A stretch of DNA of 64,000 nucleotides from Bilabrum cf. latius (GCA_965178125.1 OZ237766.1:558001-622000); one strand, 5' to 3'; shown: positions 1-64,000, counted from the first letter of the stretch. Numbers and translations: made by a program. The notes: generated by a model not told the origin, from the letters alone.

Positions 1-1
1 G

Positions 2-406
2 GCGCAGCGCGCATACGAAGCTGAAGCCAAGGTAGCCGCAGCCGAGGCAGCAGTGTAGGCGGCTGGAACGAAGATGCACCGCATTCGGAAGGAGAGGGGG
101 GAGGTGGAAGAGGAGCTGGCTAGGGCGCGAGCACGTGCAGACGCTGCGGGGGCCGAGGCGGAAGGCCTGAAGCGGGCCGTGGCAGCGCTGGAGGCGGAGG
201 TTCTGGACCATAGGCAGGTGCTAGAAGACACGCAGCGGACCCTCAGATCGTCCCAGCTGGCGGCGCAGCAGGGGGCGGGGGCCGCAAAGGAGCAAGCAGC
301 GGAGGCGGCGCGGCAGCGACGCACGGCCGAGGAGCTGCGGGAGGCATACGCCCGCCTGCAAATGACCCACCAGTCTCTGATCGGGAGCAAGTTGGCGGGG
401 GACTGA
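2..406 (+). CDS. 3' end of a coiled-coil protein (5' partial)
   Basis: Frame is open from the window start through an in-frame TAG (56-58) into ORF 74..406. Ala/Glu/Gln/Arg-rich heptad-like sequence, ends at TGA. Confidence 0.6.
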
Positions 407-827
407 TGGTGCCTGCTTTGAGTTTGCTTGCTGGCTTGATTGCGGATTGCCTGACCGATCATCATGATGACTGATTTACGTTTAGTGGAGCTGAACGTGC
501 GGTCCTGCTGTTGGGCCACGGGTGTGCACCCCTGATGACGATACTGTGCAGATGCTTTCTTTCAAATGGTAACCAAACAGCCGCCCTAGCGCTCAAGTTG
601 TTCTGTGTCACTGTTTGGCCATTTCTGCGACGGATCCATCCGGACTCGAAACCTGGGCCTACTAGGCCCTAAAATGCACTGCGAAGCTGCCTGTGCGTGC
701 TGCACTGAGATTTGAATCTGTCATATAGTATTAGTTCTTGCATATTCGCGAACGACTCTTTGCCAGCGATTTGAGTCAACGAGACTAGACTTAGAGACGG
801 ATCGTTTTTTTGAAATTCACTGTGATC

Positions 828-1334
828 ATGTCACATGCTGAAGCTTTTGCTGCCATGGCGTATGCAGAGTAGTGCCAGCTCAGCGATGTAGCTGGCATTA
901 CGCTGGATTCGAAGCATAGACCGGTCCGTGTAGTTGGATTACAACAAGGCGCGTCCGTGAATGGTGCAGCGGACGCAATGAGGTCATTTGAGGGGCAATA
1001 CATATCGGACGCATTAGTATTGCATCATGCTAGTATTCATCACGAAGATGATGATAAGCATGCTGCTAAATCCCTGGGTAACTCAGCTGGAATGCTGTCC
1101 GTAGCAAGCGATTAGTCCGGTCCCCCGGGATCTGGTGCATCCTCGCTATACTCTGCCAGCGCCTCGGAGGTATCGTCTGCCAGCAAGACGGGGGCGCTGC
1201 CTGTGGCAGCCATCACTTTGGATGATTTTACTTCCTCATGTGCGTCTTTCATAGGCGGTGGTGGTAGCCTGCAGTCCAGTGTTGCGATAGGTCGGTAGGA
1301 TATTGATGGTTTGGATGCTAAGACGCGACAGTAA
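828..1334 (+). CDS. Hypothetical protein (TAG read-through); 3' end uncertain
   Basis: ATG 828 is open to TAA 1332-1334 with only TAG interruptions. That TAA overlaps a GTAAGT donor-like site at 1331, so the gene may splice to an exon ending at TGA 1500. Confidence 0.4.
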
Positions 1335-1513
1335 GTATCCAACTATTGTAAGAGAGGCTTTGCGGTCAGGTATCGTATCGGATTTCTTTATTATTCAGAA
1401 ACTTGTAAGCTTAATTCGGTCGCCTTCAATTAAGAGTAGCGACCAGGATCTTGCTTCAAGATTATGCGTGTTGTTTGATAAATTGTTCCAAAAGTTTTGA
1501 TCAAATTACCAAG

Positions 1514-2968
1514 TCAATCAAATCTCTTTTTCATCTCGGAAATCGCTAATGCAAGACTATCTGCATTACGGATAGGCGTATGACGATCTCTGTAATAGTC
1601 AATTACTTCAAGAAATGGCTAATTTGCCTGAATTAGTCTTGCCACGTCTGCAGTACAGGCGTCAACCCATCCCAAATCCAAATAAATGAGAGTCCCACAT
1701 GGCCATGCTGAACATTTTTCCACAATACTTTCATCAATTCCTTTGCAACCCTCTAGATTGAGTGTTTCTAGCCGCTTACATGAATTGACCAGTGAACTGA
1801 TCCCGCATGCAGTCAAACCATCATTCCAAGAAACATCGAGGAATAAAAGACTGCTGGAAAGGGCACTCTTTGCAAGCTCAAACAAGTCAGCATCAATAAT
1901 ACACCCGCATCTTGCAAGAGATAGCTTCTGTAGATGGATACATGATGAAGCTAAGCTGCTAACGAGGTCCGTAGCTGAGTCCATGTCAAGTTTGCGAGCG
2001 ACAAACAAAAATAGACCAGGACACCGCTTCAGCAAGCAAGAGGCAAGCTCCTCATCCAAGCCATCACACCAGCTTAGATCTAGCTACTCTAGCTTTGAGT
2101 CCACCTTAGACGGGGTTGCAACTATGCTCTCAAGATCGATAGATGCTTCGGCAATACAAAGGATCCTTAATTTACCGCCCTCTGGTGAGAAGGCTGATTT
2201 TAGCATACTCTAAATCACATCTTCGTCTACAAGTCTGGTGCAATTGCACTTGAATTCCTCCAGCCGGGCACCATGTAGGTGATCCAAGGTCAGCGTTCGA
2301 TCTAATTCCACGCTAGATATGTCAAGCCCAGATAGCTTCATTAGTCCTAGCATACTGGATATAGCTTCGACCGAGAGAGACGTACCACAGCACCGTATCG
2401 TAGCTATAGACTTTGATTGAGACAGCGCAGCAAGGCATTCATCCGTGAATCCATCGCACCAGCTTGCATCCACTTCTTGCAGCTCTAAGCAGTTCATGGC
2501 CATCTACTCAAACACGACAGGGTCAGTAGTAGTCCTGCTTACGTCAACGGATTTTAACTATGGAAGGCCGCTGATACATCTGCACAGACTTGGCAGGTCG
2601 ATACTATGGCATCCGCTCAAGCTCAGAGACTGAATACCGGGTGATACTTCTGGTAAACACAATAGCGCTGGACCAATCTCAATAGGGCTCTCGTCCATAC
2701 AAATCGACGTGAACGTGCGTTTGGCAGTGTGTCGCATTACACTCTCAGTTAAGTGGCCAAGTCGTGCAAGCTGCTACAAAGCGCGCTCGCCATGAGATAT
2801 CCCAGTCTCCCCGATCTACGATAAAGCAGCAAAGGCTCCCTCATGCCATTCGCGATCTGTAGATGCTTTGCCTCCGGTTGAGACATACGCAACGATAGTA
2901 TCAACACACATTGCGGCTAGTGACGGCACGGCAGACGAGCACGGCCCCGGAGTGCCGCTCTTTGCCAT
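1514..2968 (-). CDS. Leucine-rich repeat protein (RNI-like / FBXL-type LRRs), 484 aa
   Basis: ORFs 2816..3097, 2210..2503 and 1619..2059 share one frame and are separated only by TAG (7 in total). Repeats include IQSLSLSGC, LQEVDASWCDGF, LE(TAG)LDLSWCDGL and LETLNLEGCKGI. Ends at TGA 1514. Confidence 0.85.
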
Positions 2969-3152
2969 GATACCTTTCGATTGAAACCGATAGTAGTGGA
3001 GCAGTGAGTCTAGTGCCACTGGATTAGCAGAGGGACGATTTGGTGATTCGTGCAGTGCAGTTGCACTATGGTATGGCGAATATGGAACACCGAACACACA
3101 CTATTGAGCACCAGGTTAGCACAAACAAACAGATCCTGCGAACGGTTTTATA

Positions 3153-4718
3153 TCAGTCCTGCCCCTCCACCTTTCGCTTCTTCCCTGCCATTCCAGCTTC
3201 AGCCTCATTCTCCTCCCGCCCACCCCCCTAATCACCCGCCGGCAAGTTGGCCTCTGAGCTGACCGTGCCCTTTTGCTCCTCTTCCTCCTCCCCGGGCCTG
3301 CCACGCTTGGACCCTACGAGCGCCTCCTGCCCGTCTCTACCCTAGCCCTTCTACTTCCCCTATCCCATATGCCCCTTACCCTTCCTCTTCGCCCTACTTT
3401 CCTCCTCATCCCCCTGCTGCTGCTGCTGCTGCTGCTCCCGCAGCGCCCGTGCGCCCGCCCATGCCTCTCGCACCACCTCCGCCCTGTGACGAGTGCCGAA
3501 AGTCAGATACGCCGTGTGCCCCGACTGGCTGCTCTTGGGGAACAGCGACCTGCCGAACCTCTCTGACTTCACCAGAGCCTCCGCTGCCGCAGCCTCGGAC
3601 ACAGCCCGCAGAGGAGCCCTAAACCCGGGAGGAGCGGGCGCAACGGCAGCGTGAGACTTCCGGGAGGAAGCCGAAGCAGACGCACCCGACGAAGATGAAG
3701 ATAAAGCTGACGAAGATGAAGTCGCCCCATCAGCACCAGTGCCCTGTCCCTCAACTACCCCTAACCCAATGCCCTTCCCATCTGCCCCCTTCATCCTCAG
3801 GACTGGCACATGCGCCAGCTTTGCCTCCACCACGTACTCCACCCCCAGCACCTCCACAGTATCCAGATCCACGAAACCGGCGCGGGCGAGGGCGGCGCAG
3901 TTCCGCTGCACCTGCTCGATGCATGGGCTGAAGCAGCAGATGCGGCCCCCGTGCTTCAACGCACTCCCCGCGTGAGGAATGGCCAGCCAGGGCGCGGGGA
4001 GGTCAAGGAACACTGCGTCCACCGCTGGTGAAGGTTCGCTGAGGCCCGCAGGGAACCCTTGGCTTGCGTCTCCGTGCGAGGACACGGCCAAGGGCCCACC
4101 TAGCCTGCCACACGGGCCGGCAGGTCGGAACGGGTCTGGTTCGCTTGCGATGGCGCTGGTGCTGGTGCTTGTGCTTGTGCTTGCCGCTGCAGCACCGGCA
4201 CCTGCTGGCGAGCCACTGTATCCATTATACTCGTTTCCCGCTTTTCCGTTCCCGATCCCCGTGCAAGCCAGCTCCTTGCGGGCGGCGTCCGCACGGCCAG
4301 CGTTGAACTCGAACGTGTAGACCCGTCCAGTCGGGGCAACTGCTCGGGCGAAACTGTGCGTTGCCGAGGCAGAGCCGGTTCCACTCTCGAGCACAACATG
4401 CCCAGGCTTCAACCGAAGGGCGGCAGTGACGGCTGCGATGTCCGGTGCGTACACGATCTGGGTGCGGTGCGACAGGTTCTCTGTCCAGTCCTCTGCCGAA
4501 GCACGGAAAGGCTTGCGAAATTCTTTGCCTCGGTGGTCGTACACGGGGGTTCCAGACATAACCCCAGCGATTGATTCGTGCCGAACGTATCCCTGCACCG
4601 TCTGAATTCGCTTGCCCGGCTTGAGTTTGATCAATTTCGTGTTTCTCGCATCCAACCACTTGATCACGTCCCCGTACTTGAGAAGCCACGGGCGGCGCGT
4701 CCCTTCAACAAAGTCCAT
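3153..4718 (-). CDS. TRMT61A: tRNA (adenine-58-N1)-methyltransferase catalytic subunit (Trm61/Gcd14)
   Basis: Motifs LSHRTQIVY, VLESGTGS, VYTFEF, AVFLDLPAPW, FSPCIEQV and GHTAYLTF. Four TAGs extend an acidic tail ending GKKRKVEGQD-TGA at 3153. Confidence 0.93.
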
Positions 4719-4887
4719 GTCAATCTACTTATCTACTAGTTAGCTAAAATCAGATAGCAACTGTTGTTGGACTAGTTGCAGTTTGTCGAATTAAGAAAGT
4801 TCCGCAAGTCTGCTCAGCGGCGCCGCCGGTGATCCGATCACACATACCACAAACCTCAGACAGGCATTGACAGGGGTACAGGTTGCC

Positions 4888-5698
4888 ATGCAGCCCGTTT
4901 CGCAGCTCGACCACGTGAGATAATAACCTTGATTTATAAGTCAATGCCTTGAGTCTCATGAATTTCCCAAGGACTCGGTAATTTTGCGCAAAGCCAGCAA
5001 TGTTGCGTTTGCTTGAAGGCAACCGAGCGCGCCAAGTGCAAGTCTACCAAGTAAACTTAATACCCGCACTAGTTTGATATCGCAGACCGAGAAGGCTTTC
5101 CTTCGCCAGCCTACCGTTTTCAACGCAAGGAAGAAGGCGCTGGGCCGCCGCCATGGCAAGGGCCTGCGCTTCGCTCGCAACGTCGGGCTTGGCATCAAGA
5201 CCCCCACTGAGGTCTTCACGGTGAGTTAAGTGCCGAAAGCTGTGATCATGTGTTAATCGAACGAAATACCTGCGAGACCCCGCTGGTACTGCACAGGGTG
5301 TGAGCACGGAATCCTCAACCATGTTTCAGTTCGATCGTGCCCTCATTTACGCCACGGCCACGCAGGAGAAGTACGTGGACAAGAAGTGCCCTTTCACCGG
5401 TGACGTGTCCATCCGCGGCCGTATCCTCAAGGGTGTGGTGATCAGCACCAAGATGCAGAACACCGCCATCATTCGCCGGGATTACTTGCACTACGTGCCC
5501 AAGTACCGCCGTTTCGAGAAGCGCCACAGCAACCTTGCTGTGCACGTGAGCCCTTGCTTCCGTATCAAGGAGGGTGACGTTGTGACCGTGGGCCAGTGCC
5601 GCCCCCTGTCCAAGACTGTTCGCTTCAACGTTCTGAAGGTGGACGCAGCCTCGGATGCCAACGCCCAGCGCTCCAAGAAGACCTTCCGCGTGTTCTGA
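4888..5698 (+). CDS. RPS11: 40S ribosomal protein S11 (uS17); exons 4888-4914, 5086-5220, 5366-5698
   Basis: [12 protein letters not shown]...[33 protein letters not shown]...[14 protein letters not shown]. Introns GTGAGA..CGCAG (4915-5085) and GTGAGT..CGCAG (5221-5365) restore the family alignment. TGA stop. Exon 1 is less certain. Confidence 0.95.
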
Positions 5699-6309
5699 GC
5701 GGTGCAGTCGCGACGTGGGATCGAATTGGGTTGATGCAAGCCGGAGGGGTCTTGTGTGGGTTGTTCGAGGCCCGGGGGAGGAGCTGGCTCCGGGCCGCTG
5801 GGGAGTAGGAACCGATGGTGGCGGACGGAAAGGCTGCGTTGGGGCGCGCGCGCGCGAGGTGTGGTGCGTCCTGAGTCGAAATTAGGTTCCAAGTACATAT
5901 ACTTGGACACACTGTGGCAGATGCTGAGGACAAACGATGCCTACTGGTAGTGAATGCTTCACTTGCATGAGGACATCATTTTTTGGCATTGGTGGGTTTG
6001 TTTTCTTCACTCGTCGAATAAAAACACATTACAACCGGTGCACATGTTGTCAGTCCCCAGCATGTCTTGCCAGTCGTCGTGGCCGCTGCCTCTCACCACA
6101 CCACTGCCAGTTCACGTGCAACACGATCCACAGTGCAGTGCTTTCGGTCAGTCTGGAATTAGCTGTTATTGAACTGTCTGTTGCCATTCCAGGTACCTTA
6201 GCAAGCTTCGTACTACCCAAAAAAAAAACACTCTTACTCTATTATCAGGTTGTTTTGCCTTATTGTACATTTCGTCGCCTGCTGACGCTTGCGAAGGCCT
6301 CAGCAAGAT

Positions 6310-9204
6310 ATGAGTTCTTCTGACGTACGGCTGCCCGAGGGATGGACGCTACACACTAGCTCAAAATCAGGCCGGCGATACGTGTTCAATAGTAACACTG
6401 GGACTTCAATATGGCTCATTGGGCAGTCTGACCGGGCTGTGATCGGCTCTCGTGAAGTCGGTATCGAGACGGCATGCGCTGAGCTTCTGCAGAAGAAATT
6501 GCCGCCAAAGCAAGAAAGCAAGCAGCCAGCTGTAGCCGCCAATAAACTAGCCCCTGCCCTTCCTCTTGAACATATTGGCCGGTTGAGCCGGCGCATTGCT
6601 GAGTTATGGATGATGGGGTCGTGTGAAGGTGCGATGGCTCAAATGCTGCACCCCACGGATAGGAACGGCATTAAAAACCCGACTAGTGAAGCTGTTTAGT
6701 GCTGGGACAAGTACCATTCAAAGGAGAGCACGCTACTAGATGAGCTTCGCGCTATCTTTGAGAAGCATGGTATGCTGTTCGATGCCAGCAGGCAGAGGCT
6801 GGTTCCGGCCACTCGCGGTCTGGACAAGCCGCCACCGAACATATTCTGGACTTTTATACCGCATGCAGCCCGAGTGATTGGGGCGGAGCCCCCGAATTGG
6901 AGGTGGGAAGAATGCACGAGGCAAGCCGACTCTCAGCTGCGTCCGTTCCACGTGCCCTCGTCTCGCGAAGAAATGCTTGCTCGCATGCAACTGGAGGGCA
7001 GATCGAAGCAGCAGGGCGAGCGTTAGTCTACCACGCCTGACCTCGGCCTATCAGGTGGCGCGATAGAGCCCGCCCGTCGAGCACTGTACGACTAGAGCAT
7101 CGCGCAGACCAGCATGGACTCATTCGTCGACGCTCAGTGGCCCGTCCCCCAACAGGTCAATGAGGCGGTGCGCAGCTACGTGCACCAGATCATATCGCCG
7201 GAGACGGCGAGGCATTCCCAGACCACCGATATTCTGCGGGGGGCGCTGCCCGTGCGCTGCATGGGAGCAGTCCCCACCCGTACTGTCGTGGTGGGTGCTG
7301 GCAGCTGCCCACCCGTGAGTGTGCGACACGGGGAACGAAACCAGGCGCAGGGGAAAGGAGCACCGGGGATTGGGTCAATAGAACGTCCCGATCGATCCAA
7401 GAATTCAGTGGTCAATGAGCCGGTTGATGTTTCCGCCCGTACCGGCGTTCCGTTCGGGGCAGCCATCAACGCCGCCATTCAAAGCGCCCTCAGCAACGCA
7501 TCCGCTCGTCATGCAGCCGTGGATCTGGTGCTGCTAGATCTGGAGCAGCCGACCGGTCGCAAGGAAAAGGTCGAATTGGACCCGATGGTTCCCAGCCAGC
7601 CGCTTATGCTCGGCCCCTACCTGTTCGCCATGTCTCCAGCCCAGCTCAGGCACTGCAACGGCGTCAGCAGAACCGCTCGCAATGGATGGGAAGCGGCCCA
7701 GTCGCTGCTCGCTCGGATCTCAGCCACCATGGGCGTGGTAACAACGCCCGCGGGAGCCCCTGCCCTGCAGCCCATCGCCCCTGACCTGGACTTCTGGCGC
7801 AACGGGCTCGCGGATCACGCTGCCGACCCCAGGCTGAGGGACGGCCGTATCGTGCCGGCGATTCCGCTGGAGCACCGCAACGCCCCGCTGGTCTCGCACG
7901 GCTGGCTCAGCTCGGACACCAAGAGCATGCTTGCGGCAGCGGTAGCAGTGGCTGACTCGAACGTCGTGCTGGAGCTGGGTGCCTGGTATGGACTGTCCAC
8001 CCGTCACATGCTGCGCATTCGTGCTGACGTGGAGATATGGTCTGCAGACTGGTACAAGGCCCCTGCAATGATCAACTACCGCCTGAGTCGGCTGACACCG
8101 TCGGACAAGTTGTTCTTCAACCATCCCAGGATGGACTGCTTCCTGGCCGGGGTCTCTGCCACCATGGCGGAGCAGCAGCAGCAAGTCCTACCCTCGCCGA
8201 AATCAACGTCGTCCCATGCAGCTGCGGTTTCTTCCTCTTCGTCTTCATCGCTGCTTGGAGCCTCAGGAGCGAGTGCTGGTGGAGCGACCGCGCAAGAGGC
8301 CCCGCGCCAGGCGGTTATGGCCATGAAGATGGACGCAAACGAGGCAATTCGTCACGCGAGCCGGATTGGCATCAAGCCTGGGGTCGTGTTCATCGACTGC
8401 GAGAAGAAGACTGGTCCTCTCATTGGGATGCTGCGGGCAATCCGCTCGTCCTTCCCCGACGCGATCATCGTGGGGGACGACTACATATACCCTTCCGTCC
8501 GGAAGGCCGTGGCGGCAGTCGTTGGAACTAGGGCTGTCGCGGGGGAGGAAGCCTACTGCATCGCGCCTCCGGGCCTGGTCGGCGCGTTCAAGGCACAGTG
8601 GAAGCTGGACGAGTCTGCATGCAGGCCCAGTGCCGCGCACCTGGCGTGCAAGGACAAGCTAGAGGTGAAGCGCGGGCGGCCGGACGCGGCAGCGGCAGTT
8701 GCCATGCTGCCGGGCCTCATTGGATCGTCTTGCTGGAGCCAGGCAGCAGCGGCAATATCTGGTGCGGGCCCGGGCTCGGCCGACGCAGAGTCGACCAAGG
8801 CGATTGGAGCTTCAGACGATGAGGGCGGACTCGGAAGCAAGCGATCCCGCTAGCCTATGGCTGCTTCCGGCGCAGAAGGGGAGCACGGCGGCGGGGCAGG
8901 GAAGGGAACGGCGGAGACAGAGCACGAGCCCGCTCTGAAGAGGTCTCGAACAGACGCAGCGGCAAGCGGTGAAGGCAAGGAAGGAAGCGATTCCCAGCTG
9001 AGCGAAGATGCCCTCTCCGTGTTCTTGCCGGGGTCCCTGGCCCGGTCTGCGATGCACTGCATTGCAGAGAGCAGGGACATAGCTGCGCTGGTCGAGAACT
9101 GGGGCCGCCTGTTCAAGCCCTTGCCGCGCTGCAAAGTGCCGGTACTCAACGCGGCTCTCCTATCCCCGTTAGACTATTTGTCGCACCACGTCAAGTTTGG
9201 TTGA
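6310..9204 (+). CDS. WW-domain + class I SAM-dependent methyltransferase protein, 964 aa (copy 1)
   Basis: Four track ORFs (6289, 6772, 7114, 8857) are in one frame, joined by TAG at 6697, 7024, 7093 and 8851, and end at TGA. WW: LPEGWTLHTSSKSGRRYVFNSNTGTSIW. MTase: VVLELGAWYGLST, VEIWSADW, VVFIDCEK, IIVGDDY. Confidence 0.85.
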
Positions 9205-9990
9205 AAAGCAGCCTGCGATCTGCTCCCAAGGCTTACACGACTCACTAGTGATGAGTTGTTTTTTCCAAGGTGTTCATAAAATGTGGTGGTCGTTCCAGAG
9301 CACCAGGGGGCATATGATATTTTATTGAAGAAAGTCGCATCATTAGCAATAAGCTGTGGCATCAATGATCCGAATTCAATAGACTAATCATAATTACTTT
9401 CAAAACCTTGCCTCGGAGCTCTAATTAAGACTTCCGAGCCCACTTAATATAGTTCTGAAATACTTGGACCCCGTTGCAGTGGGGTTGTGGGGCAATTTAA
9501 AGCTCTTGGAGCATCGGGCTCGATGGCTTCACGATCGGCATCCCAGCTCCTTTCCAATTCCAGCTTTGATCAAGCTGTTGCCAGCTTGATTTCCACCGGA
9601 GGTCTCGTATGCTCTCCAACACTGGCCAGACGAGAGCTCCGTGAGCTCCGCTGGTTGAAGTAATCAGTTTAGCCGAGTCATGGGCATCATCTGCCACCGC
9701 CATGAGGCCCGTTTCGCTGCACACTGCCAGCCTCTTTGCAAGCCGTTCCCTTACTGCATTTCAGGCTACTGATGTGGACCGGATGGGCCTCTGAAGCGAC
9801 ACCAAAGCCAAAAAAGGCAATACAAATTTGAATTCGCAGGGTCGTTGACGTCGTAGTCTGCAGGGTATACATCAGGCGAGACGTCTGGCCACTCCCACTC
9901 AGTCGCGTCGTCTTTGCTGCCTGCCAGGCCGCCACTCCCCTTGTTCACCTCGCCCTAGTGGTCCGACCCATCTCTCCTGTGATCCCATCC

Positions 9991-12393
9991 TCAAAAATTG
10001 CTCCCCGTGCGCCTGTTTGCGCCCCCGCCCCCCTTCGGCGGCACCCGCCGGCGAGCGCGCAGCACTGACGACACCCGAGCCGGGTCCTCGCCCGCCCCCT
10101 CCCCCTCCCCCTCCCCCCTCTCTCTGCCGCCACTGATATCCCGCCCTGTTCCCTAGTCCTAGTCCTAGTCCAGCTGCGGCCCGTCGCTGCCACCGTGCCC
10201 CCTGCTGGCCGAGAGGAGGTGCCAATACGCCGCGCACCGCTGCTGCACCTCCTCAGGAGGACCGATCCCGTCTTTGGCCACCCTGCCGCCGGACAGGCAC
10301 ACCACCTGGTCTGCCACCTGGGCCGCCTGCTGGATGTGGTGCGAAATCAGCACCACCGTGCGATGATTCTCGACAGCCTCCCTTCTCAGCTGCTGCAGCA
10401 TCTCGGCTGCATCGGGCGCGTCATAGCTTGCGTCAGGCTCATCCACCACCAGAACAGGGGCGTTGGACAGCAGCAGCCGAGCGAAGGCCAGCCTCCCTGC
10501 CTCCCCTCCAGACAACTTCACCCCGGTCGGGCCCATGAGGGTGCCCCACCCCTGCGGCCAGCTGGCGCTCACGTCCCCCAGACCCACCTCGTCTGCCAGC
10601 CGTGCCGCTTCGTCCTCCACGAGTTCGGCGCGGGCCAAGCGAAGGTTCTCTAGCGCGGTTGCAACCAGCACGTGGGCGTGCTGCGGTGCGGACGCGATCA
10701 GGCGCCGCGCATCCATCAGCGGAACCTACCTGGTGTCGACCCCCCCCACCCTCACCGCCCCCTCCTGGGGGCATCGCATCCCGCTCAGCAGCCCAATGAG
10801 CGTGCTCTTGCCTGCCCCGTTGCCCCCGCACACAAGGGTCACCGTCCCGGGCTCGCACCGGAAAGACACGCCCAGCACTCCCCGCTCGCCCTATACGGAC
10901 TCGGAGTCACCTTGGTTGTTCCCTGTGCGATGCACGAACCGCGCAGCCTCCACCTCAAGCACGACACCACCCTGTTCGCCACCCCCTTGCATCGTCTTCT
11001 CCGCTCTTCCCCCGCTCCTCATCCTCTTCGTCTACATGCCCTGCACCAGGCCCCGCACTCGCCTGGCTGCAGCCCCGTCAGGATCCATGTCGGGACGGCG
11101 GGCGCAATGGTCCGTGCCAGGGCCAAGGCGCAGTGTGACGAGTGCACCCTGCGAACCGTCCTGCTCCTTCCTCATCTCCTCTCCACCTTCCTCCTCGCCC
11201 TTCTTCTTCTTCTTTCGGCCATCCAGGGGTTGATCCGATCTACCGGTGGACTCGGCCTGCCTTCCCCCCTGCACCTGCCTGCCCTCCTCCAGCATACCGT
11301 GGAGGTGCTGCAGCACGCCCATCTGCGCCCCAGCCCCCGCAATTGCCCTCCTGACCCTTCCCATGGGCACGAACAGCCGGTCCACGTTCCCCCACAGAGC
11401 AGAGCAGTCCCCCACGGTCATGTCCCCTGCCAGCACTCGCGCCCCCGCCATGTACACGCAGGCCAGCAAAGTGCCCGCGTGCACCACCTGCTGCATGGTG
11501 GCAGATACCTGCGTGGCCGTCCAACCGGCTGCCTTCGCCTCCTGTTGCTTCCTGAAGGCAGCCCCCACCCGAGCCCTCACCTGATCCTCCCCGCACAGGC
11601 CCTTGATGGTGGCCGCACCCTGGACAGCGTCTGTCAGCAGCTGGGCCTGCCCCACTGAACGGGTGAGCCAGCGGCTCTTCATAACCTGCTCAGCCTGCGC
11701 ACCTAGGTGCAGGACCAGCCCATCGGCCAGCACGCCCAGCAGGATGGCCCCGGCCACGTTGGGGAGCCGGTAGCGGACGAGCACACGGTAGCACGTGTAC
11801 ACGACGCCCCCAACTGCAGGCAGGACCGTCCAAAGCGTCGAGTCAACGATGCGGTATCCAGCTGGCAGTGCGCGAGTGACGGTGGTCGCCACGTGACCTG
11901 CTTTCCTGGATTCCAGCCAGTCCGCATCGGACGCGAGGATCCGGTCCAGCAGCTTGCCACCGATGCCCTCTTCGACGACCAGACGGGCGCGGTACTGCAG
12001 GTAGTACCTCAGCTCATCGCACCCTCGCACCAGCACTATACAAAGTCCGTACCAAGCGAATACGCTGGCAAATTCGCTGTACCTGGCAGCTGCATCTGTG
12101 CTGCAGTCCTTGCTGTTGCAGAGGACGGTGCTCGCTAAGATGTCCAAAGCCTGCCCCCTTGAGGACCGGCGCATAAAACCTAGAAGCGTACGATGCGATC
12201 AGGCATATCCAGACAGATACAATGTATGCTGCAGACTCCTGCAAGACGAAAGTTAAGCAGGTGCAGCATTCTGATTCATTCAAGAAGCATGCATGCACTC
12301 GGAACCATCTACGCCCAGGCAAGCGGTACGCACAACTGTGCTCGGCAAAGCATAGGGCTGGACAAACTCCCACACAAAGAGCCATGGGACCAT
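9991..12393 (-). pseudogene. ABCB-type half ABC transporter, copy 1 (+1 frameshift near 12160 relative to copy 2)
   Basis: TMD and NBD (GGNGAGKST, APQ, LSGGE, VLVVDE, ISHH) are joined through TAGs. CTC AAG GGG GCA G here vs CTC AGG GGG CAG in copy 2 breaks the frame; this could be a real mutation or a sequence error. Confidence 0.7.
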
Positions 12394-12546
12394 TTAAAGC
12401 AAAGTATTTTTGTCTGTAGACCTAACAGCTTGGGTATGCCGCGGCAACGGTACGAATGCGAGGATATGGAGCACGTGCGGCCGTGTCCGGCCGTCCGTAA
12501 TCCGTATTGAGATAATCACACACAAGAAAAACCTATCGAAAGTTCT

Positions 12547-13140
12547 TAGTAGTGCAGGTGCTCAGAAACCAGCTGCGCCAGCAGGAGCAGCTGACATGCA
12601 GGCAGTGGATGCGTGGTGATGCGGCGGCTGCCCTAGCCGCCACGGCCACGCAGGAGCTGATAGCGGCAACCAATGCGAACGCCCGACTACAGCGACGGAT
12701 TTTCAAGCCCCACGGCTTGCGAAAGGATATAGAGAGGCAATGGGCCAAAGGCATGAGCGCGTAATGGGCCAAAGGCATGAGCGCGTGCATGCTCGCCTCT
12801 CTGAAGGATCGTGAGACGCAGAGGAGGAAATGGTGGGTCTCGACCGGGGACCCCGATGTGGGACTGGACCGCGCCTTGTGCCGGGCACACGCTCCGCACC
12901 TGTATGCTTTCTCCTTGTGAAGGCAACAGGCTGGGGGCCTGTGGGGGACCACACTGCTGCGAAGAATGGGAACTCGGCGGCATAGGCTGAGAACGGGGGG
13001 CCTCTGGCCTAAAATTGTCGGGGGTCTTGTAGTCCTTGTTTTAGGGCTCCTCTGGATCTAGGTGATCACCCAAATCCCTTCGGGGGCGACGGTGCATCTG
13101 GGTGCTTACGGAATCTTTACCCAACAATGTATTTCTGTAT
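12547..13140 (+). mobile_element. 5'-truncated, diverged copy of retroelement family B
   Basis: Similar to 16692-17285. ORF ends HAPHLYAFSL-TGA, and the copy ends in CCAACAATGTATTTCTGTAT. Confidence 0.75.
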
Positions 13141-13156
13141 GGTTCTTTGAGCGAAC

Positions 13157-13780
13157 CATTCCCAGGATACGCCGAGCAATTGCCCGCTCTAGCGCCTCTG
13201 TTGGATTGGTGCGGCTTGCGGCACGGGTGGTTGATGAGCTGAGTGTAAGATCAGAACGTGTCCGTTCTGAACTGCCTGCAAGTGGTGGACTGGGGCCTCG
13301 GTGCGAGGCTGGACTGCGAGCTCATCGGACGACCTTTATGCTGCAATGCGAGCTCAGGACCGGAGGGGACATCGTGTGGCTCGCCCTAAAGGGCTCATGC
13401 ACACTCTTGAGAGGATCTGGGCGCGTGAGATGGCGACTTCGCTTCGTTGTGTCTTGCGTGAAAGGGAGTAGTCTAGCTACGTCGTACATGGAAGTCCCGC
13501 TGGTGGCGGATGGCATGTGTTGACGGTCCGGCTGTCCTTACGAGGATGGCTCGGGCTCACTCTCCTTCCCTCTGGTCCTTTGGTGGATGAGTGGCTGAGT
13601 CTCAGGGTGATCGTCTCGGTATGTGTAGCACCATGATGTTTCGGAAATCCTCTTCGAGACGAGGGGTTCTTCTTTCTTTCTTTTGCTTTCTCTTGAGGCT
13701 TTGGCCTTTGCTTTAGGGGGGGGGGCTGCGGGTCTTTTGATCGCGTTGTTCTCTGAGGTCATCTTTGATGGCCCCACCTT
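13157..13780 (-). pseudogene. Decayed ORF fragment of unknown origin
   Basis: ORFs 13538..13777 and 13322..13516 and the downstream sequence are collinear in one frame, broken by one TAA and one TGA. Cut by the family B tail and absent from duplication copy 2. Confidence 0.3.
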
Positions 13781-13899
13781 GGGGGTGTGACAGCCATTCG
13801 TGGTTGCACATTACTTTGTGTGGTTTGTTTACCCTACAAATTATTCTGGTATTCTGGTTCTTCATCCAACTTCCGGATCCAATCACTGCGCGCCTGTCT

Positions 13900-15400
13900 C
13901 CTCCCCTAGAGCATCGACCCCAGCACCACCACCACTCGCACTGGCGCTGGCACTGGCATGGCCCCCTCGCTGGCGCTCGCCGCCCTACAGCCGAGTAGCG
14001 GCCGCAACCGCTTCAGTACCCGCCGCAAAGCCTACTGCCCTTGTATCTGACTCTGACTCGTCCATGCCCACCCCCACCAACTCCACCGCAGCTGCATCCT
14101 GCCAGGATCTGCCCCCACCCTCCACACGCGGCCCTCCGTTCCTTCCTCCTCCCTATGCTCGTGTCTTCGCTCTAGCACCAACTCGACGGAGGGGGAGGCG
14201 GGCGCGTACTGCGTCCCAGCCTCTCGGATCGTAAGCACCCGGGGATATGCAAGCCACAGGGGCAGGCCGCCATGGCCATGACTCTGGCCATGCGCCTGTC
14301 CCTGCATGCCGACCTGCCCTGTCTGTGGTTGCCAGCCTGTCTCCACACTGCCTAGGCCTCTTGCACCCGATGATCCTCCCAGTGCACCAGCCTCACGGGC
14401 ACCAGTCTACTTCCCGCCTGCAGCAGCGCTGCTCCGCGCAGCAGCTTGCCGGAGCCGGGGCCCGTCCCAGCGCCTGTTCTAACTTGCACAGCGCAAAATC
14501 CGTGCCCCCGTGCACCGTGAGCCGCCTGATCCCGTCTCTCCATCGCATCAGCCGCAGCCGCCACACGACGCGGCCACTGGGCACGTGATAGGCTCGAAGC
14601 ATCCCATCGGACCCCCTAGCCAGCAGAGACCGCCCCACTGCCCTGAGGCAAAGCACTTGGTGCCTTCACACGGGGTCGCGGAACGTTCGACGAGGTTCCC
14701 CGCCGCAGCCAAAGTAGCCCACTGTGCCGTTCGCTGCACCCACGAACACGCCCCTGCATTGCGCCTGCAGGGACTGCTGCTACTTCCTGTTTTGCGGGTC
14801 ATAACCAGGCCCTAGTATGAAGGAGACAGAGTCTGATTCGTTGTTAACGTGAAATGAGTTGATAAGCGTCTGTGCGATGAAGAGGGGCGGTGGGGCGCTG
14901 CCTGTCTCCGGAGTCCGGACTCACCTGGACCTGGAATGGTGGCTGGCGCAGAGGAAGAGGAGGCAGGTATGGGTGACTGGCTAGGGGAAGGGGGTGTGGT
15001 CCTAGTCGGCTGCCCGCTTATACAATCTCGCGATGTGGATGTGCCCTGCCTCCACCACTTCACCTCCCCATCTATCCCCACCGTAACAGCAACGGACACT
15101 CGGGTGCGATCGTCGCATGGAGTATAGCTATCCTTCAGCGGTGGGCTGTCTTCGCCTTCATCAGCGCTGCCCGTCCTCGCGGCACCAGGTTCAATACTCT
15201 AGTCCCCCCACGCATCGGGCATTCATGAGAAATCCAGGTCTGTAAGAGCACCCCAATGGCCGCTGTGTGGCTGCCACGCTGTGTGCGCCATATGAGGACG
15301 AAAACAGGATGTGCTAGGGCCGGACTAGGTCTACAACTATGCCCAGGCTGAAAACTGTCGATCGCAATGGGTGCTGGTGCCATGGACGGGAGTGACGGAG
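13900..15400 (-). pseudogene. Possible WD40-like gene fragment (frame-broken or spliced)
   Basis: Segments GSHTAAIGVLL, VAVTVGIDGEVKWW and LLARGSDGMLRAY resemble WD40 strands but lie in different frames. The 5' end abuts a LINE fragment. Confidence 0.3.
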
Positions 15401-15409
15401 GAGCAGCTT

Positions 15410-15680
15410 CCCATTGAGCTCCAACATGACGACCCATTTCTCCCTGGGGAGCGTCAGCATTCACGTTCCCTCCAGCGTCTGCTGCCGGCACCCCGTCCTG
15501 CGGCCCGTTCTGAGCCAACCGCCACGGCAAGTTTGTTGTTTTCGGCTGCCCCTACGTGCGCCCGTTTGGCCTTCGCTACAGCCTTCCTCGATCCTTTTCG
15601 AGACAAAATCGAGGATCCTTGAGTGGTCCTGCATGACTGATAAGTGCATAGAGTGGAATATACGATGTTCTTCGCGAACG
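15410..15680 (-). mobile_element. Diverged 3' fragment of RLE-type LINE family A
   Basis: Similar to 17348-17668 (VMQDHSRILDFVSK...NVNADAP). Confidence 0.7.
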
Positions 15681-15836
15681 TCCAAAAGGTATGGTTTAAG
15701 GTTAAGTATTCTCTAAAGAAAAGCGATCGGATCACGGCAAAATCGAACCTTATCGGCGATCCAGACGATGACACACTGAGGATACTTGCAGCCTCCTTCA
15801 GCCTGTATCTCGATGTATTGCCTGCATCTGGCCGGG

Positions 15837-18800
15837 GGGATCTGATATTTTCGTATTTGTGGACTCAAATCAAAAGCGCACGCTATCACGAAGAAACATC
15901 TGGAAGCAGGGCGTGTTGCTATGGGCCTGCTGGACCTGATCGAGTGTCCCTCGAAGAAGGGCCTTGATGTTGCGGCCAGGTTCATCCACCAGGGCCGATT
16001 CCTGCAGGGACCACCAGTACAGACAGGCCCACTCGGGGCCGCGCTGGCACTGGGATTCAGGATCAAGATGGCAGGGTGGACCCAACGGATCGATGACGCG
16101 AAGGACTGGCTGGGATGCCAGGAGACTGCAAAAAAAGTCACAAAGTGGAGGAAATCCAAATCCGGAGCTGCTGACCGATCGTTCACAAGCCTGAGCCTGG
16201 GATGCTCGCACGATCCGGCACTGTCGGATTGGGACCGGGAGAGAGCCGCGCTCGGAGTGGTCATACTTAACCGGTACGCAACGAAGGGACGGTATGCCTT
16301 CGGACCAGGAGCCATGCCAACAGCAGCGGTGGTGCAGGAATACGGCCACCAAGGAAGACGAATTCTGCGCATCCGAGCTGGATAATACCCGCAACAGGGC
16401 ACGCCCAACCTTCAAGTGATGGGCACCGCGGTAGAGCAGATGGAGCGGGCCGAGCATGACCATCATGCCGGAACGAGACCGTGGCAACCCGATGATGCGG
16501 ATCAGAATAGAGGGAGGTCCCCTGCCTCTCTCCGGAAAGCATGGGCGAAGACAGCTCTCGCTCAGGACCCTTGGGACGAGAAGCTGGAGCACACCAGCAG
16601 GGCCAAGCCAATCGTCGAAGACGCACTCACTCGGATAGAGCGTACGATTGCGCGGTCATCGGAACGGACAGCTGTCAAGGAGCTGGCCAACCGAGTGGTG
16701 CAGGTGATCAGGAACCAGCTGCGCTAGCAGGAGTAGCTGACGTGCAGGCAGTGGATGCGAGGCGATGCGGCGGCTGCTCTTGCCGCCACGGCCACGCAAG
16801 AGCTGATAGCGGCAACCAATGCGAACGCTCGGCTACAGCGACGGATGTTTAAGCCCCACGGCTTGCTAAGGGACATAGAGAGGCAATGGGCCAAAGGCAT
16901 GAGCGCGTGCATGCTAGCCTCTCTGAAGGACCGTGAGACGCAGAGACGGTCATGGAGGAGGAAATGGTGGGTCCCGGCAGGGGACCCTGATGTGGGACTG
17001 GACCGCGCTTTGTGCCGGGCACATGCTCCGCACCTGTATGCTTTCTCCCTGTGAAGGCATCAGGCTGAGGGCTTGTGGGGGACCACATAGATGGCGAATA
17101 AAGGGGACTCGGCGGTGTAGGCTGAGATTGGGGGGCCTTTGGCCTGAAAGGGTCGGGGGTCTTGTAGTCCTTGTTTGAGGACTCCTCTGGATTCAGGTGA
17201 TCACTCGAACTCCTTCGGGGGCAACGGTGCATCTGGGTGCTTGTGGAATCTTTACCCAACAATGTATTTCTGTATTTCTGTATTTCTGGAACAAGGGCCC
17301 GGGACCTACCAGACTTCACGCTTCAGCTGCAATGGCCTAAACCACCTAAGCTCCAACCTGGGGACCCATTTCCCCATGGGGAGCGTCAGCATTCACGTTC
17401 CCTCCGGCGCCCGCTGCCGGCACCCCGTCCTGCTGCCCGTTCTGAGCCAACCCTGCCTTGACGTTGGCGATCGCCACGGCGAGGTTGTTGTTTTCGGCTG
17501 CCCCTACAGCCAGGCTGGCAAAGTCCTCTCGGACCGCCCTTGCGAGCGCCCGTTTGGCCTTCGCTGCAGCCCTCCTCGATCCCTTCGAGACAAAATCGAG
17601 GATCCTTGAGTGGTCCTGCATGACCCGTGAGTACATAGCGTGGTACACACGCTGTTCCCCGCGCACGTGCTGGTGCTAGGCGGCAACGGAGAGGCGAGCC
17701 TTTGCCACGGAAGACCACGAGAGGCGCGCGTTGGCCGGACGAGTCGGAACCCGCCGCCCTTTGTCCTCCTGCCTCTTCTTCCGCAGCTTATCGAGCACCT
17801 ACAGGAACTCGACCGACTTCTCCCCGATCCCCCCCAACACGTCCACCACAAAGGGTACGACCCGCACGCCACTGCGTACCGCCCCTTTCTGCGTCCTCAC
17901 GGTCCCAGGACACCACTTGTCTTCTCCTCCGATCCGGACGCCGAGCGCTCCGAGGTCGACGGGCCTGCCGTAGCTGGCCAGCTTCGTGGCATGCGCGGCC
18001 CGCAGAGCAGACCCCTCTTGCCAGTCGCTGCCAATCCTCCACGACGAGCGGTCCCACCGGTAAGTTGCCGCAGTGGAATCAACCACCGTGACATCGATGA
18101 GATAAGCCGTCCCCTCGTGCTCAAAGAATAGGTCGCCTCGTGGCACGAGCGGACCGCGCCGACCCGGCAGCCGGGCCACTTGGCCCTCTGGCTCCCGGAT
18201 AGGGCGTCTGCCCGTGGCCTCGCGGACCACCTGCTCGAGCACGTTGAGCACCCGGAAGTGCCTGCGGCCTGGAAGGCCTCCGCAGACACGCTTGTCCTTG
18301 CACGTGGCACCGTGGCGAACTGACTAGATCAGTTCGACTACCTTGCCCTGCTTCCGGCACCCCGGGCAGATCCGCGTGACGCGCCACGCCTCCCCACATG
18401 CACCGTGCGTTGCCCCAAGAGGTTGTGGGGGACAGCTGCACGGCTGTGGGATGGCGAGACGCTGGCAGAACATGCCCCGGGCATCTTCAGGCTCGACTCG
18501 GCTCAGGACAGAGAGCGGCGCATGCAGCCAAGACCCGGCTCCTTGGGACCTGGCGGCGCGGATTGTGGCTCGCGCCACTCCTGCGTACTCTCTGGTGACT
18601 GCATCGACTGGAGCGAGTCTGTCGTGCGCAAGCGGAGATGAGGCATCCCAGAGGAGCCTCTCCACCTGCACTCGCTCAGCCAGTGCCGTCACATGGCTCT
18701 GGTTGTGCCCTCCTGCGGCACCTTCGAGAAAACGAATAACCGCCTGCGATGCGGTGGGTGCCGGCTGCTCCCCAGCCAGCTGCCTCGTCACCCATGCCCG

Positions 18801-19696
18801 AAGGTCCTTCACCTCCAGGCGCCAGGGTTCAGTGGCCCCACCGCACAGCTCCATACGGGCTGCCTTCTCGGCTGGGCTGCCCAGGAGTTCCGAAGTGCGG
18901 GCTGTGTCGTGGGGGGGACGTCAGCCTCCGGAACAAGTGGAAGGAACGGACTCGGGAAACCAGCCATCCCGAAATTGTCTTGCTTCCCCTCTTGTACGAG
19001 TCTCCCGTACTTCGAGATTGCGGTCATCACAGTGTCCACAAGGGAGTTCAGGCGCGCGGTGCGCCCTCGCAGTGGGTTCAGCAGAGGGGGTGCCTCCCCG
19101 GCACCTGCCGCCGCACCTTCCCCGACCTCCTCCGCCGGGTCCCACTGGTTGAGCGCCACCTGCAGGTGTGGCAGGTTGAAGTCGCGTGCTACCCTCGCCA
19201 ACCAGGGCCACACATCCAACAACCCCCCGACGCACATTGCCTCCCGGGTTAAATCGGCAGGCACGAGCCCCACTCCGAGGCCCCCACGGGCAACGGATAG
19301 CGGACCCAGCACGTCCGACACCTGTCTCTGGGCCTGCGAGAGAGCGCTTACACGCATCCCTGTCAGGAACTCCAGAAACGCTCCCTACACCTCCTTCAAA
19401 TGGGGTGTCATCCCGTCCTTGAGCTCGGGCAAGAGGTACCCGCTCCTGTGCACGTGCGTCCACGCCGGCACAACGCACCGAGCAAACAGTGCGCGCGCAC
19501 TGATTGGGTCCAGGTAGGCCAGGCGAAAAGCCTGAACCACCGTCTCTTCCAAGCGTCCCTTCAAGACTTGTTCGGCCACTCCGACGTCGGTCCCTATGCT
19601 CGTGGACCACTCCTTCGAGCCTATCCTCCTGGTCTGGCGCCAATAGGTGGACCAGGTGCTAATAGGTGGCTCGGGAGGGGGAGAAGAACGACGTTT
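15837..19696 (-). mobile_element. 5'-truncated RLE-type non-LTR retrotransposon (CRE/R2-group-like), family A, with family B nested in its 3' UTR
   Basis: With TAG read-through the ORF runs from about 19690 to TGA 17316, with one frameshift near the G7 run at 18911. It shows the RT-thumb motif LSVARGGLGV, GAGSWLHAP, a Cys/His knuckle, and RLE motifs RHFRV, RGDL, LIDVTVV, KLASY, VVPFVVDVLGGIG. Candidate TSD TCTGGCCGGG at 15827 and 19697. Confidence 0.85.
15913..17285 (+). mobile_element. 5'-truncated retroelement family B with (TGTATTTC)n tail
   Basis: C-terminal ORF ends at TGA 17054, followed by a 3' UTR and three TGTATTTC units. Flanked by CTGGAAGCAGGGC (15900) and CTGGAACAAGGGC (17286); the empty site CTGGAACGAGGGC is seen at 48111. 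Confidence 0.8.
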
Positions 19697-19769
19697 TCTG
19701 GCCGGGATCGATAGGAGTAGCGTGCAGGTTTGGGAATATCAGATTACCACTGGTGGCACCGAACGCACC

Positions 19770-22022
19770 ATGAGGCGTGACCACATTCAGGAACAGAAGA
19801 AGATGGATCGTATCGTAGCTGCTGTGTCACGATATGTAGAGCTATGTGCACATAAGATGCCGCTAATCCGGTTCAAAATGGACTGCAAGGTCAATGTCGA
19901 CGTCGACGACGTTTGCTCTGCAATGGTCAGCTTTCGACTTTGCCCTGACCGACCAGATGAACAGTTCTGCGAAGACATACCAGCCTTTATCCAGAGATCA
20001 TAGCTGAATCTCACTTTTTTTACTACTAGTGGATCTAGGGACGCCCAGGAGACCGAGCTTGCGGCGACGGTGCTTGTCGAGAAGCTCGTTCTCGATGCCA
20101 TAAAGCAGACTAAAAGCCTTCGTAATCCATTGGATGCAGTGCGCATAGTAGGAAAAAGTTTAAAAGTAATTGGCAATGGTGCTGTTGCTGTTCTAGGCAG
20201 CGAGACGTCCATCGCAAGGCTGCTTCGAAGCGGTAGCAATGAAAGAGAGACTGGTAAAGGAGCAGCAGCTGTCGTCTTCTGCGTGCAGTAGCTGGCTGAA
20301 TGCCTGAAAACATCGGGGTCCAAAGCACACGAAGAGCTCCTGCTTACTGCATTACGGGGTGGGAACGCTGCAGCTGTACGCACAAGCGAACGGTGGGAGC
20401 ATCTGCGCAAAACCAAACCTTGCAAGTACACGGTGCACCGACATCTTAAAGAGCTTATCATGTGGATTCACCAATGCTTGACAGAGGACGGGGCAGAATT
20501 CGATGACCGCGACGCAGCAGCGTCATACGCGGCGAGAGCACGAGCGGTCGAGTGGGCCAACACCGGACCAGCTGATGCTGAGAGATCGCACTTGGTGACG
20601 GGAGTCCATGTTGCTCGTGGCGGTGCAAGGTCGGCAGGTGGTGGCCGAGGTAGAGGTCGAACACACACTGTCCATGGTGGTGCAGGGTCCGCAAGTGGCG
20701 GCCGGGGTAGAGGCCGGAAACACGCTGACCATGGCGGTGCAAGGTCGGCAGGTGGTGGCCGAGGTAGAGGCCGGAAACACGCTGACCATGGTGGTGCAGG
20801 GTTGGCAGGTGATGGCCGGGGTAGAGGCCGGAAACACGCTGACCATGGTGGTGCAGGGTTGGCAGGTGGTGGCCGAGGTAGAGGTCGAAAACACGCTGAC
20901 CATGGTGGTGCAGGGTCGGCAGGTGGCGGCCGGGGTAGAGGCCGGAAACACGCTGACCATGGTGGTGCAGGGTTGGCAGGTGATGGCCGGGGTAGAGGCC
21001 GGAAACACGCTGACCATGGTGGTGCAGGGTTGGCAGGTGGTGGCCGAGGTAGAGGTCGAAAACACGCTGACCATGGTGGTGCAGGGTCGGCAGGTGGCGG
21101 CCGGGGTAGAGGCCGGAAACACGCTGACCATGGTGGTGCAGGGTTGGCAGGTGGCGGCCGAGGTAGAGGCCGGAAACACGCTGACCATGGTGGTGCAGGG
21201 TTGGCAGGTGGTGGCCGGGGTAGAGGTCGAAAACACACTGACCATGGTGGTGCAGGGTCGGCAGGTGATGGCCGGGGTAGAGGCCGGAAACACGCTGACC
21301 ATGGCGGTGCAGGGTCGGCAGGTGGTGATATGGGTAGAATTGTCCGGTTTGCAAAGGAGAAGGGACATGATTCGGAGCTTCTGACCACAGCTGCTACTGT
21401 TGTTGCGGGATCGATTTCTCGCGACCTGTACTTGATGTGCACCGTAGACTTTTGGGACGATGGTGGATCAGCTCTCCTCGAACTCAGTTTGCCAGGTGGC
21501 AAGAGACGGCTGGGTGAGACTGAAGCTCACTGTGCAGTAAGGAAGTTCAATAGGAAGGTACAAGGACTGTTCACTACATATGACAGACTGAGGCGAGGGA
21601 CTCGAGGCATCTTGTTCCAGGGGAGAAAATTTGAGAGTGGTTTCATCCGACCGGGCGGGAAGATGATCTTTATCGTCGAGTCTAGCGCGGTTGGTACAAG
21701 AGCCGCTGCATCACACAGTTGGATGGCCGCCGACCCTTCATCGAAGGCAATCGGTGCTGCAGTCGGTACAAGTGCGGCCATATCACACGGTTGGACGTCA
21801 GCCGATCCTGCCATGGCACCAGCTACTGCAGCCGGTATGACTGCAGCTGCATCGGTCGGCGGGACATCAGCCCACCCTGCCATGGCACCCGGTGTTGCAG
21901 CCGGCGCAAATGCGGCTGCTACGGATGAGGGTATGGCAGCCGACCCCTCTTCGAAAGCACCCAGTGTTGCAGTCAGTACAACTGCCGTGTTATCGGGTGA
22001 TAATTTTGACCCATCATATTAA
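19770..22022 (+). CDS. RGG-repeat protein with degenerate Nudix box (pseudo-Nudix paralog)
   Basis: ORFs 19647, 20070 and 20433 are joined by TAG at 20001 and 20289 and are collinear with the uninterrupted paralog 61115-63256. Box reads PGGKRRLGETEAHCAVRKFNRKVQG. TAA stop. The true start may lie upstream of the LINE insertion. Confidence 0.75.
20615..21330 (+). repeat. Coding tandem repeat, 57-bp unit (GGAGSAGGGRGRGRKHADH), about 12 copies
   Basis: Directly visible periodicity with no spacers. Confidence 0.95.
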
Positions 22023-22428
22023 GCAGTGTGACTTGATTCGTACTCGACCGTATTGAATCAGGTATACATGCTCAGCTGGTTACTACGCGCCGAAGCTGAA
22101 GCCGACCAGCAGCAGGGAGAATAGCCGGTCGCACTCATCCTGCAGGGCGGAGCCCGGGGAGGAGCAGTCGCAGCTGCTGACCCTGGTGAAGCACCTCCTC
22201 AAGAGATCGAGCCCGAGGATCCAGGAGCTCCAGCTGCAGCACACCCCTACCACGGCTGGGTATAGGTGCTTCTGGATCATCCTGAGTGAACTCGGGAGTC
22301 TCGATGAGTGCCACAGAGCTTAAGTGTTGGACGAGGGTCCGGTGCGAGATCTCGAAGGTGATGATGATGATTGAATGTGATGATACGACTTTCATTGACC
22401 GTATTGATCCTGTTCAGGTTTGGATGCA

Positions 22429-25400
22429 ATCATCACGCTACAAAGGATGATCCGATCCTCCAAGCAGCCCAAGAAATGGACCCTGCCAGAACACTCTGAG
22501 GTCGTTGGGGTGAGCAAAACTCCTCTAAGGCGTATTATGACACACATGATATTTTGAATGTATTTACTTTCAGCCCTGTGATTGTTTGAATCACGATCTT
22601 GTTGCAAATCTGAATGAGTCGGATTTAACCAACTATCACGTTGGCCCGACATTCAAGATTTCATGTTGTGCCGCAATGCTGAGCGGCTATTGGTATTAAA
22701 TTCCATATGATTAAATATCTGAACGCGTATAATGTATGTCATTCCATTTTGCAGATTTCTGTACCACTAGTAGTCGCGGTAAGCAGTACCGAACATTCTT
22801 GTAGGAGGTTCAAGGCAGAACTCATTCACCTGTACTTTGAATACGTGAGAGTATGGAACGCACTGCGTCGATTTCTTTTTGAATGGATATGCGTGCGTTC
22901 ACCAAGCCATGTGACAGCCAGCACCTTGTCAGGATAAGATTGCCCCGCTCTAATATTTCGCAGCTCCATGGAGCAGCAGGCAGATCCTCCGAAGGGGGTG
23001 GCGCACCCAGGTACAGATTCAGGCAGGGATAGGAATGACGAGAGTAAATGCTAGCCACTGAAGGCTGCCGAAGGCACACCGCTAGATTCCTCGGGGTTGA
23101 GCACTCGGCAGCAAGCTCCTCCAGGTGCACCTTCTTAGGCTAGGTAGGTCCAGAAATGCCTATCATCCACGTCCGGTCGATCTGCTGATCCCGACAGTCG
23201 TTCGACAGCTAGCACTGCACTGACTAGAGGAAGCGCGTAGCCGCCATGGCGAGCATCGACCTCAACACGGGGCAGCCTATCAGCTGAGCTCTCTACGCGC
23301 ATTGGCAGCTCCTCGAAGTCCATGCAGGACACACGGGCAAAAGGCGGGGCCAAATCATCTGCAACAGAACGGTCCCCCAGTCTTGTGAGATCGGAAACCA
23401 CCGATGATGCATCGACTCCAAGCTCATCCCGCGCTACAGGCCTATCCGGCGATGCCACAAGTGCGGGCGCTGGTGAAACCATCAGCGGTGCATAGAATGC
23501 TGAATTGACCTCAAAGCCCGCGGGAGGTAGATACAGGCTCGCTCCGCTGCTGACAGAACCGATAGGGTCAATGTTAGAAGGAAAGAGTACGCCCGCAGCG
23601 AGTGCCTCCAGCCCGGGCCGGCCGCGGTCAAAAACAGTTTTTGCAGCAAAAGGTCGAGCAAGTACGCCATTAGAAGGCTGTGATGAATTTAACACTGATG
23701 TCATGACTGGTCAGGGCATCTGTGCAGGAGAGATGCAGGGGTTACCAATAGACTCGGCCACATGGTCGCTTAGCTAGCGTCACGGCCCCAGGAGTGGGCT
23801 TGCTGCTGGCGGTCCGTCGTCTGCCGAGGCATCTGCGAGAGACCGCCCCGTGAGCGCCCCATGGACTGAAACATCGGCGCTGGGTAGCAAGCCATCACGT
23901 CCAGTAGAACGCCATGGCCTAGGCCCTGTCTCTGGTGCAGGGTCCAGTGATCCCGCACACCACGAGTAGGCCAGTGAGCCAGAGGACCAGACAGTACCCC
24001 TCCGCGGATTAGCAGCAGCACAAGCACCAGACAGATTCAATTGGCAGGCTCGCTTTGATGCGATCCGGCGGTAGGTGGCCATGTTTCCGTACCAGCAAAA
24101 GGAGCGAGCAGAGCAATTTCGGGAGCTCGGAGCGGACTTCTTGAACACGGTGCATGACCGAGTCACGGAAGCCCCGTTTCCCGACGTGCATCTTTCTTGG
24201 AGGGAAAATTGCATTCCCACGGGGTTTACCGAAGAGGACAAGACGGCGATCCATGGGAGCACGGGCCTTCGATTTTTTGAAGCAGGTGGCGAAGCAGGTG
24301 GCCTGAAAGCCGAATTGGCTGAGTGTGGCCTGTTCCTCAAGTTTGCCTTCGATCACAAGGGCATTTATGGCAGCACCAGAATGGCGGCAAAGGCGGCCAA
24401 GCGAGAAGTCGGCGCAGTTCGATGGGTGCATGGTTTGAATAGTCTGCATGTATCCAGCCCAATGCTCGAGAAAGTCGATCTACGGCTGAGTGTGATACCT
24501 GTAGATAACACTCGGCCAAATCATGTTACTGTTCGAGTCTAGGTGTTTGCCAAGGTTGCAGTTAGGAAGCACGGTCCCTTCTCGCCCTTGTCTACCCTGC
24601 GAGTAGGCTCTGCCGATGCTTTGAAATCACTCCACGTCGATGAGAGCCAGAACGATGTGGTGCAGCAACTCGCAGACTCGTTCTTCTTAGCCAGATGCAC
24701 ACTGCTCGAGCGGTCTACGGAGATTGTGAAGCATTCGTACTCGGTAGCTGGTGATGGCGCGCCGAGTACTCTGTCCGAATCTATCTTGAGCTGGCTAGAT
24801 CTAGGAAAGGATGAAATGCGGCTACGAGCGATCATTTCTGCTGCCTGCGATGCTGAATCTCTGTCCATAATGTAGGTGGACTTGCAATAGCTGTCGAAAT
24901 AGGATCAGTAGGTAGTCGAAGCGTTTCACGATCAAATGTCTCAATCCAAAGCTAGACTTGATTCGCAGCCTACCGGTCCAGTGAATCACACTATTGTCAA
25001 GACCACGCCGTCAACAGGCTCTGTATCTAGTCAGCTGCCTTTTGATGTTGAAGTGCACTAGTTGCCCAGCGGCCAGCGTGTAGTTCTTGATACGCATCGA
25101 TTGCTTATACCGGACGTGCTGTGGATGGACTGGATTCAAGAAAAGAGCAAATGTTAGGTCTGGTTAGTTCCATCCAAGTCTAGTCGATCGGCAGGTGTTG
25201 AGCGGAAGTGCCTAGATACTACCCCCAAGTTCACGACAGAAGGACTGTGCAACGCGCTGGAGCTTTGCTTTGGGGAGGCTTGTGATTTTGATCGAGCAAA
25301 CATCTGTTTCGATAGGAACTCCGGATGTGCAGTCGTGCCGTGTGGAAGTCGTGGTGGTAAGTTTGTAGCTATCGTTGCTTGCTCAAGTTGGTACTACTGC

Positions 25401-28400
25401 GGAAACATGTTCATGACATGCATGCTGCCACCCGAAGCAGCGTAGTGCCTAAGAAGGCTCTCGGGCGACTCTGACACTTCTTTAGGCATATGCCCTGACG
25501 GAATCATGAACGGGGCCCAAGAGCATGTTGAGTCTGCTAGACAAGCTATCAGAAAGCTGCACAAGGCCGCATTCGATGCTGAGAGTGGTCACACATGCCC
25601 AGTACTCAATGACTTTAAACAAAGCTTTCGCCTGATGGAGCGTCCCGACGATCCTGCGCGCGTGCGAACCCACCTGAAGTAGGCCCTTCACAAATATGGC
25701 TTAGGTTTGAGGCATGCACGCCACCTGCTAGAAGGTGAACTTGATGATAAGACGCGACAGGCCATCGAATTTGCGTTACTGTACGGCGGCCAAAGTAGCA
25801 AGGATCGGGCCAGAGATTTAGCCGCAAGGATAGAACATTCCTAGATTGGGCCGTAGCTGTCACGCGCAGTGGCCTGTGAGGCTGTAGCTTATGCTTCTAA
25901 AGGTGTGCTCGTGCAGCATCGTGCTGATTTGGCGGGACGAAGTCAAAGTGTCATCCTATCGCGCAAGGTCATGAGCGAGTGTGATGCTACTGAGTAGGCA
26001 GCTGACCTTGGGTTGCACACGAAGTCCCCTGCCACTGCCACCCGTGAGCTGGTTCAAGAGCTTAGCCACCTACAACACGTAGGCGGAGCTAGTGAATGTG
26101 ATATTTTGCAATCTTTGGCCGAGTTTGCTTCGCTGTCCTCTGGTCTTGAGCGAGTTCATCTTTTGAGTTTGGTCCGGCGGTACAGCGCAAAGTCGGACGA
26201 TGCAGATGCTTTTGTTCAGTGCTCTGTGCAACTGGCTGCCTACCTCCAGCACCGCCATCCTAGGGAGGCTCATGCTGTTTACAGGCGCATTAATGAGAAA
26301 AAGGAGCACACGTGCTTGGAGTCATGCATTGGCGAGTCAGCGCTATTGCTGCGTGCAGGACGCCAAGAAGAGGCCTTGCAAATCATGACAAGATTTCGGA
26401 GCACGTACCCAGATCCTCCTCTAGAGTTCCAACGCCAGCTGGGCGAGTGCTACCTCGCAAACAGCAACACAAAAGATTCCAAAGAAGTTTACGATGGAGC
26501 TTTGAAATAGCTCAAGGAGTCAAAGGGCAAGAGGTGTGTTGACTGTCCGGAGTATGCCGATCTCATGGTTGCTGTGTCGCAGTTCTCGCTGAAAGAGGTC
26601 GACAGTCAGGACTACAAGACGGCATTGGGACAGTTAAATGAGTGTAGAAACATCTACAGGAGGTGCTACGGTTCCAAGTCCCCTGTAGTTGCTACAAAGT
26701 AGTACATGATTGCAAAGTGTCTGCAGTCTTGGAAAAGCTACACCGAAGCTCTCGATCAGTTCAAAAAGTGTCTGTCAATCCGGCAAGAGGTGCTTGGTGC
26801 AGGCCATCCGGACTATACACGTACGCAGGAGCGTATTGCAGAGGTCTACGCTTCGCGTGACCAGGTAACGGAGGCAATGCGTAAGTACACTGCGTGCATG
26901 GAGCACCGCAAGCGCAGTGTTGGTTCACATGACGATTGGTACAAACAATTGGTACGCAAAGCGGCGGGCATGCTTCGGAGGCACCTGCAGGGCAACTCAG
27001 ACGTACCATCAAAGTCAGAACCGAGCAGGCAGTTGAACGAGCTTGAAAAAATATCGGTTGGTATCGAGCAGGATGAAGCTGTGCAGAAGACTCTATTGGA
27101 GATCATCGGTGATGGCGTGTGGACTCCGCTGGAGATTGCTCGAGCCTTCATGGATCGCGATTATGTATAGGCTAGCATGTGTAGAATCGGTAGCCTGCGT
27201 GCACACCTGGATGCAATGGTTTGTCATGGCACGCTGATCGAATTGCTAGGCGATGCTACTTCCCGGTGGCGTCCCACTGGAAACACTCCACATTCAGAAC
27301 CGCTGCTGTGTGCCAGCCGGGAGCCGACTCAGCCCAGGACACCCCAACACGAGATCATTCGTCGGCTTATGAAGCATTTGTTTCAGTCTGACCAAATGAC
27401 GCTGCCTGAGCTTCAATCAACGTTTGTTGAGCGCCTTGGCTGTTCAATGCATGATGCAGTTCGGCAAGCAGCCGGCATGACGGCCAAATAGCTGGTGAGC
27501 GACATGGTGTGTGCGGGTGAGCTCCGAGATGAGTAGGCTAGGTTGACTGGAGACGGCTATGATGATCAAAGAGAGATCGAAGCATTTGGATAGCACTGTT
27601 CAGTAGTTTCCTCCATCCCAATGTCAATATGGTGTCGTAGTAGTGCAGAGCACGGATGGTTTTTGGATGCACTGCGTGCAATTCTCTGCTTCGATGGGAC
27701 CAGGGTAGGTCCTGCCGACATTGTGAACGAAATGACAGGTCCAGGCTCTCACGTATTAGAGGCTATCATTTGTCAGATTCATGAGTTGAAGGGTCGAGCA
27801 GCACTTCCCTACTTAGAGTTACTCTAGGGTATGCTCGAAAGCGAACCTAGAGTGGGACAGAGGCTAGTTGAGCAGCGCACAAATGCTGTCTCGATGCTTG
27901 CACAGCTGCTAGGTATGTACAGGCAAGACAGCCGTGAGGCAGCGCATGCGGTCTGCAAGATTTTCTGTCATTTGTGTGAGCTCTCCGCATACGGCAATGA
28001 CGCCCCCCGACGGCAGGCACGGAATAGGAATGAATCAGTACCCGTGTTCTCGGTGGAGACCAGTGCTGCTGGCTCCAAATTCATATTGCAACAGTGGAGG
28101 CAGTCAACCCGTCAATGCATTCTCCAGTTTGCCAGGCGCCGGGCTAGCATGCGATTTCCGGACGGTGGGGCGGTCAGAACAGCCGAGCAACAGAAGGACT
28201 ATGAAACTAGCCCTATGCTGACACCTCTCAAGCAGAGTGTGCGTGATCTTTTGAATGCGGCAGAGCCGAACGTATCAGCTGACGGTCTAGCACAAGAATA
28301 CCGAAAGAAGTACGGTCAAGATTTGGCCCCAATCGTGGACGTTGTCGCACGAATAGATCTGGACAAGTTCCTGTAGGACCTGCGCAATGAAAGGTGAAGC

Positions 28401-28510
28401 AGAGGTGCAAACAGAGGTCCTGATTCGCATGCAGGTGTCTCGTAGTCCGATCCCTTCTTTTATGAGAGGCAGCCGGATAAGGCTGGGCAGGGTAATAGCC
28501 CGTAGCCTCC
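22429..28510 (+). repeat. Inverted segmental duplication, left arm (partner 40463-46551)
   Basis: ORF translations recur reverse-complemented and near-identical, e.g. 24075..24542(+) = 44434..44901(-). Confidence 0.95.
22968..28397 (+). CDS. Clu-domain + TPR + wHTH-like protein, 1809 aa (short paralog, no ARM array)
   Basis: Eight track ORFs (23505...27831) are in one frame separated by TAG. Clu-like motifs: FLKFAFDHKGIYGSTRMAAKAAKRE, TLRVGSAD, PFDVEVH..LDTHR, LHKYGLGLRH. TPR: ALDQFKKCLSIRQEVLGAGHPD. TGA at 28395, although homology to the paralog continues to about 28510. Confidence 0.8.
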
Positions 28511-29452
28511 ATGGGCATGTGAGCGAGTGAATGAGCATACAAGCAATCAAAGCGATTTTGAATTTGATATGACTTGGTAAGTATGCACGTGATGGCACCG
28601 GGGGATATCCGGTCAGACCTGTCGAAGACTGGTGTCCAAAATCGAATTAGGACATGCGACGCTGATATGCCCCATTAGGACACAATCCGGCGTCCAATTC
28701 TTTTATCCGTGAATGTTTGCCGTACAGTTCTCAAAATTCCCCAAAAAATGAAACTTCCCAAGATCTACGCGAAATTGGCCTCTAGATGTGAGCACACGAA
28801 AATCCAGATGGGGCACTAGACTACCTCGGGGAACCGCGGACCTTTCTCGACGCAATGTTCCGTACAGATGCCATTATTAAAACGAAAAGCTGCCGAAATA
28901 AAAGCAAAGTAGTGCAAAGTAGACAAGTTTAGGAGAACAACCGGCTTCCGTGGGGTTCAATCCGATGAGATCACACGTTGTGCGCAGCACCCTTATTTTG
29001 CAGAAAGTCACACATGGTTGCAGTCGATTTCCTCCGAAAGCCCATTATTAAAGTTACCGAAAAAAAAAAAACTGGCGAGACGCTCTTCGGCGCCCGAACA
29101 GCACGCGGCTTGATTGCCGCTCAAGTCTAACTGTGACCTCTCAACTTCCACATCCGCGTATGGTCGGGTGATCCGATCCCTTGATCCGAGTCACTCGTCA
29201 CACATATGCCTAATCCCCCACCTGCCCGGCCTGTGCCTCCCCCTTACCATTCGCCGTATCAACCCGATGATCCCACCAATCATCTTGTACTCCGCTACTT
29301 TCACACCCTGACTCAGCCTCCCCTTCGGTGTACCGTCGCCCCCTCTCCCTCTGCTCCGTCCTCACCTCACCCGCTCCCCCGCTCCCTCTCCTCGCTTACC
29401 CCTCGTTGCCGCCGCTCCTGCACCTCCTCCTCACTAGCCGCTCTATCTCGGT

Positions 29453-29622
29453 CAGCTGCAAACTCAATATTGCACTCAGTGTATGTTACGTTGTGCTGCA
29501 GGCGTCTCTATTTATGCGCTGGTTGGTGCGCGTGCTCCCAACAAGGTGCCACGATTCCAGCGCTTCATCCTCACGGTCCGATCAAACCGGAACTCTCCGC
29601 GCGCTCCGACTCCCAATTTGAA
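29453..29622 (-). repeat. Terminal direct repeat of YR element (3' copy)
   Basis: CAGCTGCAAACTCAA...GCGCGCTCCGACTCCCAATTTGA recurs at 34263-34444. Confidence 0.9.
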
Positions 29623-29656
29623 ACAGACCGTACAGATGTGATGGATCTGTGTCAAA

Positions 29657-31032
29657 CTAATCTTTTCTACCCTGCCGGGTACAGTTGCTGAGAAAGACGG
29701 CGACAGTGATGGTGTGGGCTGGCCCTCCGCCAGCACCACCACAGGGCGGCCGCCCCCGGCCCGCCCCCACCACTTTGATATGTAGTCGATCGTGTGTACT
29801 GTTTGATCGGGGTGATGCCAGTCTGACCCAGGAGCTCGTGGCCGCCTTGTCGGCGTCGCGGAACGCGCGGGCGACGCCGGCGACACGTGTGACGAGGTCT
29901 TTACCGATGTAGTAGATGGCGGTCTCGAGCTGCTTCCAATCTGCCTGTTCGCACAGGTCTTCCACGGTCATGCCGCCTACGGCGGCTGCTGTGCTGCCCG
30001 AGCGCCTGCACGTGTGCGTTGTGACGCGCTTCTCCGCCTCGGTCAGGTTGGGGCAGTGCTCCTCCATCATTCTCCGGATCCGTCGTGGCCATCCACGTCT
30101 TTGGGTGCCACCTCACAGTTTTTGTCCTGCCCTTGGGGTTGATGAATCTGATCGAATTCTTGGCATTAGGATCAATGCCTTTGCTGAGGAGGGCGGTCTC
30201 GCGCATGGGCTTAGCACGGGCTACAATTTCTTGAGCCGCAGAGGGGCTCCTGGGCCCATTGGGACTAGTGCCGGTTCTGGGGTTGATCGTGCTGCTGCCG
30301 TTTTCCTTGGGGCGTAGATTGCCGTGTAGCTAGTGGACTTGCTGTGCACCTCCGTGACTTCGCTCAGCGTCCGGTTGAAGATCTCGTTTCCGCGGCACAT
30401 GCTTATCACTGCGACGATAAGTGACTCAATCGCCAGCACCTGCTGCGGGTCGTTGCTTTTGGGCGCTCCGTCAACCAGCTCGCGCAGTCGTGTCATTGTG
30501 AGGATCACTGCGCGTTTCTTCCGGTCCCCCCGAGCGTGTAGGATCTTGTCTCGTGCCGTGGCCATTGCGTTGGCGGTGCGCCGTATCTGTTTCGGGACGT
30601 CGATTCTGTGCGTGAGTTCCATCCACGAGCGTACGAAGCCGGAGACGCGTCGTAAGGCGCCGACCCCAGTGCATCTGCCGCCATGCGCAACTGCATGTGC
30701 GCCAGAATCCATTCGGGTGTCCGCTCCTGCCCCTCGACTGAGATGCCTGCCTCCCTTGCCGCCACAGCGCACATGTCTTGGAACAGTTCGATCTCGCGTG
30801 CATAGCGTTTGGCGTAGTTGGCCGGCTTTTGGGCCGCCAACTATCGCGCTCGACGGGCTGCTTCAGCGATAACTGACGTTTTGCTTGCCGTACAAATCCT
30901 ACGTTGTGGTGGCACTAGTTCAGAAATTCTGGTCCGTTTTTCCTCGGGCGCGTTTGCTGCCTTTGCCCGCTCGAGCTGACGTTTTCTGGCCTAGAAAGTT
31001 CCGAAAGCCGCTTTCATTGCTGCTACCGCCAT
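29657..31032 (-). pseudogene. Tyrosine recombinase (frameshifted)
   Basis: Catalytic pattern MCRGNE ... HTCRRSG ... ADW ... AIYYI is spread over ORFs 30505, 30221, 29901 and 29657, with about three frameshifts. Confidence 0.8.
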
Positions 31033-31099
31033 GCTTGGCGTATGCTAACGCGGCTGCGAGTGGCGGGAATGTACCTGTCTTGTTGCACGCTGGCGCTCG

Positions 31100-32577
31100 C
31101 TACAGGTAAGCGATAGTCGGCCTGATGCCGAGGCGATGCCAAGACTCGTGGGCCGCTTGAATATTATCCTTTCCTAGGGCGTCGTTTGCTGCAACGCTAG
31201 GGTGCTCACGGTGGTTGTGAGGGTGCTCACGGTGGTTGTGAGCGGGCTACAAAGTTACGTTGCGTCGGTCCAACTCGTCTGCCAGTTTGGTGAGGAGTGC
31301 CTGTGAGGACGCTGATGAAGCTCGGAAGGTTACCAGCTATACGAGGGTGCCAGAGTTGTCAACTATCCACTGCACCGTACAGTGAGTTACGTTCGGGGTT
31401 TTGCTCGCGGCTCGGGCACGTGGACCATAGGTCCTCTTTTGCCTCTCTACTGCCATGCTTTTCCCCGCACCACGAAGCTGCTGGGCTACCCGGGGGGTGT
31501 CGGCGACGCCGAGATCGTGATGTGGCCGGCGTGGTGTTGCTTATTGAGTTCATCCTCCACGGTGGGGTCGAGTGGGGTTTGAGTGTTGTGTCTGATGCCC
31601 GAGTCCGTCGGCGGTCGGGACGTAGTCCACCAGTGGAACAGGGCGCCCTCTTTCACGTCGCAAGGCTGCAGGGCCTAGCACGTGGAACAGTAGGCCATGT
31701 GCAGTGCGAGCAAGCCGTCATGGATGTATCTGGGCACGTTGGAACCCTCCCCTGCGGCATCATCCTCGTCGGTGTCAGCTGATACCTCGCCGCGTGATTG
31801 AAGTAGCATGTCCGTTGTAACGGTCCCCGAAGCGCCAAACCTAGCCGCCACCGATCCGCCCTCCATTCGTGATGAAAGGGTCAGAGTCGGAGCAACCGGG
31901 AGAGGGGCAGACGAGCCACCTGGGTCATACAGCAACAATCTATCACGACGAGCCGGCACAGATGACTGTTGTCGATCTGCCCTCTCGGCTACGGCTGCTA
32001 CCACTCTGTCAACAGAGAGCGGGGACGTTACCTCTCGCTACCCCTCTGCCCGGTGGGCCGCGCTCGGAACTGAGCTGACAAACGATGATGATGAGACATG
32101 GGGAAGAATCCTCCTTCGTGCCTGGTACAAGCGAGAGCTGGACGTGTCGGCTCGGTGGTTGCTGGCCGCGTCGCGCTGCTACAGCATGAGCCGAGCTAGC
32201 TCGTTGGCCGTACACGCCCGTGGGTGCCTGTCGCGGTCACTAGTCTGGGCCAGCATTAGCCGTAAGGCCCGTCGGTGCCATGCACTTGCGGCTGCCGGTG
32301 TCGCTGCTGCCGCTGCTGCCTCCCAGCAAGCCTGCACAGTTGGTGCCGTGCGTGGCAGTGTACGGCGGTCGCGTAGCCTGGGCTTGAAAACTTGGAGAAG
32401 GGGAAGAGACTCGTGGAACGCGGGGCCGTCGTCGGGGGCCGCAAGCCATAGGAGGAGAAAGCGTTGGACAGCGGATTGGATGGCAGATGTAAGACTTCTA
32501 TATCCTGCGTTAACACACTCATTCCAATCAACACCTGCCCGCATCAGGCCGTCTCTCATCCTCGCCTCTTCCCCCAC
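31100..32577 (-). pseudogene. RT N-terminus fused to RNase H C-terminus (RT core deleted at about 31390)
   Basis: TAG read-through gives VEDELNKQHHAGHI...PSSFVV...KPRT, then directly HCTVQWIVDNSGTLV...LLTKLADELDRRNVTLQPAH...ANDALGK, a DIRS-type RNase H pattern. A 21-bp tandem duplication lies at 31201-31242. Confidence 0.6.
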
Positions 32578-32676
32578 CTGTCAAGAATCTTCGGTCCTGT
32601 GGCGCTTGGGGTCCTGCTCGCCCTCGTGCTGCACGGTGGTGTCGTTGGTGGGGTCTTCGTCGTCTCGGTTACGCTT

Positions 32677-33999
32677 TTAACCGGCATGCTGCTTGTGGTG
32701 CCCTTGAGGTGCACCTCCTTGTCCACCCCCACGTCCGCGTCCACGTCCACGTCCACGTCCACGTCCACGTCCACGTTCACGTTCACGTCCGCGGCCACGC
32801 CCGCCAGCGCCGCCGCGTCCATCACCGTCTTGCCCTCTGCCGCGGCCGCGGCCGCGGCCGCTTGGATTGACGCACTGCCACCAGTGCCGGGGTGAGTGTG
32901 GTAGCGGGCGGCCATGGCCGGGTCGGGTTGTGTGGCGCCTGCGCCCGAGCTGGCCGCGATGGCTTGGTACTCGTTTGAGCTGGCGATGGTGCCTGGCTTC
33001 AGTGCATGGAGCACTGCCAGGAGTAGGGTTGGTGGCCATACGTCCTGCTTGAAGTTCTGCCGCTCAGCGCCGGTGGCCGGCTGGCTCACTTGCGAGCGCG
33101 TGAGGCATGCCCATCTGTCGGCTGCGTCAGCTTGGATCAGGTCGGGCCACATCCCGACTCGCATGATGAGGATGGCTTCGAAAGCCAGCGCCGCACGGTA
33201 CGTCTTGTTGCCGAAGTCGATGGCTCGCGTCGCTCTTTCCTCCCAAGCGTCGAATAACTGCTTGAGATTGAGCATGAACAGCTCTGTGATGAGTGCGTTG
33301 TCCACCAGAATACCGCCTGCCTTGCCCACAGTGCGCATGTCGTCCAGAACTAGGGCACGGTCGGAGGCGTAGTCTCCGTACGCGCGTGCCAAGGGAGCGT
33401 CTAGTTGTTGGAGGTGGTGCTCGGACAAGTGCCCCACAGATTCTACCAACTTGCGGCAGCCCTGGTGCAAGTTCTGCAGGTGCTTGAGGTTTGCAGTCTA
33501 CGCCGGCTGCGGGTCCTGCGGCGGCTCCCGCATCCTGTGCCTCCGCTAATGCGCCCCCCTCTGCGTCGCCCACAGCAGCGCCCTCTAGTGCGTCCTCAGC
33601 TGGCGGTGGGCCCCGGATGTCCCATCCGTTGGCACATGCCACCTTGACCGCGAGGGTTAGCTCGGCTTGCGTCTTTCGAGTATGAAGATGGAGGAATGCT
33701 GCTAGCTGGATAAGCGAGTATACCAGGGCTGCGCCTTGGTGTTCGCCACTTCGCATGTAGTGCCGCAGTCTTTGGATGATCACCGGCGGCGCGCCAGGGC
33801 CGAGCTCAGTGAGTTTCGGCAAGTCGTCGAGCATTTTGGCAACATCCTCGGAACTGGGGTTTGTCTTAATCGTACCATATAGCGCCAGCACGTACGCAAC
33901 ACTGAACAGGATTATAAAGAGCCGGCGCCGCGCTCTTGACTTCTCGGGTTCGTTTGGGGCATAGGACAGCTCATTCTCGGCCAGAAACCATATCACCAA
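32677..33999 (-). pseudogene. Gag-like ORF1 of YR element, ending in an (RG)n tract (frameshifted)
   Basis: Three overlapping ORFs (33127..33999, 32556..33470, 32677..33039) occupy the ORF1 position. Assignment is by position only. Confidence 0.5.
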
Positions 34000-34262
34000 A
34001 TCATTTGCAGGCTTGAGAACGGACTAGTGGTCCTGATTGTCCGTGCAGGCCGCGACCACCCCTTTGCCAAGGTAATGTGGGCCGACCTTTTCGTGTAGGA
34101 AGGCGATGGGAACGTCAGGGGCCTTAAACAGTGCAACCTGGAGTGCTGGCTCCGCCAAATATTCCTTGATACCATCCAAAGGTTGATGGGCCTTTGCATT
34201 GTTGCGAAACGCCGCGAGGTTGTGTGCGGCTGCCGCGACGGAGTACGAGCTTTCTGCACACT

Positions 34263-34444
34263 CAGCTGCAAACTCAACTTTCGTTGTACGCCTCTTGCAC
34301 TCAGTGTATGTTGCGTTGTGCTGTAGGCGTCTCTATTTATGCGCTGGTTGGTGCGCGTGCCGAACAAGGTGCCAAGATTCCAGCGCCACATCTCCACGGT
34401 CCGATAAAACCGGAACTCTCCGCGCGCTCCGACTCCCAATTTGA
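34263..34444 (-). repeat. Terminal direct repeat of YR element (5' copy)
   Basis: Matches 29453-29622 with an internal indel. Confidence 0.9.
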
Positions 34445-34781
34445 TATTCCTCTTCAGCAGCGAAGTTACGGCCTCACTCCCGGGTAGCACACTCCAGTGG
34501 ATGAAGGCACACTTCAACGCCAGCCTGTCTTTCATGGCCGGGACAACGACGACTGGATCGGAGGTAGCACCCCTGTGCATCCCATGGTGGCTCAGCTCCC
34601 TCTAGTGGCCACCAGCTGAGTGTGTGTTGGGAAAAGTGTCGGCAGTCCACGGAGTACACATCCCTATGCTGACAGTGGGTACCGCCAAGGCAACACTATA
34701 CCTCGCCCGACCATTAGTCACCCAGCGGATACATACGCCCGCCTATGTCCTCATGGGAATGCAGACAACATCAGTTTAGTC

Positions 34782-35849
34782 ATGTAGATGACCTTAGGGC
34801 TGGTCAACGCTCGAACGATGCCCCGGATATTACTGAGCAAACCCTCGGCTATGTGCATTGTCCAAGACTCGACTGCTCTGAAGTATGCAAGACACGGACT
34901 TGGCCTCGACCTCCCGCACGAACCAGTGGCCCTGACACGCGACGACGCGGCGCCGGTCCCAGCGTCAAGTACAGAACTTTGGGCACCGACTACAGGGTAG
35001 CAGAAGAGGCTGCAATAGGCGGAATACACCTTGGCGAGCGCTGGCCAGCACCCATCTGACAAGGACATGAAGTCTGCAGTGGAGACGATGGCCGAGCTCA
35101 ACGGGGGCCCCATCCCGTCTGGAGAGGCCCTCCTGGATTGGCAGAGCTCCGGAGACCATGTCATCGGATCGTATAGGCTTCCACCTAAATAGTGTCATAC
35201 GCTTGCTATTCAGGTCGTCATTGCTGTTCCCCTCTCAATGCGGCAGGCATACCGTCTGTAGGACTCGGATAATTGCATCGTCTCGGCAAATAGGTGCACC
35301 ACCATCGGAAGGATGCTGGCAGCAGTGGCCCGTATTGCCACGGCGGATGAATACGAACACACATGGTGCAGAACAATGGTGGCCAGACCAGACATGGGTG
35401 TATACAGCCTTCTGTACAGCATGAGAAGGGCCATCGACGGTCCTGAGCTAGCTTCCCTCCCGAGTCCTCCTGCTCAGCATAAACCACGCCGCTCCGATCA
35501 TCACGATGAAGACCCCGCCGACGGCCATGGCCAGCGAACAGTAGAATTCTGGGGCAGCCCTTCAAAAGATCAACGTGCAGCCATGGCCAAGTCGATCAAC
35601 GCAGGATCATTCGACAAGATTGCCGGACGGGAACTTCCACGAGTGGCGTACGACATGTTTCCCTCGGAGAGCCTCTTCAAGAGCCTTTGCGAGGGCAGCG
35701 AGTCCGAACTCGTGGACGAGCACGACCGAGAACTATACAGAAGGTGCAAGAACGGCATACTGGATGTGCCAGCTTTCTCCGCTGAGCTTTCTCCTCCGAC
35801 CGCCGAGGTCGACCGGAGACAGCGGCGATCGGCAACCGCGACTACCTGA
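34782..35849 (+). CDS. Hypothetical protein (possibly 5'-truncated)
   Basis: ORFs 34788..35000 and 35313..35849 share a frame joined only by TAGs and end at TGA. No motif recognised. Confidence 0.5.
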
Positions 35850-35999
35850 ATCAGATCCCAAGTCTTACCGCTATACCTCTGATACTGCAATTGCACGCAC
35901 CACTCTCCTTTGGCACGTCGACTGGCCTAGTAGCTGCATGGCTTCCGGTCCCCATCCCCACCACCCGTTAAGGTCCGTGTGCGCGCACTTTGCACCATA

Positions 36000-36245
36000 A
36001 CCTTGGCCCTATCCTTTCAGCTTGCACGTACAGGTCCTGGCCGACCTGCCGTCTATCCCCCCGCCTTTTGACCTACTATGCGGACTGCTGGCCATGCAGC
36101 CCACTACCACTGGCGTCACCCGTGTGCCTGCACATGGAGCACCCCTTCTTTACGTTGTGCTCTCCGGTTGACACCACACTATCGTCAGATCTGCCGGTGC
36201 CCCCCTCTTTTTCCTCTCAAGCTTCTCTCCGCCCATACCCGACTC
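36000..36245 (-). repeat. Diverged dispersed repeat of about 240 bp (partner 63257-63480)
   Basis: Shared blocks such as CAGGTCCTGGCC(G/A)ACCTGCC and CTGGCCATGCAGCCC, in inverted orientation. Confidence 0.7.
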
Positions 36246-36276
36246 ATCGTCCGGCTCACCTCTGCTCCCCGTCGTT

Positions 36277-39200
36277 TTAATCCTGACTTCCAGGTCCACG
36301 TACCATCAGATCGTCCGATCCAGCGGCAATGTAGCGAATGGCACATGCTGCATGCTCTGCCTCTGCACCCTTGCTTGACTTAAGCATCGCCTTCAGGCTC
36401 GGCAGTGCATCTGCCTGCACCACAGCTTGCTTCAGACCGTCCGATCCAGCTGCAATGTAGCGAATGGCACATGCTGCATGCTCTGCCTCTGCACCCTTGC
36501 TTGACCTTAGCATCGGCACCAAGCCTGCAAGTGCACCTGTTCGCACCACAGCTTGCTTCAGACCGTCCGATCCAGCGGCAATGTTGCGAATGGCACACGC
36601 CGCATATTCTGCTGTATTTCCCTTGCTTGACCTCAGCATCGGCACCAAGCCTCTCAATGCACCTGCCTGCACCACAGCTTGCTTCAGATCTTCCGATCCA
36701 GCGGCAATGTAGCGAATGGCACATGCTGCATGCTCTGCCTCCGTACCCTTGCTTGACGTCAGCATCGCTTCCAGGCTCGGCAGCGCACCTGCTTGCACCA
36801 CAGCTTGCTTCAGACCGTCCGATCCAGCTACAATGTAGCGAATGGCACATGCTGCATGCTCTGCCTCTGCACCCTTGCTTGACCTTAGCATCGGGACCAA
36901 GCCTGCAAGTGCATCTGTTCGCACCACAGCTTGCTTCAGATCTTCCGATCCAGCGGCAATGTAGCGAATGGCACATGCTGCATGCTCTGCCTCCGCACCC
37001 TTGCTTGACGTCAGCATCGCCTTCAGGCTCGGCAGTGCATCTGTTCGCACCACAGCTTGCTTCAAATCTTCCGATCCAGCTGCAATGTTGCGAATGGCAC
37101 ACGCCGCATATTCTGCTGTATTTCCCTTGCTTGACCTCAGCATCGGCACCAAGCCTCTCAATGCACCTGCCTGCACCACAGCTTGCTTCAGATCGTCCGA
37201 TCCAGCGGCAATGTTCCGAATGGCACATGCTGCCTGCTCTGCCTCCGTACCCTTGCTTGACCTCAGCATCGCTTCCAGGCTCGGCAGCGCACCTGCTTGC
37301 ACCACAGCCTGCTTCAGACCGTCCGATCCAGCGGCAATGTAGCGAATGGCACATGCTGCCTGCTCTGCCTCTGCACCCTTGCTTGACCTCAGCATCGCCT
37401 TCAGGCTCGGCAGTACATCTGGTCGCATCACAGCTTGCTTCAGATCTTCCGATCCAGCTGCAATGTAGCGAGTGGCACATGCTGCATGCTCTGCCTCTGC
37501 ACCCTTGCTTGACCTCAGCATCGGCACCAAGCCTCTCAATGCACCTGTCTGCACCACAGCTTGCTTCAGATCGTCCGATCCAGCTGCAATGTAGCGAATG
37601 GCACATGCTGCATGCTCTGCCTCCGCACCCTTGCTTGACCTCAGCATCGGCACCAAGCCTACAAGTGCACCTGCCTGCACCACAGCTTGCTTCAGATCGT
37701 CCGATCCAGCGGCAATACAGCGCGTGGCACAGGTTGCTTGCTCTGCCTCTGCACCCTTGCTTGACTTCAGCATCGCCTTCAGGCTCGGCAGCGCACCTGC
37801 TTGCACCACAGCTTGCTTCAGATCGTCCGATCCAGCGGCAATGTAGCGAATGGCACATGCTGCATGCTCTGCCTCTGCACCCTTGCTTGACCTTAGCATC
37901 GGCACCAAGCCTACAAGTGCACCTGTCTGCACCACAGCTTGCTTCAGACCGTCCGATCCAGCGGCAATGTAGCGAATGGCACATGCTGCATGCTCTGCCT
38001 CTGCACCCTTGCTTGACTTCAGCATCGCCTTCAGGCTCGGCAGCGCACCTGCTTGCACCACAGCTTGCTTCAGACCGTCCGATCCAGCGGCAATGTAGCG
38101 AATGGCACATGCTGCATGCTCTGCCTCCGCACCCTTGCTTGACCTCAGCATCGGCACTAAGCCTACAAGTGCATCTGTTCGCACCACAGCTTGCTTCAGA
38201 TCGTCCGATCCAGCGGCAATGTAGCGAATGGCACATGCTGCATGCTCTGCCTCTGCACCCTTGCTTGACCTTAGCATCGCCACCAAGCCTACAAGTGCAT
38301 CTGTTCGCACCACAGCTTGCTTCAGACCGTCCGATCCAGCTGCAATGTAGCGAATGGCACATGCTGCATGCTCTGCCTCTGCACCCTTGCTTGACTTCAG
38401 CATCGCCTTCAGGCTCGGCAGTGCACCTGTTCGCACCACAGCTTGCTTCAGATCTTCCGATCCAGCTGCAATGTTGCGAATGGCACACGCCGCATATTCT
38501 GCTGTATTTCCCTTGCTTGACCTCAGCATCGGCACCAAGCCTCTCAATGCACCTGCCTGCACCACAGCTTGCTTCAGATCGTCCGATCCAGCGGCAATGT
38601 TCCGAATGGCCCATACTGCGCGCTCTGCTTCACCTCCCTTGCTTGATTCAAGCATCGGCACCAAACCTTTAAGTACACCTGCTTGTACCACGGCGTGCTT
38701 CAAATCGTCCGATCCAGCGGCAATGTTGATAATCGTCCATGCTGCATGCTCTGCCTCCGCACCTTTGCTTGACCTCAGCATTGGAACCAAGCCTGCAAGT
38801 GCACCGGCTTGTACCACAGCATTTTCCATATCTTCAGATCCTTCGGCAATGTTGCAAATGGCACCTGCTGCATACTCTGCCTCTGAGCCTTTTATAGACC
38901 TCAGCATTCGCACCAAGCCTTTCATAGCATTCGCATCGACTACAGTTTTCTTCAGATCGTCCGATCCAGCGGCAATGTTCCGGATGGCCCACACTGCACG
39001 CTCTGCTTCTCCCCCCTGCCTTGATTCAAGCATCAGCACCAGACCTCTCAGTGCACCTGCTTGCACCACAGCTTGCTTCAGACCGTTCGATCCAGCGGCA
39101 ATGTTGATAATTGCCCATGCTGCATGCTCTGCTGCTTTTCCTGTGCTCGATCGGAGCATCAGTACCAGATCATTCAATGCACCGGCTTGCACCACAGCTT

Positions 39201-42200
39201 GCTTCGAATCTTCTGATCCAGCAGCAATGTTGATAATGGCCAATGCTGCACACTCTGCCTCTGCACCCTTGCTTGACCTCAGCATCGGCACCAAGCCTGC
39301 AAGTGCACCTGTTCGCACCACAGCTTGCTTCAGATCTTCCGATCCAGCGGCAAAGTTCTAAATGGCACATGCTGCACGCTCTGCCTCTGCACCCTTGCTT
39401 GACGTCAGCATCGGAACCAAGCCTGCAAGTGCACCAGCTGCCACCAAAGTGTTGACCTATTTATATTTGCCAGCAGCAATGCAACAAATTGCCCTGGCTG
39501 CATTTTCAGCCGTGTTACCGTCTGAAAGCCTTAGAGATCGGATTAGTTCGTGGTGAACATGAGCCTTGAAAATGTGTTCACGTAGCTTGCTGCTGCAAGC
39601 GGGTTTCCAAGCGTGCGGTCGCATTGCTACAAATAGCACCATCCTACATTTTAGCGGTTCGTTTAGTCGCGCAAGGCAATTAATAATTCCATCAGCTGCT
39701 GTTGGGATATCCAGTATCGTATTGCAATACTCCTTCTTACTGGCGATCTCTGCCAAGACATGAATCGCGTTCGTTGGATCGAATCCATACGTCGACGAAA
39801 TTAATTCAATGAGAGCAGGAATTGCATCGGAACCGCGAATGCCCTCCTTTGCTGCTGAACTACAGCACATCTCTCTTAGTGCTAGTGCTGCATCCTAGGC
39901 ACGACCAACACGATCAGATCGAAGCAATAATGCAAGCGCAGGGATGGCTCCAGCACGTAGTGCTGCTTGGGTTCGCTCCTACGAACCCCGAACAGAGAAA
40001 GCAATGCACTTTGCAGCATAATCAGGCACGAATCTGAGCTTGCTCCCGAGAAGATCCACCAGGATACGAATTCCGACTGCAAATCCTTGCTATGTGGACC
40101 TTCCTTTCAGCAAAATACCCAGCTCGCGACACGCTTTCTTCTTCTAGCCTACTCCTCCGTGTTCCAAATGCTCCAAAAGCTCTCTCATTTCTACCACACT
40201 ATTCTCTGATACCATGTAGCGCCTGTCAGGCAGGCTTCTGTCCCCGTTGTGCTCCAGGTCGCCCTTCCGCACCATATCGTCAAGCACTGCCTGGAAATTC
40301 ATGCCTATAACCGCCTAACAGACATCTGTGATCCGTCTTTTGAAACTTCTTGTGTACAGCTAGCCTAGATTAGTAGCTGTCGCTGTTGCAGTCGCATCGG
40401 AATGGAGCTCTGCGATGGCATTTGAAATCCAGGCTCGAAGATCAGATGGAGCCAAGATTGCAGGAGGCTACGGGCTATCCTCCTGCTCAGCTTTCTCCGG
40501 CTGTCTCTCATGTAAGGGATCGGACTTCGAGGCACCTGCATGCGAATCAGCACCTCTGTTTTGCTCCTTAATGCGTAGTTCCTGCAGGAACTCGTCAAGA
40601 TCTTTTTGTGCGACAACCTTCACGACACGAGCCAAATCTTGACCGTACTTCTCTCGGTATTCTTGTGCTAGACCTTCAGCTGACACGTTTGGCTCCGTTG
40701 CATTCAACAAATCAAGCAGACTTTGCTTCAGAGGTGCTAGTACTGGGTTGATGTCAGGGGCCTTCTGTTGCTCGACTGTTCTGACCGCTCCACCGTCTGG
40801 AAATCGCATGCTAGCCCGGCGCCTGGCAAACTGGAGAATGCATTGACGGGTTGACTGCCTCCACTGTTGCAATATGAATTTGGAGCCAGCAGCACTGGTC
40901 TCCACCGAGAACACGGGTACTGATTCATTCCTATTCCATGCCTGCCGTCGGGGGGCGTCATTGCCGTATGCGGAGAGCTCACACAAATGACAGAAAATCT
41001 TGCAAACCGCATGCGCTGCTTCACGGCTGTCTTGCCTGTACATACCTAGCAGCTGCGCAAGCCTGGGGACAGCATTTGTGCGCTGCTCAACTAGCCTCTG
41101 TCCCACTCTAGGTTCGCTTTCGAGCATACCCTAGAGTAACTCTAAGTAGGGAAGTGCTGCTCGACCCTTCAACTCATGAATCTGACAAATGATAGCCTCT
41201 AATACGTGAGAGCCTGGACCTGTCATTTCGTTCACAATGTCGGCAGGACCTACCCTGGTCCCATCAAAGCAGAGAATTGCACGCAGCGCATCCCAAAACC
41301 ATCCGTGCTCTGCACTACTACGACACCATATTGACATTGGGATGGAGAAAACTACTGAACAGTGCTATCCAAATGCTTCGATCTCTCTTTGATCATCATA
41401 GCCGTCTCCAGTCAACCTAGCCCCCTCATCTCGGAGCTCACCCGCACACACCATGTCGCTCACCAGCTATTCGACCGTCATGCCGGCTGCTTGCCGAACT
41501 GCATCATGCATTGAACAGCCAAGGCGCTCAACAAACGTTGATTGAAGCTCAGGCAGCGTCATTTGGTCAGACTGAAACAAATACTTCACAAGCCGACGAA
41601 TGATCTCGTGTTGGGGTGTCCTGGGCTGAGTCGGCTCCCGGCTGGCACACAGCAGCGGTTCTGAATGTGGAGTGTTTCCAGTGGGACGCCACCGGGAAGT
41701 AGCATCGCCTAGCAATTCGATCAGCGTGCCATGACAAACCATTGCATCCAGGTGTGCGCGGAGGTTTCTAGCTTCACCAATGTCAGCCTTGTCATCTTGT
41801 CCGTCTAGAAGAAGCCAGGGCAGCTTTTCCGTAAAGGCTCGAGCAATCTCCAGCGGAGTCCACACGCCATCACCGATGATCTTCAATAGAGACTTCTTCA
41901 CAGCCTCCTCCCGCTCGATACCCACCGATATTTTTTCGAGCTCGCTCAACTGCTTGCTCAGTTCTGACTTTGCTGGTACGTCTGAGTTGCCCTGCAGGTG
42001 CCTCCGAAGCATGCCCGCCGCTTTGCGTACCAATTGTTTGTACCAATCGTCATGTGAACCAACACTGCGCTTGCGGTGCTCCATGCACGCAGTGTACTCA
42101 CGCATTGCCTCCGTTACCTTGTCAAGCGAAGCGTAGACCTCTGCAATACGCTCCTGCGTACGTATACAGTCCGGATGGCCTGCACCAAGCACCTCTTGCC

Positions 42201-45200
42201 GGATTGACAGACACTCTTCGAACTGATCGCGAGCTTCGGTGAAGCTTTTCCAAGACTGCAGGCACTTTGCAATCATATACTACTTTGTAGCAACTACAGG
42301 GGACTTGGAACCGTAGCACCTCCTGTAGATGTCTCTACACTCATTTAACTGTCCCAATGCCGTCTGGTGGTCCGTACCGCCCCCCTCTTTCAGCGAGAAT
42401 TGCGACACAGCAACCATGAGATCGGCATACTCCGGACAGTCAACACACCTCTTGCCCTTTGACTCCTTGAGCTATTTCAAAGCTCCATCATAAACTTCTT
42501 TGGAAGCTTTTGTGTTGCTGTTTGCGAGGTAGCACTCGCCCAGCTGGCGTTGGAACTCTAGAGGAGGATCTGGGTACGTGCTCCGAAATCTTGTCATGAT
42601 TTGCAAGGCCTCTCCTTGGCGTCCTGCACGCAGCAATAGCGCTGACTCGCCAATGCATGACTCCAAGCACGTGTGCTTCATTTCCTCATTAATGCGCCTG
42701 TAAACAGCATGAGCCTCCCTAGGATGGCGGTGCTGGAGGTAGGCAGCCAGTTGCACAGAGCACTGAACAAAAGCATCTGCATCGTCCGACTTTGCGCTGT
42801 ACCGCCGGACCAAACTCAAAAGATGAACTCGCTCAAGACCAGAGGACAGCGAAGCAAACTCGGCCAAAGATTGCAAAATATCACATTCACTAGCTCCGCC
42901 TACGTGTTGCAGGTGGCTAAGCTCTTGAACCAGCTCACGGGTGGCAGTGGCAGGGGACTTCGTGTGCAACCCAAGGTCAGCTGCCTACTCAGTAGCATCA
43001 CACTCGCTCATGACCTTGCGCGATAGGATGACACTTTGACTTCGTCCCGCCAAATCAGCACGATGCTGCACGAACACACCTTTAGAAGCATAGGCTACAG
43101 CCTCACAGGCCACTGCGCGTGACAGCTACGGCCCAATCTAGGAATGTTCTATCCTTGCGGCTAAATCTCTGGCCCGCTCCTTGCTGCTTTGGCCGCCGTA
43201 CAGTAACGCAAATTCGATGGCCTGTCGCATCTTATCATCAAGTTTACCTTCTAGCAGGTGACGTGCATGCCTCAAACCTAAGCCATATTTGTGAAGGGCC
43301 TACTTCAGGTGGGTTCGCACGCGCGCAGGATCGTCGGGACGCTCCATCAGGCGAAAGCTTTGTTTAAAGTCATTGAGTACTGGGCATGTGTGACCACTCT
43401 CAGCATCGAATGCGGCCTTGTGCAGCTTTCTGATAGCTTGTCTAGCAGACTCAACATGCTCTTGGGCCCCGTTCATGATTCCGTCAGGGCATAGGCCTAA
43501 AGAAGTGTCAGAGTCGCCCGAGAGCCTTCTTAGGCACTCCGCTGCTTCGGGTGGCAGCACGCAGGTCATGCACATGTTTCCGCAGTAGTACCACCTTGAG
43601 CAAGCAACGATAGCTACAAACTTACCACCACGACTTCCACACGGCACGACTGCACATCCGGAGTTCCTATCGAAACAGATGTTTGCTCGATCAAAATCAC
43701 AAGCCTCCCCAAAGCAAAGCTCCAGCGCGTTGCACAGTCCTTCTGTCGTGAACTTGGGGGTAGTATCTAGGCACGTCCGCTCAACACCTGCCGATCGACT
43801 AGACTTGGATGGAACTAACCAGACCTAACATTTGCTCTTTTCTTGAATCCAGTCCATCCACAGCACGTCCGGTATAAGCAATCGATGCGTATCAAGAACT
43901 ACACGCTGGCCGCTGGGCAACTAGTGCACTTCGACATCAAAAGGCAGCTGACTAGATACAGAGCCTGTTGACGGCGTGGTCTTGACAATAGTGTGATTCA
44001 CTGGACCGGTAGGCTGCGAATCAAGTCTAGCTTTGGATTGAGACATTTGATCGTGAAACGCTTCGACTACCTACTGATCCTATTTCGACAGCTATTGCAA
44101 GTCTACCTACATTATGGACAGAGATTCAGCATCGCAGGCAGTAGAAATGGTCGCTCGTAGTCGCATGTCGTTCTTTCCTAGCCTGCTCAAGATAGACCCG
44201 GACACGGTACTCGGCGCGCCATCACCAGCTACCGAGTACGAATGCCTCACAATCTCCGTAGACCGCTCGAGCAGTGTGCATCTGGCTAAGAAGAACGAGT
44301 CTGCGAGTTGCTGCACCACATCGTTCTGGCTCTCATCGACGTGGAGTGATTTCAAAGCATCAGCAGAGCCTACTCGCAGGGTAGACAAGGGCGAGAAGGG
44401 ACCGTGCTTCCTAACTGCAACCTTGGCAAACACCTAGACTCGAACAGTAACATGGTTTGGCCGAGTGTTATCTACAGGTATCACACTCAGCCGTAGATCG
44501 ACTTTCTCGAGCATTGGGCTGGATACATGCAGACTATTCAAACCATGCACCCATCGAACTGCGCCGACTTCTCGCTTGGCCGCCTTTGCCGCCATTCTGG
44601 TGCTGCCATAAATGCCCTTGTGATCGAAGGCAAACTTGAGGAACAGGCCACACTCAGCCAATTCGGCTTTCAGGCCACCTGCTTCGCCACCTGCTTCAAA
44701 AAATCGAAGGCCCGTGCTCCCATGGATCGCCGTCTTGTCCTCTTCGGTAAACCCCGTGGGAATGCAATTTTCCCTCCAAGAAAGATGCACGTCGGGAAAC
44801 GGGGCTTCCGTGACTCGGTCATGCACCGTGTTCAAGAAGTCCGCTCCGAGCTCCCGAAATTGCTCCGCTCGCTCCTTTTGCTGGTACGGAAACATGGCCA
44901 CCTACCGCCGGATCGCATCAAAGCGAGCCTGCCAATTGAATCTGTCTGGTGCTTGTGCTGCTGCTAATCCGCGGAGGGGTACTGTCTGGTCCTCTGGCTC
45001 ACTGGCCTACTCGTGGTGTGCGGGATCACTGGACCCTGCACCAGAGACAGGGCCTAGGCCATGGCGTTCTACTGGACGTGATGGCTTGCTACCCAGCGCC
45101 GATGTTTCAGTCCATGGGGCGCTCACGGGGCGGTCTCTCGCAGATGCCTCGGCAGACGACGGACCGCCAGCAGCAAGCCCACTCCTGGGGCCGTGACGCT

Positions 45201-46008
45201 AGCTAAGCGACCATGTGGCCGAGTCTATTGGTAACCCCTGCATCTCTCCTGCACAGATGCCCTGACCAGTCATGACATCAGTGTTAAATTCATCACAGCC
45301 TTCTAATAGCGTACTTGCTCGACCTTTTGCTGCAAAAACTGTTTTTGACCGCGGCGGGCCCGGGCTGGAGGCACTCGCTGCGGGCGTACTCTTTCCTTCT
45401 AACATTGACCCTATCGGTTCTGTCAGCAGCGGAGCGAGCCTGTATCTACCTCCCGCGGGCTTTGAGATCAATTCAGCATTCTATGCACCGCTGATGGTTT
45501 CACCAGCGCCCGCACTTGTGGCATCGCCGGATAGGCCTGTAGCGCGGGATGAGCTTGGAGTCGATGCATCATCGGTGGTTTCCGATCTCACAAGACCGGG
45601 GGACCGTTCTGTTGCAGATGATTTGGCCCCGCCTTTTGCCCGTGTGTCCTGCATGGACTTCGAGGAGCTGCCAATGCGCGTAGAGAGCTCAGCTGATAGG
45701 CTGCCCCGTGTTGAGGTCGATGCTCGCCGTGGCGGCTACGCGCTTCCTCTAGTCAGTGCAGTGCTAGCTGTCGAACGACTGTCGGGATCAGCAGATCGAC
45801 CGGACGTGGATGATAGGCATTTCTGGACCTACTTAGCCTAAGGACGTGCACCTGGAGGAGCTTGCTGCCGAGTGCTCTACCCCGAGGAATCTAGCGGTGT
45901 GCCTTCGGCAGCCTTCAGTAGCTAGTATTTACTCTCGTCATTCCTATCCCTGCCTGAATCTGTACCTGGGTGCGCCACCCCCTTCGGAGGATCTGCCTGC
46001 TGCTCCAT
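36277..46008 (-). CDS. Giant Clu + TPR + wHTH/LOTUS-like + Armadillo-repeat protein, 3243 aa
   Basis: Ten track ORFs (45199, 44434, 44107, 43300, 42472, 41467, 41131, 40468, 39457, 36277) are in one frame. The gaps, read directly or via the inverted paralog, contain TAG but no TAA or TGA. ATG 46008 follows a CTAAT..CGCAG acceptor-like site. The end at TAA 36277 is uncertain because a GTACGT donor-like site lies at about 36303. Confidence 0.85.
36305..39450 (-). repeat. Armadillo repeat array, 126-bp / 42-aa unit, about 25 copies
   Basis: Unit GALxxLVPMLRSSKGAEAEHAACAIRYIAAGSDDLKQAVVQA, near-identical at DNA level in the distal part. Confidence 0.95.
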
Positions 46009-46551
46009 GGAGCTGCGAAATATTAGAGCGGGGCAATCTTATCCTGACAAGGTGCTGGCTGTCACATGGCTTGGTGAACGCACGCATATCCATTCAAAAA
46101 GAAAGCGACACAGTGCGTTCCATACTCTCACGTATTCAAAGTACAGATGAGTGAGTTCTGCCTTGAACCTACAAGTATGTTCGGCCTGATGTTCGGTAGT
46201 ACTGCTTATCGCGACTACAGGAATCTGCAAGATGGTGCAACGTACAACATACATATTCAGATATTTAATCATATGGAATTTAATACCGATAGCCGCTCAG
46301 CATTGCGGCACAACATGATATTTTGAATGTCGAGGCCAAAGTGATAGTTGGTTAAATCCGACTCATTCAGATTTGCAACATAATCGTGATTCATACAATC
46401 ACAGGGCTGAAAGTAAATACATTCAAAATATCATGTGTATCACAATACGCCTTAGAGGAGTTTTGCTCACCTCAACGATCACAGAGTGTTCCGGCAGGGT
46501 CCATTTCTGGGGCTGCTTGGAGGATCGGATCATCCTTTGTAGCGTAATGAT
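40463..46551 (-). repeat. Inverted segmental duplication, right arm
   Basis: Reverse complement of 22429-28510. Confidence 0.95.
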
Positions 46552-46704
46552 ATTCCTCGGCGCTGCATGTCTGGGCCACGCACCAGTCAGTGTAGCATGA
46601 ACTATATCGGGTCGATGCCCTAGGGCGTGAGCTTTTCTTAAATGCATGTGCCTAAATAATGTCGTCAAGATTTATTTTATATTGAGTGTAACCGGATATG
46701 AAGT

Positions 46705-48040
46705 ACAGAAATACAGAAATACATTGTTGGGTAAAGATTCCACAAGCACCCAGATGCACCGTTGCCCCCGAAGGAGTTCGAGTGATCACCTGAATCCAGA
46801 GGAGTCCTCAAACAAGGACTACAAGACCCCCGACCCTTTCAGGCCAAAGGCCCCCCAATCTCAGCCTACACCGCCGAGTCCCCTTTATTCGCCATCAATG
46901 TGGTCCCCCACAAGCCCTCAGCCTGATGCCTTCACAGGGAGAAAGCATACAGGTGCGGAGCATGTGCCCGGCACAAAGCGCGGTCCAGTCCCACATCAGG
47001 GTCCCCTGCCGGGACCCACCATTTCCTCCTCCATGACCGTCTCTGCGTCTCACGGTCCTTCAGAGAGGCTAGCATGCACGCGCTCATGCCTTTGGCCCAT
47101 TGCCTCTCTATGTCCCTTAGCAAGCCGTGGGGCTTAAACATCCGTCGCTGTAGCCGAGCGTTCGCATTGGTTGCCGCTATCAGCTCTTGCGTGGCCGTGG
47201 CGGCAAGAGCAGCCGCCGCATCGCCTCGCATCCACTGCCTGCACGTCAGCTACTCCTGCTAGCGCAGCTGGTTCCTGATCACCTGCACCACTCGGTTGGC
47301 CAGCTCCTTGACAGCTGTCCGTTCCGATGACCGCGCAATCGTACGCTCTATCCGAGTGAGTGCGTCTTCGACGATTGGCTTGGCCCTGCTGGTGCGCTCC
47401 AGCTTCTCGTCCCAAGGGTCCTGAGCGAGAGCTGTCTTCGCCCATGCTTTCCGGAGAGAGGCAGGGGACCTCCCTCTATTCTGATCCGCATCATCGGGTT
47501 GCCACGGTCTCGTGCCGGCATGATGGTCATGCTCGGCCCGCTCCATCTGCTCTACCGCGGTGCCCATCACTTGAAGGTTGGGCGTGCCCTGTTGCGGGTA
47601 TTGTCCAGCTCGGATGCGCAGAATTCGTCTTCCTTGGTGGCCGTATTCCTGCACCACCGCTGCTGTTGGCATGGCTCCTGGTCCGAAGGCATACCGTCCC
47701 TTCGTTGCGTACCGGTTAAGCATGACCACTCCGAGCGCGGCGCTCTCCCGGTCCTAATCCGACAGTGCCGGATCGTGCGAGCATCCCAGGCTCAGGCTTG
47801 TGAACGATCGGTCAGCAGCTCCGGATTTGGATTTCCTCCACTTTGTGACTTTTTTTGCAGTCTCCTGGCATCCCAGCCAGTCCTTCGCGTCATCGATCCG
47901 TTGGGTCCACCCTGCCATCTTGATCCTGAATCCCAGTGCCAGCGCAGCCCCGAGTGGGCCTGTCTGTACTGGTGGTCCCTGCAGGAATCGGCCCTGGTGG
48001 ATGAACCTGGCCGCAACATCAAGGCCCTTCTTCGAGGGAC
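46705..48040 (-). mobile_element. 5'-truncated retroelement family B copy
   Basis: Near-identical reverse complement of 15946-17285 with a different 5' truncation point. (GAAATACA)n tail at 46705; candidate TSD ATGAAGT at 46698 and 48042. Confidence 0.8.
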
Positions 48041-48050
48041 CATGAAGTTT

Positions 48051-48418
48051 GGGGGGGATCTGATATTTTGTGAACTCAACTCAAAAGCGCACGCTATCAC
48101 GAAGAAACATCTGGAACGAGGGCCCGGGACCTACCAGACTTCACGCTTCAGCTGCAATGGCCTAAGCCACCTAAGCTCCACCCTGGGGACCCATTTCCCC
48201 ATGGGGAGCGTCAGCATTCACGTTCCCTCCGGCGCCCGCTGCCGGCACCCCGTCCTGCTGCCCGTTCTGAGCCAACCCTGCCTTGACGTTGGCGATCGCC
48301 ACGGCGAGGTTGTTGTTTTCGGCTGCCCCTACAGCCAGGCTGGCAAAGTCCTCTCGGATCGCCCTTGCGAGCGCCCGTTTGGCCTTCGCTGCAGCCCTCC
48401 TCGATCCCTTCGACAGCA
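48051..48418 (-). mobile_element. Short 3'-terminal copy of LINE family A with 14-bp TSD
   Basis: Matches 15835-15910 plus 17286-17588, and is flanked by GGACCATGAAGTTT at 48037 and 48419. Confidence 0.85.
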
Positions 48419-48626
48419 GGACCATGAAGTTTTCCAGATAACTATAACGTGCACGTTTGAGTTCAACAAAATATCAGATCCCCCTTTAGTTCGGTATGCA
48501 AGGCATCAAAGTGACCCTACAGTAAGCTTTCTGCAATCAAAGGTCTACATCTACATAAATTTTCTGCAACCTCTTTTGCTTGTACCTTTTGTTGCCTGCT
48601 GACGCTTGCGAAGGCCTCAGCAAGAT

Positions 48627-51521
48627 ATGAGTTCTTCTATCGTACAGCTTCCCGAGGGATGGACGCTACACACTAGCTCAAAGTCAGGCCGGCGATATGT
48701 GTTCAATAGCAACACTGGGACTTCAATATGGCTCATCGGGCAGTCTGACCGGGCTGTCATCGGCTCCCGTGAAGTCGGTATTGAGACGGCATGCGCTGAG
48801 CTTCTGCAGAAGAAATTGCCGCCAAAGCAAGAAAGCAAGCAGCCAGCTGTAGCCGCCAATAATCTAGCCCCTGCCTTTCCTCTTGGACATATTGGCCGGT
48901 TGAGCCGGCGCATTGCTGAGTTATGGATGATGGGGTCGTGTGAAGGTGCGATGGCTCAAATGCTGCACCCCACGGATAGGAACGGCATAAAAAACCCGAC
49001 TAGTGAAGCAGTTTAGTGCTGGGATAAGTACCATTCAAAGGAGAGCACGCTACTAGATGAGCTTCGCGCTATCTTTGAGAAGCATGGTATGCTGTTCGAT
49101 GCCAGCAGGCAGAGGCTGGTTCCTGCCACTCGCGGTCTGGACAAACCGCCACCGAACATATTCTGGACTTTTATACCGCATGCAGCCAGAGTGATTGGGG
49201 CGGAGCCCCCGAATTGGAGGTGGGAAGAATGCACGAGGCAAGCCGACTCTCAGCTGCGTCCGTTCCACGTGCCCTCGTCTCGCGAAGAAATGCATGCTCG
49301 CATGCAACTGGAGGGCAGATCGAAGCAGCAGGGGGAGCGTTAGTCTACCACGCCTGACCTCGGCCTATCAGGTGGCGCGATAGAGCCTGCCCGTCGAGCA
49401 CTGTACGACTAGAGCATCGCACAGACCAGCATGGACTCATTCGTAGACGCTCAGTGGCCCGTCCCCCAACAGGTCAATGAGGCGGTGCGCAGCTACGTGC
49501 ACCAGATCATATCGCCGGAGACGGCGAGACATTCCCAGACCACCGATATTCTGCGGGGGGCGCTGCCCGTCCGCTGCATGGGAGCAGTCCCCACCCGAAC
49601 TGTCGTGGTGGGTGCTGGCAGCTGCCCACCCGTGAGTGTGCGACACGGGGAACGAAACCAGGCGCAGGGGAAAGGAGCACCGGGGAGTGGGTCAATGGAA
49701 CGTCCCGATCGATCCAAGAATTCAGTGGTCAATGTGCCGGTTGATGTTTCCGCCCGTACCGGCGTTCCGTTCGGGGCAGCCATCAACGCCGCCATTCAAA
49801 GCGCCCTCAGCAACGCATCCGCTCGTCATGCAGCCGTGGATCTGGTGCTGCTAGATCTGGAGCAGCCGACCGGTCGCAAGGAAACGGTCGAATTGGACCC
49901 GATGGTTCCCAGCCAGCCGCTTATGCTCGGCCCCTACCTGTTCGCCATGTCTCCAGCCCAGCTTAGGCACTGCAACGGCGTCAGCAGAACCGCTCGCAAT
50001 GGAGGGGAAGCGGCCCAGTCGCTGCTCGCTCGGATCTCAGCCACCATGGGCGTGGTAACAACGCCCGCGGGAGCCCCTGCCCTGCAGCCCATCGCCCCTG
50101 ACCAGGACTTCTGGCGCAACGGGCTCGCGGATCACGCTGCCGACCCCAGGCTGAGGGACGGCCGTATCGTACCGGCGATTCCGCTGGAACACCGCAACGC
50201 CCCGCTGGTCTCGCATGGCTGGCTCAGCTCGGACACCAAGAGCATGCTTGCGGCAGCGGTAGCAGTGGCTGACTCGAACGTCGTGCTGGAGCTGGGTGCC
50301 TGGTATGGACTGTCCACCCGTCACATGCTGCGCATTCGTGCTGACGTGGAGATATGGTCTGCAGACTGGTACAAGGCCCCTGCAATGATCAACTACCGCC
50401 TGAGTCGGCTGACACCGTCGGACAAGTTGTTCTTCAACCATCCCAGGATGGACTGCTTCCTGGCCGGGGTCTCTGCCACCATGGCTGAGCAGCAGCAGCA
50501 AGTCCTACCCTCGCCGAAATCAACGTCGTCCCATGCAGCTGCGGTTTCTTCCTCTTCGTCTTCATCGCTGCTTGGAGCCTCAGGAGCGAGTGCTGGTGGA
50601 GCGACCGCGCAAGAGGCCCCGCGCCAGGCGGTTATGGCCATGAAGATGGACGCAAACGAGGCAATTCGTCACGCGAGCCGGATTGGCATCAAGCCTGGGG
50701 TCGTGTTCATCGACTGCGAGAAGAAGACTGGTCCTCTCATTGGGATGCTGCGGGCAATCCGCTCGTCCTTCCCCGACGCGATCATCGTGGGGGACGACTA
50801 CATATACCCTTCCGTCCGGAAGGCCGTGGCGGCAGTCGTTGGAACTAGGGCTGTCGCGGGGGAGGAAGCCTACTGCATCGCGCCTCCGGGCCTGGTCGGC
50901 GCGTTCAAGGCACAGTGGAAGCTGGACGAGGCTGCATGCAGGCCCAGTGCCGCGCACCTGGCGTGCAAGGACAAGCTTGAGGTGAAGCGCGGGCGGCCGG
51001 ACGCGGCAGCGGCAGTTGCTATGCTGCCGGGCCTCGTTAGATCGTCTTGCTGGAGCCAGGCAGCGGCGGCAATATCTGGTGCGGGCCCGGGCTCGGCCGA
51101 CGCAGAGTCGACCAAGGCGATTGGAGCTTCAGACGATGAGGGCGGACTCGGAAGCAAGCGATCCCGCTAGCCTATGGCTGCTTCCGGCGCAGAAGGGGAG
51201 CACGGCGGCGGGGCAGGGAAGGGAACGGCGGAGACAGAGCACGAGCCCGCTCTGAAGAGGTCTCGAACAGACGCAGCGGCAAGCGGTGAAGGCAAGGAAG
51301 GAAGCGATTCCCAGCTGAGCGAAGATGCCCTCTCCGTGTTCTTGCCGGGGTCCCTGGCCCGGTCTGCGATGCACTGCATTGCAGAGAGCAGGGACATAGC
51401 TGCGCTGGTCGAGAACTGGGGCCGCCTGTTCAAGCCCTTGCCGCGCTGCAAAGTGCCGGTACTCAACGCGGCTCTTCTATCCCCGTTAGACTATTTGTCG
51501 CACCACGTCAAGTTTGGTTGA
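48627..51521 (+). CDS. WW-domain + SAM-dependent methyltransferase protein (copy 2)
   Basis: Same structure and the same four TAG positions as 6310-9204. TGA stop. Confidence 0.85.
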
Positions 51522-52307
51522 AAAGCAGCCTGCGATCTGCTCCCAAGGCTTACACGACTCACTAGTGATGAGTTGTTTTTTCCAAGGTGTTCATAAAATG
51601 TGGTGGTCGTTCCAGAGCACCAGGGGGCATATGATATTTTATTGAAGAAAGTCGCATCATTAGCAATAAGCTGTGGCATCAATGATCCGAATTCAATAGA
51701 CTAATCATAATCACTTTCAAAACCTTGCCTCGGAGCTCTAATTAAGACTTCCGAGCCCACTTAACATAGTTCTGAAATACTTGGACCCCGTCGCAGTGGG
51801 GTTGTGGGGCAATTTAAAGCTCTTGGAGCATCGGGCTCGATGGCTTCACGATCGGCATCCCAGCTCCTTTCCAATTCCAGCTTTGATCAAGCTGTTGCCA
51901 GCTTGATTTCCACCGGAGGTCTCGTATGCTCTCCAACACTGGCCAGACGAGAGCTCCGTGAGCTCCGCTGGTTGAAGTAATCAGTTTAGCCGAGTCATGG
52001 GCATCATCTGCCACCGCCATGAGGCCCGTTTCGCTGCACACTGCCAGCCTCTTTGCAAGCCGTTCCCTTACTGCATTTCAGGCTACTGATGTGGACCGGA
52101 TGGGCCTCTGAAGCGACACCAAAGCCAAAAAAGGCAATACAAATTTGAATTCGCAGGGTCGTTGACGTCGTAGTCTGCAGGGTATACATCAGGCGAGACG
52201 TCTGGCCACTCCCACTCAGTCGCGTCGTCTTTGCTGCCTGCCAGGCCGCCACTCCCCTTGTTCACCTCGCCCTAGTGGTCCGACCCATCTCTCCTGTGAT
52301 CCCATCC

Positions 52308-54721
52308 TCAAAAATTGCTCCCCGTGCGCCTGTTTGCGCCCCCGCCCCCCTTCGGCGGCACCCGCCGGCGAGCGCGCAGCACTGACGACACCCGAGCCGG
52401 GTCCTCGCCCGCCCCCGCCCCCTCCCCCTCCCCCTCCCCCCTCTCTCTGCCGCCACTGATATCCCGTCCTGTTCCCTAGTCCTAGTCCTAGTCCAGCTGC
52501 GGCCCGTCGCTGCCACCGTGCCCCCTGCTGGCCGAGAGGAGGTGCCAATACGCCGCGCACCGCTGCTGCACCTCCTCAGGAGGACCGATCCCGTCTTTGG
52601 CCACCCTGCCGCCGGACAGGCACACCACCTGGTCTGCCACCTGGGCCGCCTGCTGGATGTGGTGCGAAATCAGCACCACCGTGCGATGATTCTCGACAGC
52701 CTCCCTTCTCAGCTGCTGCAGCATCTCGGCTGCATCGGGCGCGTCATAGCTTGCGTCAGGCTCATCCACCACCAGAACAGGGGCGTTGGACAGCAGCAGC
52801 CGAGCGAAGGCCAGCCTCCCTGCCTCCCCTCCAGACAACTTCACCCCGGTCGGGCCCATGAGGGTGCCCCACCCCTGCGGCCAGCTGGCGCTCACGTCCC
52901 CCAGACCCACCTCGTCTGCCAGCCGTGCCGCTTCGTCCTCCACGAGGTCGGCGCTGGCCAAGCGAAGGTTCTCTAGTGCAGTTGCAACCAGCACGTGGGC
53001 GTGCTGCGGTGCAGACGCGATCAGGCGCCGCGCATCCATCAGCGGAACCTACCTGGTGTCGATCCCCCCCACCCTCACCGCCCCCTCCTGGGGGCATCGC
53101 ATCCCGCTCAGCAGCCCAATGAGCGTGCTCTTGCCTGCCCCGTTGCCCCCGCACACAAGGGTCACCGTCCCGGGCTCGCACCGGAAAGACACGCCCAGCA
53201 CTCCCCGCTCGCCCTATACGGACTCGGAGTCACCTTGGTTGTTCCCTGTGCGATGCACGAACCGCGCAGCCTCCACCTCAAGCACGACACCACCCTGTTC
53301 GCCACCCCCTTGCATCGTCTTCTCCGCTCTTCCCCCGCTCCTCATCCTCCTCGTCTACATGCCCTGCACCAGGCCCCGCACTCGCCTGGCTGCAGCCCCG
53401 TCAGGATCCATGTCGGGACAGCGGGCGCAATGGTCCGTGCCAGGGCCAAGGCGCAGTGTGACGAGTGCACCCTGCGAACCATCCTGCTCCTTCCTCATCT
53501 CCTCTCCACCTTCCTCCTCGTCCTTCTTGTTCTTCTTTCGGCCATCCAGGGGTTGATCCGATCCACCGGTGGACTCGGCCTGCCTTCCCCCCTGCACCTG
53601 CCTGCCCTCCTCCAGCATACCGTGGAGGTGCTGCAGCACGCCCATCTGCGCCCCCGCCCCCGCAATGGCCCTCCTGACCCTTCCCATGGGCACGAACAGC
53701 CGGTCCACGTTCCCCCACAGAGCAGAGCAGTCCCCCACGGTCATATCCCCTGCCAGCACTCGAGCCCCCGCCATGTACACGCAGGCCAGCAAAGTGCCCG
53801 CGTGCACCATCTGCTGCATGGTGGCAGATACCTGCGTGGCCGTCCAACCGGCTGCCTTCGCCTCCTGTTGCTTCCTGAAGGCAGCCCCCACCCGAGCCCT
53901 CACCTGATCCTCCCCGCACAGGCCCTTGATGGTGGCCGCACCCTGGACAGCGTCTGTCAGCAGCTGGGCCTGCCCCACTGAACGGGTGAGCCAGCGGCTC
54001 TTCATAACCTGCTCAGCCTGCGCACCTAGGTGCAGGACCAGCCCATCGGCCAGCACGCCCAGCAGGATGGCCCCGGCCACGTTGGGGAGCCGGTAGCGGA
54101 CGAGCACACGGTAGCACGTGTACACGACGCCCCCAACTGCAGGCAGGACCGTCCAAAGCGTCGAGTCAACGATGCGGTATCCAGCTGGCAGTGCGCGAGT
54201 GACGGTGGTCGCCACGTGACCTGCTTTCCTGGATTCCAGCCAGTCCGCATCGGACGCGAGGATCCGGTCCAGCAGCTTGCCACCGATGCCCTCTTCGACG
54301 ACCAGACGGGCGCGGTACTGCAGGTAGTACCTCAGCTCATCGCACCCTCGCACCAGCACTATACAAAGTCCGTACCAAGCGAATACGCTGGCAAATTCGC
54401 TGTACCTGGCAGCTGCATCTGTGCTGCAGTCCTTGTTGTTGCAGAGGACGGTGCTCGCTAAGATGTCCAAAGCCTGCCCCCTGAGGACCGGCGCATAAAA
54501 CCTAGAAGCGTACGATGCGATCAGGCATATCCAGACAGATACAATGTATGCTGCAGACTCCTGCAAGACGAAAGTTAAGCAGGTGCAGCATTCTGATTCA
54601 TTCAAGAAGCATGCATGCACTCGGAACCACCTAGGCCTACGCCCAGGCTAGCGGTACTCACAACTGTGCTCGGCAAAGCATAGGGCTGGACAAACTCCCA
54701 CACAAAGAGCCATGGGACCAT
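52308..54721 (-). CDS. ABCB-type half ABC transporter, intact copy; exons 54721-54662 and 54560-52308
   Basis: Intron GTGAGT...CTTAAC...TTGCAG (54661-54561). TMD then NBD with Walker A GGNGAGKST, LSGGE, VLVVDE and ISHH. Three TAGs lie between the TMD and the Q-loop. TGA at 52308. Confidence 0.85.
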
Positions 54722-54897
54722 TTACGGTTAAAGCAAAGTATTTTTGTCTGTAGACCTAACAGCTAGGGTACGCCGCGGCAACGGTACGAACGCGAGGATA
54801 TGGACCACGTGCGGCCGTGTCCAGCCGTCACAACAAAACCTATCGAAAGTTCAACAAAGTTCTTCATCAACTTCCGGATCCAATCACTGCGCGCCTG

Positions 54898-55030
54898 TCC
54901 CTACGTTCGCCCGTTTGGCCTTCGCTACAGCCCTCATCGATCCCTTCGAGACAAAATCGAGGATCTCTGAGTGGTCCTGCATGACTTGTAAGTGCATAGA
55001 GTGGAATATACGGTGTTCCCCGCGAACATG
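54898..55030 (-). mobile_element. Fragment of LINE family A
   Basis: Matches 15550-15680 and 17545-17665. Confidence 0.65.
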
Positions 55031-55113
55031 GCCGGGAGTCCTGACGTGTAGCGTGTGTTTTTCGAAAACCAGATACCCACCAGTCACCTCAGAAACGTGC
55101 TGGAAAGGTATCG

Positions 55114-58100
55114 ATGGCAGCCCCCGAGGATGAAGCATCCTGTGTATCGCGGGTCTTCTATTTTTGGGTATGGGACCACGTTGTCTCGCCGGCATTCTCC
55201 CGGGGAAGTCTGCGTGCTCGAGATCTGCCCGTACAGTCACGACGAGACAGTGCCGGCCAAATTAGGAGATCCTTTGAAGAAAGAATCGATACTTTAGGCA
55301 AAGACGACAGCCTATTCCTCATTCTCTTATAGCTTCACTGGTACAACATATCATTGTCTGGATTGTTGTGTCTGCTTTGGCTTTGTGTTTCGTGGAGTAT
55401 TCCATTTATGTTGGAATCCTTGCTATAGTCCATCGAATGCTCACAAAAATGTTCAGAAGGAGAAATGTGGGCTATGGCTGTGTGTCTATGGCTAGGATCG
55501 AGCGCACAGAGTCTTCTAGCTCAACATTTTTGGACGTTCGGAGAAAGAGCGGGAAAGCACATACAAATGCAATTGCAGCACGCTGTTCTAAAGATGTCGA
55601 TCGGAACATCTCCGATTCAATAGTAGCATACAGGCACAACTGGATTTCCTTCTCCCGTAACGTCAGAGGCAAGTTCCGGCAAAAACTCAACACCGACTGC
55701 TGATCCCGTGACGCTGCTGACTTCAGACTGTACAATGATTTCAGACAAGAACATCCTTCCATTCTTGCATTGGACTACATGGTGTTGCCTCTTTGACCTG
55801 GTCTTCTCGCTATACAACTGCTACCGGCTGCTGGGCTGGCCCTCATTGCTCGGAATCGGCGCGATCATGTTGGTGGTACCGCTGGCAGCGTGGCTGCTGC
55901 GCTGCTCCGTGCAGCAGTTGAAGGCCATACAGGCCGAGCGTGACGCCCGTTCTGCCTTCACAAAGGCAGTCCTCACCAACTGGCGCTCCTTCAGGGCTGC
56001 AGGTGCCCTTGACATGCTGATCCCCAAGGTCGCGGCTCATGCTTCAGCAGCGATAGATCTTGGCCGTCAAAGAAGTCCAAATTCGAAACCTAGTTGGGGA
56101 TTTCGTAGCGGTTTCGAGTGGGCACAAAATCTATCAATTGCATCCCCGTGGTCTTGGAGCCCTGAAGACGTTCTAGGAGACCAGTCGGCCTCTTTGGACG
56201 GAAGGTTCTTCTCTGGGCTGCTCTCAGCGAGGGCTATTGAGGAGGCCCCCCTGACCAGCTGGATGGCGCTATACGTAGCTTCCCGCACGCTAACCATGTT
56301 CGGGTAGGTGGCTCTGATATCTGCGTCTATCGCATCCTACGCTCTGCTGGGGCACAACGTGCTGCGAGCCAGCGTGGTGTTCCCGGCCATGTCCTGGCTG
56401 AGCCGCGTCGAGCTGCCTCTCCTCATTTCACCGAAGGGGATCTAGAGCATCCTGGCGTACAAGGTATCCGTCGATCGTATTTAGGCGTACATCTAGACTA
56501 TGGGTGGAGTGAATGGAAGCGCTGGAAGTCAGGAGCATGGAGCAGGCCTCGCGAGAGTGGAAACCAAGCAGAATCTGACCGGTGACGCGGCTCTGGAGCT
56601 TGTCGCTGCATCATTCGGTACGACAAACACGAAAACGAGAGAGAATAGCAAGGCCAAGGACAGCAACGAATATCACACTTCCGGGGGGCGGTAGGTGCTA
56701 CGGTCCGTGACTTTGCAGGCCCGAGCCGGGCTCACCGTGGTCTCTGGCCGCATTGGCTCGGGCAAGACCGCTCTGGTCTCTGCTGCCATGGGCTCCCTCC
56801 AGTGCACAGGGGGCACTGTCATCGTGCGCGCGCGCGTTCGTGCCGTGATGCAGCAGTCCCCCTGGATCATGCGGCGGTCCATCCTGCGGAATGTGAGGTT
56901 CACCACCGAAGCGTGCCTCCTCCCTCGGGCCATGGTCTGGCGGGCCCTGGAGCTCTGCTGCCTGGCTAAAGACATCAGGGCATTGCCCAAGGGCTTGGAC
57001 TCGGCCATTGGTGAAAGGGGTACAAACCTATCAGGGGGGCAGCGGGCCCGACTGGCATTGGCTCGCACGCTGTGCCACTGCTGGGCGCGGGCAGACACCA
57101 GCGCGCCCGTCTCCCGGCAGCTGGAGGGTCACCTGGTGCTACTGGACGATCCCTTGACTGCGTGCGACGCCATCACGAGGCAGGCGCTGCTGCGAGGGGC
57201 AATCATGGACCTGGCCTCTAGGGGTGCTGCCGTGCTGCTGACCACGGGCGATCCCTAGACGGTGCTGCAGGCGAGGGAGGTGCAGCCGGTGCTGGCCGGG
57301 CACTTTGTGATGGAGGAGGGTGGGGTGATGGATGGGGTGGATAAGAGATAGCTTTGGCAGGGATAGGAAACAAATAACGTAGAAGGGCATGGACGTAAAT
57401 AGACAGATGGCGTTGGATCGGTCGAGGTGCCTGGTCATGTGCTAGGAGGTGAGGACGGCAATGTGCCTATGAAGGCAGAAGTAGTTCGTCCACCAGGCCA
57501 GCTTTTCAATCTAGGCGACTTCGCATCTGAAAGGAAAATCGTGCAAGCTGCAGAGTGTGCAGATATCGCAGTGCCCGCATAGGTCCCGCCACTGCTCGCC
57601 GATGTGTCCACCCGAGTGAACAGCGAGGCGGGGGCTGTCTCCGTCGGTGCAGATGTGAGGGACGTTGAGGAGCAACTGGAAGAGCTGATGGATTAGGCGG
57701 ATGCTGATGCAGGTAAAAATGGTGCAGTGAGCCTCGAGACGGTAGGTGCATACATTTGCTCTTGCGGTCCCGCCCCCATCGTGTTTTTGATCTGCCTGCT
57801 GTCCGTGCTGAATCCTTTCCTGTAGGGGGTGGGGTCCTCCTTCTGGCTGTCCAAGTGGGTCTCCTACTCGGAATCGCACGGGGAACACGCGGACAAAGGC
57901 ACGCTGGACATGTACGCCTGGGTCTTCGTGGGACTGGGAGTGCTCGACATTTTGCTGGTGTGCACCCGTCTCTTCGCCACCCTCATGGGTGGCCTCACCG
58001 CGTCCTCGTCCATCCACGACAGGGCCGTGGCATCCGTGGTGGCGGCCCCTGCCTCCATCCTCGATGCACTCCCCCTGGGCCAAGTGGCCAATCGATTCAT

Positions 58101-60477
58101 CAAGGACCAGCAGGGGCTCGATATGCAGCTTCGGCCTGCCATCTCCGACCTAGTCTCCTCGGCCACACAGCTCGTGTCCATAGGGGCGGCCATATGCACC
58201 ACCTCACCGTGGATCCTCTTGGGCATCGTGGGGCTGGCGTACCCCTACTGGCTCGCGGGAGACAGACTCAGGGTATCGGCCCGAGCCCTGCAGCGCCTCA
58301 AGGGGGGCACCCGGGCCCCGATGACGGCCCACCTCACAGAGGCGTGCTCGGGGGCACAGCTCATCCGCGCGCATGGGCCCGCTTCCAGCGCCTTCATCGT
58401 CAGGGAACACGGGCGAATGTCGGAGCTGTACATGAGTGCCGACCTGACCCGCATGTGGGTCAACCAGTGGGCGGCCCTCTGGTTGGAGCAGTTCGGCTGC
58501 GCGCTGGTGCTGTGCGCTGCCTTGCTGGCTGTGGGCGAGGCGCACAGGGGAAGCGCGGTGGCGAGCACGATCGGTTTCTCGCTCACCTACGCGCTCAATC
58601 TGCCTGGCGTGCTCATGTGGCTCACTCGGAATACCGCTGCCGTTGAGATGAACATGGTCGCTGCCGAGCGCATGCTGGCCATCGCTGACCTACCAGTGGA
58701 GGAGGCCCGCAAGCCGGCCTCCCTTCAGTCTGAGCAGTTCCGCAGGGCAGTTGTTGATCCCTAGCTGGTGCGCACCAGGGTGTAGGCACTGGCGTCAGCG
58801 GGAGTGATCTCCTCTATCACACTCCCCAATGTCGATCCTAGGACGGGAGTCTCCGCCGGAGTGCAGCAGGTCCCCCGCCGGGTGGTGCTCCACCCCGAGT
58901 GGGTGAAGCAGAGGAGCGTAGTAGACGGCGGTGGGGTGCGGGTCGGGGGCGAGGCTGGGGAACATCGCGGATACGATGCGCCCGGCATGGCATTGGCTGC
59001 TGATGATGAGTACGGGAGGGCGGGGCGGCTGCGGGCTCTGTATCCAGAGGAAGGGGCTGGGCTGGATGTGGTGTTTGACGGGATCTGGCTGCGGTACAGT
59101 CCCTTTAGCGGAGACCTCGGTGTGCTCAATCGAGACGCAGGATAGCAAAAGAAGAAGAAGTAGAATAAAACGGCTGGACAGCACGGAGGCAAGTAGGCAT
59201 CAGGAACACTCATGCAATCGTCTTAGGAGCTCACTGGCGCTGCCGCTCCCTTGTTGGGAGCTGCCGATTCTCCTATGGATGAGTCGCTCCAGGACGAGGA
59301 CCAGGGCGTGCTAGCCCTGAGGGGGGTGAGTCTGGCCATCCCAGCGGGGTGCAAGGTGGCGGTGGTGGGCCGCAGCGGGGCAGGGAAGAGCACGCTCGCA
59401 TCCTGCCTGTGCGCCCTATACGAACACCAGGGGCAGGTGCGGGTGGGCGGCTCGGATGTGCGGGACCTGGGGCGGGTGGGTATCCAGAGGCACTGCACTG
59501 CGGTGGTGCAGGGCGACGCGGTGACACCCGGTCTGACTCTCCTGGAGAACGTGCTGGGGCCCCGCCTGCTGGCGGAGGGGTGCGCTCGGGCCGCCCGACT
59601 GGAGGGGATTCGAAGGCACGAGATGGCGCGGGGGGGAGGGTATGAGGGGGCGATGAGGGGGCACGTGGTGGTGGAGGGGGGGATGGGGATGGGGCCACAG
59701 AATCGGATCAACGAGATTCGCAGGAGGCGGGGGCTGGGTAAGCTGCCCGCGTAGGTCGAGCCCGGCGTGGGTGATGGCAGGGAAGAGGCTCCACTCCTGC
59801 AGCTGGGGCTGGCTGCACTGGAGGCAGTGGGGTTCTTCGCTTCCATCGGGCTCGCAGGTGCCTCGGACGACCGCAAGAAAAGGGCCTTGCGACTCCCCGT
59901 GGACAAGGACAAGCCCCTCACTGAGGTGTTCACGAGGAGGCAGCAAGCCACCGGGGAGGGAGACGACTTGTGCTGCGTGCCAGCTTGCTGTCCCTCGACA
60001 GGGACTTGTACAGGGAGCTTCCAGCAGTAGTCTCGGCGGGGGTGTCTAGCCACAGGTGAACTCGACCACACCCACCCGGACTCCCCCGGGCGAGATGTGG
60101 CCTCCAGCCCTAAGGCCCTGCACCTGTCTGCAGGACAAAGGGAGCTCGTGGCAGTGGCCCGCGCACTCGTCAGGAGAAGGCCGGTGCTGCTGCTGGACGA
60201 GGCGGCGGCGGCGGCGGATGCCACGTCAGCGGATTCGGTGCACCGGGCCGTGATGCGGGGTGGTGCTACCGTAATCACGATCTGCCACCGCCTGCAGCAC
60301 ATCGGGGACTTCGATGCGGTGGTCGTCATGGACCAGGGGCGCGTGGTAGAGGCGGGGCCCCCGGGTGATTTGCTTGCCAATGAAACGGGCTGGCTTTCGG
60401 AACTTGTGACGGAGTGGAGGTTTGTGACTAGTAGTTTGGATGGGGAGGCCAGGCCCTCTCGTGAGTAGACCTCCTGA
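55114..60477 (+). CDS. ABCC (MRP-like) full ABC transporter, 1787 aa, single exon
   Basis: Nine track ORFs (55114...60097) are in one frame joined by TAG. Motifs: PEDEASCVSRVFYFW, GRIGSGKT, IGERGTNLSGGQRARLALAR, VLLDDPL, FWLSKW, VEMNMVAAER, GRSGAGKST, LSAGQRELVAVAR, LLLDEA, ITICHRL. TGA at 60475. Confidence 0.92.
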
Positions 60478-60819
60478 CCGGGGCAGCGACAGGATCATGA
60501 TATCTCTGTGGTTGATGTTTCATCAATAGACTATTCTGCATGAAAGGCACGGACAGGCATAGCCCAAGGCAAGCTTGGTCACATTGAACGGAAGTAAAAA
60601 GTAAAAAAGAGTGGTCTTTGTTCCAGCAATCTGGACTTAGATGTGTTCCGTTGATAGGATTACAGGGAATACTATTCTGACTTCAGAGAGCAGCCTATCC
60701 GACAATGACCGACAGACTTTGAGTTGACACAAATCTTACTACATAGCGATTTCACACTACTGGTTAGATTTTTGAGCGTCGCACTCTTTGACGAGAAATT
60801 TAACCAGGCGGATCCGGCC

Positions 60820-61027
60820 GAAATACAGAAATACAGAAATACATTGTTGGGTTAAGTTACCGAACCCGCCACAGATGCACCATATCTCAGGTGATCACCT
60901 GCAGCGGTAGGAGCCCTCATAAGAGGACTACAAGACCCCCGACCCTTTCAGACCAAAGGCCCCCCATATACCGGCCCTGATGTTGGGACCTCCCTTTGTC
61001 GCCTTCAAGCCCTCCTTCGCAGCAGTC
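60820..61027 (-). mobile_element. Diverged 3' end of retroelement family B
   Basis: GAAATACAGAAATACAGAAATACATTGTTGGG and GGACTACAAGACCCCCGACCCTTTCAG are shared with 46705-46860. Confidence 0.75.
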
Positions 61028-61114
61028 CCGGAGCCTTTATTTCGGCCGTCGATCGGTAGGAGTAGCGTGCAGGTTTGGGAATATCAGATTACCACTGGTG
61101 GCACCAAACGCACC

Positions 61115-63256
61115 ATGAGGCGTGACCACATTCAGGAGCAGAAGAAGAAGATGGATCGTATCGTAGCTGCTGTGTCTCAATATGTAGAGCTATGTGCACA
61201 TAAGATGCCGCAAATCCGGTTCAAAATGGACTGCAAGGTCAATGTCGACGTCGACGACGTTTGCTCTGCAGAGGTCAGCTTTCGACTTTGCCTTGACCGA
61301 CCAGATAAACAGCTCTGCAAAGACATCCCAGCTTCCATCCAGAGATCAGAGCTGAATGTCACTTTTTCTACCACTAGTGGATCTAGGGACGCCCAGGAGA
61401 CGGAGCTTGCGGCGACGGTGCTTGCCGAGAACCTCGTTCTCGATGCCATCAAGCAGACTAAAAGCCTTCATAATCCATTGGATGCAGTGCGCGTAGTAGG
61501 AGGGAGTTTAAAAGTAATTGGCAATGGTGCTGTTGCTGTTCTAGGCAGCGAGACGTCCATCGCAAGGCTGCTTGGAGGCTGCAGCTGTGAAAGAAAGACG
61601 GGTGAAGGCGCAGCGACAGTCGTCGTCTCCGTGCAGCAGCTAGCCAAATGTCTGGGAGCATCGGGGTCCGAAGAAGCACGCGCAGAGCTTCTGCGTACTG
61701 CATTGCGCCGCCGTGGGAACGCTGCAGCTGAACGCCTATACAATCGATTGGAGCACCTGCGCAAAACCAAACCTACCAAGTACAAAGTGTACCGACATCT
61801 GGATGAGCTTATCATGTGGATCAACCAATGCTTACCAGGACACGGGGCTAAACTACATGCCCGCGACGAAGCAGCGTCATACGCGGCGAGAGCACGAGCG
61901 GTCGAGTGGGCCAACACCGGGCCAGCAGGTGCGGGGAGATCGCACTTGGTGACGGGAGTCCATGTTGCCCGTAGCGGTGCAGGTTCCGCAGGTGGTGGCT
62001 GGAGGGGAGGTCGCGCTGGCCGTGGCGGTGCAGGGTCCGCAAGCGGTGGCTGGAGGGGAGGTCGCGCTGGCCGTGGCGGTGCAGGGTCCGCAGGTGGTGG
62101 CTGGAGGGGAGGTCGCGCTGGCCGTGGCGGTGCAGGGTCCGCAGGCGGTGGCTGGAGGGGAGGTCGCGCTGGCCGTGGCGGTGCAGGGTCCGCAGGCGGT
62201 GGCTGGAGGGGAGGTCGCGCTGGCCGTGGCGGTGCAGGGTCCGTAGCCGGGGTTCGGCGTGACTTAGACAAAGTGGCTGTGGCTGCCGATGAAGTAGCTC
62301 GCTTAATTTCTCATGATGTGTACGTGATGTGCACCGTAGATTTTTGGGACGATAGTGGATCAGCTCTCCTCCAGCTCAGTTTGCCAGGTGGCAAGAGACG
62401 GCTGGGGGAGACTGAGGCCCACTGTGCAGTGAGAGAATTCAACGAAGAGGTGCAAGGACTGTCCACCTCATATGACAGACTGAGGCGAGGGACTCGAGGC
62501 ATCTTGCATGGAGGGCTGCGATCTGAAAGTGGGTTCATCCGACCGGACGGCAAGATGATTTTCCTCGTCGGAGATGACGCTATAGAAGTGGAACGGTCCG
62601 ATGGGTCGGCAGCCGATCCTGCCATGGCATCCGCTGCTGCAGCCGGTACGACTACGGCTGCATCGGCCGGTGCGTCGGCAGCCGATCCTGCCATGACACC
62701 CGCTGCTGCAGCTGGTACGACTACGGCTGCATCGGCCGGTGCGTCGGCAGCCGATCCTGCCATGACACCCGCTGCTGCAGCTGGTACGACTGCAGCTGGT
62801 ACGACTACGGCTGCATCGGTCGGTGCGTCGGCAGCCGATCCTGCCATGGCATCCGCTGCTGCAGCCGGTACGACTGCAGCTGGTACGACTGCAGCTGCAT
62901 CGGTCGGTGGGTCGGCAGCCGATCCTGCCATGGCATCCGCTGCTGCAGCCGGTACGACTGCAGCTGGTACGACTGCAGCTACATCGGTCGGTGGGTCGGC
63001 AGCCGATCCTGCCATGGCATCCGCTGCTGCAGCCGGTACGACTGCAGCTGGTACGACTGCAGCTACATCGGTCGGTGGGTCGGCAGCCGATCCTGCCATG
63101 ACACCCGCTGCTGCAGCCGGTACGACTGCAGCTGGTACGACTGCAGCTACATCGGTCGGTGGGTCGGCAGCCGATCCTGCCATGACACCCGCTGCTACAG
63201 CCGGTACTACTGCAGCTGCCTCGGCCGGTGCGTCGGCGGCTGACCCTTCCACCTAA
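61115..63256 (+). CDS. RGG-repeat Nudix-box protein with C-terminal AADPAM repeats
   Basis: Uninterrupted ORF with Nudix box PGGKRRLGETEAHCAVREFNEEVQG (G-x5-E-x7-REUxEE). TAA stop. Start uncertain because homology to the paralog begins at about 61051. Confidence 0.8.
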   Translation: MRRDHIQEQKKKMDRIVAAVSQYVELCAHKMPQIRFKMDCKVNVDVDDVCSAEVSFRLCLDRPDKQLCKDIPASIQRSELNVTFSTTSGSRDAQETELAATVLAENLVLDAIKQTKSLHNPLDAVRVVGGSLKVIGNGAVAVLGSETSIARLLGGCSCERKTGEGAATVVVSVQQLAKCLGASGSEEARAELLRTALRRRGNAAAERLYNRLEHLRKTKPTKYKVYRHLDELIMWINQCLPGHGAKLHARDEAASYAARARAVEWANTGPAGAGRSHLVTGVHVARSGAGSAGGGWRGGRAGRGGAGSASGGWRGGRAGRGGAGSAGGGWRGGRAGRGGAGSAGGGWRGGRAGRGGAGSAGGGWRGGRAGRGGAGSVAGVRRDLDKVAVAADEVARLISHDVYVMCTVDFWDDSGSALLQLSLPGGKRRLGETEAHCAVREFNEEVQGLSTSYDRLRRGTRGILHGGLRSESGFIRPDGKMIFLVGDDAIEVERSDGSAADPAMASAAAAGTTTAASAGASAADPAMTPAAAAGTTTAASAGASAADPAMTPAAAAGTTAAGTTTAASVGASAADPAMASAAAAGTTAAGTTAAASVGGSAADPAMASAAAAGTTAAGTTAATSVGGSAADPAMASAAAAGTTAAGTTAATSVGGSAADPAMTPAAAAGTTAAGTTAATSVGGSAADPAMTPAATAGTTAAASAGASAADPST
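61970..62243 (+). repeat. Coding tandem repeat, 51-bp unit (GGAGSAGGGWRGGRAGR), about 5 copies
   Basis: Directly visible periodicity. Confidence 0.95.
62603..63247 (+). repeat. Coding tandem repeat, 69/84-bp units (SAADPAMxxAAAAGTTAA...)
   Basis: GTCGGCAGCCGATCCTGCCATG recurs about 8 times. Diverged equivalents occur at 21720-21980. Confidence 0.9.
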
Positions 63257-63480
63257 GAAGTGTCAGGAGTTGGAGAGGAACAAGAAGGGGACGCCGGCAC
63301 AGGCGACCATAGTGCGGTGTCGATGGGAGAGCATAATGGGAGGAAGGGGGTTTCAGGTGCAAGGCACGAGGGGGACGCGAGTGGCAGCGGGCTGCATGGC
63401 CAGCGGCGTGCAGAGGGGGCGCATGGCAGGTTGGCCAGGACCTGCAAATGCAAGCTAAGATGATCGGCCAAAGGTGGCGA
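63257..63480 (+). repeat. Diverged dispersed repeat (partner 36000-36245)
   Basis: Inverted similarity to 36000-36245. Confidence 0.7.
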
Positions 63481-64000
63481 CGCAGTCGTTCGGGGTGGAG
63501 CCCGGTAGGTCCATGGGACCGGGGGCAGGATTTTTTATTTTTGGTAACTGCTAATCAGTGGGGGTTGCATTAGCCGTAAAGATTAGCCAATGGGTGTGAT
63601 TGAAGTAATAAATCTGATGTATATGTAGTCTAGGTCTGATAACATCCAGGATATTTAAACCTAGACTAAATAAAAAGGCTTAGACATCTACACCACGTTA
63701 TAATCCGGATGCTAACGCCGAATGGGGTTTGGGGTTGATGTGACGATCCGATGCGTTCGAGACTCGAACACACAGTACACAAAACGAAATGGATTAACCG
63801 TAAACCATGAAAATCTGATCCAAAAGATGGTCTATGAATGCTAATCCAAAAGATGGTCTATGAATGCTGCTCCTCCTGGTCAAGGGCTTTATACGTGGGA
63901 GCGCACAAATTTGCTTGAGGTGGTCAAAAGGTCCAAGAACTTCACCATGGCAGATCTCGCCAGGGTGGTGCGCAAAGCACGCCCCTTCGCGATGGCCAGG

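Follow-up and report, generated by a model that had tools for sequence, protein, structure and literature searches.

UAG as a sense codon, most likely for glutamine, in nuclear DNA of a GC-rich eukaryote

Genes and features of the locus

The 64-kb stretch analysed here, called the window, is nuclear and comes from a eukaryote that is rich in GC (about 57%) and has spliceosomal introns (Table 1). Pfam matches agree with the gene identities given in a preliminary description of the same DNA (LRR, TRMT61A, WW, ABCB, ABCC and Clu proteins), the LRR match being weak. The ABCC gene also matches the solved YCF1/MRP structures (E 6.6e-80). The four TAG of TRMT61A lie in its C-terminal tail. The second NUDIX-like copy shows 87% nucleotide identity to the first over 1182 aligned bases, CLU copy 2 is lengthened by a repeat array (126 bp x 24.9), and the frame of ABC half transporter copy 2 reads through an intron.

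A related 13.5-kb metagenome contig, L001, has a GC content of 57.3%. Its TRMT61A is 72-73% identical and its RPS11/uS17 92% identical to those of the window, and the RPS11-TRMT61A order, with its divergent arrangement, is common to both.

Table 1. Features of the 64-kb window
Feature	Position	Strand	Remarks
LRR protein frame	1514..3115	-	7 TAG after first ATG; ends TGA; LRR_6 E 1.9e-5 (weak)
TRMT61A/GCD14 tRNA m1A58 methyltransferase	3153..4739	-	PF08704 E 2.1e-62; ends TGA
RPS11/uS17, last two exons	5086..5219 and 5364..5698 (overall 5086..5698)	+	no TAG; ends TGA
RPS11/uS17 GT..AG intron	5220..5363	+	between last two exons
WW-domain protein copy 1	6286..9204	+	4 TAG; ends TGA; Pfam WW
ABC half transporter (ABCB type) copy 1	9991..12198	-	6 TAG; ends TGA; ABC_membrane and ABC_tran
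Repeated-element fragments	15138..16411, 48144..48473, 54887..55261
Repeated-element frame	17316..18920	-	5 TAG; no Pfam family
NUDIX-like repeat-rich protein copy 1	19536..22022	+	3 TAG; ends TAA
CLU+TPR protein copy 1	22938..28397	+	28 TAG; ends TGA; Pfam CLU and TPR
CLU+TPR protein copy 2	36277..46038	-	34 TAG over 9.76 kb; ends TAA
GT..AG intron just upstream of CLU copy-2 ATG	46013..46131	-	missing in X5 and X7 contigs; present in X1
WW-domain protein copy 2	48603..51521	+	98.4% nt identity to copy 1; 4 TAG, same places
ABC half transporter copy 2	52308..54827	-	99.1% nt identity to copy 1; 7 TAG after first ATG
GTGAGT..CAG intron, ABC half transporter copy 2	54560..54660	-	missing in one X5 contig
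ABCC/MRP-type full transporter	55045..60477	+	25 TAG across both halves; ends TGA
NUDIX-like protein copy 2	60923..63256	+	no TAG; ends TAA

TAG within reading frames

Under the standard code, the window contains 22 stop-to-stop frames of at least 300 aa, the longest being 1026 aa. Reading TAG as sense raised this number to 41 and opened frames of 3253 aa (CLU copy 2), 1819 aa (CLU copy 1) and 1810 aa (ABCC). With TAA or TGA read as sense instead, the longest frame reached only 1034 or 1027 codons, respectively, and therefore the effect is specific to TAG. The preliminary description had claimed that ORFs are broken almost only by TAG and that a single frame extends over up to 9.7 kb without an in-frame TAA or TGA; both observations were reproduced, the latter in CLU copy 2.

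Twelve frames, counted from the first ATG with duplicates included (13,378 codons), contain 127 in-frame TAG, with Pfam domains on both sides of TAGs; that they contain no TAA or TGA follows from how the frames were constructed. Read in its two remaining frames, this DNA has TAA and TGA at 4.0 and 22.8 per 1000 codons (26.8 together), so that a frame of 3253 codons with neither is far beyond chance. The density of TAG is about equal in frame (9.5 per 1000) and off frame (10.7 per 1000), indicating that TAG is not avoided in frame. Nine of the 12 frames end at TGA and three at TAA, in line with the earlier statement that the genes end at TGA and less often at TAA. Recognisable domains are encoded downstream of many TAGs; NBD2 of the ABCC transporter, for example, follows most of the TAGs of that gene. 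The residues flanking TAG gave no clear signal.

L001 likewise needs TAG as a sense codon. Its three frames hold 37 TAG, of which 31 are in an RCC1 and RabGAP-TBC frame of 2451 codons, four in a frame of 494 codons and two in TRMT61A, one of these inside the catalytic core. All four stops checked in L001 are TGA.

Contigs from runs X5 and X7 (organism B) join position 46012 to 46132, and in one X5 contig 54559 is followed directly by 54661. Read along the gene strand, the sequence left out is GTGAG..CAG in the first case and GTGAGT..CAG in the second; these joints were not shown by X1 and X6. Depth varies by gene in X5, from 3 to 170, and is flat in X1. Since two GT..AG introns are absent from them, the X5 and X7 contigs are RNA-like, a status that we infer from the two intron-less joints and the uneven depth, all runs being contigs and the automatic label for X5 reading 'RNA? 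(probably DNA)'. In X5 record 9, which covers 44207..46012 with 15 differences, nine of the ten in-frame TAG are unchanged and one is TTG; the complete TAG check covers this one stretch of 1.8 kb.

Amino acid identity of TAG and known codes

Our data indicate that TAG is a sense codon, very probably for glutamine, with UAA and UGA as stops, which matches NCBI table 15. The sequence base for the meaning of TAG is 64 kb plus 13.5 kb, not a genome. In well-aligned blocks of the window and L001, TAG faces CAG in all five pairs (TAG being in the window in two and in L001 in three), and the neighbouring synonymous sites of these pairs differ between the two sequences. In one conserved block the window has X-H-Q where L001 has Q-H-X. 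The L001 homologue of the repeated element provides four reciprocal TAG/CAG pairs. At one of the five sites, TRMT61A residue 291, where L001 has TAG, 102 of 119 homologues carry Q (H 5, S 3, L 3). The TAG in the RCC1 motif 'WGLDDLG-TAG-VSG' of L001 pairs with Q in five of seven UVR8 and two of four SRM1 repeat alignments that reach the site.

The ABCC gene was compared with a profile HMM of 120 homologues, in which eight window TAGs fall at match states with a posterior of at least 0.8. The log-odds were highest for Q (4.6), followed by K (3.4), E (2.9), S (0.6) and L (-5.7), and for 39 of 45 control codons the test picked the correct residue. On window data alone, Q leads Glu and Lys by a small margin (1.2 to 1.7 nats). 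When sets of eight columns were resampled from the same gene (20,000 draws), the observed margins were typical of true Gln codons, and they were reached by 3.3% of Glu, 0.9% of Lys, 0.03% of Ser and none of the Leu sets. Adding two ABCB columns left Q first, narrowly, one NBD column slightly favouring E (E 63, D 54, S 33 and Q 25 of 301 domain alignments). In a close relative the ABCB gene is annotated as three fragments; one of the breaks, where the window and P0404 have Q, is probably a TAG. If TAG is glutamine, it makes up about a fifth of the Gln codons.

We propose that UAG is read like any other sense codon, adding most likely a third codon for glutamine, and that UGA (mostly) and UAA terminate translation. 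By analogy with the known codes discussed in PMC5304391, UAG would be decoded by a tRNA-Gln with the anticodon CUA, probably derived from tRNA-Gln(CUG). This anticodon would pair with UAG and not with UAA, and the N-domain of eRF1 may be blind to UAG. ARAGORN found no tRNA genes in the window or L001, there were no Rfam matches, and neither the 64-kb window nor L001 contains eRF1.

The UAG-only glutamine code is itself already known from Iotanema and some ciliates, and is a rare genetic-code change. Protocruzia tuzeti is one such case. Others are Iotanema spirale (PMC5304391, PMC9161772) and phyllopharyngean ciliates (PMC11687900). The preliminary description, which did not fix the amino acid, had named Iotanema, some ciliates and table 15 (Gln) among the UAG-only cases but omitted Scotinosphaera (Ulvophyceae), in which, as described in PMC8271138, TAG is serine and TAA and TGA are stops. 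Scotinosphaera resembles the window as a non-ciliate eukaryote with UAG-only reassignment and UAA and UGA stops (PMC8271138), whereas serine is rejected for the window and a TRMT61A tree puts it outside Viridiplantae. In the Iotanema, Protocruzia and phyllopharyngean codes, as here, UAG is sense and aligns with Gln, UAA and UGA still serve as stops, and a tRNA-Gln(CUA) together with an eRF1 unable to bind UAG would be expected. The window is GC-rich with TGA as its main stop, unlike Iotanema, where UAA is reported as dominant (PMC5304391). It also differs from these systems in that many genes, with ordinary introns, follow one another on a long piece of chromosome. Moreover, a clade is affected here rather than a single species, since a relative only 72-73% identical in TRMT61A has the same code.

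UAR is read as glutamine (table 6) in many ciliates, Dasycladales, Trentepohliales, Cladophorales, hexamitid diplomonads, Streblomastix and Amoeboaphelidium. These codes are like that of the window in that a stop codon was captured by glutamine, probably via a mutated tRNA-Gln. However, table 6 was rejected for the window, in which TAA as sense opens no long frames, no TAA occurs inside any of the long frames and three of the 12 frames end at TAA. The TRMT61A of Amoeboaphelidium is only 36% identical to that of the window.

Alternative readings and origin of the code

It is very unlikely that TAG is still a stop codon and that the frames represent pseudogenes, assembly errors, spliced or edited TAGs, or occasional readthrough. 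The merely probable RNA status of the X5 and X7 contigs and the nearly equal distribution of differences over codon positions in the CLU duplicates (49/47/59), as in relaxed sequence, would leave room for this. However, 127 TAG stand beside zero TAA or TGA in frames whose DNA has frequent TGA off frame, the same pattern recurs in the independent contig L001, including the TAG in its TRMT61A catalytic core, the intron-less contig kept nine of ten TAGs, and three studies have independent runs that also contain the window DNA. Of the 41 aligned codon pairs of duplicated copies that involve TAG, 34 have it in both, so the preliminary description was right that TAG positions are retained. Differences between the WW-protein duplicates are in excess at third positions (7/8/31 at positions 1/2/3), a substitution pattern that indicates purifying selection in that frame. 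Frame statistics, domain content, the RNA-like contigs and a relative that likewise needs TAG as sense thus uphold the central claim of that description, that UAG is sense and UAA and UGA are stops. Glutamate or lysine in place of glutamine is improbable. UAG is Glu in the ciliate PL0344, and UAR is Glu in peritrichs and Blastocrithidia. Window TAGs face E at two sites in the fragments of the close relative (76-91% identical), and the changed TAGs of the window duplicates face GAG twice and AAG once, besides CAG twice and TTG and GGG once each. E is also the commonest residue of the ABCB NBD column, and in the profile test K and E come directly after Q. Against this, both sites facing E are variable, and a single step separates GAG from TAG, whereas the five TAG/CAG pairs, X-H-Q versus Q-H-X among them, are in conserved blocks; E is outside the six commonest residues of the TRMT61A column; and few column sets of true Glu or Lys codons have a Q margin as large as that observed. 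Serine of the Scotinosphaera type, or leucine, is hardly credible. Leucine is the meaning of UAG in the rhizarian exLh and some phyllopharyngean ciliates (PMC5304391, PMC11687900). Some ABCC matches are green algal, one TAG faces TTG both in a duplicate and in organism B, and a first crude count of ABCC columns put S (-5.1), L (-5.6) and A (-5.6) on top, all with negative scores. Both residues were rejected by the profile test and the resampling, in which none of the 20,000 true-Leu sets and almost no true-Ser sets reached the margin. In addition, TAG is opposite TCN or AGY in no homologous pair, and the TRMT61A tree places neither the window nor L001 within the starred clade (97) that unites Scenedesmus, Chlamydomonas and land plants.

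The code may also be as described while the organism belongs to a lineage for which UAG as glutamine has been reported (the caviomonad fornicate Iotanema, Protocruzia or phyllopharyngean ciliates); we consider this unlikely, though far from negligible, and if true only the novelty falls. The RPS11 exon scores 166 bits against entries 8br8 and 7pwf, which we take to be Giardia ribosomes, the best entry scoring 169 bits; as scores down to human span just 10 bits, the likeness to Giardia is very weak. Frames ending mostly at TGA (9/12 in the window, 4/4 in L001) contrast with the UAA-dominated Iotanema, and 64 kb of multi-gene DNA at 57% GC, with large duplications and introns 101 to 144 nt long, would be unlike the gene-sized macronuclear chromosomes of ciliates. 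Of the best 120 TRMT61A matches, the rows that carry a name include no ciliate or metamonad, and the literature searched gave no report of a UAG-only glutamine code in a GC-rich non-ciliate.

L001 has the same code, GC content and TGA-dominated stops as the window, and the change of UAG to glutamine is therefore most likely older than the split between the two organisms. We tentatively suggest, as a prospect somewhat short of even, that the window and L001 represent an unrecognised environmental eukaryotic clade, neither ciliate nor fornicate nor green alga, GC-rich and with UGA as main stop, in which glutamine captured UAG independently before that split. Among alternative-code GVMAGs there are giant-virus genomes that are read with TAG as Gln and TAA and TGA as stops (PMC13524828), the same code table as that of the window. 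The window itself, unlike these viruses, is cellular, with RPS11 and spliceosomal introns, and searches with two window proteins revealed no sequence relationship to viral contigs. TAG=Gln giant viruses imply hosts that read UAG as Gln, and the suggested clade, if it exists, would be a natural candidate for such hosts.

Reading frames, stops and relatives

The GC content of the window is 52-63% in 4-kb steps. Stop-to-stop frames that reach 300 codons or more number 22 under the standard code, with a maximum of 1026 codons, and 41 when TAG is read as a residue. As a control, taking TAA or TGA as sense gave longest frames of 1034 and 1027 codons, respectively. The preliminary description had proposed that UAG is a sense codon while UAA and UGA remain stops, and this was borne out by TAG-as-sense frames of up to 3253 codons and by the ends of 12 frames, nine at TGA and three at TAA. 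Counted from the first ATG and with duplicates included, these 12 frames comprise 13,378 codons, of which 127 are TAG. Their lack of TAA and TGA follows from how they were defined; in the remaining two frames of this DNA there are 4.0 TAA and 22.8 TGA per 1000 codons, and at this density long frames free of both cannot be chance. TAG is as common in frame (9.5 per 1000 codons) as off frame (10.7). The gene identities read from the sequence were confirmed by Pfam and solved-structure searches. GCD14/TRMT61A matched at E 2.1e-62 (Pfam), WW was matched and the LRR match was weak. Two copies of the ABC half transporter (ABCB) and two CLU+TPR proteins with a weak NUDIX-like pair were found, and the full ABCC/MRP transporter matched solved YCF1 at E 6.6e-80. 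The window also has RPS11/uS17 with a GT..AG intron, and ten more frames from its intergenic gaps matched no Pfam family.

TAG positions are kept between duplicated copies, as had been noticed earlier: TAG stands in both copies in 34 of the 41 codon pairs that involve it, and in the remaining seven it faces GAG (2), CAG (2), TTG (1), AAG (1) or GGG (1). In the WW-protein duplicates, with 7, 8 and 31 differing sites at codon positions 1, 2 and 3, the frame that bears TAG is under purifying selection; the CLU pair (49, 47 and 59 differing sites) looks relaxed.

The best TRMT61A match is P0134, a metagenome protein of 290 residues that is 68% identical by BLASTP and 72-73% identical in alignments (73% over the 312 columns of the tree); the named matches listed, from mixed kingdoms, do not exceed 46% identity. 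P0134 ends abruptly after 'SPCMEQV' because the next codon in its contig, L001 (13,538 bp, 57.3% GC), is TAG, after which the frame continues to TGA. L001 also carries an RCC1+RabGAP-TBC frame of 2451 codons with 31 TAG, and the four stops checked in it are all TGA. Its RPS11 is 92% identical to the window copy and has the same divergent arrangement with TRMT61A. L001 shares the TAG-sense property, which is therefore a property of a clade and not of one assembly. A representative search with the ABC half transporter found the fragments P0254 (91% identical) and P0255 (76%). A third fragment, the cluster member P0405, ends in 'AAFRMQ', where the window and P0404, an unbroken member, go on with Q. 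The contig given for each fragment is 4,076 bp long, so the three are presumably one gene cut at in-frame stops, and the break at 'AAFRMQ' would be a TAG. Public protein collections contain genes of relatives cut at in-frame TAG by standard-code calling (TRMT61A at residue 290). Most long genes of this genome are cut short in any annotation under the standard code, and fragments P0134, P0254, P0255 and P0405 show relatives already affected.

The ABCC stretch is wholly or partly present in six listed runs from three studies; five of the six carry half or more of its words, and no run carrying it is on record as RNA. Contigs of four runs were compared with 44001..64000 of the window. Those of X5 and X7, both from organism B, are about 1% diverged from it. 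The X5 and X7 contigs join 46012 to 46132, skipping a stretch GTGAG..CAG on the gene strand, and in an X5 contig 54559 is joined directly to 54661, with GTGAGT..CAG on the gene strand skipped; no such intron joints occur in the X1 or X6 contigs over this range. X5 depth changes from gene to gene, and X1 depth is flat. The X5 and X7 contigs thus appear to behave like RNA; the automatic label of X5 is 'RNA? (probably DNA)'. X5 record 9, which spans 44207..46012, has 15 differences from the window, all listed, and nine of its ten in-frame TAG are untouched, the other being TTG. In this stretch, then, TAG appears not to be taken out by splicing or editing. The TAG check is complete for this record alone, 40 of the 351 run differences being listed; in the WW-protein contig no TAG is hit among the 8 of 17 differences listed.

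The amino acid encoded by TAG

Our data indicate that TAG very probably encodes Gln. In well-aligned blocks of the window and L001, TAG faces CAG in 5/5 pairs. With X as the residue encoded by TAG, these are 'EQV-X-RNC' in L001 TRMT61A and 'EQVQRNC' in the window, a reciprocal couple in the repeated-element frame ('AAXHQHVRGEQ' in the window and 'AAQHXHVRGEQ' in L001), and the blocks 'VRTQKGAVRS' with 'GVKXKGAVRS' and 'VEFLXVLD' with 'VESLQKLD'. TAG faces CAG while adjacent synonymous sites differ, so the two codons behave as synonyms. Of 119 TRMT61A homologues, 102 have Q in the TAG column. In 'GXVSG' of the L001 RCC1 protein, TAG lies opposite the Q of the G-Q-L/V-G motif in 5/7 UVR8 repeat alignments reaching the site, and opposite Q in 2/4 SRM1 repeat alignments; the 'T-TAG-[SD]G' position is variable in solved RCC1 proteins.

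A profile HMM of ABCC was made from 120 homologues with the query left out, and the eight TAGs at match states with posterior of at least 0.8 were kept. Their summed log-odds were Q 4.6, K 3.4, E 2.9, N 2.2, S 0.6 and L -5.7, and for sense codons with 8 columns or more the same procedure identified the true residue in 39 of 45 cases. It superseded crude MAFFT column counting on ABCC, which gave no clear residue. On resampling (20,000 sets of 8 ABCC columns), the observed margins fell at the 22nd to 52nd percentile of true Gln codons. Glu sets reached the observed Q margins in 3.3% of cases and Lys sets in 0.9%, and it is improbable that TAG encodes either of these residues, although TAG of the window faces E at two variable sites in the P0254, P0255 and P0405 fragments and the ABCB NBD column at TAG is E-richest. 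Ser or Leu is very improbable, as Ser sets reached these margins in 0.03% and Leu sets never (Arg, 0.01%). When the ABCB columns are added, the Q lead inside the window shrinks to about 1.3 nats; compared with ABCC-type and ABCB-type NBDs, the ABCB TAG sites are variable columns with little information. The CLU search gave 13 matches, with 10-22% of the query aligned and mostly to TPR-repeat families, and was useless for TAG columns. Among residues beside TAG, Q is enriched 1.41-fold and E 0.77-fold, and the overall profile is uninformative.

Origin of the code and decoding of UAG

A TRMT61A tree was made by a quick method with 40 rows, 38 of them picked from 120 listed matches and the other 82 left out. 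The window and L001 share a 2.4-long branch that attaches to nothing, and the window falls outside the green algae. Scores of RPS11 against solved ribosomes span only 169 to 142 bits, and the Atlas clusters are generic eukaryotic only. The position outside the green algae, two features of the sequence and the lack of a matching report in the literature searched argue against the known lineages. In contrast to the gene-sized chromosomes of ciliates, the window is long and GC-rich, spans many genes and has ordinary introns. Iotanema has UAA-dominant stops, whereas those of the window are TGA-dominated. Nuclear reassignment of UAG only has been described in a rhizarian (Leu) and Iotanema (Gln) (PMC5304391), and in Protocruzia and several phyllopharyngean ciliates with Gln, Leu and others (PMC11687900). 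In Scotinosphaera UAG is Ser (PMC8271138), and in the ciliate PL0344 UAG is Glu and UAA is Lys (PMC11687900). The code of the window is therefore of a known kind, and the novelty of the lineage depends on the identity of the organism. We found no literature report of a GC-rich non-ciliate that reads UAG as Gln; material bearing on codon tables and eRF1 alignments may lie in the supplements of PMC8271138 and PMC5304391. There is a fair chance that the code arose independently, and for a whole clade, in a eukaryote that is so far unplaced.

For Iotanema and the rhizarian exLh it has been argued that only the anticodon CUA reads UAG and ignores UAA, and eRF1 of Iotanema has a GTS motif with T32G (PMC5304391). 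In the lineage of the window, UAG would be read by a CUA anticodon, the simplest source of which would be a mutated copy of tRNA-Gln(CUG), and eRF1 would have to lose recognition of UAG. No tRNA gene or RNA family was found in the window and L001 (77.5 kb).

Nuclear codes that treat UAG and UAA differently are known from just a few lineages, and every further case tests why the two codons are usually reassigned jointly and how UAG alone can become invisible to eRF1. An assembly, runs from two or more additional strains and a divergent relative sharing the code appear to be available for the organism, so the tRNA and eRF1 changes could be read straight from sequence and placed in time on a tree. 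A GC-rich genome with TGA as the main stop does not fit explanations of stop-codon capture that rely on AT-rich genomes. Code-15 giant viruses with unknown hosts have been catalogued (PMC13524828), and the lineage is a concrete cellular candidate for them, by code only. Neither the WW protein nor the element frame had a relative among the viral contigs searched.

Duplications and repeats

The window is largely made of recent segmental duplications (see table). At the high-copy repeats, X1 contigs also join 48338 to 54908, 55030 to 60820 and 44597 to 60821, which suggests alternative arrangements or haplotypes there.

Frames, duplications and repeats in the window and L001
Feature	Sequence	Coordinates	Strand	Details
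Longest TAG-as-sense frame	window	36277..46038	-	3253 codons, 34 TAG
TAG-as-sense frame	window	22938..28397	+	1819 codons, 28 TAG
TAG-as-sense frame	window	55045..60477	+	1810 codons, 25 TAG
Divergent RPS11-TRMT61A pair	window	3153..5698		
Divergent RPS11-TRMT61A pair	L001	7786..10366		
WW protein and ABC half transporter, duplicated	window	6286..12198; 48603..54827		98.4-99.1% nt identity
CLU genes, duplicated inverted	window	22938..28397; about 40590..46038		97.1% nt identity
NUDIX-like genes, duplicated	window	19536..22022; 60923..63256		87% nt identity
High-copy repeats	window	46669..48669		summed word depth 1,875 to 6,919 in X1, flanks about 75
High-copy repeat	window	60676..61342		summed word depth 1,580 in X1, flanks about 75
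Tandem array in CLU copy 2	window	36306..39446		126-bp unit x 24.9, 82% matches
Coding tandem repeat, one NUDIX-like copy	window	20618..21327		57 bp x 12.5, Gly/Arg-rich
Coding tandem repeats, other NUDIX-like copy	window	61969..62250, 62706..63218		51 bp x 5.5 and 84 bp x 6.1, Ala/Thr-rich
Repeated frame	window	17316..18920	-	no Pfam family
Fragments of repeated frame	window	15138..16411, 48144..48473, 54887..55261		
Homologue of repeated frame	L001	12167..13074		57% identity
494-codon frame	L001	10742..12226	-	4 TAG, no Pfam family

Through the 126-bp array, CLU copy 2 gains about 1,000 residues, arranged as armadillo-like repeats of 42 residues each. As a side effect of the repeat, several more frames, on either strand, are open over the array for 749 to 1024 codons. 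The NUDIX-like paralogues differ in their coding tandem repeats. The repeated frame, with its homologue in L001, is probably a mobile-element protein common to the lineage. By eye, the 494-codon frame of L001 looks like a putative secreted protein with a right-handed beta-helix (pectin-lyase-like).
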